From contig CBFIBM010000003.1 of the NCBI GenBank assembly GCA_965660855.1, forward strand, positions 32,001 through 96,000: DNA of 64,000 bases, given 5' to 3'. Below, in pieces: positions 1 to 64,000 of the stretch. Under the pieces are notes generated by a model. That model was not told the origin of the DNA, ran no database searches, and worked only from the letters and a program-made list of their open reading frames with translations. Source of the stretch: an uncultured bacterium (GTDB lineage: Bacteria > Fidelibacterota > Marinisomatia > Marinisomatales > UBA1611). How positions within the stretch are numbered: the stretch's first letter is position 1; every line of letters starts with the position of its first letter. A program made the translations under genes and the position numbers.

Positions 1-2
1 AT

Positions 3-365
3 GTCCCCGCTGGAGCAATTCCAAAAGATGGTCCTTCAGCTGGTGTAAGTATGGTAACCTCTTTAGTATCTCTTTTGACAAAAACTCCGGTAAAAGAAAA
101 AGTTGCAATGACCGGTGAAATAACATTGAGAGGAAATGTTCTTCCAATTGGCGGTGTGAAAGAAAAAGTTACAGCTGCTCATAGAGCTGGAATTAAAGAG
201 ATAATATTACCAAATCATAATCGTAAAGATTTAGAAGATGTGCCTGAAAATGTGGCGAAAGACCTAACTTTTCATTTTGCAAAAGAAATCAAAGATGTTT
301 TGTCAGTTTCTGTCCCAGGATTATTTAAAACAAGAAAAAACTCTAATAAAACTACAAAGAAATAA
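3..365 (+). CDS. lon: ATP-dependent Lon protease, C-terminal proteolytic domain (5' truncated by window)
   Basis: Frame is open from position 3: [14 protein letters not shown] (catalytic Ser), [18 protein letters not shown] (catalytic Lys). Confidence 0.97.
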
Positions 366-384
366 TTAAATTTCAGTCTAATTA

Positions 385-458
385 GGGCGATTAGCTCAGT
401 TGGTTAGAGCACTGCGTTTACACCGCAGGTGTCGGGAGTTCGAATCTCTCATCGCCCA
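385..458 (+). tRNA. tRNA-Val(TAC)
   Basis: Acceptor GGGCGAT/ATCGCCC, D-arm TAGCTCAGTTGGTTAGAGC, anticodon arm CTGCG-TTTACAC-CGCAG, GTTCGAAT T-loop; CCA not encoded. Confidence 0.96.
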
Positions 459-501
459 CAAATATTTTTAAATAAAGATACTTTAATACTCAGGTATTTT
501 T

Positions 502-530
502 AAAGCCACTTAATTTTAGGTGGCTTTTTT
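502..530 (+). terminator. Rho-independent terminator after tRNA-Val
   Basis: AAAGCCAC...GTGGCTTT stem followed by a T-tract. Confidence 0.8.
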
Positions 531-568
531 GTTTTTAAAATTTTTTATGATTAAAAAAAAGGATAAAG

Positions 569-931
569 ATGATTGGGAAAATAAATTTTAATGAAAAATA
601 CTCAAAGTTTTCAGATTACTGGGCTCCTAAAGTTATCTCTGAAATTAACAATTATCAGTTCAAATTAGTAAAAATCAAGGGTGATTTTATATGGCATACT
701 CATGAAGAAACAGATGAAGCTTTCATAGTTATTCAAGGAGTAATGGAAATTCATTTGAGAACAGAAATTATCAAATTAAACTCAGGCGAGTTGTATGTTG
801 TAAAAAAAGGTGTAGAGCATAAACCTTTTGCTAAAAAAGAATGTCAGATTATGATTATTGAACCTAAAAATATATCTAATACTGGAAATAAAAATAATGC
901 AATGACTTCAAAAAATGATATTTGGATTTAA
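569..931 (+). CDS. Cupin domain protein
   Basis: GDFIWHTHEETDEAF and GELYVVKKGVEHKP cupin motifs. Confidence 0.9.
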   Translation: MIGKINFNEKYSKFSDYWAPKVISEINNYQFKLVKIKGDFIWHTHEETDEAFIVIQGVMEIHLRTEIIKLNSGELYVVKKGVEHKPFAKKECQIMIIEPKNISNTGNKNNAMTSKNDIWI

Positions 932-942
932 AAGAAAAATAA

Positions 943-1287
943 ATGGATAAAATAAATTGGAAAAATATAAAATTATTTTCAATTATTATTTTAACAGTTT
1001 CGTGTGCGCCTCGTATTGATTATTTTAGTAATCCAGTTGATCTAAAAAAGGAAATAATATATCTGACGAAGATTCGAGAGGATTCATCGATTAAAGATAA
1101 ATATTACCTCACATTTAGACAGATATATGAGATTAAAGAGCATGAAATTTCGTTAAAAAATAAAACGTTAGAAAGATATCTTATGTTGATAATGAATTAC
1201 TATGGTTATTCAGAAAAAATAATAATCAGTAGGAAAAATAAAAATTTTTTAAAACCATTATTTTATGTAACAGTTCAATTTAAGTGA
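943..1287 (+). CDS. Hypothetical lipoprotein
   Basis: Hydrophobic N-terminus ending in lipobox-like TVSC. Confidence 0.6.
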   Translation: MDKINWKNIKLFSIIILTVSCAPRIDYFSNPVDLKKEIIYLTKIREDSSIKDKYYLTFRQIYEIKEHEISLKNKTLERYLMLIMNYYGYSEKIIISRKNKNFLKPLFYVTVQFK

Positions 1288-1333
1288 CCAATATATATTT
1301 TAAAAAACTACTTTTAACTTTTTTGGAGAAAAT

Positions 1334-2107
1334 ATGAAAGAATATTTCAGAGGGTTTTTTACAGCCGTGTGTTTGATGTGTAGTATATTTTTATTTATTG
1401 CCTCTAGTAATAAAAATTTAGGTGATATTGTTGTGAATAGTATAACAATAGTTCCCGGGGAAAAAGGCGGAGGTTTCATTAAGTCTTTTAATAAAGAAGG
1501 TTTAGAAACCACATATTTAGGAACAGCCGAAGATGGTGTAGGCTTATTAGGCCTACACAATAAAGAAGGTAAACAAACAGTTTATTTAGGCTCGGGAAAT
1601 AAAGGGGCTGGTTTATTACAAACTTTTAATCAACAGGGTATTAAAAACATCTATATTGGATCTGGTAGTCAAAATGGAGGATCTATTCAATCATTTAATG
1701 AAGAGGGGAAACAAACCGCATATTTAGGAACAGCTGAAAATGGAGTTGGAGTCTTAGGTGTCCATAATTCTGTTGGGAAAAGAATTTGTTTCTTAGGTAC
1801 AAGTGTATATGGTTCTGGTTTTCTCAATATAAATAATAAAGATGGAGAATTATCATGCTATTTAGGATCCGGTAAGGATAATAGGGGTGGGCATTTACAA
1901 ACTTTTAATCCAAACGGTTATTTAACATCTTATGTTGGATCTTCTAGATCAAATGCAGGATTAGTCAATTTAAATAATGAATTAGGTTTGAAGGTTAGCT
2001 CATTGGGCTCTATTTACGATAATATCAATTATAAGGGGGATGGTGCAATCATGCTTTATGATAAAAATGGACAGTTTGGTTGGTCAAAAGATGGTAAAAC
2101 AAAATGA
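1334..2107 (+). CDS. Secreted/anchored protein with ~23-aa Gly-rich beta repeats
   Basis: GGAG RBS, N-terminal hydrophobic segment, ~8 repeats of GxLxxxNxxGxxxxYLG; paralog of 19381..19734. Confidence 0.75.
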   Translation: MKEYFRGFFTAVCLMCSIFLFIASSNKNLGDIVVNSITIVPGEKGGGFIKSFNKEGLETTYLGTAEDGVGLLGLHNKEGKQTVYLGSGNKGAGLLQTFNQQGIKNIYIGSGSQNGGSIQSFNEEGKQTAYLGTAENGVGVLGVHNSVGKRICFLGTSVYGSGFLNINNKDGELSCYLGSGKDNRGGHLQTFNPNGYLTSYVGSSRSNAGLVNLNNELGLKVSSLGSIYDNINYKGDGAIMLYDKNGQFGWSKDGKTK

Positions 2108-2481
2108 AAATTAATTCTATTACAAAAAATATAATTCTATTTATGTATTTATCTTATGCAACTACATTAATGGGCCAAGATAAGCAAAGTCAGGCACATT
2201 TAATAAAATATCAAGAAAATAAAGATTCATGGGTTGGCATTGATAAGATTCAACATATTATATATAGTAACTTTATTTCTTTAGGAACACAGTACGTATT
2301 AGTGAATAAAATGCATTTTAATGAGGATAATGCTCTCCCTATTTCTATTACATCTAGTTTTTTTGCTGGATTTTCAAAAGAAATTATTGATGGGAAATCG
2401 AATAAAAATATTTTTAGCATGAAAGATATGGTTGCAAATAGTATAGGATTATTTATTGCAATATTTATCATTAATACTTAA
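2104..2481 (+). CDS. YfiM/DUF2279-like membrane protein
   Basis: DSWxGxDKxQH, KExxD and FSxKDxxAN pattern; ATGA overlap with upstream gene. Confidence 0.65.
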   Translation: MKINSITKNIILFMYLSYATTLMGQDKQSQAHLIKYQENKDSWVGIDKIQHIIYSNFISLGTQYVLVNKMHFNEDNALPISITSSFFAGFSKEIIDGKSNKNIFSMKDMVANSIGLFIAIFIINT

Positions 2482-2576
2482 ATCATTATAGATTTTTAAA
2501 AAATTTAATTAACTCTTAATATTTAATCATAATTAATAAAATTTTTTTACCATTACAATAAATTGATAAAATTATC

Positions 2577-3398
2577 ATGCTAAATGAGTTATTTGTAAAT
2601 ATTATTGCTTCTGTTATTTTACTTGTATTTGGTTTTTTTTATGGAAAATATAGAGAGAAAAAATTATATGAAGGGAATAATCTTGAAGATTATGATTTTT
2701 ATCCTTTTAAACTTAATGATGAAAATAATTTAATATTTGACATTGACATTTTTTTTATGGGTGTAAAACATTTGATAAAAAATTTTGATAAGGTTGCGGG
2801 ACATCAATTAATACTCATAGGTCAGCAAAATAATATTAGTGACAAAGTAACAAGAAAAAGGAGAAGACAATATAAAAAATTATATAGAAAATATGACGGG
2901 AAAAAGCTTGTTAACGATACTGATAGGTTTTTAAAAAATTATAAAAGAATAGTTCGGTTAATTGGTGATACCTTTCCAGATTCAGGTATAGAGATTTTAC
3001 TTCATAATTTAACAAATCCTTCTAAAGCGCTTTATCATATTAAAAATAATATCACAGGTCGGAACATCGAAGCTCCTGCGACCAATCTAGTTCATGATTT
3101 AAAAATGCGTGGATTACAAAATAAAGATAAACTTAATTACGAACTAAACATCGGTTCTCGAAAGTTTAAATGTACTACTATTCCAATTTATCGCGAAAAT
3201 TATGGATTAATTGGGGCAATCTGTATAAACGTAGATTACAATTATATAAATGATGAAGTTCGTTCAAGTAATGAGAAATTAGATAGTTTTATTAATTCAA
3301 TTCTGAAAACAGAGATGGTTTTAGATGAAAATATTTTAAGTAAAAATGAGTATGATAAAGCTATTGAGGGTAAAAAACACTTTCGAGATTTTGTATAA
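2577..3398 (+). CDS. Membrane-anchored YheO-like PAS (PAS_6) domain protein, no evident HTH
   Basis: N-terminal TM; EILLHNLTNP...ITGRNIEAPATNL...IGAICINVD match the YheO PAS pattern. Confidence 0.75.
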   Translation: MLNELFVNIIASVILLVFGFFYGKYREKKLYEGNNLEDYDFYPFKLNDENNLIFDIDIFFMGVKHLIKNFDKVAGHQLILIGQQNNISDKVTRKRRRQYKKLYRKYDGKKLVNDTDRFLKNYKRIVRLIGDTFPDSGIEILLHNLTNPSKALYHIKNNITGRNIEAPATNLVHDLKMRGLQNKDKLNYELNIGSRKFKCTTIPIYRENYGLIGAICINVDYNYINDEVRSSNEKLDSFINSILKTEMVLDENILSKNEYDKAIEGKKHFRDFV

Positions 3399-3401
3399 TC
3401 T

Positions 3402-4382
3402 ATGAAATCTAAATTAGACATTTTAAAAGCTTCAGAAAGAATTTCTAAATATGTTAGAAAAACATATTTTTCTTATTCATTCTCTTTTTCCAAAAATATA
3501 AAATCTGAAGTTTGGTTTAAATCTGAAAATTTACAATATACTGGATCTTTTAAAGTTAGAGGTGCATTTAATAAAATATTAAAATTATCACTTTCTGATA
3601 GGGAAAATGGAATATTAGCAGCCTCTACAGGAAACCATGGTGCTGCAATTGCTTATGCAGCTAAAGTATTAAATACTTCATGTACGATTTTTGTTCCTGA
3701 AAATACTGATTCTTCAAAATTAAATAATATAAAAAAATATGGAGCAAAAATAGAAATCTATGGAAATGATTGTATTCTTGCTGAAAGAAAAGCAAGAGAA
3801 GTTTCATATAAAAATAATCAGGTTTATATTTCTCCATATAATGATTTGGATGTAATTGAAGGGCAGGGGACGATTGCTGTTGAAATCATAGACCAAATTG
3901 ATAAACCACTAGATACAGTAATTATTTCTGTTGGCGGTGGTGGTTTGATCAGTGGTATTGCTATTTATTTAAAGTCAATTTGGCCAGAAATTCACATTAT
4001 TGGATGTTCACCAAAAAACTCTGCGGTTATGTTAAAGTCTATTGAAGCAAAAAAAATTCTTGATTTAGAATCCTTAGAAACAATTTCTGACGGAACTGCC
4101 GGAGGAGTTGAAGAAGACTCTATCACATTTCCATTATGTAAAGAATATATTGACGAGTCAGTTTATGTAACAGAGGAAGAAATAAAATCTGGATTAATTC
4201 AATATATGGAAGCTGAGCATCAAATGATTGAAGGAGCAGCAGGCGCTGCGATTGCAACATTAATTAAAAAGAGGTCTTTTTTAAAGAATAAGACTGTTGG
4301 CGTCATTCTTTGTGGAGGGAATATCAATTCAAAGGTACTAGGAGGATTGATAAGGAATGAAAAAAATAATTTTTCCACTTGA
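3402..4382 (+). CDS. PLP-dependent threonine/serine dehydratase (fold II, no ACT domain)
   Basis: KSENLQYTGSFKVRGA, ASTGNHG, VGGGGL motifs. Confidence 0.92.
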   Translation: MKSKLDILKASERISKYVRKTYFSYSFSFSKNIKSEVWFKSENLQYTGSFKVRGAFNKILKLSLSDRENGILAASTGNHGAAIAYAAKVLNTSCTIFVPENTDSSKLNNIKKYGAKIEIYGNDCILAERKAREVSYKNNQVYISPYNDLDVIEGQGTIAVEIIDQIDKPLDTVIISVGGGGLISGIAIYLKSIWPEIHIIGCSPKNSAVMLKSIEAKKILDLESLETISDGTAGGVEEDSITFPLCKEYIDESVYVTEEEIKSGLIQYMEAEHQMIEGAAGAAIATLIKKRSFLKNKTVGVILCGGNINSKVLGGLIRNEKNNFST

Positions 4383-4446
4383 AAATAGATATATTCAATA
4401 TGTCCATAGTGAGGTTATCTTAAATGTTTAAATACAGAAATAGTTT

Positions 4447-4866
4447 GTGATTAAAAATAGATTTCATCTTGCTTTCCCAGTCCATGATTTAAAAATTTCT
4501 AAGGAGTTTTATACTACGGTTTTATCTTGTGAATTAGGACGAGAGTCAGAAAATTGGGTTGATTTCAATTTTTATGGTCATCAAATTGTTGCGCATCTTG
4601 CACCAGAAGATTGTAAAAGTTATAAAGTAAATGTTGTAGATGAAGATAAAATTCCTTCATTCCACTTTGGTTTAATTCTAGAATGGAGTATATGGGAAAC
4701 ACTATATAAAAAGCTTCAATCTATGAAAATAAAGTTTTTTATAAATCCTAAAATAAGGTTTGTGAATCAAAATGGCGAACAAGGAACTTTTTTTATTAAA
4801 GATCCAAGTGGAAATGTTTTAGAGTTCAAAAGTTTTAAGGACTTTGATTATATTTTTACAAAATAA
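4447..4866 (+). CDS. VOC/glyoxalase family protein
   Basis: FHLAFPV, FYGHQIVAH, HFG, DPSGNVLEFK; GTG start. Confidence 0.9.
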   Translation: MIKNRFHLAFPVHDLKISKEFYTTVLSCELGRESENWVDFNFYGHQIVAHLAPEDCKSYKVNVVDEDKIPSFHFGLILEWSIWETLYKKLQSMKIKFFINPKIRFVNQNGEQGTFFIKDPSGNVLEFKSFKDFDYIFTK

Positions 4867-4876
4867 GAAATAAAAA

Positions 4877-6214
4877 ATGTTTAAAATCAATTTTTTACCA
4901 GATAAAAAAGTTTTTGAAGTAGAAAGAGAGGAAACTATCCTCCAAACTGCCATAAGAAATAAAATACCATATGTTAATGCATGTGGAGGTGAAGGAAAAT
5001 GTACTACTTGCCGGTTGATAGTTTTAGAAGGTATTGAAAACTGTTCAGAACAAACAGAGCAAGAAAAAGAATTAAAAGAAAAAGTTCACACTTCAGATGA
5101 ATTTAGATTAGCCTGTCAAACTAAAGTTAATGGGGATATTACGGTTAGAAGGTTAGTCTTGAATAAAGAAGATATTGAATCCGTATCTGAGAGAGGCATT
5201 TCTGGTAGATTAGGTGAAACAAAAAAAATTGCAATATTATTTAGCGATATTAGAGGTTTTACCCCATTTTCAGAAAAATTAACACCCTATGATGTAGTAT
5301 TTATTTTAAATAGGTACTTTACAAGAATGGTTAAATCTGTTGAAGAGAATCAAGGATCCGTAGATAATTATATTGGTGATGGGATGGTTGCTATTTTTGG
5401 ATTACATGGTGAAAAAGAGGCAGCAAAAAAAGCTGTCAAGGCTGCCTTGAGTATGTGTGATGAGATGGATGATATGAAACCATATTTAAAAACGATGTAT
5501 GGACAAGATTTTGATATTGGTATTGGTATTCATTGGGGAGAAGCAGTAGTTGGTGATATTGGAGCAGGGAAATCAAAAAGATTAACTGCTATTGGTGATT
5601 CTATGAATTTTGCGAGTAGAGTAGAGTCTGCTAATAAACAATTTGAATCACGTTTGTTGATTTCAGAAGAAGTTCATGAAGAAATAAAAGATGTACTTAT
5701 TGTAAAAGATTTTATGCGTACAAATTTACCTGGTATCGATGGTCGCGTAACTTTATATGAAGTTGAAGATATAAATTTTTCATCTGAAGAGAAATTAGAA
5801 AATCAAATTATTGAAGAAAATATTACCTGGAACAAAGGACCTGAATTACAGACATTTGATGAATTACCTCAACAAGTTGTTAAAATAAAAAGAGAAGATA
5901 TTTTAATTGTTAAAATTGAACAAAAATTTTACGCTTTAAATGATAAATGTCCTCATGCCTACCTTAGTTTACTTGGTAGTGATATTGATATTAAAAATGA
6001 GACCATAGCATGTAGGTGGCATAAGAGTGAATTCTGTTATAAAACAGGAGAGGTGAGGGAGTGGATGAAAATGAGTAATTTCCAGAAAATACTTGGGAAA
6101 ATAGGTTTAAATGCGGAGGCGAAAGAAGTATCACAAATGGAGCAATTGCCTATTGATGTTTATTCAATAAAGGAACAAGGTGGTTATATTTGGATTGGAT
6201 TTAAAAATGAATAA
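4877..6214 (+). CDS. [2Fe-2S] ferredoxin - class III adenylate/guanylate cyclase - Rieske [2Fe-2S] fusion
   Basis: CGGEGKCTTC...RLAC; LFSDIRGFT, YIGDG, TAIGDSMNFASRVE; CPH...CRWH. Confidence 0.92.
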   Translation: MFKINFLPDKKVFEVEREETILQTAIRNKIPYVNACGGEGKCTTCRLIVLEGIENCSEQTEQEKELKEKVHTSDEFRLACQTKVNGDITVRRLVLNKEDIESVSERGISGRLGETKKIAILFSDIRGFTPFSEKLTPYDVVFILNRYFTRMVKSVEENQGSVDNYIGDGMVAIFGLHGEKEAAKKAVKAALSMCDEMDDMKPYLKTMYGQDFDIGIGIHWGEAVVGDIGAGKSKRLTAIGDSMNFASRVESANKQFESRLLISEEVHEEIKDVLIVKDFMRTNLPGIDGRVTLYEVEDINFSSEEKLENQIIEENITWNKGPELQTFDELPQQVVKIKREDILIVKIEQKFYALNDKCPHAYLSLLGSDIDIKNETIACRWHKSEFCYKTGEVREWMKMSNFQKILGKIGLNAEAKEVSQMEQLPIDVYSIKEQGGYIWIGFKNE

Positions 6215-6229
6215 ATTAGAATTTTAAAA

Positions 6230-6634
6230 ATGGAGAAAAATATGGAATGGACAAAGCTTACAAATATTAAAAGCTTTGATAAAGAATCTCAGCAATTAAT
6301 AAAAGTAAAAAGAGATGAAATCTTAGTCATAAAAGATAATAATGGCTTTCATGCAATAAATAATAGATGTCCTCATATGGGTCTTAGTTTGAATACAACT
6401 AAGTGTAATTTAAAAGATAAAACTGTAAATTGTAAATTCCATTCAAGCTCATTCTCTTATCAAACAGGTGAAGTTAATAGTTGGCTTAATGTCAAGGGAA
6501 TAGAAAAATTCATGATATGGCTTTTTTCGAAATTTGACAATGATGCCAAAGAAATGATGGCAATGAAACCAACTCCGGTTGAGGTGTTCCAGACTAAAGT
6601 TGAAGATGGTTTTGTCTGGGTTGGAATTAATTGA
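6230..6634 (+). CDS. Stand-alone Rieske [2Fe-2S] protein
   Basis: NRCPHMG...CKFH; similar to the C-terminal domain of the upstream cyclase. Confidence 0.9.
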   Translation: MEKNMEWTKLTNIKSFDKESQQLIKVKRDEILVIKDNNGFHAINNRCPHMGLSLNTTKCNLKDKTVNCKFHSSSFSYQTGEVNSWLNVKGIEKFMIWLFSKFDNDAKEMMAMKPTPVEVFQTKVEDGFVWVGIN

Positions 6635-6666
6635 TTTTAATTAAAAAAATAAGGTGATCTTTTAAT

Positions 6667-7101
6667 ATGAAGGATAAAAAAGAGTTTCTAGAAGGTGATA
6701 TTCTTTGGACTAATGTAGCAAAAATATCAAGTTTTACTAAAAAAAACCAACAAGTATTTAATGTAAATAGGAATGAAATATTAGTCATAAAAACAAATGA
6801 TAATTTTAAGGCGATACAAAATAGATGCCCGCATGCTGGCTTATCGATGAAAGGTAGTAAGTTTAATACTAAAACAGAGATAATAACCTGTAAATGGCAT
6901 AAAACATTATTTTGTAGTAAAACAGGTGATGTAAAAAAATGGGTTGATGTAAGTACCTTCGAGAAAAAAATTGCTCATTTTCTCGCTAGATTTAGTAAAA
7001 AAATGAAACAAATGGTGGAAATGAATCCGACTCCAATAGAGATTTTTATTGTTAAAGAAATTAAAGAAGATATATGGGTAGGTATAGAGGTCGGAAATTA
7101 G
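6667..7101 (+). CDS. Stand-alone Rieske [2Fe-2S] protein
   Basis: NRCPHAG...CKWH; paralog of the two upstream Rieske domains. Confidence 0.9.
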   Translation: MKDKKEFLEGDILWTNVAKISSFTKKNQQVFNVNRNEILVIKTNDNFKAIQNRCPHAGLSMKGSKFNTKTEIITCKWHKTLFCSKTGDVKKWVDVSTFEKKIAHFLARFSKKMKQMVEMNPTPIEIFIVKEIKEDIWVGIEVGN

Positions 7102-7606
7102 ACACTTAAAGTATTTTTTTTTAATATTTCTTACTGCATTTTCAGAAATCAACTCAAAAGATATTTGGTATGAGAAAAATTTAAAAGATTTAGAAGATAT
7201 TTCATTAGAACTGAATGTTGTAGGTATTAAGGATGATGTATGGGAATCAAGACTATATAATTTCTTAGAGTTGCGTATTTTAGAGCATGATATTGTGATA
7301 TTAAAAAATCAAATCCCCAAATTGGTTATTGATATTAATATCATTGATTCTAGGGTTGAAAAAACTTCATCTTTCTTTGTAGGACTTAGTTTATATAGTT
7401 ATAGTATCTCAGAAAAAATGTATTACAAGTCTATTGCAGATACTCTTATCACTAAGAAACTTATGACAAGTAAGTTTTTTTCAACTGAAATAATGGGGCA
7501 ATCTTCCTCAAATAATTTGTATAGAGATGTTGAAAAATCTATAAATAGATTAGTATCTAATTTTATTGATCAGTGGTACCAAGATAATCCTCTCAAACAA
7601 TTTTAA
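7097..7606 (+). CDS. Hypothetical exported protein (start probably ATT at 7097 rather than TTG at 7271)
   Basis: Frame is open from 7088 and encodes signal-like IRHLKYFFLIFLTAFSEINS; GAGG lies 6 nt before the ATT. Confidence 0.6.
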   Translation: MRHLKYFFLIFLTAFSEINSKDIWYEKNLKDLEDISLELNVVGIKDDVWESRLYNFLELRILEHDIVILKNQIPKLVIDINIIDSRVEKTSSFFVGLSLYSYSISEKMYYKSIADTLITKKLMTSKFFSTEIMGQSSSNNLYRDVEKSINRLVSNFIDQWYQDNPLKQF

Positions 7607-7695
7607 GTACTCCTAATAAATGTCTTTCTTTGAGATTGATTTATACCGATGTAATTTTAAGCGAAAGTCGAAAATTATCTTTATTTAGATTTATT

Positions 7696-8709
7696 ATGAT
7701 CCGAGCGTTTATTATATCAAATTTTTTGATTTTTTGTTTTGGGCAAGAAATCACAAAAACTGTTTCATATGATACAGGAAATAACCTCGCTGTTTTAAGG
7801 TTCGAAGGTTGGGGGATATCGGACCCGTTAACAAAGTATTTAACAGAAGAATTAAGAGAAACAATTAGAGATTTAGATATATTTCAAGTGCAAGATCGTG
7901 GCTTAACTAATGAAATCAAGATTTATTATCCACGGAAAAAAAATTATTGGGCATGTTGGAGCCAGGAGTGTGTTATTGATATTGGACAAAGGTTAAATGT
8001 CGAATTTATAATTGCCGGTAATATTCAAAAAAGAAATAATGATGAATTTCTAATTAATGGCCGTTTATTTTCGGTTGACATGGAAACATTAGTAAGCGAA
8101 TTCGCAATGAATAGTAGTGGGATAACAGATAGTTTACTATTAGAAATGAAAAAAATGGCTTACAATATAAGTGGGCTCCCTGTTCCCGATACCCTTTCGG
8201 TTGGCTCTGATACAACTTCGGTTATGCTAACTAATAATTTAGATAGAAAAAAAAATTGGTTCTCTCTTCCACCAATACCTAGTAAGATAAAAGCTTTGAT
8301 GATGTCAACGGCACTTCCAGGAAGTGGGCAAATATGGGCACAAAAAAAGATTCCTGGGTATGGATTTATGGGGACCGAAGCAACCCTTGGAACTGCCGCA
8401 TTGATATCCTATCTGCAATATCAAAAATCATGGGGAAATTTTGAAAAAACCTATAATTCATATCAAAATGAATCTGACCCACATAATTTGATTTCAATAA
8501 GACCAAAAGTTATACAATATGCTTCCGAAACACGCAGATATAATTCCTTCATGAAAAATATAAGGAGTATCGCTGCCTCTATCTGGGTTTTTAATATGGT
8601 GCATGCATATTTGGTTGCACCGAATGATGATTTTTTTGATGGGGAATATTTTTTTGATATTGAATACGAACCAAATATTAATCAATTACAATTCAATGTC
8701 AATTTTTAA
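7696..8709 (+). CDS. Exported protein with CsgG/TolB_N-like N-domain and DUF5683-like membrane C-domain
   Basis: Signal peptide from ATG 7696; LAVLRF...CxxxxC..IGQRLNVEFIIAGNI; SxxLPGxGQxW motif. Confidence 0.6.
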   Translation: MIRAFIISNFLIFCFGQEITKTVSYDTGNNLAVLRFEGWGISDPLTKYLTEELRETIRDLDIFQVQDRGLTNEIKIYYPRKKNYWACWSQECVIDIGQRLNVEFIIAGNIQKRNNDEFLINGRLFSVDMETLVSEFAMNSSGITDSLLLEMKKMAYNISGLPVPDTLSVGSDTTSVMLTNNLDRKKNWFSLPPIPSKIKALMMSTALPGSGQIWAQKKIPGYGFMGTEATLGTAALISYLQYQKSWGNFEKTYNSYQNESDPHNLISIRPKVIQYASETRRYNSFMKNIRSIAASIWVFNMVHAYLVAPNDDFFDGEYFFDIEYEPNINQLQFNVNF

Positions 8710-9244
8710 TAAATATAATTTTCTTTTTCATAAAATAATTGTTGTAATTACTATTTATTCATGCGAAGAAGCAGAATACTTATTAGATAATCTTTCTGAT
8801 CCAGAAAATATGGATTTAGTACCACCAGCATTATTTTTTCATCCACCTCAGGTTGATGTAAAACTAGATACTGTAGTTTCTATGCAGGTATATGGCCTTG
8901 GATTACTTCCTGCATCTGCAGCACATTTAAAAATAAAATATGATTGGGGAATGCTACATTATGATTCAACAATAGCAAACGAGTTTTTTACTGGGAATAA
9001 TAATCCAGTTGTAGTTGATATACCAGAACAAGGGTTATTGGACATCTATTTATATTATCTACCTGATTTACTATCTAATCAAAGTAATGGAGGGACATGG
9101 GCTTTAACAACATTATATTTTACCACATATGCTGAAGGTCAATCAGATTTAGAATTTGATACCGAAATTACAGTACTTAAAGATTTTAATAATAATCCTG
9201 TCCTTATTAATGAATTTGGAATTGGTAAGATAAACATTGATTAA
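8696..9244 (+). CDS. Lipoprotein with cohesin-like beta-sandwich domain
   Basis: Lipobox IYSC; HLKIKYD...GTWALTTLYF..GQSDLEF...LKD pattern resembles cohesins. Confidence 0.6.
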   Translation: MSIFNKYNFLFHKIIVVITIYSCEEAEYLLDNLSDPENMDLVPPALFFHPPQVDVKLDTVVSMQVYGLGLLPASAAHLKIKYDWGMLHYDSTIANEFFTGNNNPVVVDIPEQGLLDIYLYYLPDLLSNQSNGGTWALTTLYFTTYAEGQSDLEFDTEITVLKDFNNNPVLINEFGIGKINID

Positions 9245-12200
9245 AATCTTAATATATAGTATCTATTTAATCACTATGATAAATGGTCAACAAAATAATA
9301 GTTATAATTTTCAATCTTCAGGTTTGGATGAAGATTATGTTGTTATCTCATCAGATCCACAAAATCAAGCTACTGCAGGTATGACTCTTGAAGCATGGGT
9401 TTTTCCGAGTAGTGAACCTATTCTTGAGGATATGAGCAGTATTGTTTCTTATGCAACCTTTATTAATCCAGATACAGAATCAGGATATGGTTTTTTTTAT
9501 AAACCTATAACTGGTAAATGGCATTTTGTTGTAGTAGCAGCGAATGATAATAATGTTTTATCTCAAATTGACTCTTGGCCTGGAGTTGAAATTGAAGCAG
9601 ATACATGGACCCATATTGCAGGTACTTATGATGGTGCAATTGCAAGAATTTTTAAAAATGGTGTTGAAGAAGCAAATTATACTTCACCCGGTGGGGCAAT
9701 AGTCTGGGAAAATATTGATACAGAATTATTTATTGGAAAATATATTAATGATAACACCTCTTTTCATGGTTTTATTGATGAAGTGCGAATTTGGGAAATT
9801 GCAAGATTAGAATCAGAAATACAAAATTCTATAAATGAAGTAGTAAGTTCAGATCAATCAGGTTTGATTGGGTATTGGAATTTTAATGATAACCAATCAT
9901 TCACAATATCTAGCCAAGTTGAAGGTGGCACCCCTGGCCTATTAAATAATGCCGGAAATGGCGGTTGGGCTACAGATGTATTTGCAGGTGGCAGTGATGA
10001 ATGTTTTGATAAATTAATTACTATAGATGATTTTCCTCTACTTCATGACGTTATTGATTTTGAAGAGCTAGAGCAAAACAGATTATATAATTTGACTGAA
10101 CTTCCATTTGAAAATGCAGCAGCGGGAGGCCAAGACTATACATATAAACTAACTCTTTTAGATTCAGCAAATATATATTTTACTACATGTGATGCCCAAA
10201 CATATCTTGATGTTGAAATTGCAATATTATCTGAATGTGATATTAATTCAGCTACTTTGTATAATGATGATGCTTTTGGTCAAGCAACTTGGTATTATCC
10301 GGACCCTGCCAATAATATTAACTATAATTTTGGTTGTACTTCTGGAATTGTAGGTAATGAAGGGTATGCAAATATGATACCTTATTGGGAACTCCCCCCT
10401 GGAGATCATTATTTTGTTATTTGTAATCGAGGAGGTGCAGCTCCTACTACTGATGGAGATCCTTGGGAAATTACAAGTTCATTTGGTATAGCTTTAACAG
10501 TGGATTCATTGACTACTTCAGATGATTATTCAGAGATAAATTATCATTTTAGTGAGGGTGTCTATGGTGGGGACTACATAGATGTTTATAATGGAAATTT
10601 ATTGCCTGTAGATCCAAGTGATTATCAAATCAATATAAATCCGAATGAAGGCGCAGCTACAGATGCAACTATACAAAGTTTAACAAAGCTAGATGGTAGT
10701 ACCCTTCCTCCTGGAGATCAAAACATAAAGCTTAATATAGATTATAACGCAAATCCAAGCGGTGTTGAAGAGGTAACGGTTGGTCCTTTTAATGAATCTT
10801 CTATTTTCAATAGCGTTGGTATACCTCTTCTAGATTTAGCTGGGATTACAATTCAACTAATTGATGCATTAAGTCCTACTATTAACCTAATTATACCTCA
10901 AGATGCTCAAGAAGGAGTAGAACAAAATTCTAATATTACAATTACATTTACTGAAGTTGTCAGGGCATCTGATAATACCAATATATCAGATGAGAATTCT
11001 TCTTCATGTTTTAAACTTATCAACACAGAGAATAATGATGAACTACCTTTTTTAATTACAACCTCTGATAATATAACATTTATACTAAACCCTTTAGAAA
11101 ATTTTCCTGAATACACATATATCCGATTAGAAGTTCTTTCTGGAATTGAGGATTTAAATGACAATTCATTCGTTAATAAATCTATTCAATTTAGAACCGA
11201 GGATGTTTCTCCGCCTCTATTCCAAAATGAAAGCTCTATTGCTCTGACCAATGAATTTGTTACAATAAGTTTTACTGAAGGTGTTTATGCGACTAATTCA
11301 GGTACAGGTGCATTAGAGGTTGCAGATTTAGCGTTAACGTATAATATGGGTGAGAATGGTGATTGCTCCGGTGTTACATTAACAGGCTTAAGGAATAATA
11401 GTGGGAATATTTTAACTGGAGGAGAATCAGTTATTCGTGTTTTAATTAATCCAAATTCTGCTCCCAATGGACAGGAAACACTGTTTTTTTCTGCATTTAA
11501 TAATAATTCAATATTTGACTTAGCTGGCAATGCTCTTTTAACAGGGAACTCTCCTGAGGTTTCACTCAATGTCTCTGCAAAGATTAATAACATAAGCCTT
11601 CCTGATAGTAATGAGTATGCAGATATACAGTTTTCTGTAGGAGTATATGGAAACTCCGATTTGACAATACCTTTAAATATCTCTTCATTAAATTTTGATT
11701 TTATTCAAAATGAAGAGGATGGCGGGAATGCATCAACTGTTGTAATTAATTACTTGAAAAATACTGAAAATGAAAATTTATCTGGTGGTGAAAGTATAAT
11801 TCGAGTTTATATGTCACTGGATACATTACCATCTGGCGTTGAAAATATTATTGTTTATCCAAATTCGAATAACAGCATATATAGTTTTTCTGGAGTACCA
11901 ATGCCTGTTGGGGAAAATGACACAGTAACTTTGAAAGATCAATTACCTTTAACAAGTATACAAAATATCCAAGATGGAGAGATTAATATTAATCAAAACG
12001 AGTCGATATCAATTCAATTTGATGATGCTGTATGGTTACCCGGGCCTCCAGCAAAAAAAGCAACAAAAGAAGATTTGGATGATTTTTTCGTGCTACAAAA
12101 CCAAACGAATAACATGGACTATATAATAGGTATAGACTATGTTACAGTTCTTGATACAATTAACAATATTTATTCGATTTATCCTTTAGAACCATTTTCT

Positions 12201-13820
12201 AGCGAGGATTCAATATCGTATTCATTTACTGGAACAGTCCAGGATATTTCAGGTAATCAAATTGAATTAAATTATTTCGCTACTTTTGTTATCCAAGATT
12301 ATTTACCACCTCAAATAAATGCAAATACATTAGCACCGGATAATACTTATTGGGATTTATACTTTGATGACGGTTTGTTCAGTGATTTTAATGCTTTAAA
12401 CCCTATAACACCCCAAAATTTTGATATTTCAATTATCCCCAATGATAGTGATGTTGATTCGATAGCTATAACGAGTGTAACTAAAATAGATGGAAATTTT
12501 TTAAGTGGAGGAGAAAGTATTCTTCGCTTAAATCTTGCATACAATAGTACTCCTTCTGGAAATGAATTTATCAATTTGAATCTGAGCCAAAGTGGCCAAA
12601 TTTTTGATGAATCTGGGAATCAAATGGAACCAAATTCCTTTGTTGCAAAAGATACTTTATATGATATTCTTCCGCCAAGTATAACTAGTGTTACTTTAGA
12701 AACATCAATTGATTCTTTATTAGTTTTATTTAAAGAGAGAACACTTCAATATAACTTTAATGAAAAAATTAAATCTTTAAGTTATTCTGTTACTTCAAAT
12801 CATATTGATTCTCTAAATGTTATATCTAATATCTCTGACAGTTCTATTAGCTTAACTTTACAGCCACCATTTGCTAGTTTTGATTCTATTACAGTTAATT
12901 TTGATGAAATTAAAGATTCGAGTGATTTGACTACTGTTGATATTGCATATACATATTTAACACCGATGCTTGGTGATTATAATTTAGATACTTCAATAAA
13001 CTATCTAGATTTACTGGATTTAGTTGATAATTGGAAAATTCCTAATTTAGAATATGAATTAGGACCATTTGTTGGGGAGGCTCCTCATTTTATTTCTAAT
13101 CCGGATAGTAAGTTTGATATTGAAGATGGAATGGCATTTATGAAAATGTGGTCATGGTATCAAAAAACATATGGTGAGATAGTTGATGATATTGAGCAAC
13201 TAGGTGAACTACCTCGGATTTATTTTGAGAAGAATAATTTAATTTTTGTACTTGAGGAAGATATTTCAGCAGGCCAATTTCAATTTAACTATGCTATATC
13301 TCAGTTTCCACCTCTTACAGTTCAAAATAAAAGCTCTAATGAGAACGATTTATTCTTGACTAGTCATTCAAGTGAGAGAGGGTTTTCAATAGTCGAGTTT
13401 GCCAGGGAGGAGAGTGATGTTAAACCAGATACAATTAAAATTTTAATTGATAGCAATAATAAATTAAACTTGTTTTATACTTTAACTAATTCAAAAAAAG
13501 TAATAATACAAAAGGGATCTACAGAGCTTGATTTTACTCAATTACCTAATAATCTCGCATTAGACCCCGCTTTCCCAAATCCATTTAATCCATTGACAAC
13601 TCTATATTTTGACATTCCAGGAACAGCGAAGTCAAGCCCTGTTCTTATTGAGATATATGATATAAAAGGAAGAAGTGTTGAAACCCTTATTGAAGGTTAT
13701 ACCTCGCCAGGTAGGCATAATATAAAATGGAATGCTACGCAGTTTTCATCAGGAATCTATTTTGTGAAATTGAGCTATGATAATCATAGTAGAACTCAAA
13801 AAGTAATATTGTTAAAATAA
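9237..13820 (+). CDS. Large secreted surface protein: LamG, repeated Ig-like domains, dockerin-like motif and PNPFNP C-terminal sorting domain
   Basis: MTLEAWV/WTHIAGTYDG/GFIDEVRIW (LamG); four xxEGVY...GGESxIR...PSGxE repeats; GDYNLDTSINYLDL; FPNPFNP...SSGIYF...KVILLK. Confidence 0.85.
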   Translation: MIKILIYSIYLITMINGQQNNSYNFQSSGLDEDYVVISSDPQNQATAGMTLEAWVFPSSEPILEDMSSIVSYATFINPDTESGYGFFYKPITGKWHFVVVAANDNNVLSQIDSWPGVEIEADTWTHIAGTYDGAIARIFKNGVEEANYTSPGGAIVWENIDTELFIGKYINDNTSFHGFIDEVRIWEIARLESEIQNSINEVVSSDQSGLIGYWNFNDNQSFTISSQVEGGTPGLLNNAGNGGWATDVFAGGSDECFDKLITIDDFPLLHDVIDFEELEQNRLYNLTELPFENAAAGGQDYTYKLTLLDSANIYFTTCDAQTYLDVEIAILSECDINSATLYNDDAFGQATWYYPDPANNINYNFGCTSGIVGNEGYANMIPYWELPPGDHYFVICNRGGAAPTTDGDPWEITSSFGIALTVDSLTTSDDYSEINYHFSEGVYGGDYIDVYNGNLLPVDPSDYQININPNEGAATDATIQSLTKLDGSTLPPGDQNIKLNIDYNANPSGVEEVTVGPFNESSIFNSVGIPLLDLAGITIQLIDALSPTINLIIPQDAQEGVEQNSNITITFTEVVRASDNTNISDENSSSCFKLINTENNDELPFLITTSDNITFILNPLENFPEYTYIRLEVLSGIEDLNDNSFVNKSIQFRTEDVSPPLFQNESSIALTNEFVTISFTEGVYATNSGTGALEVADLALTYNMGENGDCSGVTLTGLRNNSGNILTGGESVIRVLINPNSAPNGQETLFFSAFNNNSIFDLAGNALLTGNSPEVSLNVSAKINNISLPDSNEYADIQFSVGVYGNSDLTIPLNISSLNFDFIQNEEDGGNASTVVINYLKNTENENLSGGESIIRVYMSLDTLPSGVENIIVYPNSNNSIYSFSGVPMPVGENDTVTLKDQLPLTSIQNIQDGEININQNESISIQFDDAVWLPGPPAKKATKEDLDDFFVLQNQTNNMDYIIGIDYVTVLDTINNIYSIYPLEPFSSEDSISYSFTGTVQDISGNQIELNYFATFVIQDYLPPQINANTLAPDNTYWDLYFDDGLFSDFNALNPITPQNFDISIIPNDSDVDSIAITSVTKIDGNFLSGGESILRLNLAYNSTPSGNEFINLNLSQSGQIFDESGNQMEPNSFVAKDTLYDILPPSITSVTLETSIDSLLVLFKERTLQYNFNEKIKSLSYSVTSNHIDSLNVISNISDSSISLTLQPPFASFDSITVNFDEIKDSSDLTTVDIAYTYLTPMLGDYNLDTSINYLDLLDLVDNWKIPNLEYELGPFVGEAPHFISNPDSKFDIEDGMAFMKMWSWYQKTYGEIVDDIEQLGELPRIYFEKNNLIFVLEEDISAGQFQFNYAISQFPPLTVQNKSSNENDLFLTSHSSERGFSIVEFAREESDVKPDTIKILIDSNNKLNLFYTLTNSKKVIIQKGSTELDFTQLPNNLALDPAFPNPFNPLTTLYFDIPGTAKSSPVLIEIYDIKGRSVETLIEGYTSPGRHNIKWNATQFSSGIYFVKLSYDNHSRTQKVILLK

Positions 13821-13827
13821 TAACAAT

Positions 13828-14520
13828 ATGAGCCCAATTATAGAAATTACTCCATTTTCAAATATCTGGTTTTCTGGTCTGGTTGTGGTTTTTTTTGTGA
13901 GTTTATTAATTATTCAAATTGCAATTCGAATCCCTCCAGACACTAGGAGAATACTCTCCATTATACTAGGGATAGTTCTAATCTCAAGAGAGTTTTGGAA
14001 AAATTGGTATATATTTCAGTTAGGAATATGGGAGTTGAAGACAGCCTTACCATTACATCTTTGCGGAATTTCAGCTATACTTGCTGGAGCTATGTTATTT
14101 AAAACCTATCAAAAAGGGTTTGAGTTTTTAGCGCTTATTAGTTTTTCAGGAGCGTTACATGCGCTGCTTACTCCTCAATTAAACCATGGAGCTTCATTGC
14201 CTCAATTAATTGAATACTATATCGGGCATGGAGGCGTACTGCTAGTACCCATTTATCTTGCTATTGTTGATGGCTGTAGAATTAAAAAAGGTTCTTGGAA
14301 AAATGTTTTTATCCATTGCCAAATACTACTTTTATTTATAGGGCTAATCAATTTCATATTAGACGCTAATTATATGTATTTGTGTTCACCACCAATCGTA
14401 AATAACCCTTTGATTATTGGTTTATGGCCATGGTATTTGTTTGGACTTGAATTTTTTGGATTAGCGCATATTTTACTGTTCTATTATCTTTTTAGAAAAC
14501 TTAAACCATTACCTTACTAG
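13828..14520 (+). CDS. YwaF/TIGR02206-like integral membrane protein
   Basis: LPLHLC, ALLTP, NYMYL...WPWY motifs; multiple TMs. Confidence 0.85.
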   Translation: MSPIIEITPFSNIWFSGLVVVFFVSLLIIQIAIRIPPDTRRILSIILGIVLISREFWKNWYIFQLGIWELKTALPLHLCGISAILAGAMLFKTYQKGFEFLALISFSGALHALLTPQLNHGASLPQLIEYYIGHGGVLLVPIYLAIVDGCRIKKGSWKNVFIHCQILLLFIGLINFILDANYMYLCSPPIVNNPLIIGLWPWYLFGLEFFGLAHILLFYYLFRKLKPLPY

Positions 14521-14539
14521 TATAAAGCCAATAGGAATT

Positions 14540-15676
14540 ATGATTCAAGATAACTTTTTATTTGATGATGATATAACTTTTTTAAATCATGGCTCATTTG
14601 GTGCCTGTCCTAAACCTGTATTTGAAAATTATCAAGAATGGCAATTGAAACTAGAAAAACAACCCGTAGAGTTTTTAACTAAAGATCTTTATATAGGGTT
14701 AAAAGAATCAAGACAATCAATTGCAGAATTTATAGGTTGTAATCAAGATGAGGTGATTTTTTTTCAAAATCCTACGAGTGCGGTTACCAATATAATTTAT
14801 AATCTTGATCTTAATATTGGAGATGAAGTATTAATGTCAGATCATGAATATGGAGCATTAATTAGAGCTTGGTCAGAGTGGGGTAAGAAAAATAAAATTA
14901 ATATAGTGCAACATGAAATTTCATTACCAATAGTATCTAAAGAGAAATTTGTGAGTGATTTTTTAAAAAGTATAACAGATAAAACAAAAGTATTATTTAT
15001 ATCTCAAATCACAAGTGCAACTGGATTAATTCTTCCTATACAGGACATAATAGACTTTGCTAGGAAGAGGAAAATTATTACAATCGTTGATGGTGCTCAT
15101 TGTCCTGGTCATATTCAATTTAATGTACAAAGTTTAGGTTGCGATTTTTATACAGGGGCAATACATAAATGGTTATGTGGTCCAAAAGGGACATCGTTTC
15201 TTTATGTAAAAAAAGAAAAACAAAGCTCGATGAATCCTGTTATTTATAGTTGGGGGGAAGATGGTGATGATCCTGAAAAATCTAGATTTTTAAAAGATTT
15301 TCAATGGCAAGGAACTAGGGATATGTCAGCATTTTTAACAATTCCATTTACAATTGATTATTTCAATAAAAATATTTTACCTAATCAAGATGCTTGTCGT
15401 AAACTTAATTGTTACACTTTTATGAATTTTAAAGAAATCTTCAGTACCAAATCAATTATTGGAGATAAACGATGGATTGGACAAATGATTTCTTACCCAT
15501 TACCAAAAGAAACTAATGAAAATATCAAATCAATTTTATTAATGGATTATAGAATCGAAATTCCTATTTTTAAATGGAAAAACCAGACTTTTATAAGAAG
15601 TTCAATCCATGTATACAATGAAAAAAAAGATATCGATTATCTAATGGGTGCTTTGAAAGCTATATGTCATACTTAG
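14540..15676 (+). CDS. Class V PLP enzyme (isopenicillin-N epimerase / C-S lyase-like)
   Basis: FLNHGSFGACP, VDGAH, HKWLCGPKG. Confidence 0.88.
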   Translation: MIQDNFLFDDDITFLNHGSFGACPKPVFENYQEWQLKLEKQPVEFLTKDLYIGLKESRQSIAEFIGCNQDEVIFFQNPTSAVTNIIYNLDLNIGDEVLMSDHEYGALIRAWSEWGKKNKINIVQHEISLPIVSKEKFVSDFLKSITDKTKVLFISQITSATGLILPIQDIIDFARKRKIITIVDGAHCPGHIQFNVQSLGCDFYTGAIHKWLCGPKGTSFLYVKKEKQSSMNPVIYSWGEDGDDPEKSRFLKDFQWQGTRDMSAFLTIPFTIDYFNKNILPNQDACRKLNCYTFMNFKEIFSTKSIIGDKRWIGQMISYPLPKETNENIKSILLMDYRIEIPIFKWKNQTFIRSSIHVYNEKKDIDYLMGALKAICHT

Positions 15677-16311
15677 GTTTTAAAACACTTTCTTTTATGA
15701 AGTTTCTAATAATCCTACAAATTTTTATTTCACTAGGTTTTGCTCAAAGAATTCAACTCTTCACTAAAACGGATGATATCTTTACCTCTTCAAATCGTTT
15801 TTCTATTAAAAATAGGAAAGTAGTTTTTTGGGAAGACGAATTAGTTCTGATGACGGTTCCAATAAAAAATCTTGTAGAAGTACGTTATGTAGAAAAATCA
15901 TATTCTTATATTGGGACTCCATGTGTTTATTTAGGTTCAATATCTCTTTCAGCAGCAGCAGCAGCAGCAGTAGCAGGTCATCTTGAAGCCCTTGATCTTA
16001 AGCAAGAACAATTGATAGGGGTTGTGGGCGGAGGTGTCGTTCTATACTATTTTGGAAAGCTTCTAAGGTTATTGGGTGGTCGCTTTGGGAATGATATTGT
16101 TTATGAAGATTTTGACCGGTTAGATCGCTCTACAAAAAAATTGATTTTAGAGTCTATTAGTTTAGATATGCAAAAAAAAGAAAAGCAAAGTCAGTTTATG
16201 TATGGTCCTGAAGGAAAGAAAAAAGAATTGAAATTTTCTTGGCAAGGTAAAAAGCCTTGGAAGAAAAAATACAAACCAAAAAGAAAAATTATTCGATTTT
16301 CTTTTTTTTAA
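15664..16311 (+). CDS. Hypothetical membrane protein with basic C-terminus
   Basis: Signal-like N-terminus, two hydrophobic segments, poly-Ala encoded by (GCA)6, Lys-rich tail. Confidence 0.6.
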   Translation: MSYLGFKTLSFMKFLIILQIFISLGFAQRIQLFTKTDDIFTSSNRFSIKNRKVVFWEDELVLMTVPIKNLVEVRYVEKSYSYIGTPCVYLGSISLSAAAAAAVAGHLEALDLKQEQLIGVVGGGVVLYYFGKLLRLLGGRFGNDIVYEDFDRLDRSTKKLILESISLDMQKKEKQSQFMYGPEGKKKELKFSWQGKKPWKKKYKPKRKIIRFSFF

Positions 16312-16323
16312 ATTTCGTTTAGA

Positions 16324-17142
16324 ATGCAATGTATATTATCTGCGTTAAAAGCAGAATCCGCACCTCTTATTGATTATTTTAAGTTAGAAAAAGATACAAA
16401 TTTTTCATTCCCTCTTTATCAAAATAAAAATTTATTTTTATTAATAATAGGTATTGGTAAGGAAAAGATTGAACAAAGGATTTCTGCATTCCATAAACAT
16501 TATAAATTAAAAAATTTACAATACTTTAATATAGGAATTTCTGGAGGTAATCCTGAAAATTCAAAGAAGGGACAAATCTATATAATTAATAAAATTATGG
16601 ATGATCAAACAGGGCAGTTCTTTTTTCCTGATAATTTGATTGATAATAAAATAGAAGAAAATTCTATTATAACTGTAGATAAAAGTATAACTAATAAAGG
16701 GGGAAATTATAAAAATCTGGTTGATATGGAAGCTTCTGAGGTTTTTAAATCCTGTATAAAAAAGGTTCCAACTCATCAAATCTCATTCCTTAAAATTGTA
16801 TCAGATTATATGGGTGAGGACACCTTCTTATTGAACAACAAAATAATAAAACAGTTAATTAAAAATCATATAAATACAATTGAATTATATTTATCCAATA
16901 GTAAAAAAATTCAAAAAACAATTAAACCTATATTATCAATTGCTGATCTAGAATGGATTGAGAATTTCAGATTCAAATTAAATTTGACAGAAACTCAATA
17001 TTTTAAACTAATATCTCTTTGTAAAGGATATCGCCTAAAAAACCCACTACTTAAATTTGAAAATAACATTTTAAAAAAACCTATTTCTAAGCAAGACAGA
17101 AATCAAATATTTAGATATGCGTGTGAATTTCTTAAAGCCTAA
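16324..17142 (+). CDS. Nucleoside phosphorylase-like protein (SPL-associated)
   Basis: ALKAE, GIG, NIGISG, LVDMEAS, KIVSD (PNP/MTAN fold). Confidence 0.75.
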   Translation: MQCILSALKAESAPLIDYFKLEKDTNFSFPLYQNKNLFLLIIGIGKEKIEQRISAFHKHYKLKNLQYFNIGISGGNPENSKKGQIYIINKIMDDQTGQFFFPDNLIDNKIEENSIITVDKSITNKGGNYKNLVDMEASEVFKSCIKKVPTHQISFLKIVSDYMGEDTFLLNNKIIKQLIKNHINTIELYLSNSKKIQKTIKPILSIADLEWIENFRFKLNLTETQYFKLISLCKGYRLKNPLLKFENNILKKPISKQDRNQIFRYACEFLKA

Positions 17143-18139
17143 TTTTTCACATATCTATTTAGAAAAAGGGGCGGAAGAATACTCCTTAACTAAATTAGCT
17201 CTTGCTAAATTCTCAAAATCAAAGATTATTAAAATAGATCATTACAAAGACTTCTTTAATAGATCTAATCAAGATTTTCAAGTCCAAAAACTGTCGATGA
17301 ATCTTATCTTAGCAAAAAAATCAAGTCCTTTTTTGTATCCAGCATCTGAAATGGTTCAAGAATTTGGTACATCAAATGTGTTCTATAATACTCCAATATT
17401 AAATTGTTTATATAACTGTGACTATTGTTTTTTACAGGGTATGTATAATTCCGGTAATATGGTTTTATTTGTAAATGAATTTGACTTTATGAGTTCAATT
17501 GAAAAAAAACTTTTTTCATTAAAAAATTTCTCCGATCCAATGATTGTTGCAATCTCATATAATACAGATATTATGGCCATGGAAAATATTTTACCCCTTA
17601 CAGCAAGATGGATTGAGTTTGCAAAAAGTATGAAGGGTCTAATCATTGAAATAAGGACTAAGAGCGCATTGTTCTCATCAATTCAAAATATTAAGCCCTC
17701 AAATAATATTATTCTAAGTTGGACACTTTCACCAGAAATTATCTGTTCAAAACACGAATTAAATTCGCCGCCATTTTTGAGTAGATTACATTCTGCTAAA
17801 AAAGCTTTAGAAAAAGGATGGACTGTGAGATTATGTTTTGATCCTATAATTCTTTTTGATGGATGGTTCCAAATATATAACACTTTCTTTCAATTAGTTT
17901 TTTGTGAAATAGACCCTAAGAAAATTCGTGATATAACTATTGGTGTGTTTCGTATGAATAAGGATTTTTTTAAAAGGGTTAAGAAAAGACAGCCGACATC
18001 TTCACTTTATTATAGTGATTATACTATTGAGAAAGGTACAGTTACACTTGACAAAACAATTCGTGATGAATCCTTAAATCAAGTAAAAAATGCCTTATTA
18101 AAATATTTACCAGAAAGTAAAATTTTAATTTGGAACTAA
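17117..18139 (+). CDS. Spore photoproduct lyase-family radical SAM protein
   Basis: NCLYNCDYCFLQG, EIRTKS, WTLSP, RLCFDP. Confidence 0.88.
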   Translation: MRVNFLKPNFSHIYLEKGAEEYSLTKLALAKFSKSKIIKIDHYKDFFNRSNQDFQVQKLSMNLILAKKSSPFLYPASEMVQEFGTSNVFYNTPILNCLYNCDYCFLQGMYNSGNMVLFVNEFDFMSSIEKKLFSLKNFSDPMIVAISYNTDIMAMENILPLTARWIEFAKSMKGLIIEIRTKSALFSSIQNIKPSNNIILSWTLSPEIICSKHELNSPPFLSRLHSAKKALEKGWTVRLCFDPIILFDGWFQIYNTFFQLVFCEIDPKKIRDITIGVFRMNKDFFKRVKKRQPTSSLYYSDYTIEKGTVTLDKTIRDESLNQVKNALLKYLPESKILIWN

Positions 18140-18198
18140 TGATGGTTGATTAATAAAAACTTTATATGAAATATTAGCTTGTTAAATAGGTACTAAGA

Positions 18199-18300
18199 AT
18201 GAGTTTTAAACTAATATTTTTTATTATTGCAGTTGTATTTATAGTTGGATCTTTGTTACTTGCTTTATGGTATAGAATGTATGAAGATAATAACGAATAA
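18199..18300 (+). CDS. Small single-TM protein (33 aa)
   Basis: MSFKLIFFIIAVVFIVGSLLLALWYRMYEDNNE; AGG upstream; below ORF-track cutoff. Confidence 0.5.
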   Translation: MSFKLIFFIIAVVFIVGSLLLALWYRMYEDNNE

Positions 18301-18327
18301 ATTTTTCAGATAAAATCATCAAAGCAT

Positions 18328-19086
18328 ATGATAAACAGAGAAAAAAAGGCGCAGGTCTTATTTTTGTATTTACTCATCTCTACACTATCTACTTATAAAG
18401 TCTTTGGATTTGAGCTGCATAATGATTCTTATATTTATTTTCTTGGCGTTAAGTACACATTAAAACAAAATGGAAATTCATCAAATAGGTATATATTATT
18501 ACATGGTGATGAGAAAACAGCAAAAATGGTTTTAGAAAGTCATATTAAGGAATACAAAGGAATTGCTTTTTTTATAGAAAATGAGAAAAGAGAAATTCCT
18601 TTCAAATCTACAATTATCGATCCAAATCGCATTTTTTCAAGGAATGGTTCATATCATGCCTTAAGAAAATTTCAGCCTGGGTGGCCTCCTGGTGAATTAA
18701 AAAAAGCATTAGATAAAATTGATACTGAAAGAGAGGTTTTTTTAAATATTTTGATACCTCCAAATAATGGAATATTAATTGCTTTACATAATAATTTTCG
18801 AGGATATAATGTGAAAAGTGAAATAAGTAAAAGCCAGCGGGTATCCATTAAAAAAAATCAAAATCCCAGAGATTTTATTATTTGCACCGATGAAAATGAT
18901 TTTGATAAAATATCAAAAGGACCATTCAACGTAGTATTACAAAATAAGCCGCCTGAATTAGATGATGGTAGTCTATCATGGGAGGCTTTACGCAGAAATG
19001 TAAGGTATATAAATTTGGAAACAAGGTTAGGATATTTAACACAGCAAAAAAAAATGTTAGAATATATTGAAAGGGTTATTAAATAG
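18328..19086 (+). CDS. Exported M14/AstE-like Zn-hydrolase fold protein
   Basis: LLHGDE, DPNRIF, ALHN and a C-terminal Glu (NLE) follow the Zn-carboxypeptidase ligand order. Confidence 0.55.
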   Translation: MINREKKAQVLFLYLLISTLSTYKVFGFELHNDSYIYFLGVKYTLKQNGNSSNRYILLHGDEKTAKMVLESHIKEYKGIAFFIENEKREIPFKSTIIDPNRIFSRNGSYHALRKFQPGWPPGELKKALDKIDTEREVFLNILIPPNNGILIALHNNFRGYNVKSEISKSQRVSIKKNQNPRDFIICTDENDFDKISKGPFNVVLQNKPPELDDGSLSWEALRRNVRYINLETRLGYLTQQKKMLEYIERVIK

Positions 19087-19087
19087 T

Positions 19088-19336
19088 ATGCAGACTACAT
19101 TTAATAAAATTTTAAAATGGATGCCAATTATATTGTTCTTATTATTAATAATGGTAGATAGAAATAAGATTTTGCATGTAGTTGGATATTTAATGTTACT
19201 TTTCTCGTACACCTTTATAATCATTATTAGAATATTATATGCAAAAAAAGAATGGCATGAAGAATTCAACAAAGATCAACTAAATCAAAATAGTTCCATT
19301 AAAAATATGAGTGATTTCAAAAAAAAAATAAAATAG
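19088..19336 (+). CDS. Small 2-TM hypothetical protein
   Basis: ATG 2 nt after the upstream stop; two hydrophobic helices. Confidence 0.6.
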   Translation: MQTTFNKILKWMPIILFLLLIMVDRNKILHVVGYLMLLFSYTFIIIIRILYAKKEWHEEFNKDQLNQNSSIKNMSDFKKKIK

Positions 19337-19380
19337 TTTACATAACTAAAAAAATATCTTAAACATCAAAAGGGGTCCAA

Positions 19381-19734
19381 ATGAAAAAAATAGATTTAAG
19401 AAGCATAATGATCGGGATTTTAGGAGCCACTCTTTTCTTTGTTCTCATCAGCGCAGATGAACCAGTTGTAGATGAAGGGAACCTAGGTGACATCATAGTA
19501 AACTCTATCACTATTCGTGATGATGGACATGGAGGATTCATAACTGCATATAATCAAGACCAAAAAAGAACTTTGTATCTAGGCACTGGAAAAGAGGAGA
19601 ATGGTTATGTGCAAACATATAATAAATATGAACAACCCACTGCATATATTGGTTCCAATAGAGATATGGATGGTATTATTGTATTGAATGATCGTTATGG
19701 TACTTTAGGCCATAGCCAATCAGGTAAGAAATGA
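19381..19734 (+). CDS. Short paralog of the 1334..2107 repeat protein
   Basis: Shares NLGDIxVNSITI...GGFI and ~3 repeat units. Confidence 0.75.
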   Translation: MKKIDLRSIMIGILGATLFFVLISADEPVVDEGNLGDIIVNSITIRDDGHGGFITAYNQDQKRTLYLGTGKEENGYVQTYNKYEQPTAYIGSNRDMDGIIVLNDRYGTLGHSQSGKK

Positions 19735-19814
19735 AACTAGGAATAATTTTTGTGATTTTACTATTTTTAGCTTTTATTAAAAACAGAGATAAGCTTGATA
19801 AGTACAAAAATTGA
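19731..19814 (+). CDS. Small single-TM peptide (27 aa)
   Basis: ATGA overlap with the upstream stop; MKLGIIFVILLFLAFIKNRDKLDKYKN. Confidence 0.4.
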   Translation: MKLGIIFVILLFLAFIKNRDKLDKYKN

Positions 19815-19862
19815 AACTCTTTAATGCAAAATACTTTTAATTATTTTGCAAAATTTTTTTAA

Positions 19863-19891
19863 TTTACATGCAAAAAGATTTTATCTATATT
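19863..19891 (+). promoter_or_regulatory. Putative sigma70 promoter of the gap pair
   Basis: TTTACA-N17-TATATT, 34 nt before the start codon. Confidence 0.45.
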
Positions 19892-19925
19892 CAGCGTCTA
19901 ATTAAACTTAAAAAAATTAATAAAT

Positions 19926-20942
19926 ATGAAAAAAATTAATATTGCTTTATTTGGATTTGGTAGAATTGGCCGTAATATTTTTAGATTGGGCTATGACAAT
20001 CCAAAATATAATTTTGTTGCAATTAGTGACTTTGGTTCTCTTGAAGCATTGCACTATTTACTTGTTAGAGATTCAATACATGGGGCTATGAAAGATGAAG
20101 TCCAGCTTGACGGAAACTATTTAAGAGTCAAAGATCAGAAAGTTAGAGTTATTAGCGGTGGACAGCCCGGCACTATCCCCTGGGACATATATGATGTTGA
20201 TATTGTTATTGATGCTACAGGTCGTTTTCTTAAAAAATCAGATTTAGCGCTGCATTTGGATTCTGGAGCAAAAAAAGTTTTTACCACTAGAAATCCTAAA
20301 GAAACAATTGACCGATATGTTATACCTGGAATTAATGATATGGATATAAAAGTTTCAGATAAAATAATTTCTACAACATCTTCTACCACACAAGTATTAG
20401 CTTTAATGATTAAGATGCTAGACGAATCGTTTGGATTAGAAAGAGCAATGATGACAACTGTACACGCTTATACTGCAGATCAGCCACTTGCAGATGCAGC
20501 AGGTTTAGATTTACGAAGAAGTAGATCCGCAGTTGAAAATATCATACCAAACTCAACATTTGCTCCTTCAATCGTTGAAAAAATAATGCCAAAGTTCAAA
20601 GGAAAAATTGATGGTATGGCTTTCAATGTTCCGGTTCCTAATGGGTCATGTGTTGACTTGACAACTGAATTAAAAAATACTCCATCTGTAGAAGAGGCAA
20701 ATCATGCAATAAAAGAGTTCTCTGAAAATTCTTTAAAAAATATTGTTGGTTATACAGCTGATCCAATCGTTTCAAGTGATGTTAGTGGTAGAGAGGAGAC
20801 AATGGTTTTTGATGAAAAAGCAACAATGATTACAAAAGATGCCCTTCTAAAAACTCTTTGCTGGTATGATAATGGCTGGGGATTCTCGAAAAGAATTTTA
20901 GATGTAATTGATAAATATTCAGAATTGGAGAGAAAATCGTGA
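19926..20942 (+). CDS. GAPDH-family paralog lacking the catalytic cysteine
   Basis: GFGRIGR, TVHAYT and WYDN retained, but STTSSTTQVLA replaces SNASCTTNCLA. Confidence 0.9.
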   Translation: MKKINIALFGFGRIGRNIFRLGYDNPKYNFVAISDFGSLEALHYLLVRDSIHGAMKDEVQLDGNYLRVKDQKVRVISGGQPGTIPWDIYDVDIVIDATGRFLKKSDLALHLDSGAKKVFTTRNPKETIDRYVIPGINDMDIKVSDKIISTTSSTTQVLALMIKMLDESFGLERAMMTTVHAYTADQPLADAAGLDLRRSRSAVENIIPNSTFAPSIVEKIMPKFKGKIDGMAFNVPVPNGSCVDLTTELKNTPSVEEANHAIKEFSENSLKNIVGYTADPIVSSDVSGREETMVFDEKATMITKDALLKTLCWYDNGWGFSKRILDVIDKYSELERKS

Positions 20943-21940
20943 AAGTAGCAATTAATGGTTTTGGGCGTATAGGTCGCTCAGTTTTTCGTATTTTAAATTC
21001 TAGGCCTGACGTTGATGTCGTTGCCATAAATGATATTTTTGATAAAGAGGCATTAACGTATTTATTAAAATATGATACAGTGATGGGAAGGTTTCCGGAG
21101 GATGTGACTTTAGACGGTGACATTCTTAAAACTCAAAGTCAAAATGTAAAACTTATTGCAGAAAGAAACCCTGAAGAACTGCCTTGGGGTGGAATGGGAA
21201 TAGATATTGTAATTGAGTCCACAGGAATATTTCGTCAAAAATCTCAACTTGAAGACCATTTAAAAGCTGGCGCCAAGAGAGTTGTATTGACGGTGCCCGC
21301 AAAAGATGAAATTGATTACACTGTTGTATTAGGTGTTAATGATGATGGTTTAAAGCCAGAACATAAAATTGTTTCAAATGCTTCTTGCACTACAAATTGT
21401 TTAGCCCCAATGGCAAAAGTTCTTAATGATGAATTTGGAATTGAACTTGGTGTTATTAATACGATTCATGCCTATACAAATGATCAGCGTCTTGCAGATG
21501 TACCTCATTCAGATTGGAGACGTAGTAGAGCAGCTGCTGAAAATGTTATTCCTACGACCACAGGTGCTGCTAGAGCGGTAGGAAAAGTCCTACCTGAATT
21601 AAATGGAAAGTTAGATGGTATAGCTATGAGAGTTCCGGTTCCAGATGGTTCAGTCGTAGATTTTAATATAAGATTGGAACAAGATGTCACAGTGGATCAG
21701 ATTAATGATGCAGTTCATAGTGCTTCAGAAACAGGCGCATTGAAAAATGTTCTAGAATATTCTACCTTGCCTGTAGTTTCTACTGACATTATTGGGAATC
21801 CACATTCATCAATTTTTGATGCACCATTCACAAGAGTAATTGGTGGCAATTATGTTAAAACACTTAATTGGTACGATAATGAGTGGGGATATTCTAATAG
21901 AGTTGCTGATTTACTCGGGGTATTATATAAGTTAGGCTAA
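20939..21940 (+). CDS. gap: Type I glyceraldehyde-3-phosphate dehydrogenase
   Basis: INGFGRIGR, SNASCTTNCLAP, IPTTTGAA, MRVPV, WYDNEWGYS; GTG start. Confidence 0.97.
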   Translation: MKVAINGFGRIGRSVFRILNSRPDVDVVAINDIFDKEALTYLLKYDTVMGRFPEDVTLDGDILKTQSQNVKLIAERNPEELPWGGMGIDIVIESTGIFRQKSQLEDHLKAGAKRVVLTVPAKDEIDYTVVLGVNDDGLKPEHKIVSNASCTTNCLAPMAKVLNDEFGIELGVINTIHAYTNDQRLADVPHSDWRRSRAAAENVIPTTTGAARAVGKVLPELNGKLDGIAMRVPVPDGSVVDFNIRLEQDVTVDQINDAVHSASETGALKNVLEYSTLPVVSTDIIGNPHSSIFDAPFTRVIGGNYVKTLNWYDNEWGYSNRVADLLGVLYKLG

Positions 21941-23883
21941 TTCTCTAATTCTGGAATATTTTTATAATATTCTAAAATATCAGGGTTTTTTAAAGCATCT
22001 GCATTCAAAACAGATTTTTTTTCAATAATTTGTTTTACTGCTAGCTCCACTTTCTTTCCGTTCATTGTATAAGGAACTTCTGAAACTTTTATAATTTTTT
22101 CAGGTACATGCCTATGGGAGCATTCTGATCTTATTGTAGACTTTATTTCTTTTTCAATTTTCTTATTCATTTGAATGCTATCTTTTAGTTTTACAAAAAG
22201 AATTACTCGTTGGTCATTATTCCATTCCTGACCAATAACCAAGCTATCATCCAAATAAGATAAAGAAGAGATCGCTCTATATATTTCAGCGGTTCCAATA
22301 CGAACTCCACCAGGGTTTAATGTTGTATCACTCCTTCCATAAATTTTAACTCCTCCTCTTTTATTTATCGATATGAGGTCCCCATGGTGCCAAGATCCCG
22401 GAAAAGTTTTAAAATAAGTTTCTTTAAATTTTTTATTTTCTTTATCATTCCAGAAGTAGATTGGGATTGAAGGAAATGCCGTAGAGCAAACAAGTTCTCC
22501 TTTTTTTCCTACCAGAGATTTTTTATTTTTGTCAAATGATTTAACATCCATTCCTAAACCACGACATTGTATTTCACCTCTTACTATTGGAAGTATTGGG
22601 TTTAAAAGTACAAAGCATGAAATTATATCTGTTCCACCTGAAATTGAACCAAGTAATATATCTTTTTTAACATTTTCATATACATAATCAAAACATTCTT
22701 CAATCAAGGGTGAGCCAGTAGATAATATGGATCGTAATGACTTTAAATGATATTGTTTCTTTGGAATAATATGTTCATTCTTACATGCTTCAATGTATTT
22801 TGCGCTTGTACCAAATACTGAGATACTTAAATCGTCTACCATTTTCCAAAGATTTTCCTTACTAGGAAAAAATGGTGAGCCATCATAAAGAGTTATAGTT
22901 GATCCCACCGCAAGGCTAGTCACCAACCAATTCCACATCATCCAGCCACAGGTAGTAAAATAAAAAATATTATCATCCCTATGAAGGTCACAGTGAAAAT
23001 AAAGTTCTTTTAAATGCTGTATTAATGTACCACCAGCAGAATGAACAATTGATTTTGGTAAGCCTGTAGTCCCTGAAGAATAGAGAATATATAAAGGGTA
23101 GTTAAATGGTAGTTGCTCAAATTTAAGTTTTTTTGGACGTTTAGAAATAAAATTTTTATAATGTATGCTATTTTTTATTTTTTGATTTTCTAAATTTTCA
23201 TCACTTATATTTGTAATAACTACCTTTTCAATACTTTTAATATTGCTTACTATAGTAGAAAGCTTCTCAAAAGTATTATAAAATTTTCCATTATAAGAAT
23301 ACCCAGCAGTTGCAAAAATTACCTTAGGTTGTATTTGGGAAAATCGATCTAATACACCTTTTACTCCAAAATCTGGTGATGTAGAACTCCAGATAGCTCC
23401 TATAGAAGCTGCGGAGAGCATTGCAATAACTGCTTCAGGTATATTAGGCATGTAGCCTACAATACGATCGCCTTTTGATATTCCAATACTTCTCAATGAA
23501 TGAGTTAAAGCTTCAACGCTATTAAATAGCTCTCTGTAGGTTATTGTTTCCGATTTTCCAGTTTCACTTTTATAATAGATAGCAGGTTTATTATCTTTAT
23601 ACCTTAAAAGATTCTCAGCAAAATTTAATTTTGCATCTGGAAACCAACTTGCTCCAGGCATTTTTTTTACATCATCAACTATAGAAGTATAATTAGCTGA
23701 AGAAATTATATGTGAATATTTCCATGTTTGCTCCCAAAATTTCTCCGGGTAATTGATAGACCAATTGTAAAGGTCACTATATTCTTTTATTTCAAGATTA
23801 TACCTTTCATTAACAATATTTATTAGTCTAGAAATGTGATTTTTGTCATTTGATAAATTAGGTTTCCATAGAATCTTATCCAT
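21937..23883 (-). CDS. Acetoacetate--CoA ligase
   Basis: LYSSGTTGLPKSIVH, FTTCGWMMWNW, SISGGTD, GRSDTTLNPGGVRIGTAEIY; GAGGG RBS before the ATG at 23883. Confidence 0.93.
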   Translation of the reverse strand: MDKILWKPNLSNDKNHISRLINIVNERYNLEIKEYSDLYNWSINYPEKFWEQTWKYSHIISSANYTSIVDDVKKMPGASWFPDAKLNFAENLLRYKDNKPAIYYKSETGKSETITYRELFNSVEALTHSLRSIGISKGDRIVGYMPNIPEAVIAMLSAASIGAIWSSTSPDFGVKGVLDRFSQIQPKVIFATAGYSYNGKFYNTFEKLSTIVSNIKSIEKVVITNISDENLENQKIKNSIHYKNFISKRPKKLKFEQLPFNYPLYILYSSGTTGLPKSIVHSAGGTLIQHLKELYFHCDLHRDDNIFYFTTCGWMMWNWLVTSLAVGSTITLYDGSPFFPSKENLWKMVDDLSISVFGTSAKYIEACKNEHIIPKKQYHLKSLRSILSTGSPLIEECFDYVYENVKKDILLGSISGGTDIISCFVLLNPILPIVRGEIQCRGLGMDVKSFDKNKKSLVGKKGELVCSTAFPSIPIYFWNDKENKKFKETYFKTFPGSWHHGDLISINKRGGVKIYGRSDTTLNPGGVRIGTAEIYRAISSLSYLDDSLVIGQEWNNDQRVILFVKLKDSIQMNKKIEKEIKSTIRSECSHRHVPEKIIKVSEVPYTMNGKKVELAVKQIIEKKSVLNADALKNPDILEYYKNIPELEN

Positions 23884-23992
23884 ACACAACCCTCAAGTCT
23901 TATTAATGTAAAAAAAATAGCTTTTATTGATGATTATGGCATTAACTATTCATAATTTTAAAGCTAACAATTAACTAATTTAAAAACAAAAT

Positions 23993-25183
23993 ATGAAAAT
24001 AGCTTTTTTAACAGCGGGTGGAATAGCCCCATGTTTATCTTCTTCGATTGGGGCGCTTATTGAAAAATATAATAATATTGCTCCAGATGCTGAGTTAATA
24101 GGATATCTTAATGGTTACCAAGGTTTACTACTTGGTCGTTCCATTAGATTCCCTGATAGAGTAAAGAAAAATTATAATTTATTACATGATTTTGGCGGGT
24201 CACCTATCGGGAATAGTAGAGTCAAGCTAACAAATATTGATGATTGCATCAAAAGAGGATATGCAAAAGAAGGTGAAGATCCCCTGAAAATTGCAGCCGA
24301 ACAGTTAACAAAAGATGGTGTTAATATACTTCACACAATCGGTGGAGATGATACCAACACAATGGCAGCTCAGTTATCATTTTATTTAAAAGAAAATGGT
24401 TATGATTTGACGGTAGTTGGAATGCCCAAAACCGTTGATAATGATGTTTTTCCTGTTTCTCAGACACTAGGGGCGTGGACTGCAGCGGAACAAGGTGCTA
24501 TATTTTTTGAAAATATAGTGAATGAAAATACTACCAGTACAAGGCAGCTTATTATACACGAAGTCATGGGTAGGCATTGTGGCTGGCTAACAGCTCAGAC
24601 TGCTTTAGATTATAGAAATAGAATGAAACAAAGAACATTCTTGCCAGAATTATTAGTTGAACAAAAGAAATGGGACGTTGATGCAATTTATATTCCCGAA
24701 GAAGATTTTGATTTCCAATCAGAAGTAAATCGTCTAAAAAAGGTTATGGATGAAAAAGACGGTGTAAATATTTTTCTGAGTGAAGGTGCCGGGCAAGAGA
24801 CTATAATAAGAGAACTTGAGTCTAAAGGAGAAGTAGTTCCGCGCGACGCTTTTGGTCATGTACGATTGGATGAAATTAATCCTGGGCAGTGGTTTGCAAA
24901 ACAATTTGCGAAAGAGTTAGGTGCAGAAAAAACACTTGTTCAAAAAAGTGGATATTTTGCACGATCAGCTAAAGCAAATTCAAAAGATTTAGAATTAATA
25001 AAAAAATCAGCTTTTTTTGGAGCAGAGAAAGCTCTTCAAGGGGAAAGTGGTCTTGCAGGATTAGATGATGACCAGGATAGTCAACTTAAACTAATTGATT
25101 TTAAGAGAATCAAAGGTGGAAAACCTTTCGATACATCATTAGATTGGTATCAATCTATGTTAAAAGAAATTGGGCAATATTAA
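23993..25183 (+). CDS. pfp: Pyrophosphate-dependent phosphofructokinase
   Basis: GGDDT (PPi-type Asp), PKTVDND (Lys), EVMGR. Confidence 0.93.
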   Translation: MKIAFLTAGGIAPCLSSSIGALIEKYNNIAPDAELIGYLNGYQGLLLGRSIRFPDRVKKNYNLLHDFGGSPIGNSRVKLTNIDDCIKRGYAKEGEDPLKIAAEQLTKDGVNILHTIGGDDTNTMAAQLSFYLKENGYDLTVVGMPKTVDNDVFPVSQTLGAWTAAEQGAIFFENIVNENTTSTRQLIIHEVMGRHCGWLTAQTALDYRNRMKQRTFLPELLVEQKKWDVDAIYIPEEDFDFQSEVNRLKKVMDEKDGVNIFLSEGAGQETIIRELESKGEVVPRDAFGHVRLDEINPGQWFAKQFAKELGAEKTLVQKSGYFARSAKANSKDLELIKKSAFFGAEKALQGESGLAGLDDDQDSQLKLIDFKRIKGGKPFDTSLDWYQSMLKEIGQY

Positions 25184-25200
25184 ATAAAAAAAGGAGTACC

Positions 25201-26274
25201 ATGTCACATTCACTAAAACCAGGTGTAGTTACTGGAGAAGACTATAAAACACTATTAAAAGCGGCAAAAGAAGGCGGCTACGCATTACCCGCAGTTAATG
25301 CAGTTGGAACAAATTCTGTAAATGCAGTAATGGAAGCTGCAGCAAAAAATAAATCTGATGTTATTGTCCAATTTTCTAATAGTGGTGGACAGTTCTTCGC
25401 GGGAAAAAGCCTTTCTGACGAATTTGAAGCAAAAGTCCTAGGTAGTGTTTCTGCTGCCCAGCATGTGCAACTTCTTGCTGAAAAATATGGTATTTGTGTT
25501 GTGTTGCATACTGACCATGCAAATAAAGCTTTAATTCCGTGGGTTGAAGCACTTGTAGGTCATAGTGAAAAACATTTTGAAAAAACAGGTTCACCCTTAT
25601 TTTCTTCTCACATGCTGGATCTATCTGCTGAAGAGATTGATTTTAACCTTTCTGAATGTGAACGAATGCTCAAAAGAATGGCTCCAATAGGATTGAGCCT
25701 TGAAATTGAGTTAGGAGTTACAGGTGGTGAAGAAGATGGAGTTGGCTCTGATGATGACATTGGTGCTGATAATCCCCTATTATATACGCAACCAGAGGAT
25801 TGTTTAAGAGCCTATCAACTATTATCTCCTCTAGGACATTTTAGTTTAGCAGCTTCCTTTGGTAATGTTCATGGAGTATATAAGCCTGGAAATGTCAAAC
25901 TTCGTCCAGAGATTTTAAAAAACTCTCAAGACTTAGTGCAAGAAACATGTAAAACAGGTAAAAAACCACTAGATTTGGTTTTTCATGGTGGTTCTGGTTC
26001 AGATAAAGCAAAAATTGCAGAGGCTTTAACCTACGGTGTATTTAAAATGAATATTGATACAGATACACAGTTCGCTTATTCCAAAGCAATTGGAAGTTAT
26101 GTCGAAGAAAATCACAAAGCATTTAAATATCAAATTGATCCGGAAGATGGAACACCTTATAAAAAACAATATGATCCTAGAAAATATCTGCGAATAGGAG
26201 AGCAGTCTATGGTAGCTCGTTTGGATGAAGCCTTTAAAGACCTTGGTTCTGTTGGTAAAACTCTTGCTTCTTAA
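25201..26274 (+). CDS. fbaA: Class II fructose-bisphosphate aldolase
   Basis: HTDH, SSHMLDLS, GNVHGVYKPG, VFHGGSG, KMNIDTD; AGGAG RBS before ATG 25201. Confidence 0.96.
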   Translation: MSHSLKPGVVTGEDYKTLLKAAKEGGYALPAVNAVGTNSVNAVMEAAAKNKSDVIVQFSNSGGQFFAGKSLSDEFEAKVLGSVSAAQHVQLLAEKYGICVVLHTDHANKALIPWVEALVGHSEKHFEKTGSPLFSSHMLDLSAEEIDFNLSECERMLKRMAPIGLSLEIELGVTGGEEDGVGSDDDIGADNPLLYTQPEDCLRAYQLLSPLGHFSLAASFGNVHGVYKPGNVKLRPEILKNSQDLVQETCKTGKKPLDLVFHGGSGSDKAKIAEALTYGVFKMNIDTDTQFAYSKAIGSYVEENHKAFKYQIDPEDGTPYKKQYDPRKYLRIGEQSMVARLDEAFKDLGSVGKTLAS

Positions 26275-26282
26275 ATGTTTCT

Positions 26283-26330
26283 AAATAAATCACAAGCTGG
26301 GTCTTATACGGCTTGTGATTTATTTTTTTT
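26283..26330 (+). terminator. Rho-independent terminator after fbaA
   Basis: AAATAAATCACAAGC...GCTTGTGATTTATTT stem followed by a T-tract. Confidence 0.85.
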
Positions 26331-26429
26331 CTAATGAAATAAGTACTTTTTGCGTAGCATTTACCTAATATAAAATAAGTAACTTTTTAAAATACTTTAT
26401 TAATTAGAGATATCAATAAAGTATACATT

Positions 26430-26555
26430 ATGAGTCTTTTCTTTAAAATAATAATATTATCCTTATCCACTGTTTTAAATGCCCAAGAGCAGCTTGGATC
26501 AGAATATACGGATTGTGGTGCAATGGCCTTTAAAAAACTAAGGAATAAAAAATAA
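26430..26555 (+). pseudogene. Short ORF or remnant: signal peptide plus ~23 residues
   Basis: MSLFFKIIILSLSTVLNA|QEQLGSEYTDCGAMAFKKLRNKK. Confidence 0.35.
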
Positions 26556-26668
26556 TTAAATAAAGTACCTTGACTTCAAATCTTCATCTGTTTTGTTAGT
26601 AGTCAGACTAATCAACCTTAGATCAGCAATAAGCTTATACTGTTTAATTTAATTCTAAAAAAGGGATA

Positions 26669-27142
26669 TTATTTCTTAATCCAATTTTTATACGGTTCTA
26701 TTGTTAGATTCATATTGTAATATTTGGATTCTGATGTTACTTCCTCTGATACCCAACTAGGAATGTTAAATTCTTCGTCTTCTGAATTTAGTTCTATTTC
26801 TGCAACAATTAACCCTTGGTTCTCTGCATGAAACTCATCTATCTCCCAAGTATGACCACAATATTGTACATAATGCCTTGTTTTCTCTATTGATCCAATT
26901 TCACAAAAATTTTCAAAAAGTTCAAGAGCATCTGACCGAGGAATTTTATATTCAAATTCAAATCGAGAAATTCCGATTTTATTACCTTTAATTGTAATAT
27001 AATAATCATCTCCTTTTTCTCGAACTCTTATAACTTTTTTTTTGTCACTAACGATATACCCCTGTTTAATACTCTCTGAACGAATTATTTGATCAGTTGG
27101 AATACGCTTAATAAGAAACTTTTTTTCTATCTCAATTGCCAT
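26669..27142 (-). CDS. CYTH (triphosphate tunnel metalloenzyme) domain protein
   Basis: EIEKKFL, QGY, RVR, EFEY, IEKTR, AEIEL, EEVT. Confidence 0.93.
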   Translation of the reverse strand: MAIEIEKKFLIKRIPTDQIIRSESIKQGYIVSDKKKVIRVREKGDDYYITIKGNKIGISRFEFEYKIPRSDALELFENFCEIGSIEKTRHYVQYCGHTWEIDEFHAENQGLIVAEIELNSEDEEFNIPSWVSEEVTSESKYYNMNLTIEPYKNWIKK

Positions 27143-28512
27143 CGAAAACCTCTTTTTATTATGATAAAGTAAAGGAATGAACTAAACATTCCAGGATAAA
27201 ATGGTTCAATTTTTAAAAAATTAATCCCAATATACTTTGATAAAAATAACCAAATAGTTGAAATCATCAAGGGTATAATCATCCAAAAAACCGCTTCTTT
27301 TTTATTTATATGAAGGTCTGAAAAAATCAGTGTTATAATAAATGGTAAAATAAGAGCTGGGATAATAATAGAACCAAGGGTAAATAAAAGTTTGACTACA
27401 GATGGAATCATGTACGCTAAAAGTAAAGAAATAACAGAGATAGAAATTAATCCCAGTCGAATTAGAGTAATCATGTTTGTTTTATTTTCTATTTCTGGTT
27501 TAATTCTCCATAAAATATCTCTGCCAAAAGTAAATGCACTTATAAAACTTAAAGAGTCAATAGTTGACATGATAATTGCAAAGATGCCTGTTAAGAAAAA
27601 CCCGAGGAACCCAATGGGTAAAAAATGAATTGCTAACAGTGGATAGGTAAGTAGAGGTTGATCTATTTTCAAATGCTCAATAGCATAAAGTCCACAAAAA
27701 ATTGTAATAGTATCAAAAATTGCCCAAAAACCAATTGAAAATAAGATACCATTTTTTGCTATTTGAGGTGTCTTTGCAGCTGCACATCTTTGGAAAAAAC
27801 CTGGGTCTATAAAAGTCCAAGCAGCTATAAAAAACCATACAAGAACGTACTGAAAAGAGTTGCCACCCAAGGGATTAGTATATTGATCAGGAAGTCTAAG
27901 AAACATTTCATAAGGATTCCCTAGATTGTTCCACAAAAATTTTAAAAGAATGAGAAAACTTATAAACATACAAAAAAATTGGAAAAAATCAGTTTTTACA
28001 ACTGCAGAAAACCCCCCATTCCACAAATAGATAATGCTAAATAATGTTGCAATAACTAGAGAAACTCCAATATCTAATTTGAAAAAATATTGAATCAAAA
28101 TACCCATACTTAATATGTAAGGAGCGGGACTTGCTAATAGAATTATTAGAACTGCAGATAAAACACCAGATAATTTACCAAAATGTTTATTAAAATGATC
28201 GGGTATTGAAAGAAAACCGCTTTCTCTAATTTTAGGTGCAATAAAAAAAGCATATATTGTTGCAAAAATATAATAGGGGAATGAAAAAATAAACCATGTC
28301 TGAATACCGTAGAGATAGGTATTTTCTCCAATTCCTAGAATGGCTCCATACCATGTTGTAACTAATGTAGCAATAAAGCTTAAAAAGCTTAATTTTCTTC
28401 CTGATAGAATAAAATTTTGAGTGGACTGATTTTTAAATTTTTTATTAAAAACTCCTATCCACAATAAAGTAGTAAAATAGATTAAAATAATAAATAAATC
28501 AATAAAGTGCAT
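27127..28512 (-). CDS. Sodium:solute symporter family protein (likely thiamine or precursor)
   Basis: FILSGRKL, ATLVTTWYG, GGFSAVVKTD, FFQRC, AIIMSTIDS; many TMs; directly downstream of thiN. Confidence 0.88.
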   Translation of the reverse strand: MHFIDLFIILIYFTTLLWIGVFNKKFKNQSTQNFILSGRKLSFLSFIATLVTTWYGAILGIGENTYLYGIQTWFIFSFPYYIFATIYAFFIAPKIRESGFLSIPDHFNKHFGKLSGVLSAVLIILLASPAPYILSMGILIQYFFKLDIGVSLVIATLFSIIYLWNGGFSAVVKTDFFQFFCMFISFLILLKFLWNNLGNPYEMFLRLPDQYTNPLGGNSFQYVLVWFFIAAWTFIDPGFFQRCAAAKTPQIAKNGILFSIGFWAIFDTITIFCGLYAIEHLKIDQPLLTYPLLAIHFLPIGFLGFFLTGIFAIIMSTIDSLSFISAFTFGRDILWRIKPEIENKTNMITLIRLGLISISVISLLLAYMIPSVVKLLFTLGSIIIPALILPFIITLIFSDLHINKKEAVFWMIIPLMISTIWLFLSKYIGINFLKIEPFYPGMFSSFLYFIIIKRGFRWQLR

Positions 28513-28517
28513 TTAGG

Positions 28518-29144
28518 TCAGGATGGATAATTTTCAAATACCCATATCCAGTCTGAGGATTCAATAGAATAAGAATTTCCCATCGTTAGATTGCTAATAC
28601 CCTCAGAGAGGTTTGATAGTTTTTCATTAGATAAAGTATACTTTAGATTGGATGTAGTAATCAAAGTATCTACTTTTGGAGAAATAATAGAAATGGTCTG
28701 ATTAGGGTCACAAGTAAATATAGTTTTATTTTTAACACATACAACTTTAGAAAGTTTAGTATAAAGCGATAAACGAATTTTTTCAGCATATTTTAACATT
28801 ATTAATAATGTTAAAAATTCGTGATCACCTCTACCTCCTGAAAATCCAACTAGAGATAGTTTTTTGAAATTATTATTTAGACACCAAATGATGCCTTTCT
28901 CCAAATCAGATTTAGATTGATCTTCTAATTTTACAGTTCTGCATTTATAAGTACCTTGGATGGAGTCCAGATCACCTAATATTATACTTGGTTCATAATT
29001 AAGAGAGCTTAATTTATCTGCGCCACCATCAAGGCAAATAAATGAAGATGCTTGCTTTAAAACATGCATTATACAATTATGGGTTGGAACATCTCCATTT
29101 CCAAAGAGTATATCAAATTGGACTTTTTGTTGATTTTTTTTCAT
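28518..29144 (-). CDS. thiN: Thiamine pyrophosphokinase
   Basis: DGGAD, GDLDS, DQSKSDLEK, GGRGDH, GISN. Confidence 0.92.
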   Translation of the reverse strand: MKKNQQKVQFDILFGNGDVPTHNCIMHVLKQASSFICLDGGADKLSSLNYEPSIILGDLDSIQGTYKCRTVKLEDQSKSDLEKGIIWCLNNNFKKLSLVGFSGGRGDHEFLTLLIMLKYAEKIRLSLYTKLSKVVCVKNKTIFTCDPNQTISIISPKVDTLITTSNLKYTLSNEKLSNLSEGISNLTMGNSYSIESSDWIWVFENYPS

Positions 29145-29231
29145 AAAAAAATTAGTTAACTAAATAAGAAAATTCTACAGAACGAATATCATTTATTGAT
29201 TGAATCACTTAAATTTATCATCTAAAATATT

Positions 29232-31523
29232 ATGAATCTTAGAAGAATATCAAATTGGCTTTTTAATTTAGATGCACATTATCCCAGGACAATTATTGCT
29301 GGAGTAATTTTCATCACAGTTATACTAGGTTGGAAAGTATTTAACTTAGAACTTGATCCAAGTGTCAGATCTATGTTGCCAAGAGACCACTCTATTGTTG
29401 AATCTATAGAAAAAATAGATGAATTATTTTCTGGGAGTGATATTATTATTATTGCTGTAGAGTCTGATAGCCTCTTGAATCATCCTGGAACTTTAAAAAA
29501 GCTATCTTCTTTTCAAGATTCATTAGAGTCTATTCCTTTAATTAGTCGAGTAACTTCAATTTATACACAAAATCATATAATTTCAACAAGCGATGGATTT
29601 AAAATTGAACCCTTGTTAACAGATATACCTATTGACTCTTCTGGTTATTATTCATTCATTGAAAAATTAAATCAAGCTGGCGTAGTAGAAAATCTGATTT
29701 CTGAAGATTACAATACAATTTGTTTTATTGGCCAAATAAACTCATCTTTTGAATTCGATGAATTTGAATTTCGCAAAGATATCTATGAATTAGTTGATCA
29801 TTTTAGTGATCCAGAAAAATTTTATGTATCGAGCCTACCGATCACCCAAGCTACAATAATTGATAATATGCAAAGAGATATGCGTGTTTTCACACCAATT
29901 GCAGTTGGACTTGGAATATTTTTGTTAATGCTTTCATTTCGAAGTTGGACGGGTGTGTTCTTACCTTTTATTGTTGTTGGATTCTCAATTGTATGGACAT
30001 TTGGAATTATGGGCTGGTTTAATATGTCAATGGCATTTATTGGTACTTTAATACCTGTAATGCTCGTTGCAATCGCAAATAATTATGGCATTCATATTAT
30101 TTCGCACTATTTCGAGTATTCAAAATCGGATTCAAAATCAACACGTGGACAAATTTTAAGAAAAACTATCCGTAAAGTAGGTATACCGATTCTTTTAGCG
30201 GGATTAACTACCATCATAAGTTTTTTAAGCCTTTTCACTCACGCACTTCCAAGGGCACAAGAAATGGGATTTTTAATATCTTTTGGTATTTTAGTTTCCT
30301 TTATATTAAGCATCATTTTGATCCCATCCGTTTTGGTCTTGGTTCCTAGGCCACATCATATAATGAAAGAAAAAAGTATGAATTTCATAAATAATTTTTT
30401 AATAGGGATGGGAAAATATTTTACAAAATATAGACTTCCAGTTTTAATATCATTCTCAATAATTGGATTATGGATTTCATTTGGTATTACAAAATTAAAA
30501 GTTGATACAAACCCAGATAATTACTTTCCAGAATCTTCAAAATTGAGGATTGCTAATACAAAAATTGGGGAGGCTTTTGGCGGTTCTACTCAAATGAGTA
30601 TTTTGATTGAAGGTGATATATATGACCCAAAACTTTTAAAAAATATTGAATTATTAACAGATCACATCAAAAGTAAATTTGATATTGTTACAAAAACATA
30701 CTCAATAAGTGATGTGATTAAGAAGATGAACTCCGCATTTAATGGTGGTGATAAATTTCTTGAGACAATACCAGATGATCGTGATTTAATATCCCAGTAT
30801 ATGTTTTTATATTCTATCTCTGCAGATGGTGATGAATTTGATCTTATATTAGATGATTTAGAACAACCTCAAAATACTCAGGTTTTTTTAAGATTGAAAC
30901 AAGTTCAAACCTCTACTATAGCTGATATTGTAGAAGATACAGAACAGTTCATAGAAGCCAATTTTTATGATGGTTCACCTATGGAATTGTCAGGTGCTGC
31001 TACTTTGATGGGGGTATTAAGTCGACTGATAGTTAGAGGTCAACTTATTAGTCTTTTTTGTTCTCTTCTAATTATTTTGGTAATTATGACTTTCATTTTC
31101 AAGTCTCTAGTAGGAGGAGTATTATCCACATTACCAATGTCAGTTTCAGTTTCTATGATGTTTGGTTTAATGGGATATTTAGATATTCCCTTAAATATGA
31201 CAACATCTATGCTAACCTGCATTCTTGTAGGGGTTGGAGTCGACTATACTGTTCATTTTCTATGGCATTTGCGTGACCATATTCGAAATGGAGAGACAAT
31301 AGATGAGGCAATTGCAAATACTTTTAAGATTTCCGGGAAGGGTATACTCTTTAATGGTCTCTCTGTGATAATCGGTTTTTCTGCTTTACTATTTTCAGTT
31401 TTTGTCCCGGTACAGATTTTTGGAATCTTAGTAATGAGTTCAATAACTTTTTGTTTATTTGGAGCATTAGCTATTTTACCAGCATTAACAAGTTTAATAA
31501 ACCCTAAATTTTTATATAAATGA
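29232..31523 (+). CDS. MMPL/RND family transporter
   Basis: Two-repeat topology with large periplasmic loops; AIANNYGIH and GVGVDYTVHF motifs. Confidence 0.92.
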   Translation: MNLRRISNWLFNLDAHYPRTIIAGVIFITVILGWKVFNLELDPSVRSMLPRDHSIVESIEKIDELFSGSDIIIIAVESDSLLNHPGTLKKLSSFQDSLESIPLISRVTSIYTQNHIISTSDGFKIEPLLTDIPIDSSGYYSFIEKLNQAGVVENLISEDYNTICFIGQINSSFEFDEFEFRKDIYELVDHFSDPEKFYVSSLPITQATIIDNMQRDMRVFTPIAVGLGIFLLMLSFRSWTGVFLPFIVVGFSIVWTFGIMGWFNMSMAFIGTLIPVMLVAIANNYGIHIISHYFEYSKSDSKSTRGQILRKTIRKVGIPILLAGLTTIISFLSLFTHALPRAQEMGFLISFGILVSFILSIILIPSVLVLVPRPHHIMKEKSMNFINNFLIGMGKYFTKYRLPVLISFSIIGLWISFGITKLKVDTNPDNYFPESSKLRIANTKIGEAFGGSTQMSILIEGDIYDPKLLKNIELLTDHIKSKFDIVTKTYSISDVIKKMNSAFNGGDKFLETIPDDRDLISQYMFLYSISADGDEFDLILDDLEQPQNTQVFLRLKQVQTSTIADIVEDTEQFIEANFYDGSPMELSGAATLMGVLSRLIVRGQLISLFCSLLIILVIMTFIFKSLVGGVLSTLPMSVSVSMMFGLMGYLDIPLNMTTSMLTCILVGVGVDYTVHFLWHLRDHIRNGETIDEAIANTFKISGKGILFNGLSVIIGFSALLFSVFVPVQIFGILVMSSITFCLFGALAILPALTSLINPKFLYK

Positions 31524-31834
31524 AAAAGTCAAACATAGATAGGACTCTAAGTTCTTCTATTATATTAATTACTTTGGCATTTATTCTTTTTGGTTTAAGT
31601 AATTCTAATTTAATAGAAATCTTTTTCTCATATTCTCTAAAAGATCATATAGACTATTCTATTAAATATAACCTAGACTTTGTTTTGATTCTTTATATTT
31701 TTTTATGTTTGCAGATTTCTGGTTATATTGAATTAAAATATAAAAAAGATTATTTATTAATTTCTATCATTAGCATTCTATTAACTCCTATTGCTATTTT
31801 TTTTATTATAAAAGATAAAAATAAAAATGATTAA
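31520..31834 (+). CDS. Small membrane protein (~3 TM)
   Basis: Overlaps both neighbours; hydrophobic. Confidence 0.6.
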   Translation: MKKSNIDRTLSSSIILITLAFILFGLSNSNLIEIFFSYSLKDHIDYSIKYNLDFVLILYIFLCLQISGYIELKYKKDYLLISIISILLTPIAIFFIIKDKNKND

Positions 31835-32594
31835 ATTTATTACAGTAGTTACTCTCTCTTATACAATTCTTATGGCAAATGTCCTTTCACCATACGAAAT
31901 AATGAATTATGTATATCAGTCACCAAAACCTAAAACCTCAATAATGGAAATAAAACTTGAAATTACACGATTAAAAAAGGGTAGAGAGAAAGTTAAAACA
32001 AGAGAATTTATCCGATATACAAAATTATATGATTCTGGAAAGTTTGTTTCAAAATCTTTGGCAAAATTTTCAAGTCCTAAAATTGTAAAAGGAACAGGAC
32101 TCCTAAGCTGGGTTTATAGAAATGGTGAAACAGATCAATGGTTCTTTTTACCAAAACTAAAAAAAGCAAAAAGAATCCAAGCAAAAGAAAAATCAAAGAC
32201 GTTCTTGAATACAGATTTTATTTACGAAGATCTTGAAAGTACCCAACCAAATAATGATAGTCTTGTGTTTATTGGTAATGAGTATTTTGAGGGTAACCTG
32301 TGTAACCTTATAATGTCATGGCCTAAGAATAATAGTTCCTATTTTTCAAAAAAGATATGGGTAAATACACAAAACTGGCAAATTATTAAAGTTGAATTTT
32401 ATAAAAGTGAATTAACAAAAGATAAAACTCTTTATCTGAAAAACTTCATAGAAAAAGATACTTATCTAACACCAGGTTTACTAGTAATGCAAAAAGAGAA
32501 TGGCAACAAAACAATTATGGAAGTTAAATCTTTTCAACCAAATATTGGTTTAAATGAAGAGGTTTTTTCAAACAAATTTTTAATGAATAATTAA
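31827..32594 (+). CDS. LolA-like outer-membrane lipoprotein-sorting protein
   Basis: FSSPKIVKGTGLL, DQWFFLP..KKAKRI, FLNTDFIYEDL. Confidence 0.88.
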   Translation: MIKFITVVTLSYTILMANVLSPYEIMNYVYQSPKPKTSIMEIKLEITRLKKGREKVKTREFIRYTKLYDSGKFVSKSLAKFSSPKIVKGTGLLSWVYRNGETDQWFFLPKLKKAKRIQAKEKSKTFLNTDFIYEDLESTQPNNDSLVFIGNEYFEGNLCNLIMSWPKNNSSYFSKKIWVNTQNWQIIKVEFYKSELTKDKTLYLKNFIEKDTYLTPGLLVMQKENGNKTIMEVKSFQPNIGLNEEVFSNKFLMNN

Positions 32595-32607
32595 ATTATA
32601 GGCTGGT

Positions 32608-33576
32608 CTAATATTCAACCAGAGCACAAGCAGCAGATAGTCCAGCTCCAGTACCAATTAATAAAAATTTATTTTTCCTTCTCAATTTTTTCTCCCTAAT
32701 AGATTTTACTAGTGCCATAGGCACAGAAGCAGCAACACAGTTACCAAAATAGGTGACATTATTCACAACTTTATTTCTGTCAAAACCACCCACCTCAACA
32801 TAGGCTTCGACAGCTTTTCCTGATGCTTGATGTGGTATAATTAAATCAATATCTTCTTTTTTTAGCTGAGTGGATTTTAGAGTATTTACCATTAATCTAT
32901 AAACTTGTTTTCTAGCTATTTTATATATCCCAGGGCCATCCATTGTAAATAAATTATCCTCTGCCGAAGTTTCAAAATCTTGGGGATGTTTATTCGTTCC
33001 CCCACCCCTAACCTCTGTCAAATGTGCACCCTCTGGCCATGTATTCATTTTATAATATATAAGTCTACTAGAGTTATTTTTTGAATTTGGTTCTAAAATA
33101 ATTGCTGCAGCACCATCTCCAAGAAGTGATGCACTTTCGGGCTCATTAAAATTACGTCCACGGGTTCCTCTATCAGAAGATATAATTAAAATCTTTTTAT
33201 AAACCTTTGATTGAATTAAGGAACTTGCAGTATGAAAAGCTGTAATAAATGATAGGCAAGTGCAATGAATACTAAATGAAGGAATACCATTTAAGCCCAT
33301 TTCTTTTTGATAGAATGTTGAAGTATCTGGGATTGTTTGTTTTGGTACCCCTGAAGCATTAATTATTAAATCTGGTGGACTACTATTTTCACCTAATGCT
33401 TCTAGACCTGCTATTGCACCCATCTTATCGACATCAATATTTGATACTCTTCTCTCTTTTACCCCAGATTTTTTAACTATCCATTCTGTGGACCTATTTA
33501 TTAAGGGAGCAATTTCTTCTGATGTCTGAATAACTGGAGGAATGTAGATTCCTGTTCCTGTAATTTTTACTTTCAA
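32608..33576 (-). CDS. 3-oxoacyl-ACP synthase III (KAS III)-like condensing enzyme
   Basis: Cys-His-Asn triad: HCTCLSF, PHQAS, FGNCVAAS; GDGAAA; GTGAGLS. Confidence 0.9.
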   Translation of the reverse strand: MKVKITGTGIYIPPVIQTSEEIAPLINRSTEWIVKKSGVKERRVSNIDVDKMGAIAGLEALGENSSPPDLIINASGVPKQTIPDTSTFYQKEMGLNGIPSFSIHCTCLSFITAFHTASSLIQSKVYKKILIISSDRGTRGRNFNEPESASLLGDGAAAIILEPNSKNNSSRLIYYKMNTWPEGAHLTEVRGGGTNKHPQDFETSAEDNLFTMDGPGIYKIARKQVYRLMVNTLKSTQLKKEDIDLIIPHQASGKAVEAYVEVGGFDRNKVVNNVTYFGNCVAASVPMALVKSIREKKLRRKNKFLLIGTGAGLSAACALVEY

Positions 33577-33587
33577 TTCAAAAAACT

Positions 33588-35030
33588 CTAAAAATAATAC
33601 TTTAATTCAAACCTAGAATGAGAGAAATCTTTCATTTTATAAAATTGATATTTTTCACCATCAGAATGTTCATTGCTACCATTTATTTTAGTAATTCCTA
33701 ATAATAATGATAGATCTTGAGCGATAGAATATTCTGCCTTTATTTCATTAAGTGAACCTGTTATATCTTTATTCTTATCATAGTTTTCTAAATCCATTAA
33801 AGATGTAAATGAAAAGGTTAAGTCTTCATTTAAGAATTTCTTTTTTAAGAAAAGGAATAATGCTTTATTGGTTAAAATAGCGATAGGAACCCCCATACCT
33901 GGAATGAATAGGTCTCTAGGTTTCATTGTATTAGGATCATATTCAAAGCCAGGAATATCCACTTCTACATTAGGAAGAGTATCTACCGAGTTGTATTGCT
34001 TTATATTATGCTCAAATAATTGAATAGAAAAATCAATATTAAATGGTAATTCAGTGTCAATCTGTATTGTATATTGTTCATATTCTACATTTTCTTGTAA
34101 AGGGAAAGAGAAAGCAACACTATCATATAATGAACTTTGTAAAGGGTTTGGATAAGGTCTTTCAATTGTTTTATTTTGATCTTTTGTATTAAAATATGAA
34201 TAATCAAAACGAGTAGTAAAAAACCTATTAAGGATAGTTACTCCAAATCCTAATGAGTTAGTTCTTCTATACCCAAATACTAAATCTGGAGATGATTTAA
34301 AGTTATTAAACTGAGTTGAATAATATTCGTTTACACCTGAAAAATTAAAAATACGATCGTTTCCACTAAATGATGAGAATGATAATTCACCAAATTTAGT
34401 TGAATAGTTAATAAATAATCCACCTTCGTAAGGAATGGAAGAAACAGGTATGATCTCGTACGGGTCCGGATATATGGGAAGCTCAACAGGGAAATCATCA
34501 CCACCTAATGGTATCCTGTTTGTTGAATGTAATGGAGAAAAAACACTATTTATTTTCAAATTCTTGTAATAAAAATCAACACCTAATGACAAGGTTGCAA
34601 GTTTTCGTTCAGTGCCACTAAAAAACATATAATAATAGTCGAGAGCACTCCCATTATCTAATGGACTATTTTCATCAACATTACCCCAAGAGTGTATTTG
34701 CTTTCCAACTTTTAATTCATAATGTTTCTTACTATATGTAATATAAAACTCTCTCATATCTAATACGAAATCTTGAGGATTACTCGTTTCTATAAAATAA
34801 GAATCATCTCTCACATGGTATTCAAGTGCAAATTCTCCAATTAATGATATATCTTCATATTGTTTTACAAAAACAATAGAACCCATACGATATGGAACAT
34901 TAATTAAAGATTTATCGGAAATTCTAGAAATATAAGAAAAATTAGAATAACCCGAAAAAGTAAACGAGGAGGGTTCGGAATGCATAAGTTCGAATACTGC
35001 AAGTATAAAAATGTAAAATTTATTTTTCAT
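33588..35030 (-). CDS. Putative outer-membrane beta-barrel (DUF1302-like)
   Basis: Signal peptide, REFYI..VGKQIHSWG, alternating beta pattern, C-terminal ELKYYF. Confidence 0.7.
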   Translation of the reverse strand: MKNKFYIFILAVFELMHSEPSSFTFSGYSNFSYISRISDKSLINVPYRMGSIVFVKQYEDISLIGEFALEYHVRDDSYFIETSNPQDFVLDMREFYITYSKKHYELKVGKQIHSWGNVDENSPLDNGSALDYYYMFFSGTERKLATLSLGVDFYYKNLKINSVFSPLHSTNRIPLGGDDFPVELPIYPDPYEIIPVSSIPYEGGLFINYSTKFGELSFSSFSGNDRIFNFSGVNEYYSTQFNNFKSSPDLVFGYRRTNSLGFGVTILNRFFTTRFDYSYFNTKDQNKTIERPYPNPLQSSLYDSVAFSFPLQENVEYEQYTIQIDTELPFNIDFSIQLFEHNIKQYNSVDTLPNVEVDIPGFEYDPNTMKPRDLFIPGMGVPIAILTNKALFLFLKKKFLNEDLTFSFTSLMDLENYDKNKDITGSLNEIKAEYSIAQDLSLLLGITKINGSNEHSDGEKYQFYKMKDFSHSRFELKYYF

Positions 35031-35048
35031 AACTTTAAAACTTTATAT

Positions 35049-36116
35049 CTATTTTAATAAAATTATTTTTTTAATAACGTTTCTAAAATTATCCTGAATT
35101 TTAATAAAATAAATTCCTGAAGGATGACTTTTTGAATGCCATGTAATTTTATTTTTACCTTTTCTATAAATTTTATTTTTGGAGATAACTTCAATTTCTT
35201 TTCCCTTTAAGTCTAAAATGGATAATGTCATTGGTCTATCATAAGGGACCATAATATCAATATTAACTGAAGGGTTAAATGGATTCGGATAGGCAGACGA
35301 GGTCGTAAACTGGTATGGTAATATTTGATCATCTATTTTAGTGACTGAACTATCACATTCTTGTGGTGAATAAACAGGAAAAGAATAATAAAATTGATCT
35401 AGGCTGAGTTCTAAATGTTCTGAATCCTCTATACAACTAGGGATATTTGAACAAAGATTATTAGCACCGATGGCAAAAAATGGATATCCACCATTATCAG
35501 TATTCACCCAATCAAGATTTAGGCTACAAAAACAATCAGGAAGAGAATCGATATTATTATTAAAAACCCATAGATAAGATAAGTTTTCAAGATCGCAAAT
35601 TGATTCTGGTATTCTTTCCAATTCATTATAACCAATATCAAAAAAGTACAAATTAGAAAGATTCCCAACACTATCGCCGATTGATGAAATAATGTTATTG
35701 TTTAAATAAACAGAATTTAAATTATAAAGTTTATGAAATGACTCTGGTAAAGAAGAAATTCTATTCCACTCAAGATAGAGAGATGTAAGAGATGATAAAT
35801 TCCCAAAATTATTTGGTAAAGAATAAATAGTATCACTTACCCCAGAGCTATTTCCATAATTACCTGCAACAAAAAATCGTAGTCTTCCATTAAACCATGT
35901 TTGAGTACCAATTTCTAGAGGGGAATTATAATCTAAATCATTTTGAATTATTAAACTATCCAATACAATAATATCATTATCGCTAAGACAGGTATCTCCA
36001 ACTAAAATAGTGACATTATTTGGAACTTCTGAGAAATATGTAAATGTGCTATCACAATTAGATAGTATAATCTGAGGAAAAAAGTAGCCTAACAAATAAA
36101 GATATATTTTTCTCAT
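35049..36116 (-). CDS. Secreted leucine-rich-repeat protein with PNPFNP C-terminal domain
   Basis: Several LxxLxLxxNxIxxLP repeats; YPNPFNP...SGIYF...KIILLK. Confidence 0.88.
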   Translation of the reverse strand: MRKIYLYLLGYFFPQIILSNCDSTFTYFSEVPNNVTILVGDTCLSDNDIIVLDSLIIQNDLDYNSPLEIGTQTWFNGRLRFFVAGNYGNSSGVSDTIYSLPNNFGNLSSLTSLYLEWNRISSLPESFHKLYNLNSVYLNNNIISSIGDSVGNLSNLYFFDIGYNELERIPESICDLENLSYLWVFNNNIDSLPDCFCSLNLDWVNTDNGGYPFFAIGANNLCSNIPSCIEDSEHLELSLDQFYYSFPVYSPQECDSSVTKIDDQILPYQFTTSSAYPNPFNPSVNIDIMVPYDRPMTLSILDLKGKEIEVISKNKIYRKGKNKITWHSKSHPSGIYFIKIQDNFRNVIKKIILLK

Positions 36117-36117
36117 A

Positions 36118-38151
36118 TTATTTAATGAGCATTATTTTTTTTGATTCTGATAATGACCCCGTTGTTAACTTAATAAAATATATTCCAGAGGAGTAATCAC
36201 CAGCAATCCAATTAATTTTGTGAATCCCTGCTGGTTGTACCTTATTTATAATTGTTTCAATTAAATACCCATTAAGGTCATATATTTCTAATAGGGTTTT
36301 TTGTTTTACATTTGTTTCAAACTGAATAAGAGTATTAGGGTTAAAAGGGTTTGGGTATGCTTTTAATACTTCAAAATTATTCGGCGAAATATTCTGCTCT
36401 AAACTTAATGGAGTTGTTGATACTAAAATGGAAATAATTTTCTCCTTATGAGGATGATCTATTGGTTGAATATGAAGTTCAATAGTATTCATTTCGGTAG
36501 AATTTATAATATTACCCGAGAAGGTGATATCTTGTTTTGAATTTGGCTCAAGAAAAACATCTAATATTTCATCGGAGAACCAACCAGCACTATCTGTGAT
36601 ATCTAAATTGAATCCCATTGGATAATTACTTTCATTAAATAAAGTAAATTTGATCTGAGGATCATTTATAGATAAATAAACTGTAGGATTTCCATTATTC
36701 TCAACTAAATCTTTTATTTTTATACTAAAAGCATAAGGGTGAATTCCAGGTATTCGATGTGCACGATAAACGGCACCATCCGGTAAACTTAAATTATATA
36801 AGCCCTCCCATACAATTTCGCCATAAGTGTTTACCTCCAGACTCCTTCCACCACCACCAACAGTAGTAATTAATACATTTTCATTATTTAATTTTTGTGC
36901 ATTTCCTGAAGCAAATCCAAATAGATCTTGTGGTAAATCATAAAACCATTCGACTGATGCAGACTCATTAGTTATTTTAATTTCAATAGCCCTTGAAATA
37001 GGTACATCTGTACCACGAAACTCTTGGGATAGATTACCATTATCAAATGTCAATAAATTTCCATTTTCTAAAAGTTGAAGACTATGTTGAAAGCTAAAAC
37101 CGATATTATGACCTAACGTCACATCTCCAGAATTCATTTGATGACCAAGGTTCCATATGATTTCCCCTGTTGAATAATCAATTTTTGTTATTCGAGAAAG
37201 GTGCCTTGATGAAAGATATATTACATTTTCTTGCTCATCAAAGATGATAGCGTTAGCATGCGTCCAATCATAATGTAAATTAAAATAAGCTTCATTCCAT
37301 GTGCCACCTATTTCATCAAAGTCAGACATATTAAAATGTTCAAAAGTATCCCAAGACCACACAATTTCTTTAGTATTTTTATCCCATTCTACTATTCTAT
37401 CACCCACCCAAGGGAATTCAAGTGTGATTCCATCTGCTTGGAACCCTAAGTTTTGAAATAGAGCAGTCCATTCACCAATTGGGATTGGTCCTAGAGATGA
37501 AGTCTCTATTAATCCAAGATAATTTCCATTGGGTAATCTAATTATATCATGGTGGAGAAAATCATCATTTGGCTCATTCCATATTTGAATTCCATCAAAT
37601 GAGATTTCTTTTCCAGGAAGATTATTTTCTGCATTTTGAATTAAAGAACATCCAAAAATATTGCCAATTTCATTAGAGCTATAATAGACAAAATTATCAG
37701 ATCCTGAATTCCATATTTCTTTACCTAAACTATCAATTACAGCAGAAAAGTAATTGAAGAATGCGCCAAAGATGGTAACTCCGTTCTCCATTCCTTGATG
37801 ATCAATTATCAAAGAGCTACTATTGGATAATTGTTCACTGGTCCTAAAGCTATATACCTCACTCCAATTACTTGTTAACCCAGTATGGTAAAAGGAATTA
37901 ATTCGCCAATAGTATTCTTTATCCCACTCTAAATGATTTTTTTCAATAAAGCACAATGTAGAATCTATTGTAGTGTGCACTATATTTGTAAAACTAACAT
38001 CTTCAGCTATTTGGATATTATAATAATTTGTATTTGGAGTTTGTTCCCATTCAAAAAGCACATGTATGTAGTTTAAAATAGCTCCATTTTCAGGAAAAAT
38101 TGGATTTGCATTTAACATTGAAAAGAAAATAAGAAATAAATATAATTTCAT
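36118..38151 (-). CDS. Arylsulfotransferase (ASST)-like protein with Fn3-like N-domain and PNPFNP C-terminal domain
   Basis: HHD..LPNGN, DWTHAN, SSRH, FQH, FDNG; YYWR...WS; YPNPFNP. Confidence 0.85.
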   Translation of the reverse strand: MKLYLFLIFFSMLNANPIFPENGAILNYIHVLFEWEQTPNTNYYNIQIAEDVSFTNIVHTTIDSTLCFIEKNHLEWDKEYYWRINSFYHTGLTSNWSEVYSFRTSEQLSNSSSLIIDHQGMENGVTIFGAFFNYFSAVIDSLGKEIWNSGSDNFVYYSSNEIGNIFGCSLIQNAENNLPGKEISFDGIQIWNEPNDDFLHHDIIRLPNGNYLGLIETSSLGPIPIGEWTALFQNLGFQADGITLEFPWVGDRIVEWDKNTKEIVWSWDTFEHFNMSDFDEIGGTWNEAYFNLHYDWTHANAIIFDEQENVIYLSSRHLSRITKIDYSTGEIIWNLGHQMNSGDVTLGHNIGFSFQHSLQLLENGNLLTFDNGNLSQEFRGTDVPISRAIEIKITNESASVEWFYDLPQDLFGFASGNAQKLNNENVLITTVGGGGRSLEVNTYGEIVWEGLYNLSLPDGAVYRAHRIPGIHPYAFSIKIKDLVENNGNPTVYLSINDPQIKFTLFNESNYPMGFNLDITDSAGWFSDEILDVFLEPNSKQDITFSGNIINSTEMNTIELHIQPIDHPHKEKIISILVSTTPLSLEQNISPNNFEVLKAYPNPFNPNTLIQFETNVKQKTLLEIYDLNGYLIETIINKVQPAGIHKINWIAGDYSSGIYFIKLTTGSLSESKKIMLIK

Positions 38152-38756
38152 TTTATTTTTTCTTCTTTCATGGCCTTATCTAACCATGTTAATACTTCTG
38201 TACCTTGGGTAGTCCATGCTTTTGTTAAAGCAAAATCAGGAAAGTTCCCTAAAAGTTCACCATTCCACGTATATGTTACCCTAGTAGAATTTAAATTTAT
38301 GGGTACAAGAATCCACAAACCCGCTGCATCAGGTAATCGAACATGACCTGGTTTTAATTTTGAATTTGGATGCTTAACAGAACTAAATTTAAAAATTCGA
38401 GACCCATTTTTTAAAATTTTCTTACTATACTTCACAACATAATCTCTTCCTGAAAAAGGGAAAGGAAGATCCAAAATAATTTGAATAATATTTTTATCAA
38501 GCTTTTTTGCTTCTGTTACTCTTTCAAAAATAGAAGGATAGTCTTCAATATTTTCAATTTTTGAGGAAATTAAATTAATATTATGTTTTAAAACCATTTC
38601 AGCCCTACTTACGGGGAAATCACCATATGTGGCCCATTCAATCTTGACTATTTCTTTTTGTAATAACTCCCAGTCTTTAATCTTTTGTATTCTTTCAAAA
38701 TCTAGAGCATAAACTTGGCAAAGTAAAAAATATAGAATTAAGACCAGGTGCTTCAT
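38148..38756 (-). CDS. Exported START/SRPBCC lipid-binding protein
   Basis: Signal peptide; LPFPFSGRDYV, GHVR, W.L.P, TRVTY...G..P START pattern. Confidence 0.8.
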   Translation of the reverse strand: MKHLVLILYFLLCQVYALDFERIQKIKDWELLQKEIVKIEWATYGDFPVSRAEMVLKHNINLISSKIENIEDYPSIFERVTEAKKLDKNIIQIILDLPFPFSGRDYVVKYSKKILKNGSRIFKFSSVKHPNSKLKPGHVRLPDAAGLWILVPINLNSTRVTYTWNGELLGNFPDFALTKAWTTQGTEVLTWLDKAMKEEKIK

Positions 38757-38760
38757 AATC

Positions 38761-39840
38761 TTAAAAAAAGGTTTTATAAAAAAGAGAACAATCTTTTTTA
38801 ATTTTATCTTCAGTTAATTCAAACTTAGATAAATCATAAGAATGCTCGCTCTTGTATTCTTTTTGACTTTTATCAACAATCTTTATTTGCTCATCTAAAT
38901 GAAGAGTTTTTTCAATATTTATAAATTTCATCACATCTTTCATCAAAGGTTCAAAATCATTCATCATATTATCAAAACGAATAATGAACACCTTTTCCTT
39001 ATTAATCTTGTTTGTTACCCAATCTTCTTGGAATCGATTCAATAATTCAACAAGAGAATTATAAAGTCGCGTAATAAAACGTTTTTTAATATTCTCATCC
39101 AGAGACCAAAAATTAAACTTTTTATCAAGGACTCCAGTCACTAAACTTAAACCTGAGGGAATTAAATCAAGAGGGTCTCGTACGATATAGAGAATACTTG
39201 CGTCTGGATATTTTTTTTGAAATTTTGGAAGATTACTACTCAAACTAAATAATTTACCGATATATCGATCTCCAGAGTTTGAATAAAGGTTTCGACGCCA
39301 TATAGAATCAAACCATTTATAATCTCTATCTGAATTGTCAATGATCCTTGGGTCTACCCAATGAAATAAATCTTCTTTATCAAATGTTAAAATAAAACCA
39401 TAGAAAAAGAAGCCATCTAGATATCTAAATAGTAATGAAACATCATCGGTTTCAATAGAGGTAAGGCTTGTTTTATGAGCTTTTGTAGAATGGTGCCTTG
39501 TTGGACTAATAATTTCTAATAAAGGTAAAATTGGTTTTATTAATTTTTGGAGAAAAATAGAAGGGTAAATCAATTGCCATAGTTGAGACCCTGTTCCAAT
39601 TTTTTGTGTTATTAAAAACCTATGTAAGAAAGTTGTCCCTGACCTTGGGTTTCCAACAATGATTATAGGATTTATTATTTTTTGGTTAAAGCCCGGGAAA
39701 AAAACTTGATCTAAAAATTGACTAAAAATAACAACGAATCTCAGAAATATAATAAGGACACCTGTTAGGATAGGAGAAATCCAAGTTCCAAAGGTTTTTC
39801 CTAATATAAAATAAGCTTTTGATATTCTACGATTTATCAT
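38761..39840 (-). CDS. PAPS-dependent sulfotransferase
   Basis: 5'-PSB loop IVGNPRSGTTFL; 3'-PB motif IVRDP....S; hydrophobic N-terminus. Confidence 0.9.
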   Translation of the reverse strand: MINRRISKAYFILGKTFGTWISPILTGVLIIFLRFVVIFSQFLDQVFFPGFNQKIINPIIIVGNPRSGTTFLHRFLITQKIGTGSQLWQLIYPSIFLQKLIKPILPLLEIISPTRHHSTKAHKTSLTSIETDDVSLLFRYLDGFFFYGFILTFDKEDLFHWVDPRIIDNSDRDYKWFDSIWRRNLYSNSGDRYIGKLFSLSSNLPKFQKKYPDASILYIVRDPLDLIPSGLSLVTGVLDKKFNFWSLDENIKKRFITRLYNSLVELLNRFQEDWVTNKINKEKVFIIRFDNMMNDFEPLMKDVMKFINIEKTLHLDEQIKIVDKSQKEYKSEHSYDLSKFELTEDKIKKDCSLFYKTFF

Positions 39841-39990
39841 TCTGAAGCATTTGTTAATAATTTATTAGAATTTTTATAATCTATTTTCAGAGTTTAAACT
39901 ATTAGACAATTATTACATTAAATAGATAAATCTTAGATAATAATATTTAAATAGATCATTAATAAACTTATTTTAAATTAGTACTTTCTT

Positions 39991-41436
39991 ATGATAAAAT
40001 TAATTCTACATTCATTTATTTTTACGTTTGTTTTTAGTCAAGAAGCTTTCGATGGGCTGACGCTATACTCTCCAACATCAGGAAATGGATCACATGTAAC
40101 CTATTTAGTAGATAATCAGATGAACATAATCAACTCTTGGGAACATCCCTATGGTGCTGCAAGTATGCCATATTTATTAAAAGATAGCACTCTTATCTAC
40201 CCGTATCGAGTTCCAAACCCTACAATGAACTCAGGTGGAGTTGGCGGTGGAATTTCAAAATATTCTTGGGCTGGTGACCTTCTTTGGAGTTATGAAATTG
40301 CAAACAATTTATATCAGCATCATCATGATGTGGAGCCACTTCCTAATGGAAATATTTTGGTAATTGTTTGGGAGAGGAAAACCTATGCAGAAGCAATATC
40401 AGCTGGAAGACAAACCTTAAATAATTCTTTAAATGAGATTTGGTCTGAAGCAATTCTAGAGTTAGAACCTGTTGGCACAAATGAAGTAAATATTGTTTGG
40501 GAATGGCATCTTTGGGATCATCTTGTGCAAGATTACGATCCTAATGTCAGTAATTATGGTGTAGTCAGTGAACATCCTGAATTGCAAGATATAAACTATG
40601 GAAATGCAGGGAGTAACCAAGGTCCAGGCGGTCCAAATGGAGATTGGAAACATTTTAATGCAATAGCATACAATGAACACTTAGATCAAATTGCTCTTTC
40701 ATCAAGAATGCATGATGAAATTTATATTATTGACCACAGTACTACATCTCTTGAAGCTGCAGGTCATAATGGTGGAATTTATGGAAGAGGTGGAGACTAT
40801 TTATTTAGATGGGGGAATCCTCAGTCCTATAACCGTGGTTCAAATCAAGATCATCAATTATCTGATCAACATGGTGTGAATTGGATTCCAGAGGGATACC
40901 CAGGTGAAGGAAATTTGATTATTTTCAATAATAATTATACAAATAATAATTCTGCTGTTTTTGAAATTACACCTCCGTTAAACGAGTCAGGTGGTTATAC
41001 TATAGATGAGAGTCAACCTTTTGGACCTGAAGAACCAGTCTGGATACATACTGGAAATTTTCATACTCAAATGCAAGGTGGAGCTTTTAGATTACCAAAT
41101 GGCAATACGCTTATTACTGATTGTGATGATGCTTTAATGTTTGAGGTTACATATAATAATGAAGTTGTCTGGAGTCATGATCAAGGTGGTGGACAATCAT
41201 TTATTGCTAGAGCTCAAAAATACCCTATTGATTATTTAGGAGATGAATTTCCTACTTATGTAACCGGAGATATTAATTTTGATCAAGATTTGGATATTTT
41301 AGATATATTATTTATATCAGATATGAGCTCTGGTTTTGGTTATACTTCGACACCTCCAGCAGATTTTAATGAAGATGGATATGTAACAATTTCAGATGTC
41401 ATACTACTCATTCAGTTTATAATTAATAATAATTAG
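39991..41436 (+). CDS. Arylsulfotransferase-like protein with C-terminal dockerin
   Basis: QHHD..LPNGN, DWKHFN, SSR, WGNP, DQH; GDINFD...D / ADFNEDG....D. Confidence 0.85.
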   Translation: MIKLILHSFIFTFVFSQEAFDGLTLYSPTSGNGSHVTYLVDNQMNIINSWEHPYGAASMPYLLKDSTLIYPYRVPNPTMNSGGVGGGISKYSWAGDLLWSYEIANNLYQHHHDVEPLPNGNILVIVWERKTYAEAISAGRQTLNNSLNEIWSEAILELEPVGTNEVNIVWEWHLWDHLVQDYDPNVSNYGVVSEHPELQDINYGNAGSNQGPGGPNGDWKHFNAIAYNEHLDQIALSSRMHDEIYIIDHSTTSLEAAGHNGGIYGRGGDYLFRWGNPQSYNRGSNQDHQLSDQHGVNWIPEGYPGEGNLIIFNNNYTNNNSAVFEITPPLNESGGYTIDESQPFGPEEPVWIHTGNFHTQMQGGAFRLPNGNTLITDCDDALMFEVTYNNEVVWSHDQGGGQSFIARAQKYPIDYLGDEFPTYVTGDINFDQDLDILDILFISDMSSGFGYTSTPPADFNEDGYVTISDVILLIQFIINNN

Positions 41437-41504
41437 TAAAATTTGTTATTTCTTTTTGGAAATAAAATCTTACCTATAATTAAAGAAGTATATTTAGATT
41501 TAAA

Positions 41505-43811
41505 ATGATTCTGAATTCAATCCTAAAAAAGCTTCAAAATTGGTTAATAAAGCAGTCCTTAGATCATTCAAAAAGAACAGTGGTTATTTCTTTTCTACTA
41601 ACAATTATTTTTAGTTTCGGTCTTCGATTTATAATTATTGATGATGATATGATGAAAATGCTTCCAAAAAACTTAGATTCAAGAATATTATGGGATTCAA
41701 TTCAAAAAGAATTTGGAAGCACAGAATCAATTTTTATAGCATTCGGAAATAAAAATCAAAATATTTTAAATCAGGAAGCTTTAGAAACTTCCTGGAAATT
41801 AGCTAAAGAATTAAAAAAGCTAAAATCTGTTCAAAATGTAATTAGTATCAGTACAAAAACTAGAGTTGATAACATTGATGATTTTTTAGAAATAAACCAA
41901 CTTCAGGAGAGCGAGACTTTAAATGAAAGTCAAATTGTAGCTATAAAGTCTTATTTGAATGTAAATAAAAAATTAAAAAAACAATTGATAAGTAAAAATG
42001 GATCATACTTTTTAACTATTGTTCATCCAGATACAATTATTGGCCTGGATAGATTTAGAGATGGAGTAGTGGGCGTTTGCTCTAATATACTAGAAAAATA
42101 TGAAGTCCATTACAGTGGTACGGCATATATCACTGGATCAATTCCACAGTTAATTAGAAAGGATATACGGGGTCTAATTCTTATTGGAACTGCAATAATG
42201 ATATTTGTACTTATGATAAACTTGAGAAATATCATTGCTGTTTTTATGGTTTTAATGGTTATTATTTTATCTTTGATATCTATGTTAGGAGCGATGGGTT
42301 GGTTATTTAAATTAACAAACTCTGATAAATTTTTATTTGCATTACTTAACACTTCAATGCCAATAATTCTATTAACAATTGCAAATTCAGACGGAGTACA
42401 TGTAATAACAAAATTTTTTAAGGAGTTAAGAAAAACTAAAAATACGAAAAAATCATTGCATACTACCTTGTTGTCACTTCAGCTACCAATATTTTTGACA
42501 AGTATTACAACAATTGGAGCCTTCTTAACCATGGTTTTTTCGCCACTTGAACCTTTAATAGGTTATGGTATTTGTATCTCAATTGGTATTGCTTGCGCTT
42601 GGCTTTTTAGTTCAATCACTCTTCCTGCATTAATGATCATGTATAATTGGAATACAAAAAGTCGCGTATTAAATGAAAAAGGGCCTTTTGAGATTTTTAT
42701 TAACTTTTTGAGTAGGATAGTTTTAAGAAGACCAAAGTTATTATTTACTTTGGGAGTATTAATTATATCTGTTAGTTCATTTGGTATATTAAGCTTAAAT
42801 GTTGATGTTAATTTATCTAGCTTTTTTAAACCTAAAACAGAAATTCGAGATAGTATGGATTTTATGGATGAAGAGATGGCTGGAACTATGGACTTAAGAA
42901 TTCGCATAGAGGGAGATATGAGAGACCCTCAACTATTAAATAAAATAGATTCTTTACAAACGTTTATCGAAAAAAATGAAAAGATTTCATTAACAAATTC
43001 TATTTCTGATATTGTAAAAGAAATGCACTGTACTTTCATGAATGATAGTATTAAATATAAAACGATACCAAATACGAAAGCTAAAATCAACAATCTCTTT
43101 ACGATGTACGATCTTTCTGGTAATGCAGAAGATCTTTCTTTTCTGGTTAATCAAAATAATTCAGCAGGCCTTGTAAGTTCTCTAAGTTCTACAATGTCTA
43201 CTGATCAGGTATTCTATTTTATTGAAAATATATCTCAATATATTAGCTTAAAATTTTCAAAGTTCCATACGATGAATGTTACAGGTATAATTGTTGTAAT
43301 CAGAGATTTAGTGATTTTAATCATACAGTCATCATTTATTAGTATTGCATTATCGTTAATTTTTGTCATTGTAATTTCTTCTATATTCTTTAATGGTATA
43401 CTTTGGGGAATTTTGGCAACTATACCATTAACAGGATCAATAATTTTAAATTTTGGATTAATGGGTTATTTAAACATACCTTTAAATCATATTACTGCAA
43501 TTTTATCTTCAATTATTATTGGCGTTGGAATTGACTTTGCTATTCATTTTATTGCAAAATATAGAAACCTTCAAAAAGAGAATATAAAAGACAACTTAAC
43601 ACAGGAAACCTTTAAAGAGGCTGGTTATCCTATATTGCTTGACGCAGTTTCTAATATGGGTTTTGGGGCACTATTGTTTTCTTCATTTCTACCTGTTCAG
43701 TTTATAGGAGGGTTAATGATAATTGCAATGTTTTCAACTTCTTTTGGTACTTTAATTATATTAACAACTTTAGTTCAACTATTTCAAAATAATATTAAAA
43801 AAAATCAATAA
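41505..43811 (+). CDS. MMPL/RND family transporter (second copy)
   Basis: TIANSDGVH and GVGIDFAIHF; same architecture as 29232..31523. Confidence 0.9.
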   Translation: MILNSILKKLQNWLIKQSLDHSKRTVVISFLLTIIFSFGLRFIIIDDDMMKMLPKNLDSRILWDSIQKEFGSTESIFIAFGNKNQNILNQEALETSWKLAKELKKLKSVQNVISISTKTRVDNIDDFLEINQLQESETLNESQIVAIKSYLNVNKKLKKQLISKNGSYFLTIVHPDTIIGLDRFRDGVVGVCSNILEKYEVHYSGTAYITGSIPQLIRKDIRGLILIGTAIMIFVLMINLRNIIAVFMVLMVIILSLISMLGAMGWLFKLTNSDKFLFALLNTSMPIILLTIANSDGVHVITKFFKELRKTKNTKKSLHTTLLSLQLPIFLTSITTIGAFLTMVFSPLEPLIGYGICISIGIACAWLFSSITLPALMIMYNWNTKSRVLNEKGPFEIFINFLSRIVLRRPKLLFTLGVLIISVSSFGILSLNVDVNLSSFFKPKTEIRDSMDFMDEEMAGTMDLRIRIEGDMRDPQLLNKIDSLQTFIEKNEKISLTNSISDIVKEMHCTFMNDSIKYKTIPNTKAKINNLFTMYDLSGNAEDLSFLVNQNNSAGLVSSLSSTMSTDQVFYFIENISQYISLKFSKFHTMNVTGIIVVIRDLVILIIQSSFISIALSLIFVIVISSIFFNGILWGILATIPLTGSIILNFGLMGYLNIPLNHITAILSSIIIGVGIDFAIHFIAKYRNLQKENIKDNLTQETFKEAGYPILLDAVSNMGFGALLFSSFLPVQFIGGLMIIAMFSTSFGTLIILTTLVQLFQNNIKKNQ

Positions 43812-44563
43812 TGTTTTCAAAAATTATTCTACTATTTATAATAATTAATTTTTCATACGGACAGTTAGGTTATGAAATTGCTCATAAAGTATATTCAAAA
43901 AATGTAGTAGATGATTTAACCTGTATCATGAAAATGAAATTAATTAATTCAAAGAATAAAATTAAAAACTATAAAATGAAATCATTATCAATAGATGGTA
44001 GTCGAAAGCAAATAATATGGTTTATGGAGCCCAGTTATGATAAAGGGATTTCATTCTATAAAGTTGAACATGAAAACAGAGAAAATGAAATGAAAATGTG
44101 GCTGCCAGCTTTTAAAAAAATTAGGAGGATTAGTTCAAAGAAAAAAAGTGATTCATTCATGGGATCAGATTTAAGCTATGAGGATTTATCAAGAAGAAAA
44201 TTAAATGACTATACATTTAAAAAAATAGAAGATAGATCTTTTAATAATAAAAGTTATTTTGTAATAGAAATTACACCAAAACAAAAATCAAATTCTTCAT
44301 ACAAAAATCATATATCATGGGTTGATAAAAAAACATATAATATTATAAGAGAAAATTCTTTTGGTATTAATGGTAATCTTTTAAAAGAAAAAGAATTTTT
44401 TTATATAACTTTGAAAGGTTATGAAATTATTGAAAAAGTAAAGGTTTATAACCCAATATTGAAGCATTCAACTATTATCGAATTTACTCAAATAGAGATT
44501 AATTCAGATATTAATGAAAGCTTTTTTCATGAAAAATATATGAAACGTATTCCTAAAATTTAA
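43811..44563 (+). CDS. LolA-like outer-membrane lipoprotein-sorting protein (second copy)
   Basis: WFMEP..DKG, MWLPAFKKIRRI, SFMGSDLSYEDL; TAATG overlap with the MMPL gene. Confidence 0.88.
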   Translation: MFSKIILLFIIINFSYGQLGYEIAHKVYSKNVVDDLTCIMKMKLINSKNKIKNYKMKSLSIDGSRKQIIWFMEPSYDKGISFYKVEHENRENEMKMWLPAFKKIRRISSKKKSDSFMGSDLSYEDLSRRKLNDYTFKKIEDRSFNNKSYFVIEITPKQKSNSSYKNHISWVDKKTYNIIRENSFGINGNLLKEKEFFYITLKGYEIIEKVKVYNPILKHSTIIEFTQIEINSDINESFFHEKYMKRIPKI

Positions 44564-46902
44564 TTTCGTAATGGTTTTCCTTTCAGTAACATATATTTGA
44601 TTCTTTCTTGGGTGAATTGTTCTCCGGCTAGGGAAATAAAAGCTTCGCGTTCAAGATCTAAGAGATATTGTTCATCAACTGGTCTTATTAGACTAGCATT
44701 GTCACCACCAGTTAATACATGTGAAAGTTTCTCTCCAATTTTTTGATCAAATTCAGATATATTTCCTTTAACTCTTAAGTTTTTAAGTGATACATCTAAA
44801 GCTGTTTTACCACCTTTTCCAGGCAATAATAGATTGTCTACAAATACTGGTGCTTTATAATTGCTAGATAATTTTAGTGTTTTTATTTTTGCTTTTTTTA
44901 TTAAATGATCTTTATTCATAATGATAGAATCTGAATGCCTGATTAATCCAATTTTTTTTGCCTCGAAAGCGTTGTTAGATGTTTTTGCAAAACCTATAGT
45001 TTCAAATATTTTTTGAATTTTTTGAAAAGTAGTATCATTCGTATCTGATGATAATGCATTTAGGATCATCCGTAAATTACCACCTCCTCCAGGAATTAGG
45101 CCTACTGCTACCTCAACTAAACCCATATAGGTTTCAGCCGCTGCCATAATATGACAACAAGGTTGAATGATTTCTACACCACCTCCCAAAGTCAATTGGA
45201 ATGGAGTTGCAACAATAGGTCCCTTTGAAAATCGTATTCTCTGAGTAGTATCTTGTAAACTTTTAATTACAAAATTTAATTTTTCCCATTCTTTATTTTT
45301 ACTAAGATTAAGAATAAGATTTAAATCTGCTCCAACGCAAAAATTAGCTCCTTGATGTCCAATGACCATCCCTTTAAATGTATCGTTTTCAATAAGGTCT
45401 AATCCAAAATTAATTATTTTTAAAATTGAACTATCTATTGGCTGCATTTTGGGCTTCTTAGCAGAGTGGAACTCGACATTAAGTATTCCATCTCCTAGAT
45501 TATTTAAGCTTGCACTTTCATCTTTTTTGATACTTTCAATTTTTGTTTTATAAAGATTTAAATTAATTGAATGAAAATCTTCATTTTTTGTTTTTAACGT
45601 ATTATTTATTGGGCACCAATAATAGAGTTTTCCATTTTTATTTTCATAAAATTTTTCCCTTCCTTTTGAAAGCATATAAAGAACCCAATTTGGAACGATT
45701 TTACCTTCCTCAATCATCCTATTTGTTGTTTTTCGTAGACCAATAATATCCCAGCTTTCGAAGGGGCCATACTCCCACCCAAAACCCCATTTCATCGCAT
45801 TATCTATGTTTACAATATCATTAGAAATTTCAGGCACTCTATTAGCGCTATAAATTAATGTACTTGAAAAAGTTTCCCAGAAAAAGGTACTTCCTCTATC
45901 AGATTTACTGATCAAGTAAATTAACCTATCGGATGTATTTTGATAATTTTTAGCTTTAGTAATGCAGTCAAATTGAATATCTTTAATTTGAGTGTATTTA
46001 TAGGTACTTAAATCTAATGAATTGATTATACCATTTTTATCCTTCTTATAAAACCCCTCTCCTGTTTTTTGACCAAGTCTACCATTTTTAATTAAATCAT
46101 TTATAATAGGTGGTGGATTGAATATATCTCGCTCTTCATCTTTTATTGCCTTTTCATATGTAGTTAGGGAAACATTTTTTAAAGTATCTAACCCAACAAC
46201 ATCAGCAGTTCTAAATGTTGCACTCTTTGGCCTGCCAGATATTGGACCAGTTAGAGCATCTACTTCTTCTATTGTAAGATTATTTTTTATAGCTAATTCT
46301 ATTGCTTTCATCATTCCATAAATCCCAACTCTATTACCAATAAAGTTTGGAGTATCCTTTCCGTGTACAATTCCCTTACCTAAAATAGTTTCACCAAAAT
46401 ACATCATAATTGAATATGTTTTCTCTGATGTAAAATCACTTTTGATAAGTTCTAGTAAATGCATATATCTAGGAGGATTAAAAAAATGCGTAATCATAAA
46501 TCGTTTTTGTAGTTCTAAAGGTAGGTTTTTTGTTAATTCAAAAATTGGAATACCGGATGTATTTGAAGTTAAAAGTGCATTTTTATTTAAAAATGGAGCT
46601 ATTTGATCATAGACTTTCAACTTAATATCGAGATGCTCAATTACTGCTTCAATAACCCAGTCTACTTTATTTAACTTTTTTAAATCTTCTTTGTAGTTAC
46701 AAGGCGTTATTAAATCAATATTTTTAATATCATAAAGAGGAGTGGGTTTCATTCTTAAAAGTGAGTTTTTTCCTTTTTCAGATAAGTCTTGATCCGTATC
46801 ATAAAGAAAGTTTTTTACACCTGCATTACTTAGATGCCCAGAAATTTGAGCCCCCATGACTCCAGAACCTAAAACTGCTACTTTTTGAATTTTTTTAATC
46901 AT
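44560..46902 (-). CDS. 3-hydroxyacyl-CoA dehydrogenase/enoyl-CoA hydratase (FadN-type)
   Basis: VLGSGVMG, SNTSG, HFFNPPRY, DTPNFIGNR; C-terminal crotonase NFCVGADL, LGGG.E. Confidence 0.93.
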   Translation of the reverse strand: MIKKIQKVAVLGSGVMGAQISGHLSNAGVKNFLYDTDQDLSEKGKNSLLRMKPTPLYDIKNIDLITPCNYKEDLKKLNKVDWVIEAVIEHLDIKLKVYDQIAPFLNKNALLTSNTSGIPIFELTKNLPLELQKRFMITHFFNPPRYMHLLELIKSDFTSEKTYSIMMYFGETILGKGIVHGKDTPNFIGNRVGIYGMMKAIELAIKNNLTIEEVDALTGPISGRPKSATFRTADVVGLDTLKNVSLTTYEKAIKDEERDIFNPPPIINDLIKNGRLGQKTGEGFYKKDKNGIINSLDLSTYKYTQIKDIQFDCITKAKNYQNTSDRLIYLISKSDRGSTFFWETFSSTLIYSANRVPEISNDIVNIDNAMKWGFGWEYGPFESWDIIGLRKTTNRMIEEGKIVPNWVLYMLSKGREKFYENKNGKLYYWCPINNTLKTKNEDFHSINLNLYKTKIESIKKDESASLNNLGDGILNVEFHSAKKPKMQPIDSSILKIINFGLDLIENDTFKGMVIGHQGANFCVGADLNLILNLSKNKEWEKLNFVIKSLQDTTQRIRFSKGPIVATPFQLTLGGGVEIIQPCCHIMAAAETYMGLVEVAVGLIPGGGGNLRMILNALSSDTNDTTFQKIQKIFETIGFAKTSNNAFEAKKIGLIRHSDSIIMNKDHLIKKAKIKTLKLSSNYKAPVFVDNLLLPGKGGKTALDVSLKNLRVKGNISEFDQKIGEKLSHVLTGGDNASLIRPVDEQYLLDLEREAFISLAGEQFTQERIKYMLLKGKPLRN

Positions 46903-46906
46903 TGTT

Positions 46907-48037
46907 TTAAGCCCTTTTTAATATTGTAGAGATACCTTGTCCTGTTCCGATGCACATAGTTGCCAATCCAGTTCTTTGATTTTTTTGTTCTAAAGTATTA
47001 ATTAATGTTGTAATTATCCTTGCACCAGAGCAGCCTAGAGGGTGTCCAAGGGCGATAGAACCACCATTAATATTTATTTTTGATTGATTCCATTTTCCTT
47101 TTTTTATAACGTATAAAGCTTGGGCTGCAAATGCTTCATTTAATTCAATTAAATCAATATCTTTCATTTTGAGATTTGCTTTATGGAGTGCTTTTTCCGT
47201 AGCAGGTAATGGTCCAATTCCCATTTTTCGCCAATCCACACCAGCTACCGCTCTACCAATGATATGAGCTCTAATATTTAAGTTATGCTTTTTTGCAAAA
47301 GGTTCACTGGTTAATAATATTGCGGAAGCTCCAAAGGAAAGAGGACTTGATGTAGCTGCAGTCACACTTCCATTTTCTAAAAAAGCTGGTCTAAGAGCTT
47401 TTATTTTTTCAAGATTTGGGGTTCGAGGTCCTTCATCTTGATTTATTAAATGGCTACCGTAAGAATCAATAGTTACGATTTCATTTTTAAAAAAATCCAA
47501 TTCAATAGCTTTGAGTGCTTTCTCATGGGATTCGATAGCAAATTCCTCCTGTTGACTTCTAGATATATTCCCATCAGAGGCTAATCGCTCTGCTGTTTCA
47601 CCCATCCCGATGTAATATTCTTGTCTTGCGAGTTTAGAGTTGAAATCAGGATTAAAACCACCCATAGGTATAGAAAACATATCTTCAACACCCCCAGCTA
47701 TTCCAACTTCAATATCTCCAGATTCAATTTTAGTACTAATTTGATGGAATGCATCCATTGAAGAACCACAAAATCGATTAACAACTGAACCAGCAATTGT
47801 TTGTGGCAAACCTGCTAAAATTGCGATACCTTTTGAAATAAGCATCCCTTGAGGTCCTTCAGGGAACGCACAGCCAAAAATTAAATCTTCAATAAATTTA
47901 GGGTTTAAATTCTCGTTTCTTTTTAAAAGATCAATGATAATTTGGGAAGATAAATCATCTGGACGAATTCCAATTAACTTGCCATTTTTAATTCCTATTG
48001 GAGATCGAACAGCATCTATTACTACAGATTTTATCAT
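46907..48037 (-). CDS. Acetyl-CoA C-acyltransferase (thiolase)
   Basis: [28 protein letters not shown]. Confidence 0.95.
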
Positions 48038-48211
48038 TGTATTTATTGAAAAAGGAAGTTCAGATTAAATTCATAAAAATTAAGGTTGATATTGGTAAAA
48101 TCGATCCTTTTATTCTCTTTTTTTTCTTTAAGCTTTCTTTTCATGATAGCTTTAAAGCCAGTTAAAATTTAAGTGTTTCGATTTTTATTTTAAACTTTTT
48201 AATAAAATTTA

Positions 48212-48266
48212 TTGACAATATTTGGATAATTAGTTTAATTTTTTATTGATAATAAGTCTCAATAAC
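48212..48266 (+). promoter_or_regulatory. Putative promoter and Fur-like box upstream of the FecA-like receptor
   Basis: TTGACA-N16-TTTAAT; GATAATAAGTCTCAATAAC (48248-48266) matches 13/19 of the Fur consensus; TATTGA-N9-TCAATA dyad. Confidence 0.5.
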
Positions 48267-48352
48267 AACAAAGTGTTTATAATCTTGGTTTTAAAATAAA
48301 ATTATTAAGTCACAAATTATGAATTATCCAAAAAGGAAAAAAAATTAATATC

Positions 48353-50773
48353 ATGAAAAAAATAATATTTATATGTTTATTTTTAACAAATTTAGTACTT
48401 GCAAAGTTTTTTTCATCAAAACTAGTTGACTCAAAAACCGGTGCACCTATAATTGATGCAAATATTCAGGTTTTAGAATCTAAAACTAATGGAACCATTT
48501 CAGATGATAATGGTATTTTTTACATTGAATTACCAAATAGTAACCAATCCAGTATTGAAATTAATGCTATCGGATATAAGCAAAAGATTTTACCTATAAA
48601 TTCAATTAATGATAATCTATTAATAGTTGAAATAGAACAAGATACAATCCAATACAACGCAATAGAGGTATTAGCGGAGAGAACTAAATTAATTGGAAAT
48701 GGAAGAAATTATTTTAGAACACCCGGTTCATTTTCATTCGTTTCAAAAAGAGAAGTTCTACAATTTAAAGACACGGATATAAATTATGTTATAGCCCAGG
48801 TTCCTGGTGTTTATTCTCAGCAAGAGGAAGGGTATGGCCTGCGCCCAAATATTGGGATGCGTGGTAGTGGTTTAGAAAGGTCAGCAAAAATAAATATGAT
48901 GGAAGATGGTATACCAATATCTCCAGCTCCATATTCAAGTCCAGCTGCTTATTACTCTCCAACTGCTGGTAGAATGGAATCTTTTGAAATTAGGAAGGGC
49001 TCTTCGCAGATTAAATATGGACCACATTCAACTGGCGGAGCAATAAATTACATTTCATCGAATATCCCGCATAAATTAAGTTTAAATGGAAGTTTAAGTT
49101 ACGGAGACTTTAATACTACTAAATTTAATGTTAAATCGGGTATATCAGGCAGAAACTTTGGAATTCTATTCCAATCTTTTTTAGATAAAAATAATGGGTT
49201 TAAAAATATAGACGATGGAAGCCATTCAGGGTTTGACAAGAAAGATTTTTTATTAAAAACAAGAATTAATTCAAACTCAAATAATATAGCCTTAGAAGCA
49301 AAATTTAGTAAAACTGAAGAATTGAGTAACGAGACATATTTAGGTCTTACAAGAAGTGATTTTAAATTAACTCCTTATAGAAGATATTTAGCTTCGCAGA
49401 ATGATCAAATGGAAGCAGATCATAATCAATTTACTATTTCTAGTGTTGTTAAATTTTTAGAGAATTATGATTTTACAGTAACTTTTTATGATAATAGTTT
49501 TCATAGAAATTGGTATAAGCTGAACAAAGTTAATAATCAAAGTATAGGTTCAATTTTAATTTCAGATAATTTAAATGAAGACAACTATCAATTATTGTTT
49601 GCTGAAGAAACGGAAGATGATATTTTTGAAGTAAAAGCAAATAATCGTTTATATTATTCTAGAGGTATACAAAGTATTTTTCGTTCAAACTTAAAATTAT
49701 TTGGTTCTAGTCATAATATATTGTTTGGCACTCGATTTCATAAAGATGAAATGGATAGATATCAATGGGCTGATTTATATAAAATGAATGATAGAAAACT
49801 ATTTATGACTACTCAAGGCCTAAAAGGAGCTGGGAGCAAAAATAATAGACTATATTCAGCTTCAGCAAATTCTATCTTTATAGAAGATGAATTGAGTTTA
49901 AATAAATTATTAGTATCATTAGGAGCACGATACGAAAAAATTCATTTGAAGCGTCAAGATTGGGGTAATGATCTAGAAAGGGATTCAACTGCATCTATAA
50001 TCAAAAATGCAGATATAAATATATTTATTCCAGGATTTGGAATTTCATATCAAATTAATAATTCAGTGCAAATTTTTTCAGGTATTCATTCTGGTTTCTC
50101 TCCTCCAGGTCCTGGGATTGATGGTGAAGATAATATTCTACCTGAAGAAAGTATAAATATCGAATTAGGGGCCAGATTAAATAATAGATTTCAAAAATTG
50201 GAATTAGTTTCTTTTTATAATAATTATAAAAACTTACTTGGGGAAGATAACGAATCTACTGGTAGTGGAACCTATGAACAGTTTAATGGGGGTAAAGTAT
50301 TGGTAAAAGGTTTAGAATTATCTTACAATAACCTTTTTAGAACTAATAATGGTTTCAATTTTCCATTGACAATTAGCTATACATATACAGATGCAAAATT
50401 TAAAAATAGTTTTGATAGTGATTTCGAACCATGGGGTGAAGTTAAAAATAATGATGAAATTCCGTATATACCTAAAAATATGTTATATACAAGTTTTGGT
50501 GTTTTAAGCTCAAAATTTGAATCTTACCTTAGGTTTAAGTTCATTGATAATACAAGAATTGTAGCTGGTAAGGATAATTTTTCCTCACTAAATAGTAATG
50601 ATCAGCAAAGATTGTTCGATTTCGTGACCAAATATAATTTAGAGTCTAATATTTCATTATCACTCAAAGTGTATAATGTTTTTAATTCTATATATTCAGT
50701 TGCTTCAAGGCCTGCAGGATTAAGACCAAATATGCCAAGATATATTGAGTCTGAATTAAATTTTAATTTTTAA
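48353..50773 (+). CDS. TonB-dependent receptor, FecA-like
   Basis: N-terminal CarboxypepD-like domain; EEGYGLRPNIGMRG, MEDGIP..PAPY, YGP...GGAIN; C-terminal Phe. Confidence 0.92.
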   Translation: MKKIIFICLFLTNLVLAKFFSSKLVDSKTGAPIIDANIQVLESKTNGTISDDNGIFYIELPNSNQSSIEINAIGYKQKILPINSINDNLLIVEIEQDTIQYNAIEVLAERTKLIGNGRNYFRTPGSFSFVSKREVLQFKDTDINYVIAQVPGVYSQQEEGYGLRPNIGMRGSGLERSAKINMMEDGIPISPAPYSSPAAYYSPTAGRMESFEIRKGSSQIKYGPHSTGGAINYISSNIPHKLSLNGSLSYGDFNTTKFNVKSGISGRNFGILFQSFLDKNNGFKNIDDGSHSGFDKKDFLLKTRINSNSNNIALEAKFSKTEELSNETYLGLTRSDFKLTPYRRYLASQNDQMEADHNQFTISSVVKFLENYDFTVTFYDNSFHRNWYKLNKVNNQSIGSILISDNLNEDNYQLLFAEETEDDIFEVKANNRLYYSRGIQSIFRSNLKLFGSSHNILFGTRFHKDEMDRYQWADLYKMNDRKLFMTTQGLKGAGSKNNRLYSASANSIFIEDELSLNKLLVSLGARYEKIHLKRQDWGNDLERDSTASIIKNADINIFIPGFGISYQINNSVQIFSGIHSGFSPPGPGIDGEDNILPEESINIELGARLNNRFQKLELVSFYNNYKNLLGEDNESTGSGTYEQFNGGKVLVKGLELSYNNLFRTNNGFNFPLTISYTYTDAKFKNSFDSDFEPWGEVKNNDEIPYIPKNMLYTSFGVLSSKFESYLRFKFIDNTRIVAGKDNFSSLNSNDQQRLFDFVTKYNLESNISLSLKVYNVFNSIYSVASRPAGLRPNMPRYIESELNFNF

Positions 50774-50788
50774 AATTGATGATAGTCA

Positions 50789-51214
50789 TTAAAAATTATC
50801 TCTTAGCATTTTTTTCAACTCTGCTTCATGCATTTCTTCTGTTGCGATTTGACTTCGGGCATATTCTTCAAGCATTATAGAGCCACCTTCAACTGTTTTT
50901 AATAGTTTATAATATGCTTTGATTGCTTCTCTTTCATGTTCGAGACATTCATTCAATATGTCTTCGGTTGAATGTTTATGAGTCTCCAGTAGATCACTAA
51001 TCTTTAAGGTAGGATGTTCCCCCAAGCTTGTAATATGTTCACCAACTGCTTCAGCATGAGTGAGTGATTCAAGAGCTTGTTCCCGCAGCCATTGAACAAC
51101 AGATAATCTGTAAGGTCCCTGTACCATAAAAGCATAATGTGTATATCTAACAACCCCAGCTAACTCTAATTCTAAGATATTATTTAGAGACTTAAGAACT
51201 TCTTTTTGTTTCAT
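50789..51214 (-). CDS. Bacterioferritin-like ferritin-fold protein
   Basis: LELELAG..RY, ESLTH, EHE, EEMH diiron pattern. Confidence 0.85.
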   Translation of the reverse strand: MKQKEVLKSLNNILELELAGVVRYTHYAFMVQGPYRLSVVQWLREQALESLTHAEAVGEHITSLGEHPTLKISDLLETHKHSTEDILNECLEHEREAIKAYYKLLKTVEGGSIMLEEYARSQIATEEMHEAELKKMLRDNF

Positions 51215-51316
51215 ATTTTTTAACCTATATAATATATTTTTTTGATGGATTAAATTAAAAAATAAAAATGTAAAATCTTAATTACATTTTGTATGAAGTT
51301 AATACTTGTTTTAATT

Positions 51317-51334
51317 TTCGAATATGTATTCGAA
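51317..51334. promoter_or_regulatory. Perfect 8-2-8 inverted repeat, candidate TetR operator
   Basis: TTCGAATA-TG-TATTCGAA, 18 nt before the tetR start. Confidence 0.55.
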
Positions 51335-51352
51335 TAATAAAATATAAAAAAG

Positions 51353-51955
51353 ATGCCAATATCAGAACGACAATTGGAAGAAAGAAAAATGCGAAAAGAT
51401 CGTATTCTCGATGGTGCTTTAGAAGTTTTTAAAGAGAAAGGATTAGAAGGAGCAACTATGGACGAGATTGCGAATTCTTCAGGGTTTGGTAAGGCGACCT
51501 TATATTATTACTTCAAATCAAAAGAAGATGTTCTCAGCGAAATATTAAATGATGGTTGGATAAAAATTTTAGAATCTTTAGAACCTATAATTGGGAGTCA
51601 AGAATCACCCCGAAAAACTTTTGTTAATTTGTTAATGAAAATTGCAGAACATGCACAAAGAAGGCCTGGATTATTTGAATTTTTGTTCAATGTTCCTAAA
51701 GCAGTAAAACTAGAGATTCAACCCTGGAAAGAGCATCAACATAGGCTATATACTGTAATAAAAGGTCTACTTGAGGATGGAATAAGAGCTGGTGAATTTC
51801 CTAGCATTGAGCCTCAGTTAATGTTTAAGGCTTTAGGAGGTTTATTTATGGGGCTAGTTTTTATGGGTGATAAGAAGAATACTGTTTCTGAAAAAGAAAT
51901 TGAAGAACTTCTGAACCAATTAATTATTGAACCTCACTCAATAAAGAATCACTAA
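51353..51955 (+). CDS. TetR/AcrR family transcriptional regulator
   Basis: ILDGALEVF...ATMDEIA..SGFGKATLYYYFKSKED. Confidence 0.95.
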   Translation: MPISERQLEERKMRKDRILDGALEVFKEKGLEGATMDEIANSSGFGKATLYYYFKSKEDVLSEILNDGWIKILESLEPIIGSQESPRKTFVNLLMKIAEHAQRRPGLFEFLFNVPKAVKLEIQPWKEHQHRLYTVIKGLLEDGIRAGEFPSIEPQLMFKALGGLFMGLVFMGDKKNTVSEKEIEELLNQLIIEPHSIKNH

Positions 51956-51957
51956 AC

Positions 51958-54102
51958 TTGAAAATAACATTTCCAGTTGTTTTGTTAGCTTTCTTGTATT
52001 TTTTTTTTCATGAACTTTATGGGGAAATTAGAGGAAAAGTAATAGATCAGACCTCAGGCAAGCCAATTAAGGATGTTGAAATTACAATACCAGGAACAAG
52101 AATTGGAGTAATTTCAGATGCAGAGGGCTTTTTTAAAATAGAACATCAATCAAAAGAAAAAAAAATTCAATTAAGTCATATTGCTTATGAAAATCAATAT
52201 ATGACTTTAAATGAGATTGACACTGCTATTGTTGTTAAATTAAAAGAATCGCTTCTGCATATGGAAGATATTGTAGTTACAAGTATGCGCAGTGGTTACT
52301 TATTAAGAGATGTTCCAGTTTCAACTGAAGTAATAAGCAAAAAAGAAATATCCAGCTCCGGTGCAATAACAGTCGACGAGATTATGAGCCAACGCGCAGG
52401 TGTTTCAAGTTCAGTTAATGTTGATGGTGGCGCTATTTTTAACCTTCTAGGTCTAGATTCCAGATATATATTAGTTTTAAAAAATGGACAACCCATTACG
52501 GGAAGGTTTAATAATCGGGTAGATTTAAGTCAAATAAGCTTAAATAGAGTGCAAAAAATTGAAATTACTAAAGGACCTGGTTCCGCACTTTATGGAACAG
52601 ATGCAATGGGTGGAATTATAAATATTATAACCGATGATGATAGTAGTGAAGAGTATAATTTAAGTTATAGAGCTACAACTTTTGGTAGTAATCTATCACA
52701 AATTAAAACTGAACCAATCAATAATGTTTTATCAGGGAATATTGTTTATCCAATAAAAAATTTCATTATTTATTCGGACATAACATTTCAAAATTTTTTT
52801 AAAGGTCAACAATTCGAATACATTAGTGCGGATGAGATCGACAAAACAAATACAAATACCGAATTAAGGTGGATTTTAAATAATAGGCATTTATTTTTTT
52901 TAAACATACAAACATTTAATCAAAATGACAATGGATCTACTAGGACGGCTTTTGGTGATGTTTTGTTTAATAATTCTACAAAAATAGTCAGATCCCAGGT
53001 TTCTTTTAAGTATGATTGGAACTATTCAGAAAATGCAAAACTTGAACAATCATTTAGAATTTCAAACTATCGAAGAAATTATTCCGTGATCAATAAAGAT
53101 AATGAGATTTACAAGAAGGACCTTACAAAAGAAAAAGACATAGAATATGAAGTCATGTATACAAAATCTTATCCTAAATTTAATTTAGTATATGGAATGG
53201 AGTTTTCTCGGCCTGAATATATTAGTGACAGAATTATAGGAGGAAATCAATTATTTTATCAAAATGGGGTTTTTATTCAAACAGATATTGATATTTTCGA
53301 AAATATTGATTTTGTCACAGGAATTCGTGTTGATCGTTTTCAAGATACAGTTGTAGTAAGCCCTAGACTTGCAATTTCATATAAAAGTAAAAATAATTTG
53401 AAATTTAGAGGAGCATACGGATCAGGTTTTAGGTCTCCATCTTTTATGGAGTCTTTAATTGATTGGGAACATGTTCAATTTGATTACAGAGTTATTGGAA
53501 ATCAAAATTTAAAACCAGAAGTCTCAAAAGGTTTAACTCTAGGAGCTGAGTATACAAATAATAGTAATTTTCAGTTAAGTATTTTAATTTATAAAAATAA
53601 TTTTAAAAATTTGATTGAAGATTATTCTATAGAACCAGGAGTATTAAGCTATAGAAATATAAGTATAGCAAAATTTAGTGGATTTGAGCTAACCTCTAAA
53701 TGGGCAATAGGATCAAAAGCATCTTTAAGTAATACTTATAATTATGTTGAGAATGTTGATGGAAATGATAAAACTATTCCCAATACTATTCCTCATTCAT
53801 TAGGCTCAAGGTTCTCTTTATCCTTTTTACAAAATACAATGCTGTTATCACTAATCACTAAAATTAGTGGTAGTTATTATCCACAAGAATTTGATCCAGG
53901 TTCTGGCGATTATATTTCAACAAATAAAGCAGTTAATACTTCAATTGTATCAGATTTTATTATTCAATATACACTGAGTGGTGAGAACAAAATAAAATTT
54001 GGATTAAAAAACTTAGGTAACTACACAAATTCTACCTATGGTCCATATATTGGTAGAGTTGCCTATTTAGAAATACAAAAATCAATAAACAATAACAAAT
54101 AG
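51958..54102 (+). CDS. TonB-dependent receptor (HmuR/CirA-like)
   Basis: VVTSMR, IEITKGPGSALYGTDAMGGIINIIT, GFRSPS, GNQNLKPE (FRAP/NPNL-like). Confidence 0.9.
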   Translation: MKITFPVVLLAFLYFFFHELYGEIRGKVIDQTSGKPIKDVEITIPGTRIGVISDAEGFFKIEHQSKEKKIQLSHIAYENQYMTLNEIDTAIVVKLKESLLHMEDIVVTSMRSGYLLRDVPVSTEVISKKEISSSGAITVDEIMSQRAGVSSSVNVDGGAIFNLLGLDSRYILVLKNGQPITGRFNNRVDLSQISLNRVQKIEITKGPGSALYGTDAMGGIINIITDDDSSEEYNLSYRATTFGSNLSQIKTEPINNVLSGNIVYPIKNFIIYSDITFQNFFKGQQFEYISADEIDKTNTNTELRWILNNRHLFFLNIQTFNQNDNGSTRTAFGDVLFNNSTKIVRSQVSFKYDWNYSENAKLEQSFRISNYRRNYSVINKDNEIYKKDLTKEKDIEYEVMYTKSYPKFNLVYGMEFSRPEYISDRIIGGNQLFYQNGVFIQTDIDIFENIDFVTGIRVDRFQDTVVVSPRLAISYKSKNNLKFRGAYGSGFRSPSFMESLIDWEHVQFDYRVIGNQNLKPEVSKGLTLGAEYTNNSNFQLSILIYKNNFKNLIEDYSIEPGVLSYRNISIAKFSGFELTSKWAIGSKASLSNTYNYVENVDGNDKTIPNTIPHSLGSRFSLSFLQNTMLLSLITKISGSYYPQEFDPGSGDYISTNKAVNTSIVSDFIIQYTLSGENKIKFGLKNLGNYTNSTYGPYIGRVAYLEIQKSINNNK

Positions 54103-54109
54103 AGGAAAA

Positions 54110-54634
54110 ATGAAAAATACAGGAATCTTTTTACTATCTTTTTTAATATTTATGTTAGGATGTGAGGATAGCAAAAATAATGAGAATAATGATGATAGTG
54201 CAGCTGCCATTCAGGTTTACACAGGTAATATAATGGAATCAAATTTTTATTATAATTTATCTACTAACTCAGAAGTAAGTTCTGAAGATACTTGGCATAT
54301 CTCAGCACAGATAAAGCAAGTAGATTTTGGTGGTCAATCATATGGAATGCCAAGCATTGTTTTAGGGAATGTATATGCACAATTATCAGATAGTACATTT
54401 AATGAAGTAACGGTACCACCAAGTCAGACTTCTGCTTGGTATCAAGATAACAGTGCTGTTGAGTACGGAGGGATAGATGAAATAATTAGCTATAATATGA
54501 CATCTCATGTAGCTAGTATTGAAAATCCAAGTCGTACTTTTATTATTTATGAGTATATAGGTCATACCACCTACAAGATTCAGTTTCTTGAGTATACTGA
54601 CGGGGTAGTCTCTTTACAATTTTTTGCATTATAA
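54110..54634 (+). CDS. HmuY-like lipoprotein
   Basis: Lipobox MLGC; YYNL...WHI, YNMTSH, YKIQFLEY..G.V.L.F pattern; follows the TBDR. Confidence 0.65.
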   Translation: MKNTGIFLLSFLIFMLGCEDSKNNENNDDSAAAIQVYTGNIMESNFYYNLSTNSEVSSEDTWHISAQIKQVDFGGQSYGMPSIVLGNVYAQLSDSTFNEVTVPPSQTSAWYQDNSAVEYGGIDEIISYNMTSHVASIENPSRTFIIYEYIGHTTYKIQFLEYTDGVVSLQFFAL

Positions 54635-55043
54635 ATTGAATAAAAATCAACATAATATACTGCCATCGAGTAATTTTTTTACTCGATGGCTGTGGCTTCT
54701 CATTGGCCTTATTCTAACGGCAATTGGTTTTATTGGAATTGTGGTTCCAGGCTTACCTACTACTATATTTATGATATTAGCGGCAGGTTGTTATTTTCGA
54801 AGCTCGCAAGGATTGTATAATTGGATAATTAATCATAGATACTTTGGACATCATGTTAAAAATTATCGTGAAGGAAGAGGTATGCCTTTAAAAGCAAAAA
54901 TTTTATCCCTTATAATGATGTTTGTTTTTGTTTTTTATGCATTATTCTTTTCAATTCCGGATGATCTATTGTCTTTAAAAATCATTATATTTTTAGTTGC
55001 TTCTTTTGGTGCAAAAACAATTTTAAGTCTTCCGACTAAATAA
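54624..55043 (+). CDS. YbaN/DUF454 inner membrane protein
   Basis: GFIGIVVPGLPTTIF...F.RSS...W...H.YFG. Confidence 0.9.
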   Translation: MHYKLNKNQHNILPSSNFFTRWLWLLIGLILTAIGFIGIVVPGLPTTIFMILAAGCYFRSSQGLYNWIINHRYFGHHVKNYREGRGMPLKAKILSLIMMFVFVFYALFFSIPDDLLSLKIIIFLVASFGAKTILSLPTK

Positions 55044-55113
55044 CATATTTTTAATGTTACTTTATAATTCTGAGATATAAAACCAGATACGATAATTTTA
55101 ATAATAGTAAGAT

Positions 55114-55815
55114 TTGTATATGAATTTCTATTCTTTATTTGGTTTTATACCTAAACATACTTTGCTAGTTGTTTTACCAAGATTAGCTACAATTTTATTT
55201 ATTTTTTTTCAGCTTGCGGGAATGTTTTTATATCCAGGAGGTACAATGTTTAATTCCGCGTCAAAGGGTTATACTTTTTCAGAAAACTTTTTTTCGGATA
55301 TGGGCGCATATACTGCAAGGAATGGAGAACCAAACTATCTTTCAATGATTCTGTTTTCGTTTTCATTAGCTATTGTAGGGGTAACATTTATATTATATTA
55401 CTTTACACTGCCTTTACTTTTCAAAAGTAATAAATTAAATTATTTATTTACTTTGATTGGTACTTTATTTGCATTTATGGGTTCTATATGTTTAATTGGA
55501 ACAGGTCTGACACCATCTGATCTAGTTTTGAAAAGTCATCAGTTTTTTGCAAACAATATTTTTTATTCCTTCTTATTAACTTCATTCTTTTATACTATAG
55601 CTATTTTTAGATCAAATCAAATAGAAAAAAAATATGCTATTGGTTATTTTATATTTTTTTTATCAATATTCATCTATGTGGGAATACTAAATTTTGGGCC
55701 ATCGGCTGATTTAAACAATTCAGCTCTTATTTTTCAAGTTATTTCACAAAAAATTATAGTATTAGTTTTTATTTTTTCAGTTATCCACCAAACATTTGGT
55801 TTCTCAAAGTTATAA
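55114..55815 (+). CDS. DUF998-like multi-pass membrane protein
   Basis: YPGG...GY.F..NFFSDMG, conserved His, ~6 TMs. Confidence 0.6.
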   Translation: MYMNFYSLFGFIPKHTLLVVLPRLATILFIFFQLAGMFLYPGGTMFNSASKGYTFSENFFSDMGAYTARNGEPNYLSMILFSFSLAIVGVTFILYYFTLPLLFKSNKLNYLFTLIGTLFAFMGSICLIGTGLTPSDLVLKSHQFFANNIFYSFLLTSFFYTIAIFRSNQIEKKYAIGYFIFFLSIFIYVGILNFGPSADLNNSALIFQVISQKIIVLVFIFSVIHQTFGFSKL

Positions 55816-55931
55816 ATTAAAGATGCTAAAATATTAAATAGAATTGAGTTTTTAAAATATAGTAAATCATAGATAAATTGTATCAATCAAAATTTTTGAA
55901 TATTGAATTATAGTATATTAGGAGGACAATA

Positions 55932-56123
55932 GTGAAAAATTTATCAGTAATAATTTTTTCTTTCTTTTCTTTAATCATAGCTATTTCCGCTATGAATTAT
56001 GAAATAAATACTAGTTCTCCTAATTGTGTACCATTCAAAGGAAAAGGGTTTAACTCTTGTTGTTCAATTGATATGAAATCAACATACAACAAATCATGTG
56101 AAAAGAATTGCTGTCTCAAATAA
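55932..56123 (+). CDS. Small exported Cys-rich protein
   Basis: GGAGG RBS plus GTG; signal peptide; 6 Cys including two CC pairs. Confidence 0.6.
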   Translation: MKNLSVIIFSFFSLIIAISAMNYEINTSSPNCVPFKGKGFNSCCSIDMKSTYNKSCEKNCCLK

Positions 56124-56139
56124 CCGAGTAGCTAGCTTT

Positions 56140-57528
56140 ATGAAAAATTACATTACCCTATTCAGTTTAATAACTATAGTTAGTTCTGAACCAGGAGACT
56201 TAGTTGAATATAATTTTCAAAATAGAGTTCCAGTAACCTCGATAAATAACATTATTAGTAGTCTTGCTAATTCTCTTGGTTTTAATTCTTTTGATTTGAA
56301 TTATTCAATTAATATATATGATATTCATTATGAATCTATAAATGTTGAGGGTAGCTTGGATACTTTATCAGGATTGATATGTATCCCAGAATCTAATACT
56401 AAATCATTTCCGATTTTAAGTTATCAACATGGCACTCAAATACTTGATTCTTCTGCACCATCAATTGTAGGAGTAAGCCTATCTGGAATATATAATAATT
56501 TTGAAACTACTTTAATTGGTTTGATTACAGCATCATCGGGTTTTATATCTTTGCTTCCTGATTACGAAGGTCTGGGAAATACTGAAAGGTTTCATCCTTA
56601 TATTGTTGGTGAATCTTATGGTAAATCTTTGGTAAATATGATCCGTGCATCAAAAAAATTTTCCAAAGAAATAAATGGTGCCCAAAAATTTCAAAGTAAT
56701 AATCAATTATTTTTACTGGGCTATTCAGAAGGAGGATATGCTACTCTTGCGGCCCAAAAAGATATTGAACTTAATTTTTTTGACGAGTTCCAAATTACAG
56801 CCTCTTTTCCAATGGCGGGACCATATGACCTTTCGGGCACAATGGTTGACTATTTTTTATCTGATCCTGATTACTCACAACCATACTATGTACCATATGT
56901 ATTGACTAGTTATTTATGGACTTATGAGGGGTTGGATGTCGATTTTTCTGATTACTTTACTCCATTTTGGGCTGAAAACCTTCCTATTCTTTATGATGGT
57001 AGTCATTCCTCCAGTGAAATAAATTCAATGATGCCTAATAACCCACTTGATATTTTATTACCTGAGGTATTGGAAGAATTTCAGAATAATCAGGATCACT
57101 TTTTTAGGCAAACGTTGCAAGAAAATACTCTTTTGGATTGGACTCCATTAAGTCCTACATTTTTTTATCATGGTTTAGGTGATGATATAATACCTTATCA
57201 AAATAGCCAGGCTGTGTATAATATATTTACAGAAAATGGTGCTTCTAATGTAAACCTAATACTCTTTCCAGAAGTTCTAGGTGGTCACTCTGAGGTCGCA
57301 ATAACGTGTTTATTATCAGGGTTTGAAACTGCTTTAGATTATCAAATCATAAATAATAAAGGAGATGTAAATATTGATGGCAACATAACTATTTTAGATC
57401 TAACAATAGTGATATCTCATCTGTTTGATGAAACAAATTTTTTAGACCTTGAGTATTGGGCTGCAGATGTAAATTTTGATAATAATATATCTTTATTTGA
57501 TATTTTGCTTTTAGCAGATAGTTTATAA
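56140..57528 (+). CDS. Secreted alpha/beta hydrolase (secretory lipase-like) with C-terminal dockerin
   Basis: YQHGT, PDYEGLG, GYSEGG, HG..DDIIP, H; GDVNIDG....D / ADVNFD....D. Confidence 0.88.
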   Translation: MKNYITLFSLITIVSSEPGDLVEYNFQNRVPVTSINNIISSLANSLGFNSFDLNYSINIYDIHYESINVEGSLDTLSGLICIPESNTKSFPILSYQHGTQILDSSAPSIVGVSLSGIYNNFETTLIGLITASSGFISLLPDYEGLGNTERFHPYIVGESYGKSLVNMIRASKKFSKEINGAQKFQSNNQLFLLGYSEGGYATLAAQKDIELNFFDEFQITASFPMAGPYDLSGTMVDYFLSDPDYSQPYYVPYVLTSYLWTYEGLDVDFSDYFTPFWAENLPILYDGSHSSSEINSMMPNNPLDILLPEVLEEFQNNQDHFFRQTLQENTLLDWTPLSPTFFYHGLGDDIIPYQNSQAVYNIFTENGASNVNLILFPEVLGGHSEVAITCLLSGFETALDYQIINNKGDVNIDGNITILDLTIVISHLFDETNFLDLEYWAADVNFDNNISLFDILLLADSL

Positions 57529-57535
57529 TATTTCT

Positions 57536-57625
57536 ATGAAAAAATATGTTATAAGAGGATTAATAATTTTATTTCTCTGCTACTTATTATTTTACTACCT
57601 ATTAATTTGGTCAACTTATTTTTGA
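57536..57625 (+). CDS. Small single-TM peptide (29 aa)
   Basis: MKKYVIRGLIILFLCYLLFYYLLIWSTYF; TGATG coupling to the next ORF. Confidence 0.45.
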   Translation: MKKYVIRGLIILFLCYLLFYYLLIWSTYF

Positions 57626-57795
57626 TGAAGTTAAGTTTAAAAAAAATATTATTAATGATTTTTTGGATGGGTATAGCAGGGGGTATAGTTATTATTTTAG
57701 ATAGGTTTTTTAATCCTCCAGATGAAATATCAGGAGTGCTATATTTTTTGAGTATTGGAATAGCTGCTTCTGCAACTTTGAACTATTATAAGTAA
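57625..57795 (+). CDS. Small 2-TM protein
   Basis: ATG 57625; two hydrophobic helices. Confidence 0.55.
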   Translation: MKLSLKKILLMIFWMGIAGGIVIILDRFFNPPDEISGVLYFLSIGIAASATLNYYK

Positions 57796-57800
57796 GTTTT

Positions 57801-58415
57801 ATGAAGAAAAAAGCCACAGATATTTTTAGTGATTGGGCAGAAAACGGTAAAGATTTAGGAATGGAGATATCACATTCAAAAGCAGTAAACACCATGCTTA
57901 AATATTTATTAAGAAACCAAAAAAAATCTTTTGATTTTATTGATGCAGGTTGTGGAAATGGATGGGTAATTAGAAAAGTTAAAAAGAATAAACAATGTAA
58001 GGTTGCTATTGGAGTTGATGGGGCTAAAATTATGATAGAAAAAGCAGTCGTTAATGATCCAAAAGGGAAATATTATCATACAGATTTATTAAAGTGGTCT
58101 CCCAATAAAAAAGTTGACTTTATTCATAGTATGGAGGTCTTATATTACTTTAATAAACCTAAAACTTTAATAACTCATATGATTACTTCTTGGTTAAAAC
58201 CTGGTGGAAAATTTATTTCTGGATTAGATTATTATGAAGAAAATATAAACTCTCATACATGGCCTACTAGTTTGAACACAGATATGACCTTGTTATCAAT
58301 GCAAAAATGGGGCGATTTATTAAAAAATTGTGGTTTGAAAAATATTAAAGTTTTTCAAACTAATACTTCTTCAACATTCCTTGGAACTCTTGTTATATAC
58401 GGAGAAAAAGAATAA
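57801..58415 (+). CDS. Class I SAM-dependent methyltransferase
   Basis: IDAGCGNGW, GVD, SMEVLYY, LKPGG. Confidence 0.9.
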   Translation: MKKKATDIFSDWAENGKDLGMEISHSKAVNTMLKYLLRNQKKSFDFIDAGCGNGWVIRKVKKNKQCKVAIGVDGAKIMIEKAVVNDPKGKYYHTDLLKWSPNKKVDFIHSMEVLYYFNKPKTLITHMITSWLKPGGKFISGLDYYEENINSHTWPTSLNTDMTLLSMQKWGDLLKNCGLKNIKVFQTNTSSTFLGTLVIYGEKE

Positions 58416-58416
58416 A

Positions 58417-58923
58417 ATGCCTTTTCGTGGTAAAAAATATAATTGGTTACTGTTAATAATTTTTTTGTCAATAATAAATTTAATAAATGGTCAAAACTCT
58501 ACAAAACTCAAACATAAAAGAGGGAATATGAAAAAAACTGACTCCGAATGGGAAAAAATATTATCTGCTGAAGAATATCATATTTTAAGAGAAAAAGGAA
58601 CTGAGCGTGCATTTACAGGTGAGTATGACAAACATTTTGAAGAAGGGACTTATGTGTGCTCTGGTTGTGGAACAAAAATTTTTGAATCAGATTCAAAATA
58701 TAATTCTGGGTGTGGGTGGCCTGCTTTCTCTGAGGCAGTTCCTAATTCTGTTGAAGAGACTCAAGATAATAGTTTTGGCATGAGACGCATAGAAATCACA
58801 TGCAAAAATTGTGATGGACATTTAGGACATGTTTTTAATGATGGACCGAAGCCAACAGGAATTCGCTATTGTATAAATTCAGTTGCAATGGATTTCTTAC
58901 CACAAGATAATAAAAAGAAATAG
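58417..58923 (+). CDS. msrB: Peptide-methionine (R)-S-oxide reductase
   Basis: GTERAFTG, CSGC, SGCGWPAF, CKNC..HLGHVF.DGP...RYCINS. Confidence 0.95.
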   Translation: MPFRGKKYNWLLLIIFLSIINLINGQNSTKLKHKRGNMKKTDSEWEKILSAEEYHILREKGTERAFTGEYDKHFEEGTYVCSGCGTKIFESDSKYNSGCGWPAFSEAVPNSVEETQDNSFGMRRIEITCKNCDGHLGHVFNDGPKPTGIRYCINSVAMDFLPQDNKKK

Positions 58924-58926
58924 CCT

Positions 58927-59532
58927 TTATCTATAAATAAATTCTTGGATAGTTCGTCGTTCTGTAAGTGGAATTTTATGGCCGGTTGAAAATAATTTTA
59001 GGGATACTAAATAGCCTTGAGATTTCAATATTGTGTAAGATTCCTCACTTTCTAAAGGAAAAACTATTTCATCCTTTTGTCCATGTAATAAAAGAACACG
59101 TGTTTTTTTGCTATATATATTAAATTCATCTTTTGATTTATTTTTAAATTTAAAAAAACCTGCAATAGGTATTACACCTCCTAATGAAAAATTTTGACGT
59201 ATTAAAAACTCTAAGGAAATGCTTGCCCCTTGAGAAAAACCCAAAATAAAGATATCTTTATTTAAAAAACCTTCTTTATTAGCTAATTTAATAATTTCTG
59301 AAATAATTTTGATTGACTTATTACATTTCCATTTCTGTTTATCATCTTGGAAATACCAAGAGTATCCTTTTTTTGGAGATACGTAGGGTGCTTCGGGTAT
59401 TAGCCATTTAGTTTTTTTTAGATTTAACATTTTAGCTATCGGTTTCATTGAATTTATGTCCCCGGTCCACCCATGAAGAGCAACCACTGCCCTTGTGGGC
59501 TTTTCAGATGTTGAAAAAGATTCTAATTTCAT
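58927..59532 (-). CDS. Phospholipase/carboxylesterase (alpha/beta hydrolase)
   Basis: LHG, GFSQG, HG..DE.V, GH. Confidence 0.9.
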   Translation of the reverse strand: MKLESFSTSEKPTRAVVALHGWTGDINSMKPIAKMLNLKKTKWLIPEAPYVSPKKGYSWYFQDDKQKWKCNKSIKIISEIIKLANKEGFLNKDIFILGFSQGASISLEFLIRQNFSLGGVIPIAGFFKFKNKSKDEFNIYSKKTRVLLLHGQKDEIVFPLESEESYTILKSQGYLVSLKLFSTGHKIPLTERRTIQEFIYR

Positions 59533-59577
59533 TTAAGATAAATCGATGATTAATATACTTTGTATTTAATTTATCTT

Positions 59578-60243
59578 TTATAATAAATTAGATTTTCTTG
59601 ATTCTTCGTAATCAGTCATTCTTTTTGAAAAATCCTTAAAATTTACTGCTTGGAGTAAAGAGCTAATTTTTATATTGTCTTTTAATGTAATACTTTTTTT
59701 CTCACTATAGTGATGTCCTGGATAAACTCGTAAATGATCTGGAAGTTTTAAAATTTTATTATAAATAGATAAATACAAATCTTCTATATCGCTCCCTGAG
59801 CTAATTACGCGCCCAGTTCTTCCGACAAACAACGTGTCGCCAGTAAAAATAACAGGTGATAAAAAGTAGCAAATCGAGTCAAAATAGTGTCCAGGTGTAT
59901 GGATACTTTTAATTTTTAAATCTCCAATTTTTATAATTTCATTATCATTAATAATTTTAAAATTTGAATATAAAAATTTATCTGATGATTCAGGATGCCC
60001 AAAAATAAATATTTCTGGATTATTAATTACATATTCATCAATATATTTGATGTGATCATGATGACTATGGGTAATTAATATTGCAGCAGGGGCTCTTTTT
60101 AGAAATGGCTTAATAGAGGAAAATTCAACTGAGGGGTCAATAATTACTTGTATTCCACTCGCATAGCATGTTAAGACGTAGCAAAAATTATTATCATAAC
60201 CACCTAATACAGATTGAATAGAATAATTTGAATTGTTTATCAT
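59578..60243 (-). CDS. MBL-fold metallo-hydrolase (glyoxalase II-like)
   Basis: THSHHDH, TPGH, FTGDTLF, YPGH. Confidence 0.9.
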   Translation of the reverse strand: MINNSNYSIQSVLGGYDNNFCYVLTCYASGIQVIIDPSVEFSSIKPFLKRAPAAILITHSHHDHIKYIDEYVINNPEIFIFGHPESSDKFLYSNFKIINDNEIIKIGDLKIKSIHTPGHYFDSICYFLSPVIFTGDTLFVGRTGRVISSGSDIEDLYLSIYNKILKLPDHLRVYPGHHYSEKKSITLKDNIKISSLLQAVNFKDFSKRMTDYEESRKSNLL

Positions 60244-60343
60244 GAATTTTTAGAGAGTTTCTATAATTTTTTGTAGATTTAGGCATATTGAAATTACATT
60301 ATTAAACAATATAATATCTCAATAAATAAATAGAGGTTATTAA

Positions 60344-60511
60344 ATGAAAAATAAACAAATAGCATGGTATCTCATTTTTGCTGGCCTCATAATATTTATG
60401 ATAGAGTTTGTAACAACTATTTTAGCTTTTATTGGAAACCATCCATTACTTGGTTTAGCATGTCTAATTATACTAGTGGGTATTTTTCTTCTTGCATATG
60501 ATGATGAATAA
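60344..60511 (+). CDS. Small 2-TM protein (55 aa)
   Basis: GAGG RBS; MKNKQIAWYLIFAG...LLAYDDE; absent from ORF track. Confidence 0.6.
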   Translation: MKNKQIAWYLIFAGLIIFMIEFVTTILAFIGNHPLLGLACLIILVGIFLLAYDDE

Positions 60512-60544
60512 ATGATGACTTTAATAAAAAAAAAGGGAAACTAA

Positions 60545-61231
60545 ATGAAAATCAGTATTATCCTAACGATGTTATTTATGATAGCATGTAGTAATCAAAG
60601 TTCTAAAAAGTCAACTTCAAGCCTTGAAAATTTTGATGATTCTACAAGCTACTCAATTGGTGCAGATTTAGGTGTAAACCTTAAAAGACAAAATGTCGAT
60701 ATTAATTATGATGTGTTTTTGGCAGGCTTAGTCGATGGAATGGAGCTAAGTGATAAGGATGTGAAATTAAATCAAAGTGAAAGAAGAAAAGTGATGTCTG
60801 TTTTGCAAAATAGAATAAGAGAAAAAGAAAAAAATCAAGGTGGAGAAAATTTAAAAGCAGCTGAAGCTTTTTTATCTGAAAATAAAAAAAAGATAGATAT
60901 AAAAGAAACCCCAACAGGTCTTCAATATAGAGCTTTAAAAGAAGGAGATGGTGAAAAACCTAATGCAGATGAAAAGGTAAAGGTTCATTATGTTGGTCGG
61001 TTAATAGATGGGACTAAATTTGATAGTTCCATTGATAGAGGAGAACCTGCTGAATTTGGACTAAATCAAGTTATAAAAGGATGGACAGAAGGTTTACAAT
61101 TAATGAAAGTTGGATCAAAATATGAATTTTTCATTCATCCTAAAATTGCATATGGTTCAAGACCCAGACCTCAAATTCCTGCAAATAGCTTGTTAATTTT
61201 TGAAGTAGAGCTACTTGAAATTTTAAAATAG
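60545..61231 (+). CDS. FKBP-type peptidyl-prolyl isomerase (FkpA/Mip-like lipoprotein)
   Basis: Lipobox MIAC; SYSIG; VHYVG.L.DGTKFDSS, VIKGWTEGL, LIFEVELL. Confidence 0.95.
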   Translation: MKISIILTMLFMIACSNQSSKKSTSSLENFDDSTSYSIGADLGVNLKRQNVDINYDVFLAGLVDGMELSDKDVKLNQSERRKVMSVLQNRIREKEKNQGGENLKAAEAFLSENKKKIDIKETPTGLQYRALKEGDGEKPNADEKVKVHYVGRLIDGTKFDSSIDRGEPAEFGLNQVIKGWTEGLQLMKVGSKYEFFIHPKIAYGSRPRPQIPANSLLIFEVELLEILK

Positions 61232-61253
61232 ATATTATTCTAATAAATTAATG

Positions 61254-61284
61254 AAAAAAGGGAGTGAAAACTCCCTTTTTTTTT
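61254..61284. terminator. Bidirectional terminator between the FKBP gene and tRNA-Arg
   Basis: AAAAAAGGGAG-TGAAAA-CTCCCTTTTTTTTT. Confidence 0.85.
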
Positions 61285-61287
61285 GTG

Positions 61288-61361
61288 TACGCCCGAGAGG
61301 ATTCGAACCTCTGACCCTCTCCTTAGAAGGGAGATGCTCTATCCAGCTGAGCTACGGGCGC
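61288..61361 (-). tRNA. tRNA-Arg(TCT)
   Basis: Reverse complement GCGCCCGTAGCTCAGCTGGATAGAGCA-TCTCC-CTTCTAA-GGAGA-GGGTCAGAGGTTCGAATCCTCTCGGGCGTA. Confidence 0.96.
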
Positions 61362-61539
61362 ATACTAAAGTAAATTTACAAAGATTTTTATTGTAATAAC
61401 AATAAAGGGTTCAACATTATTATAATTATATTGTTCTTAAACTATTGATAAAAATTTTAATGGTAATTTGGATTAATTCAAGTTTAATTATTGAAATAAT
61501 ACGCTTTAGATACAGATAAATCATTATCATAGAAAAAAC

Positions 61540-61569
61540 TTGACAGATTCATATTATATGTCGTACAAT
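61540..61569 (+). promoter_or_regulatory. Near-consensus sigma70 promoter
   Basis: TTGACA-N18-TACAAT upstream of the 61647 gene. Confidence 0.65.
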
Positions 61570-61646
61570 TGCAATTGAGAGAACTGACGTTTTAAGAATC
61601 TCTTCACTACCAAAAAACCAAATTAACATCAGAATGGAGGTCTTTT

Positions 61647-61874
61647 ATGGCTGAAGTAGTTGCAAATACAGGAGTTTCAAAGGATAAGGGCTATTTATAT
61701 TATCTTGGAAAAGATGGTAATGTATGGCGTTCACAGATGGCGCGAGCAGGAAAAGGAGGAGGAAACGCAGAGAAGGTTGCAGATGCAGGTGTAACGCGTG
61801 AGTCCGGTTATCTTTATTTTATAGATAAGAATGGTAACGTTTCAAGGTCTCCTATGGCGAGGGGGCGTAAATAG
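61647..61874 (+). CDS. Small basic protein of two tandem ~35-aa repeats
   Basis: GGAGG RBS; AExVAxxGVxxxxGYLYxxxKxGNVxRSxMAR occurs twice. Confidence 0.85.
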   Translation: MAEVVANTGVSKDKGYLYYLGKDGNVWRSQMARAGKGGGNAEKVADAGVTRESGYLYFIDKNGNVSRSPMARGRK

Positions 61875-61892
61875 TAGTTTGAATTTATCTTG

Positions 61893-61923
61893 AAAGGCTC
61901 TCTTTTTGGGAGCCTTTTTTTTT
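61893..61923 (+). terminator. Rho-independent terminator
   Basis: AAAGGCTC...GAGCCTTT followed by a T-tract. Confidence 0.85.
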
Positions 61924-61998
61924 AACGTAAAATACCAAAAAATATAGTAAATTTATATCTGAAGTAATTATTAATTTAACATTAAAATAATTAAAAAT

Positions 61999-62784
61999 AT
62001 GCGAAGTATAATTTTTTATAGTCTATTAATTTTTTCATTTCTTCCTTTGAACGCTGAAGGAATGCAGTTGTTTAGATCAAAAAAAGCATCGGCAAAGGAC
62101 TCGAGAAATGAAGATCAAAGTAATAAAAGAGAAATTATTACAGAAGATTTTTCCAAACCTGAAGTTACAACAAGAAAAAATATAGAATCAGTTATACCTG
62201 TTAAAAGGATACCTAACGGTTGGGTTTTTCGAGATGAATTACTCGCTCCATGGGAGTCTAATCTGCCTGCTGTTTTATCAATTATACCCGATACTACTGT
62301 AGAGGTAATATATCACGACGATAACAGAACAACTAGAGAAGGTTTTGTTTTACCAATTAAGAGAGCTTCTGTCGAATTTCAATATACATCAAGACTAACA
62401 CATGAGCTGATAATGTTAGAATTTGTAAATGTAGACTTTATTTATAGTACAACCAATAATAATGACTCTCATTTTATTCTTGAAGGGATTACAAAAAAAG
62501 TGAAATTGAAAGATACTGGATTCCCCCAGCTTGCTGCATCTGATATTATTAAACATAAAGTCCTAATGGAATATGGTAGTCCAAAGGAATTCGATGGAGT
62601 ATGGCATATTTACGAAGATTTAAACTCTTCTTATAAAGTAAGAGAATTAGATGAAAGAAATATTAAAGTTGAAACTAAGAGCCTTCAAGTATCTGATAAA
62701 CTTGAAAAAGCTATTGATGATACATATTCAAAACAAGGTATTGAATATAAAAAGAGACTAATGGTTCAAGGGATTGATATTTAA
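61999..62784 (+). CDS. Hypothetical exported protein
   Basis: Signal peptide ending LNA; no recognised motif. Confidence 0.7.
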   Translation: MRSIIFYSLLIFSFLPLNAEGMQLFRSKKASAKDSRNEDQSNKREIITEDFSKPEVTTRKNIESVIPVKRIPNGWVFRDELLAPWESNLPAVLSIIPDTTVEVIYHDDNRTTREGFVLPIKRASVEFQYTSRLTHELIMLEFVNVDFIYSTTNNNDSHFILEGITKKVKLKDTGFPQLAASDIIKHKVLMEYGSPKEFDGVWHIYEDLNSSYKVRELDERNIKVETKSLQVSDKLEKAIDDTYSKQGIEYKKRLMVQGIDI

Positions 62785-62789
62785 TTATC

Positions 62790-64000
62790 GTGCACAAAAT
62801 AATCTTTTTAAAAAGGCCTCTGAAAGGCCTTTTTTTGTATCTTGTTTGTCTATCTTTTACTCTGTCTTCACAAAAATATTATCCTGAAATAGTTAAGGTT
62901 GAATTTGAAGGCAATATAAAAACCCTTGATTATATCATAAATAGAGAAATCCAACATCAAATAAATACAAAGTTAGATAGTGTAAAAGCTGAGCAGGACA
63001 GAAATAGAATTGAAAATTTAGGACTCTTTAGTCAAGTAGAGTGGAAAGTAATTCCGCTTGAAGATGGTACTGCCACCCTTAAATTTATCATCATCGAATC
63101 AATACAAAGAACCCCTCCATTTGCTCTACCAACATATGAAGAAGACACGGGTTGGTCACTTACGGGTTTTTATCTCATTAATAATTTTAAAGGTAAAAAT
63201 CAATCTTTAGTATTGGGAGGAAGTATTGGTGGAAAAGATACCTATGGGATACAATTTAGCGATCCTTGGGTTTTTGGTAATCATGTTTCAATGAACTTTC
63301 AGTTTGGAAAAACTCTTTTTCAACATAGGTTTTTAAAAAAAAATCTAGAAGTAAATAGTTTTAATTTAAACTTTGGGAAATGGTTTGGTGAGAAATTAAA
63401 AACACAATTAGGGATAGAGATTGAGAATAAAATATTTTTAGATAAAAATATAAATGACTCTTTTTTTTATTATTCTCCAATATTTACCGTTAGCTATGAT
63501 ACAAGAGATGTGTATTGGAATCCTAGTAGAGGTGTAATTATCTCTCAATATTTAATTAGAAAAAATGGTATAAATCCAAAATCATTTAGTTTAACTCTAT
63601 GGGATCAATCATATTCAATTTTCTATTCAAAAGAATTTTTCGATAAAAAAACTGTTTTTGCTTTTAATATAAGTTCAAAAGTAAAAAGTGGTAAAAAAGA
63701 AGAGATATGGTTGGATTATTTTGGGGGTCAAGCAACAGTTAGAGGGTGGGAAATTCCAGATTCTTCTTTATATTATTCAGGTTCAGAAGATTTTAGATTT
63801 GGCCATGAGTCTATTTATTCAAGTATTGAAATTAGAAGAGAGATTATACCAAAATATGCAACCTCCCTTAAAATTGAATTTGGGTTAGTGTTAGTATTTT
63901 TTACTGATATAGGATTTATAGCAAAAGATTTTAATGCTATAAATTATCAGGAACCTATTTCTGGAACCGGACTAGGTATACGAATACCATTTCCAATTGT
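62790..64000 (+). CDS. Omp85/BamA-TamA family outer-membrane protein with POTRA domain (3' truncated; missing from ORF track)
   Basis: Frame reads from GTG 62790: signal peptide, FEGNIKTLDYIINREI (POTRA), TVRGW, GTGLGIRIPFP at the window edge. Confidence 0.85.
   Translation, partial: MHKIIFLKRPLKGLFLYLVCLSFTLSSQKYYPEIVKVEFEGNIKTLDYIINREIQHQINTKLDSVKAEQDRNRIENLGLFSQVEWKVIPLEDGTATLKFIIIESIQRTPPFALPTYEEDTGWSLTGFYLINNFKGKNQSLVLGGSIGGKDTYGIQFSDPWVFGNHVSMNFQFGKTLFQHRFLKKNLEVNSFNLNFGKWFGEKLKTQLGIEIENKIFLDKNINDSFFYYSPIFTVSYDTRDVYWNPSRGVIISQYLIRKNGINPKSFSLTLWDQSYSIFYSKEFFDKKTVFAFNISSKVKSGKKEEIWLDYFGGQATVRGWEIPDSSLYYSGSEDFRFGHESIYSSIEIRREIIPKYATSLKIEFGLVLVFFTDIGFIAKDFNAINYQEPISGTGLGIRIPFPI

Follow-up and report, generated by a model that had tools for sequence, protein, structure and literature searches.

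A soluble ferredoxin-cyclase of the CyaC kind with a fused Rieske domain and lineage-specific Rieske duplication, apparently undescribed in the literature

CyaC (SMc01818) of Sinorhizobium meliloti has a [2Fe-2S] ferredoxin domain directly before its class III cyclase domain and, at its N-terminus, a six-helix dihaem-B anchor. To our knowledge, the role of its [2Fe-2S] cluster is unsettled. The enzyme contains haem-B together with the [2Fe-2S] cluster, and oxidation by quinones activates it (PMC10463352; also PMC9552081). In the literature searched, CyaC is the one redox-regulated ferredoxin-cyclase that has been characterised, and it senses via membrane haems.

The locus analysed here lies in a stretch of 64,000 nucleotides (the window) from the genome of an uncultured bacterium (2.09 Mb, 31% GC, 84% complete), probably a member of Candidatus Marinimicrobia to judge by the names given to close homologues. 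The locus encodes a fusion of a ferredoxin, a class III cyclase and a Rieske domain, followed by two free Rieske proteins (Table 1). By sequence and by structure, the catalytic domain matches best to CyaB of P. aeruginosa, Cya2 of Synechocystis and CyaC of Spirulina; none of the solved soluble class III cyclase chains matched also has a ferredoxin or Rieske part. The Rieske ferredoxins of dioxygenases (TodB, 3dqy/4emj; NahAb, 2qpz; BphF, 1fqt; CarAc) share with the window Rieskes the fold, the CxH...CxxH ligands, the absence of a disulfide and solubility. However, the window Rieskes have an insert at the proline loop and a Ser/Thr two places past the last His, and they are fused to or lie beside a cyclase; no terminal oxygenase or reductase that a Rieske ferredoxin would serve was found among the neighbours in the window or in the loci of the same family. 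A functional precedent for an electron relay is ThnA3-ThnY of Sphingopyxis granuli, in which a free ferredoxin of a Rieske system reduces an Fe-S regulatory protein (PMC4814904). ThnY is an iron-sulfur flavoprotein that works with a transcription activator, and a cyclase is absent there; the likeness to the window system is functional.

Table 1. Features of the locus, in positions of the window
Feature	Position	Strand	Basis and remarks
VOC/glyoxalase-family gene	4447..4866	+	Pfam Glyoxalase; 10 nt upstream of the cyclase gene
Fer2-class III cyclase-Rieske fusion gene	4877..6214	+	ORF, Pfam, homologues; 445 aa
[2Fe-2S] ferredoxin domain, N-terminal	4877..5161	+	Pfam Fer2 residues 8-84, E 5.6e-11; C36, C42, C45, C80
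Class III nucleotide cyclase domain	5213..5773	+	Pfam Guanylate_cyc residues 114-271, E 9.4e-22
Rieske domain, dioxygenase-ferredoxin type, C-terminal	5804..6211	+	Pfam Rieske residues 332-402, E 9.7e-12
Variable helical insert of the fused Rieske, about residues 396-422	6062..6142	+	Profile alignment, AlphaFold2 model, alignments by eye
Free Rieske gene, type B	6230..6634	+	134 aa; Pfam Rieske E 1.4e-14; hydrophobic insert IEKFMIWLFSKF
Free Rieske gene, type C	6667..7101	+	144 aa; Pfam Rieske E 1e-13

The fusion gene and the two free Rieske genes are separated by gaps of 15 and 32 nt, all on the same strand. An earlier note on this DNA had described a single protein joining ferredoxin, cyclase and Rieske domains, with the metal Asp residues and the Asn/Arg pair intact, and two adjacent genes paralogous to its Rieske domain. 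Pfam and a residue check bear out the first point, and a mutual identity of 35–43% between the three Rieske domains (BLAST E 1e-35 to 1e-40) bears out the second. The KR(E/D/N)(D/E)IL motif that the note gave as shared needs correction for the third gene (type C), which reads NRNEIL and has no KR. All Pfam matches in the fusion and in both free Rieskes scored above the curated cut-offs; the Guanylate_cyc match reached 77.9 bits, against a cut-off of 21.9. The ferredoxin cysteines of the fusion are spaced Cx5Cx2C, its Rieske ligands are C358/H360/C379/H382, and a linker beta-hairpin leads into the Rieske domain. The CxH...CxxH ligands and the Rieske fold, with no disulfide, are found in all three copies.

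An AlphaFold2 model of the fusion built from 78 sequences had a mean pLDDT of 86 and a pTM of 0.75, superseding an earlier model from 23 sequences (pLDDT 66.5). In structure comparisons, the ferredoxin domain matched E. coli Fdx (1i7h; Z 14.5, rmsd 2.8, 101 aligned) and the fused Rieske domain matched the naphthalene dioxygenase ferredoxin (2qpz; Z 16.1, rmsd 1.7, 102 aligned). The cyclase domain matched 2w01 with Z 27.2 and CyaB (3r5g) with Z 27.0 (rmsd 1.8, 190 aligned). Conservation was read from an alignment of 105 rows comprising the window, 24 family loci and 80 loci from GTDB, with some genomes represented twice; L023, whose ferredoxin is missing at a contig end, was left out. The ferredoxin ligands C36, C45 and C80 are present in all 105 rows and C42 in 104. 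C358 and H360 of the Rieske domain are present in 104 rows, C379 in 101 and H382 in 100, the rows that lack any of these ligands being incomplete or ambiguous. The metal residues D124 and D168 and the catalytic N244 occur in 105 of 105 rows, as do R248 and K254, both of which are part of the scan pattern, so that R248 was preselected in 80 rows.

The ferredoxin-cyclase core is 33% identical to residues 255-516 of CyaC over 263 aa (E 1e-50), and the Cys motif and catalytic residues are common to the two proteins. In contrast to CyaC, the window fusion begins at the ferredoxin and lacks the membrane anchor. CyaC has no Rieske domain and has Lys at the site equivalent to residue 164, whereas the fusion has a C-terminal Rieske domain, Asn164 and free Rieske neighbours. 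Judged by sequence, the fusion thus resembles CyaC in design and, by the criterion of the dihaem anchor, is outside the CyaC type.

The fusion is widespread. Among the 120 best matches listed in a search with the full protein (60–100% identical), all have the cyclase and Rieske domains and 118 also Fer2. A profile search with the Rieske part reached the more distant fusions P0278 and P0302, as well as P0244, which has four CDGSH motifs ahead of the ferredoxin; among the 120 relatives listed for P0244, the majority have CDGSH as well. When GTDB contigs were scanned, 375 stretches were confirmed, and the best 80 of these 375 were examined; they were ranked against the three-domain query and give no estimate of how often the core occurs without Rieske. 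Among these best 80, 78 have all three domains in one frame, L097 has its Rieske domain split across frames and L065 has no Rieske domain, and the fusion was counted in 79. They come from Mesorhizobium, Ensifer, Rhizobium, Phyllobacterium, Rhodobacteraceae, SAR324, Bacteriovoracaceae, Burkholderiales, Acidimicrobiia, Methylomirabilota and Marinimicrobia. Cultured bacteria with the fusion include Mesorhizobium, Rhizobium, Phyllobacterium and Rhodobacteraceae HIMB11. These matches across phyla rule out a fusion specific to the window's lineage, let alone one peculiar to this genome. Within the window's order, 25 of 36 same-family genomes have the fusion and 0 of 24 genomes from other families do; several of the 11 family genomes that lack it are more than 90% complete. 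The Rieske subfamily was detected in 27 of 401 genomes of the phylum, namely the window's own, 25 of 43 in the family and one other.

Three clusters in the ESM Atlas bear the name of the Fer2-cyclase-Rieske string, CDGSH-Fer2-cyclase clusters are there too, and automatic names at JGI list the Fer2-cyclase-Rieske string as well. The architecture is therefore already in databases. No description of the fusion was found in the literature searched, in which subscription journals are thinly covered. The claim that the architecture is undescribed thus holds for this literature and not for automatic annotation. We conclude that the gene is real and encodes a soluble version of the CyaC design, apparently undescribed in the literature, with a Rieske duplication specific to one lineage. 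A globin-Fer2-cyclase in the ESM Atlas (score 0.86) is a lead only.

The earlier note had proposed two dedicated Rieske partners that would relay electrons to the fused domain or compete with it. Among the 26 fusion-bearing genomes of the family, the window's included, 10 have no free copy, 14 have one and 2 have two. Both two-copy genomes belong to the window's genus. With two copies in 2 of 26 genomes, a pair of partners is rejected as the design of the family. Wherever free copies occur they are linked: in the 16 genomes that have them, 18 of 18 follow the fusion gene immediately downstream, in two cases with a contig break in between, and they are absent from all 11 family genomes without the fusion. 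The outcome that the note would have counted against its proposal, Rieskes unrelated to each other and unlinked elsewhere, is not what we found, as the domains group by identity and keep this linkage.

Outside the lineage the picture is different. Of the 80 GTDB loci, 15 were assigned to the window's lineage, 8 of these by sequence. None of the remaining 65 has an adjacent free copy, although the flanking DNA is short in several cases, and at two loci other Rieske-type matches lie further off. In 15 other-lineage genomes searched whole, no stand-alone copy of the fused type was found; two weak extra matches there are a 545-aa frame and a 42-aa fragment. The fusion stands without a free copy in 10 of 26 family genomes, in all 65 other-lineage loci and in all 15 other-lineage genomes, and so does not need such partners. 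The free copies are a lineage-specific addition to a widespread fusion.

Type B is the common free type in the family, and its orthologues are 66–74% identical across genera; type C was seen in the three genomes of the window's genus. Across 41 free copies, the His ligands and the first Cys never vary, and at least 90% also keep the second Cys. Together with the identity across genera, this ligand conservation argues that the type-B free copy is under selection and is no remnant. No other sequence in the genome matches the three window Rieske domains at E<0.01. They are 35–48% identical to other Marinimicrobia Rieskes (65% to orthologues), 18–33% to fused domains of other phyla, 29–34% to P0230 and 23–27% to five other free Rieskes. 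Their grouping rests on these pairwise identities, used in place of a tree, and the identities fit an origin of the free copies from the fused domain. Type C has an N-terminal stretch (EFLEGDILW) resembling the linker hairpin of the fusion, which suggests that it derives from the fusion. The P0230 type is a more distant free Rieske (102 bits, compared with 165–261) that is unlinked to a cyclase and lies beside a ferritin-like gene.

The copies differ at the proline loop, where about 25–30 residues are added relative to TodB-type ferredoxins (profile positions 86–114 are unmatched in TodB). The proline loop covers one side of the Rieske cluster (PMC12954380). The insert is the least confident region of the AlphaFold2 model, with pLDDT <50 at 399–418. 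Five insert types, A to E, were assigned by eye from alignments, and the insert type defines the subtype. The window fusion is type A; types B and C are free, and type D is also free once (L013). The fused domain is type A in all 16 loci with free copies and type D or E in the 10 without, and every type-A locus with downstream DNA has a free copy. Five loci fetched afterwards fit this match 5/5: the single type-A locus is accompanied by a free B, and the other four, two of type D and two of type E, have no free copy; one of these four has 298 nt to the contig end. Because the loci are kin, forming one gene clade, the match counts as one evolutionary event and not many. The inserts of types B and D are more hydrophobic, and we infer that they may do a docking job that type A has handed to a free copy.

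The homology of the core to CyaC and the conservation of the ligands across phyla make a redox-sensing cyclase plausible, and the fusion probably turns the cellular redox state into a signal. Quite possibly, though in our judgement just short of evenly likely, it is a soluble CyaC-like redox-gated adenylyl cyclase in which the Rieske domain stands in for the haem input and the free copies serve as optional shuttles. Other bacterial class III cyclases work as homodimers, and the fusion would do the same. The Rieske domain would replace the dihaem anchor of CyaC as the point of exchange with cellular redox pools, and the Cys4 ferredoxin, which stands just before the helix 97–104 leading into the catalytic domain, would transmit the redox state to the active site. 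Electrons would most likely run from the ferredoxin to the Rieske domain and on to an oxidant, and the oxidised form would be active, as for CyaC. In one Marinimicrobia lineage the C-terminal domain would then have been duplicated, with free copies that may link the enzyme to other redox partners via their differing inserts. The product, most likely cAMP, would be read by a CRP-type regulator.

The direction proposed for the electrons follows from the cluster types: the potential of a Rieske (His2Cys2) cluster lies above that of a Cys4 cluster (PMC12954380), so that the Rieske domain most likely drains the ferredoxin. Reading a potential from the sequence itself was rejected: in the same source a Ser/Phe Rieske was measured at +335 mV, and sequence is a poor guide to Rieske potential. 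The presence of further redox or gas modules on this core in other proteins (two or four CDGSH domains; globin as a lead only) argues for redox gating, and the linkage of 18 of 18 free copies, with the ThnA3 to ThnY precedent, argues for shuttles. Against this reading as a whole stand Asn164 in 63 of 105 rows, the lack of a reductase or quinone-linked gene as a conserved neighbour in the family loci read, and the absence of the fusion from 11 of 36 family genomes. A complex prediction for two ferredoxin-cyclase chains (residues 1–303) with the type-B free Rieske scored 0.00 and was uninformative on binding either way. The genome encodes a CRP-like protein, several other frames with cNMP-binding domains and at least seven other cyclase-like loci; a candidate reader therefore exists, untied to the fusion. 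No cNMP-binding domain was found by Pfam in the flanking proteins scanned.

The fusion could be redox-gated while the free Rieskes are general electron carriers for other enzymes, adjacency being merely the inertia of tandem duplicates. The variable copy number (0, 1 or 2, with none in most lineages) agrees with such carriers, as does the fact that the closest solved relatives are dioxygenase ferredoxins. The genome has three other Pfam Rieske frames, and the one of 357 aa could be an acceptor; the distant P0230 type likewise sits away from a cyclase. However, all 18 close free copies have stayed beside the fusion and none outlasts it, although the flanking genes around it vary greatly between family loci, and the free copy is there at every type-A locus with downstream DNA. 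We therefore regard independent carriers as unlikely, though deserving some weight.

The signal might instead be the occupancy or damage of the clusters (through iron supply, NO or peroxide) and not a reversible redox change, with the free copies as cluster buffers or decoys. Relatives that stack up to four CDGSH motifs ahead of the ferredoxin would suit this, since CDGSH/NEET clusters are transferable when oxidised (PMC8463382), and the sister free Rieske adjoins a ferritin-like gene. However, CyaC, the homologue that has been characterised, reacts to a reversible oxidation by quinones (PMC10463352), and the family loci read have no conserved neighbour for Fe-S assembly or iron uptake, which makes sensing of occupancy distinctly unlikely.

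For the preferred reading, a redox-gated adenylyl cyclase, the nucleotide must also be considered. Lys and Asp specify ATP in class III cyclases, and Glu is the mark of GTP use in guanylyl cyclases (PMC4215837; PMC4886424). The first purine-specifying residue of the fusion, which the earlier note passed over, is Asn164 (in DNYIGDG), where CyaB and CyaC have Lys; Thr237 is present, and the protein thus departs from the canonical adenylyl cyclase pair (Lys with Asp/Thr) at the first residue. Across the 105 rows, position 164 is N in 63, K in 39, S in 2 and R in 1, and never Glu; N occurs in all Marinimicrobia rows and in 23 of 23 Marinimicrobia-type proteins. At position 237, 98 rows retain T. 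Rv1900c is an active adenylyl cyclase with Asn at the Lys site. We read this family as adenylyl cyclases with Lys relaxed to Asn and predict cAMP as the product. PADLOC PycC models match the cyclase domain (best E 4.6e-27), but as a match the cUMP synthase 7r65 (E 0.023) is far weaker than adenylyl cyclases (2.8e-25), and the three neighbours tested match no PADLOC model, including those of Pycsar-type effectors. Pycsar, in which PycC is paired with a cNMP-binding TIR or TM effector, was rejected on these grounds. A changed or relaxed specificity (cGMP with cAMP, or a pyrimidine as in Pycsar) or a low activity, to which the invariant Asn and the PycC matches would point, is therefore improbable given the rows that keep Lys, the absence of Glu, the retained Thr, the weak 7r65 match and the example of Rv1900c.

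More speculatively, ferredoxin-cyclases in general might be modular redox-to-cAMP converters with swappable inputs (dihaem, CDGSH, globin, Rieske). The Rieske input would, in the Marinimicrobia lineage described here, have been partly released as diffusible, differently tuned copies whose inserts address different electron pools, for example the membrane via the hydrophobic insert of type B. Several redox inputs would then converge on one cyclase in a ferredoxin relay comparable to a phosphorelay, and the cassette would be swapped at one chromosomal site. We consider this wider scheme, taken as a whole, improbable.

The surprise is moderate: the design builds on a kind already known, and the domain string is present in automatic annotations. 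Nevertheless, a soluble homologue with Fe-S cofactors only allows a direct test of the role of the [2Fe-2S] cluster, and the occurrence of the fusion in cultured bacteria allows its study without cultivating Marinimicrobia. If redox control is true, abundant uncultured lineages (Marinimicrobia, SAR324) own a cytoplasmic redox-to-cAMP route; if the free copies are shuttles, the cyclase would be regulated by its own released domain.

Metatranscriptome contigs from four runs cover parts of all three genes at a depth of about 2–11, although contigs cannot demonstrate transcription. A promoter scan gave 29 sites, compared with 33.7 expected. The VOC gene adjoins the fusion in most family loci. It is also present in 5 family genomes without the fusion and was undetected with the query used in 4 fusion-bearing genomes, which rules it out as an obligate partner.

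The assembly G395 contains two fusion loci, L135 and L136, with an identical set of flanking genes. One of them has a type D insert in its Rieske domain and stands alone, and the other combines type A with a free copy. The numerous ambiguous bases in G395 suggest that it is a mixed bin, and L135 and L136 would therefore be alternative alleles at one site.

At G028:C78:7552-8268, the glyoxalase-family (VOC) gene follows the free Rieske gene on its downstream side and does not precede the cyclase; its linkage to the locus has thus survived rearrangement. The threonine/serine dehydratase of the window adjoins the fusion locus in only a few relatives, and one RNA-library contig has a one-base insertion in its gene at window 4048 (n = 1; possibly an error). 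On the downstream side, homologues suggest that the first gene of the pair at window 7271-8709 starts upstream of 7271, and the large acidic protein looks secreted when judged by eye.

Neighbouring genes in the window and related loci elsewhere
Feature	Position	Remark
YheO-like PAS protein, then threonine/serine dehydratase (PRK06815)	window 2577-4382	upstream of VOC gene
Gene without assigned function and DUF5683 gene	window 7271-8709	frequent downstream neighbours of the locus in relatives
1527-aa acidic protein, C-terminal sorting-like tail	window 9237-13820	judged by eye
Free Rieske in the 105-member P0230 cluster	L044:4666-5688	adjoins ferritin-like gene
CDGSH-ferredoxin-cyclase-Rieske variant	L056:4491-6254	
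CDGSH-ferredoxin-cyclase-Rieske variant	L058:767-2305	

Two or four CDGSH motifs precede the ferredoxin-cyclase-Rieske arrangement in the distant fusion P0244 and in the two variants at L056 and L058; records with such variants are from SAR324 and Rhodobacteraceae. The number of predicted [2Fe-2S] sites per cyclase reaches as many as six in these proteins. In rhizobial-type fusions (L083, L124 and other alphaproteobacterial loci), an additional loop of 10-23 residues separates the two Rieske ligand motifs, and fusions of this type are present in cultured strains. Several members of the cluster of P0302, another distant fusion, are separate proteins of 235 aa and 169 or 199 aa, apparently encoded on the same contigs, and the break recurs inside the cyclase domain. 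Among the other Rieske proteins, the free Rieske at L044 is unlinked to the cyclase, and the planctomycete protein P0234 has three Rieske domains in tandem.

Follow-up and report, generated by a model that had tools for sequence, protein, structure and literature searches.

A co-inherited Marinimicrobia locus that may encode a two-step, envelope-spanning sulfation system

Introduction

SAR406/Marinimicrobia are uncultured, abundant bacteria of the ocean. In mycobacteria, sulfolipid-1 involves the sulfotransferase Stf0 and the exporter MmpL8, and the two-step sulfation of caprazamycin and liposidomycin is said to go back to Tang and colleagues in 2013. In the excerpted sources, the latter pathway comprises the type III PKS Cpz6 together with Cpz8 and Cpz4 (PMC6731281, PMC13426309); Cpz8, a PAPS enzyme, puts sulfate on a triketide pyrone, and the arylsulfate sulfotransferase (ASST) Cpz4 hands it on (PMC6731281). 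Lipid export by an RND transporter and a LolA-like carrier is treated as the accepted model for aryl polyenes (APE) in the excerpted PMC8253772, where this module is proposed to supply the outer membrane with a specialised lipid. In Pseudomonas, a DUF1302/DUF1329/BNR/RND set showed co-fitness on Tween 20, according to the part of a preprint that cites Price et al. (10.1101/2020.07.04.188060).

Here we describe a Marinimicrobia locus that shares elements with each of these systems. A preliminary description of it had proposed that it either builds, sulfates and exports a lipid or imports and desulfates sulfated lipids or sterols for beta-oxidation; it gave no reason for the pairing of a PAPS sulfotransferase with PAPS-independent ASSTs. 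We suggest, at slightly below even odds (about 0.45), that the locus specifies a sulfation system of two steps that spans the envelope and relays sulfate to ASSTs at the surface.

Results

The locus lies in a window of 64,000 nucleotides, the whole stretch of DNA that was analysed, and the open reading frames of all 14 genes were found where the preliminary description had placed them (Table 1). Domains were assigned by Pfam and NCBIfam searches of the locus proteins, and with predicted structures added, each of the earlier domain calls was either reproduced or upgraded. Between the six minus-strand genes from KAS3 to SULT the spacing ranges from -4 to +18 bases, and ASST_T9 and the LRR protein gene sit within this SULT operon, with the START gene on one side and the barrel gene on the other. 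A promoter scan of the 150-base region between SULT and ASST_doc remained at chance level, so no site is claimed there.

Table 1. Features of the locus, numbered from the first base of the window
Feature	Position	Strand	Description
MMPL1	29232..31523	+	HAE3/MMPL-type RND inner-membrane transporter, 763 aa; Pfam MMPL 1.2e-49
TM104	31520..31834	+	104-aa membrane protein, 3 hydrophobic segments; overlaps both neighbours
LolA1	31827..32594	+	Exported LolA-like periplasmic carrier; PF17131 6.6e-42
KAS3	32608..33576	-	KAS III-type condensing enzyme; Pfam ACP_syn_III and ACP_syn_III_C
OMP480	33588..35030	-	480-aa outer-membrane beta-barrel, distantly DUF1302-like; predicted structure
LRR protein	35049..36116	-	LRR_8 2.1e-11; T9SS C-terminal sorting domain, Por_Secre_tail 3.8e-11
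ASST_T9	36118..38151	-	Arylsulfate-sulfotransferase-family beta-propeller, PF05935 8.7e-26; T9SS sorting domain
P202	38148..38756	-	202-aa exported START-fold lipid-binding protein; predicted structure
SULT	38761..39840	-	PAPS-type sulfotransferase; Sulfotransfer_3 4.2e-17, Sulfotransfer_1 7.8e-10
SULT/ASST_doc divergent intergenic region	39841..39990	.	150 bases; presumed promoters
ASST_doc	39991..41436	+	Second ASST-family propeller, PF05935 1.3e-21; weak C-terminal dockerin
MMPL2	41505..43811	+	Second HAE3/MMPL-type RND transporter; Pfam MMPL 1.4e-25
LolA2	43811..44563	+	Second LolA-like carrier; PF17131 3.3e-45, weak DUF1329 likeness 3.5e-5
FadN-type dehydrogenase/hydratase	44560..46902	-	3HCDH and ECH domains
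Thiolase	46907..48037	-	Thiolase family match

Synteny was counted in 24 related Marinimicrobia loci, each with full 10-kb flanks, and co-occurrence in 201 genomes of the phylum. SULT, START (P202), the barrel and ASST_doc were each present in all 24 loci, ASST_T9 and the LRR protein each in 23, and KAS3 in 19; inspection of 10 genomes by hand gave the same picture. The two MMPL-LolA pairs said to bracket the locus do so in this window and in part of the relatives, with MMPL2 and LolA2 each found in 18/24 loci, LolA1/TM104 in 10/24 and MMPL1 in 7/24 (some copies fall past the 10-kb limit), and no MMPL or LolA gene lay within 10 kb in six of the 24. Across the phylum, SULT orthologues (56-66% identity) were detected in 20 of the 201 genomes and START in 19, every one a SULT holder; in the single SULT genome without START, the contig stops at the SULT gene. 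ASST_T9-family matches (E <= 1e-49) occurred in 20/20 SULT genomes and in 0/181 of the rest, ASST_doc orthologues (at least 52% identity) likewise in 20/20, with one to three copies in relatives, and KAS3 orthologues in 12 genomes, all among the SULT holders. From conserved synteny together with co-occurrence it follows that the locus is a unit and not a chance neighbourhood. SULT, START, the barrel, the two ASSTs and the LRR protein are its strictly co-inherited core, which KAS3 and the MMPL/LolA modules often accompany. As weak evidence for the sulfation system suggested above, contigs from four metatranscriptome libraries, which may also hold DNA, covered 22-27 of 30 locus bins and spanned the KAS3/barrel and START/SULT junctions.

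The distribution of the ASSTs bears on whether they serve the same function as SULT. ASST_doc-like proteins were present in eight SULT-less genomes of the phylum, and in the five that were inspected the protein (38-48% identity, BLASTP) stood alone, with no SULT or START nearby, so the ASSTs of the phylum can use some other donor. It is conceivable that two functions lie side by side, surface ASSTs drawing on aryl sulfates present in sea water or released by prey while SULT, START and barrel make an unrelated sulfated product, and that the locus is shared for regulatory or historical reasons. The lone family members would fit, as would the statement in the excerpted review PMC13426309 that most ASSTs have no known natural donor. 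We nevertheless hold this to be unlikely, given the 20/20 against 0/181 distribution of ASST_T9 and the position of ASST_T9 and LRR inside the SULT operon, where neighbouring genes overlap or lie only a few bases apart.

Both ASSTs carry the Arylsulfotrans domain of Pfam. In a profile alignment, H356, N358, R374 and the catalytic H436 of E. coli ASST, taken from the residue list that defines its active site in the excerpted PMC13426309, corresponded to H298, N300, R316 and H356 of ASST_T9, and these mapped residues were invariant in 11/11 orthologues. In ASST_doc, HHH110-112, H221, N223 and H294 were invariant in 16/16 sequences and R239 was conserved in 14/16. Judged by these alignments, both ASSTs retain the defining active-site residues of the E. 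coli enzyme, with the catalytic histidines intact. Such conservation would be unexpected for a purely structural protein, and we therefore regard it as highly improbable that the propellers belong to lipid-handling machinery with no catalytic role of their own, comparable to the BNR-domain proteins of Pseudomonas, even though the order of propeller, RND pump, DUF1329-like LolA and DUF1302-like barrel resembles the co-fit Pseudomonas set as far as it is described in the excerpted preprint. The solved structures nearest to ASST_T9 were 9kf4 and 9kf6 (E 3e-18), and 9KF6 is said in the excerpted preprint to be a Streptomyces ASST acting on caprazamycin-type liponucleosides.

As regards localisation, the dockerin ascribed to ASST_doc fell below the Pfam cut-off (18.6 vs 22.9 bits), but a profile of 16 orthologues matched solved dockerins at E 0.003-0.35. 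The LRR protein always adjoins ASST_T9, and the genome encodes two PorU-type T9SS sortases above the family cut-off.

P202 and OMP480 gave no Pfam match and were assigned by structure. The predicted structure of P202 (pLDDT 87.6) has a START fold and matched START lipid-transfer proteins in Foldseek with TM 0.63-0.79 query-normalised and up to 0.80 target-normalised. The AF2 model of OMP480 (pLDDT 75.1) is a beta-barrel that resembles AlgE, OprD and porins at a TM of about 0.5 (Foldseek), and in the relative G200 an OMP480 paralogue behind MMPL2-LolA2 matches DUF1302 at E 3.9e-5. MMPL1 has about 12 hydrophobic segments by hydropathy and scored 284 bits against TIGR00921 HAE3, under the cut-off of 352. 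A family match was sought for TM104 and none was found; the gene is kept between MMPL1 and LolA1 in the relative G183. LolA1 begins with a hydrophobic leader, presumably a signal peptide. The gene preceding MMPL2 encodes a TetR protein in G200 (Pfam TetR_N), and in G189 one of TetR type by weak BLAST likeness.

SULT has a conserved N-terminal hydrophobic anchor at residues about 17-51, and its IVGNPRSGTTFL loop is invariant; matches to solved mycobacterial-type sulfotransferases were weak (E 0.06-0.15). The anchor is the one hydrophobic stretch of the protein, about 35 residues long in the hydropathy profile, with positive charges on its N side, a pattern under which the catalytic domain might face the periplasm, a compartment in which PAPS is not expected. 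The PAPS synthase of this genome is located on another contig, within a polysaccharide-type gene set. In 5/24 relatives, PAPS synthase is encoded inside the locus, where its gene immediately adjoins ASST_T9 and LRR and shares their strand; this links the secreted ASSTs with sulfate that derives from PAPS. With the co-inherited core, this arrangement fits the first branch of the preliminary description, that a lipid is built, sulfated and exported.

The pathway could also end with the sulfated lipid itself, as a sulfolipid of the outer membrane or cell surface like sulfolipid-1 of mycobacteria with Stf0 and MmpL8, the ASSTs merely remodelling the lipid, shifting sulfate between lipids or serving unrelated substrates. 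The same core of membrane-anchored SULT, START, barrel and MMPL/LolA modules fits such a product, the aryl-polyene RND and LolA-like export ends in the outer membrane according to the excerpted source, and ASST_doc relatives exist without the locus, so the ASSTs need not depend on it. Left unexplained, however, would be the strict co-inheritance of two to four ASST genes and LRR with SULT, as well as the same-strand PAPS synthase directly beside a secreted ASST, and we consider this explanation possible though doubtful.

The best solved relatives of KAS3 were MxnB (184 bits) and CorB (180 bits), any FabH scoring 150 bits or less, whereas for the genome's own housekeeping FabH the order was reversed, with FabH above MxnB/CorB. 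Aligned with MxnB, KAS3 has its Cys-His-Asn triad at C107, H and N. On these scores KAS3 is a KAS III-type enzyme distinct from housekeeping FabH, and it probably helps to make a hydrophobic carrier. MxnB and CorB fall within the FabH clade and are without a diagnostic pyrone motif in the excerpted PMC4578411, so pyrone formation by KAS3 is a matter of likeness only. A KAS3 orthologue (E <= 1e-60) was absent from 8/20 SULT genomes, and a direct search of five of these returned only FabH-type paralogues (25-30% identity); the carrier would therefore be made otherwise there, or differ from the one proposed below. In the relative L080, a second KAS III-like gene lies between MMPL2 and LolA2.

The FadN-type enzyme was found in 14/24 and the thiolase in 8/24 full-flank loci, compared with 12/24 for an unrelated thiamin pyrophosphokinase (TPK) gene, and in G200 FadN is set apart from the locus by genes for PhoU and a Na/Pi transporter. 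Being no better linked than TPK, the two are probably background synteny and not part of the system. No sulfatase was found in the locus with Pfam or NCBIfam. To our knowledge, RND pumps of MMPL type export where their action is known. The other branch of the preliminary description, in which the cell would take up sulfated lipids or sterols, remove the sulfate and degrade the rest through beta-oxidation with FadN and thiolase, could draw on the convergence of these two genes on LolA2 and on the fitness phenotypes of the Pseudomonas DUF1302/DUF1329/RND genes on fatty esters (10.1101/2020.07.04.188060, as excerpted). It is unsupported and, in our estimate, very unlikely, since the sulfotransferase and, in relatives, the PAPS synthase point to the addition of sulfate, a sulfatase is absent from the locus, and FadN is linked about as often as TPK.

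Discussion

The genes, their predicted folds, the conserved catalytic residues and the co-inheritance are what our analysis establishes, and they can be assembled into a model of two-step sulfation. The PAPS synthase, a fused ATP sulfurylase/APS kinase, would, from its family, make PAPS. KAS3, where present, may join acyl or beta-ketoacyl thioesters by condensation, yielding a hydrophobic molecule bearing an acidic enol or phenol-type hydroxyl, for example a dialkyl-hydroxypyrone, and the membrane-anchored SULT would sulfate this hydroxyl of the carrier at the inner membrane. Folds and gene order suggest that the MMPL-type RND pumps could then extract the sulfated lipid from the inner membrane, the START and LolA-like carriers ferry it through the periplasm, and the DUF1302-like barrel pass it through the outer membrane. 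Finally, both ASST propellers, ASST_T9 secreted by the type 9 system with the LRR protein and ASST_doc bearing its dockerin-like tail, would take the sulfuryl group onto the catalytic histidine and pass it to extracellular acceptors, candidates being glycans or proteins on the surface of the same cell. If this is true, activated sulfate would be delivered to a compartment out of PAPS's reach, and sulfation could proceed outside the cell.

The preliminary description knew of no described system with such a combination in a Gram-negative marine lineage. A literature search for the combination in Marinimicrobia found nothing, but its export portion has a precedent, since aryl-polyene clusters are known to export lipid through RND and LolA-like proteins (PMC8253772, as excerpted). 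As in mycobacterial sulfolipid-1, a PAPS sulfotransferase is paired with an MMPL-family lipid exporter; that system belongs to another envelope and is not known to include ASSTs or a relay of START, LolA and barrel proteins. The periplasmic ASST of E. coli (PDB 3elq) is of the same propeller family and shares the conserved H356, N358, R374 and H436; the resemblance is slight (E 6.5e-7 with a profile), and it is a free periplasmic enzyme with DsbL/DsbI partners, whereas T9SS or dockerin localisation and no Dsb partners are seen here. MxnB and CorB (PDB 4v2p, 4yuc) share with KAS3 the triad and a residue matching T322, but they act on carrier-protein-bound chains from modular PKS lines, and this locus has no PKS or extra carrier protein.

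With the Pseudomonas set, the locus shares a weakly DUF1329-like LolA2, a weakly DUF1302-like barrel paralogue, an RND pump and a beta-propeller protein; in the excerpted preprint that propeller is of BNR type and not an ASST, and the set has no linked sulfur enzymes. The closest export module is that of aryl polyenes and flexirubins, with ApeL (LolA-like), ApeM (RND) and ApeN (LolB-like), where an RND transporter and a LolA-like carrier likewise lie beside KAS-type lipid-building enzymes. As far as the excerpts of PMC8253772 go, APE clusters are without sulfotransferase, ASST, START protein and DUF1302-like barrel, and their pathway includes dedicated ACPs, reductases and dehydratases that this locus lacks.

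By analogy, the two-step sulfation of caprazamycin may supply the logic for a PAPS sulfotransferase and PAPS-independent ASSTs occurring together. In both cases, the two kinds of enzyme are encoded with a condensing enzyme, and the solved structures nearest to ASST_T9 include 9KF6, which in the excerpted preprint acts on caprazamycin-type substrates. The Cpz pathway, as excerpted, makes an antibiotic in the cytoplasm of a Gram-positive and its carrier is made by a type III PKS, whereas here the condensing enzyme is a KAS III, missing in 8/20 genomes, the ASSTs are exported by way of a T9SS tail and a dockerin, and START, barrel, RND and LolA-like transport parts are found in this locus alone of the two.

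Gene Layout and Co-inheritance of the Locus

The window lies on contig C3 of a 2.09-Mb genome (84% complete, ~30% G+C). All 14 open reading frames listed in the preliminary description were recovered in place, and its domain calls were reproduced by Pfam and NCBIfam (two MMPL, two LolA_like, KAS III, LRR, two ASST, Sulfotransfer, FadN-type and thiolase). On the minus strand, the genes of the sulfotransferase (SULT), the START protein, the first ASST (ASST_T9), the LRR protein, the barrel (OMP480) and the KAS III enzyme (KAS3) are spaced by -4 to +18 bases and, being so close, look like a single operon. The genes of MMPL1, TM104 and LolA1 overlap mutually, and the second ASST (ASST_doc, a propeller with a weak dockerin), then MMPL2, then LolA2 lie on the strand opposite to the six-gene run. 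Housekeeping genes flank the locus, namely glycolysis genes, a sodium symporter and thiamin pyrophosphokinase (TPK) on one side and TonB receptors and ferritin on the other; the window also holds a tandem pair of glyceraldehyde-3-phosphate dehydrogenase genes with a 4-base overlap. A promoter/terminator scan of the locus gave 109 promoter-like sites vs 114 by chance, which is the chance level in AT-rich DNA, and no site is put forward. Two short contigs of the same genome carry a 492-aa fragment with 89% identity to MMPL2 (1.7 kb) and a 693-aa ASST_T9 paralogue with 38% identity (2.1 kb); these pieces come either from a second strain in the bin or from a further partial copy of the locus, left unassembled.

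The locus is a unit for a core of six genes. Synteny across relatives, which the preliminary description had named as a check, holds, as the core genes are kept together in 23-24 of the 24 loci with full flanks. Among 201 genomes of the phylum, SULT orthologues (56-66% identity) were found in 20, patchily across seven families; these genomes are kin, which makes the co-occurrence counts a description and not a test of significance. START was present in 19 genomes, all within the 20 SULT holders, and in the remaining holder the contig stops at the sulfotransferase gene. ASST_T9-family matches (E <= 1e-49) were obtained in 20/20 holders and 0/181 other genomes, the latter giving only two weak matches (about 1e-22 to 1e-25). 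Furthermore, ASST_doc orthologues with at least 52% identity were present in all 20 holders, and KAS3 orthologues in 12 genomes, every one of them a SULT holder.

A scan with one genome per species yielded 249 sulfotransferase relatives, and the best 80 of these 249 loci were used; all the taxon-named ones among these 80 belonged to Marinimicrobia or Neomarinimicrobiota, save one short contig labelled Winogradskyella. This 6.8-kb contig (L107), labelled with the name of a Bacteroidota genus, holds genes for SULT (60% identical), START, the barrel and an ASST. Its label probably reflects an error in binning, with gene transfer as the alternative. Genes were tallied over the 24 loci with both 10-kb flanks complete, and the 56 of 80 with a cut flank were left out. 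The same gene pattern was seen in ten genomes inspected by hand, with ASST_doc in one to three tandem copies. In some relatives, as in a locus of genome G170, extra T9SS-tailed genes are placed between LRR and the barrel; among the inserts are a serine hydrolase of the beta-lactamase family and a 320-aa protein without known family.

Genes in the 24 loci of relatives with both 10-kb flanks complete
Gene	Loci (of 24)
SULT	24
START	24
Barrel (OMP480)	24
ASST_doc	24
ASST_T9	23
LRR	23
KAS3	19
MMPL2	18
LolA2	18
FadN	14
Thiamin pyrophosphokinase (TPK)	12
LolA1 / TM104	10
Thiolase	8
MMPL1	7 (some cut off by the flank limit)
PAPS synthase	5
Second barrel 3' of LolA2	5

Beside lipid export, import of sulfated lipids or sterols for beta-oxidation had been put forward earlier, with FadN and thiolase as parts of the system. 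With the thiamin kinase gene as the internal control, neither of these two genes showed tighter linkage to the locus than this unrelated gene did. In relative G200, PhoU and Na/Pi transporter genes separate them from the locus, and they are grouped with their own acyl-CoA dehydrogenase and a TetR gene. The beta-oxidation genes were therefore excluded from the system, and a locus of catabolic import is regarded as very improbable.

A Proposed Envelope-Spanning Relay

We read the locus as an envelope-spanning relay, in which a carrier is sulfated inside, exported, and discharged by surface ASSTs, and assign this reading a probability of roughly 0.45. Its directly supported part is made of the gene content, the folds, the catalytic residues and the co-inheritance, and we infer every chemical step. 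To our knowledge, PAPS, the universal activated sulfate, stays in the bacterial cytoplasm; exported ASSTs are thus without PAPS, a problem that a hydrophobic carrier, sulfated inside and then exported, would solve. KAS3, where present, would build an enolic or phenolic lipid, which the anchored sulfotransferase would load with sulfate; the MMPL pumps, the START and LolA-like carriers and the barrel would then move the sulfated lipid out, and the surface ASSTs would discharge the sulfate onto acceptors outside the cell. LRR, the constant companion of ASST_T9, may be a partner or a target. More tentatively, the relay may take the form of a Marinimicrobia 'sulfate shuttle'. In it, a small hydrophobic lipid of enol or phenol type would receive sulfate from PAPS at the inner membrane, START and LolA-like proteins and an RND pump would take it through a dedicated outer-membrane barrel, and ASSTs displayed by way of T9SS and dockerin would discharge it onto acceptors outside the cell or on its surface.

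The Sulfotransferase and PAPS Supply

SULT matched PF13469 at 63.6 bits (cut-off 27) and PF00685 at 39 bits (cut-off 22), and its loop IVGNPRSGTTFL, which we take to be the 5'-phosphosulfate-binding (PSB) motif, was invariant in 11/11 sequences; the profile match and the loop place it in the PAPS-dependent sulfotransferase family. Only weak matches (E 0.06-0.3) were obtained when the PDB was searched with the single SULT sequence, and only generic sulfotransferase clusters in an ESM Atlas look-up. The N-terminus has one conserved hydrophobic stretch of ~35 residues that contains a conserved Ser-Pro and, at its centre, an Arg/Lys; the stretch may form a hairpin or a single-pass anchor. A single pass could leave the enzyme facing the periplasm, the wrong side for PAPS, and this was counted against the relay.

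More distant homologues of the sulfotransferase, at 24-28% identity, occur in further families of the phylum; they lack any ASST, START, barrel or MMPL gene in their neighbourhood, and were set apart as a different system and excluded from the counts. A 211-aa gene behind one of them was ruled out as START (hhalign probability 0.06). One family, with very small genomes (~1 Mb), keeps such a homologue (27-28% identical) without the rest of the locus.

The organism is predicted to make its own PAPS. A fused ATP sulfurylase/APS kinase is the only PAPS synthase of the genome, with a Wzc-like tyrosine kinase/co-polymerase on one side and methyltransferases and a glycosyltransferase on the other. 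This gene set hints at a sulfated surface polysaccharide, which could be the acceptor or could draw on PAPS separately. The PAPS synthase gene lies within the locus in five relatives, G183 among them, and is co-directional there with LolA1, ASST_T9 and LRR.

Conserved Residues and Predicted Display of the Two ASSTs

The profile of 11 ASST_T9 orthologues aligned to the E. coli ASST (3elq) with an E-value of 6.5e-7. In the E. coli enzyme H436 is catalytic and H356, N358 and R374 bind sulfate, according to the accessible part of a review (PMC13426309). The corresponding ASST_T9 residues (H356 for the catalytic histidine; H298, N300 and R316 for the other three) were invariant in 11/11 orthologues, and on these four residues ASST_T9 qualifies as an ASST. 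The invariant H201 is a candidate counterpart of E. coli H252, whose equivalent falls outside the alignment. The closest solved relatives of ASST_T9 were 9kf4 and 9kf6 (E 3e-18), described in the available portion of a 2026 preprint as Streptomyces ASST active on caprazamycin-type liponucleosides.

ASST_doc matched Pfam PF05935 at 1.3e-21, and its alignment to 3elq, which covers residues 349-378 only, gave H221, N223 and R239. HHH110-112, H221, N223 and the 'QH' histidine H294 were kept in 16/16 sequences and R239 in 14/16; from the 'QH' motif, H294 is the presumed catalytic histidine. Beside residues kept to this extent in both proteins, the reading that they are non-catalytic propellers appears highly improbable.

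ASST_doc-like proteins were also present in eight SULT-less genomes, which was counted against the relay model; in the five of the eight that were inspected, they were 38-48% identical (BLASTP) with no SULT or START nearby. Such genomes would suit two independent functions lying side by side, and the restriction of strong ASST_T9 matches to SULT holders speaks against that reading; we hold it to be quite unlikely. A further ASST-family gene, the fourth in the genome analysed, encodes 422 aa and showed neither a T9SS tail nor a dockerin; it is placed directly behind a gene of the NAD-dependent epimerase / 3-beta-hydroxysteroid-dehydrogenase family.

LRR and ASST_T9 both carry the C-terminal sorting domain PF18962/TIGR04183, which, with a T9SS in the genome, marks them as T9SS cargo. 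Given two PorU-type T9SS sortases (596 and 559 bits, cut-off 420) and dozens of proteins with T9SS tails in this genome, both proteins should reach the cell surface. A secretory-lipase-family protein in the window has a clear dockerin (37.9 bits), and a 1257-aa T9SS-tailed protein on contig C2 matched cohesin weakly, at 22.2 bits alone and 25.1 when neighbours were included (cut-off 24.1); together with ASST_doc, these suggest that proteins are displayed at the cell surface by a cohesin-dockerin system.

START, Barrel and Transport Proteins

For the 202-aa and 480-aa proteins, Pfam gave no family match at E up to 10, and AlphaFold2 models of both were built with alignments of 11 orthologues. 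The 202-aa protein was modelled with a START fold (pLDDT 87.6), and Foldseek returned START lipid-transfer proteins, led by Xanthomonas 3qsz (E 2.5e-12; TM 0.63-0.80). The model thus has the START / Bet v1-like helix-grip fold, and lipid binding is predicted. The 480-aa protein (OMP480) was modelled as a beta-barrel of ~18 strands (pLDDT 75.1) and resembles AlgE, OprD and porins in Foldseek. Complex prediction for START and the barrel scored 0.00 in two runs and was counted neither way. No DUF1302 match was obtained for OMP480; its 27-29% identical paralogue behind MMPL2-LolA2 in G200 reached 23.3 bits vs a cut-off of 23.2 (E 3.9e-5).

LolA1 and LolA2 belong to the LolA_like family PF17131 (143.7 and 154.5 bits, cut-off 30), and LolA2 has a weak DUF1329 likeness. 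The RND-type transporters MMPL1 and MMPL2 belong to PF03176 (169.6 and 90.4 bits, cut-off 20.5) and have ~12-13 hydrophobic segments; against TIGR00921 they scored 284 and 183, under the cut-off of 352, and membership of the HAE3 subfamily is not claimed. No MMPL or LolA gene was found within 10 kb in 6/24 loci, which was counted against the relay model. The sulfotransferase and transport proteins could also serve a sulfated lipid that is itself the end product (a sulfolipid), which we think rather unlikely, with both ASSTs standing in every SULT-bearing genome.

KAS3 and Its Relatives

KAS3 has both KAS III domains and the Cys-His-Asn triad of a KAS III, and the residue matching MxnB T322 is kept. 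KAS3 is distinct from the housekeeping FabH, which is encoded on contig C2 and is 28% identical to it. When KAS3 affinity was ranked by bit score against all PDB chains, MxnB (4v2p, 183.8 bits) and CorB (4yuc, 180.2 bits) came first, with FabH at 150 bits or less; the FabH of the genome gave the opposite ranking (FabH up to 296 bits, CorB 121, MxnB 119). MxnB and CorB are ketosynthases that join two chains into an alpha-pyrone and have a second substrate tunnel. For pyrone formation by KAS3, the bit scores give only a likeness to these two enzymes. Both lie within the FabH clade and, in the accessible part of the source (PMC4578411), no pyrone-specific motif is known, which was counted against the relay, as was the absence of KAS3 from 8/20 SULT-bearing genomes.

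A direct search of five KAS3-less, SULT-bearing genomes gave FabH-type paralogues only. The second FabH paralogue of KAS3-less genomes (~40% identity to FabH) is placed between an acyl-CoA dehydrogenase gene and recJ (loci L065-L068); it sits away from the locus, and its role as a substitute for KAS3 was unsupported. The orthologues of these two neighbours are adjacent in the genome analysed, with nothing like FabH between them. KAS3 was also used in a word search over 5.8 billion proteins; it gave 1939 relatives at E <= 1e-30, and the best 120 of these 1939 were all at least 67% identical and had generic 'ketoacyl-ACP synthase III' names. In one relative (L080), MMPL2 and LolA2 are separated by a KAS III-like gene that has diverged to 26% identity with KAS3, and a second barrel follows; this insertion ties condensing enzymes to the MMPL/LolA pumps.

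Coordinates of features in the window, in other contigs of the genome analysed (C) and in loci of relatives (L)
Feature	Sequence	Coordinates
Glyceraldehyde-3-phosphate dehydrogenase pair	window	19926-21940
Secretory-lipase-family protein	window	56098-57528
Fourth ASST-family gene with the epimerase/dehydrogenase-family gene before it	C6 (L005)	7637-9969
Acyl-CoA dehydrogenase and recJ orthologues	C10	65109-68089
PAPS synthase region	C36	105-6015
ASST_T9 paralogue	C69	24-2105
MMPL2-like fragment	C73	211-1689
Extra T9SS-tailed genes	L039	12147-15631
Divergent KAS III-like gene	L080	4942-5928
Distant sulfotransferase homologue	L158	9280-10383
Distant sulfotransferase homologue	L159	9596-10699

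Occurrence, Expression and Significance

The host group of the locus, SAR406 (Marinimicrobia), is among the uncultured bacteria that are most abundant in the dark ocean. Near-identical DNA, sharing 87-98% of the words sampled, was found in 16 metagenome runs from seven studies, six of them apart from the possible source study. In four metatranscriptome libraries, contigs at 90-100% likeness cover 22-27 of the 30 bins of the locus, a coverage that permits no ranking of genes and in which uncovered bins carry no meaning. Contigs running from KAS3 into the barrel gene came from all four runs, and contigs running from START into SULT from one; as a sign of transcription these contigs are a weak hint, neither proof nor evidence of single transcripts.

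With PAPS confined to the cytoplasm, the locus offers a concrete, testable answer to the question of how, or whether, bacteria sulfate molecules outside the cell. The natural donors and roles of exported ASST enzymes are still unknown, according to the accessible part of a review (PMC13426309). If the relay is real, it would be a microbial route making sulfated organic matter at cell surfaces, would offer a natural, PAPS-regenerable donor for ASST biocatalysis, and would give a function to the widespread RND + LolA-like + DUF1302-like gene sets. The 'sulfate shuttle', if true, would be the first known bacterial enzymatic sulfation outside the cytoplasm with the cell's own activated sulfate, and its lipid the first physiological donor known for exported ASSTs.

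Comparison With Known Systems

The locus resembles the DUF1302/DUF1329/RND/BNR set of Pseudomonas in its module of RND, LolA-like protein and barrel, with a propeller 5' of it; the Pseudomonas genes are co-fit, as stated in the available portion of a preprint (10.1101/2020.07.04.188060). Aryl-polyene clusters are a precedent for the export of a specialised lipid by RND and LolA-like proteins, in the accessible text of PMC8253772. The preliminary description knew of no described system with this combination in a Gram-negative marine lineage, which holds in part. The combination of the envelope-transport set with displayed ASSTs was not found in the literature searched, where matches came only from actinomycete or biotechnological contexts; a literature search on Marinimicrobia sulfotransferase gave no paper concerning this locus by title or start of the abstract.

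In caprazamycin biosynthesis, a type III PKS makes a triketide pyrone, Cpz8 sulfates it, and the sulfate is then handed on by the ASST Cpz4, according to the accessible part of the report (PMC6731281). This is the only studied system found, in the literature searched, that pairs a PAPS-dependent enzyme with ASSTs. Like it, the present locus encodes a PAPS sulfotransferase and an ASST together (24/24 loci); unlike it, no chalcone-synthase-type (type III PKS) enzyme was found in this locus, a KAS III being in place in 19/24 loci with no substitute in the rest. By analogy, the locus may be said to work like the two-step sulfation of the caprazamycin type, a wording chosen because a type III PKS is absent from the locus, and membership is not claimed. 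The parts of the locus are of known families, and its logic has a single precedent, from the biosynthesis of an actinomycete antibiotic.
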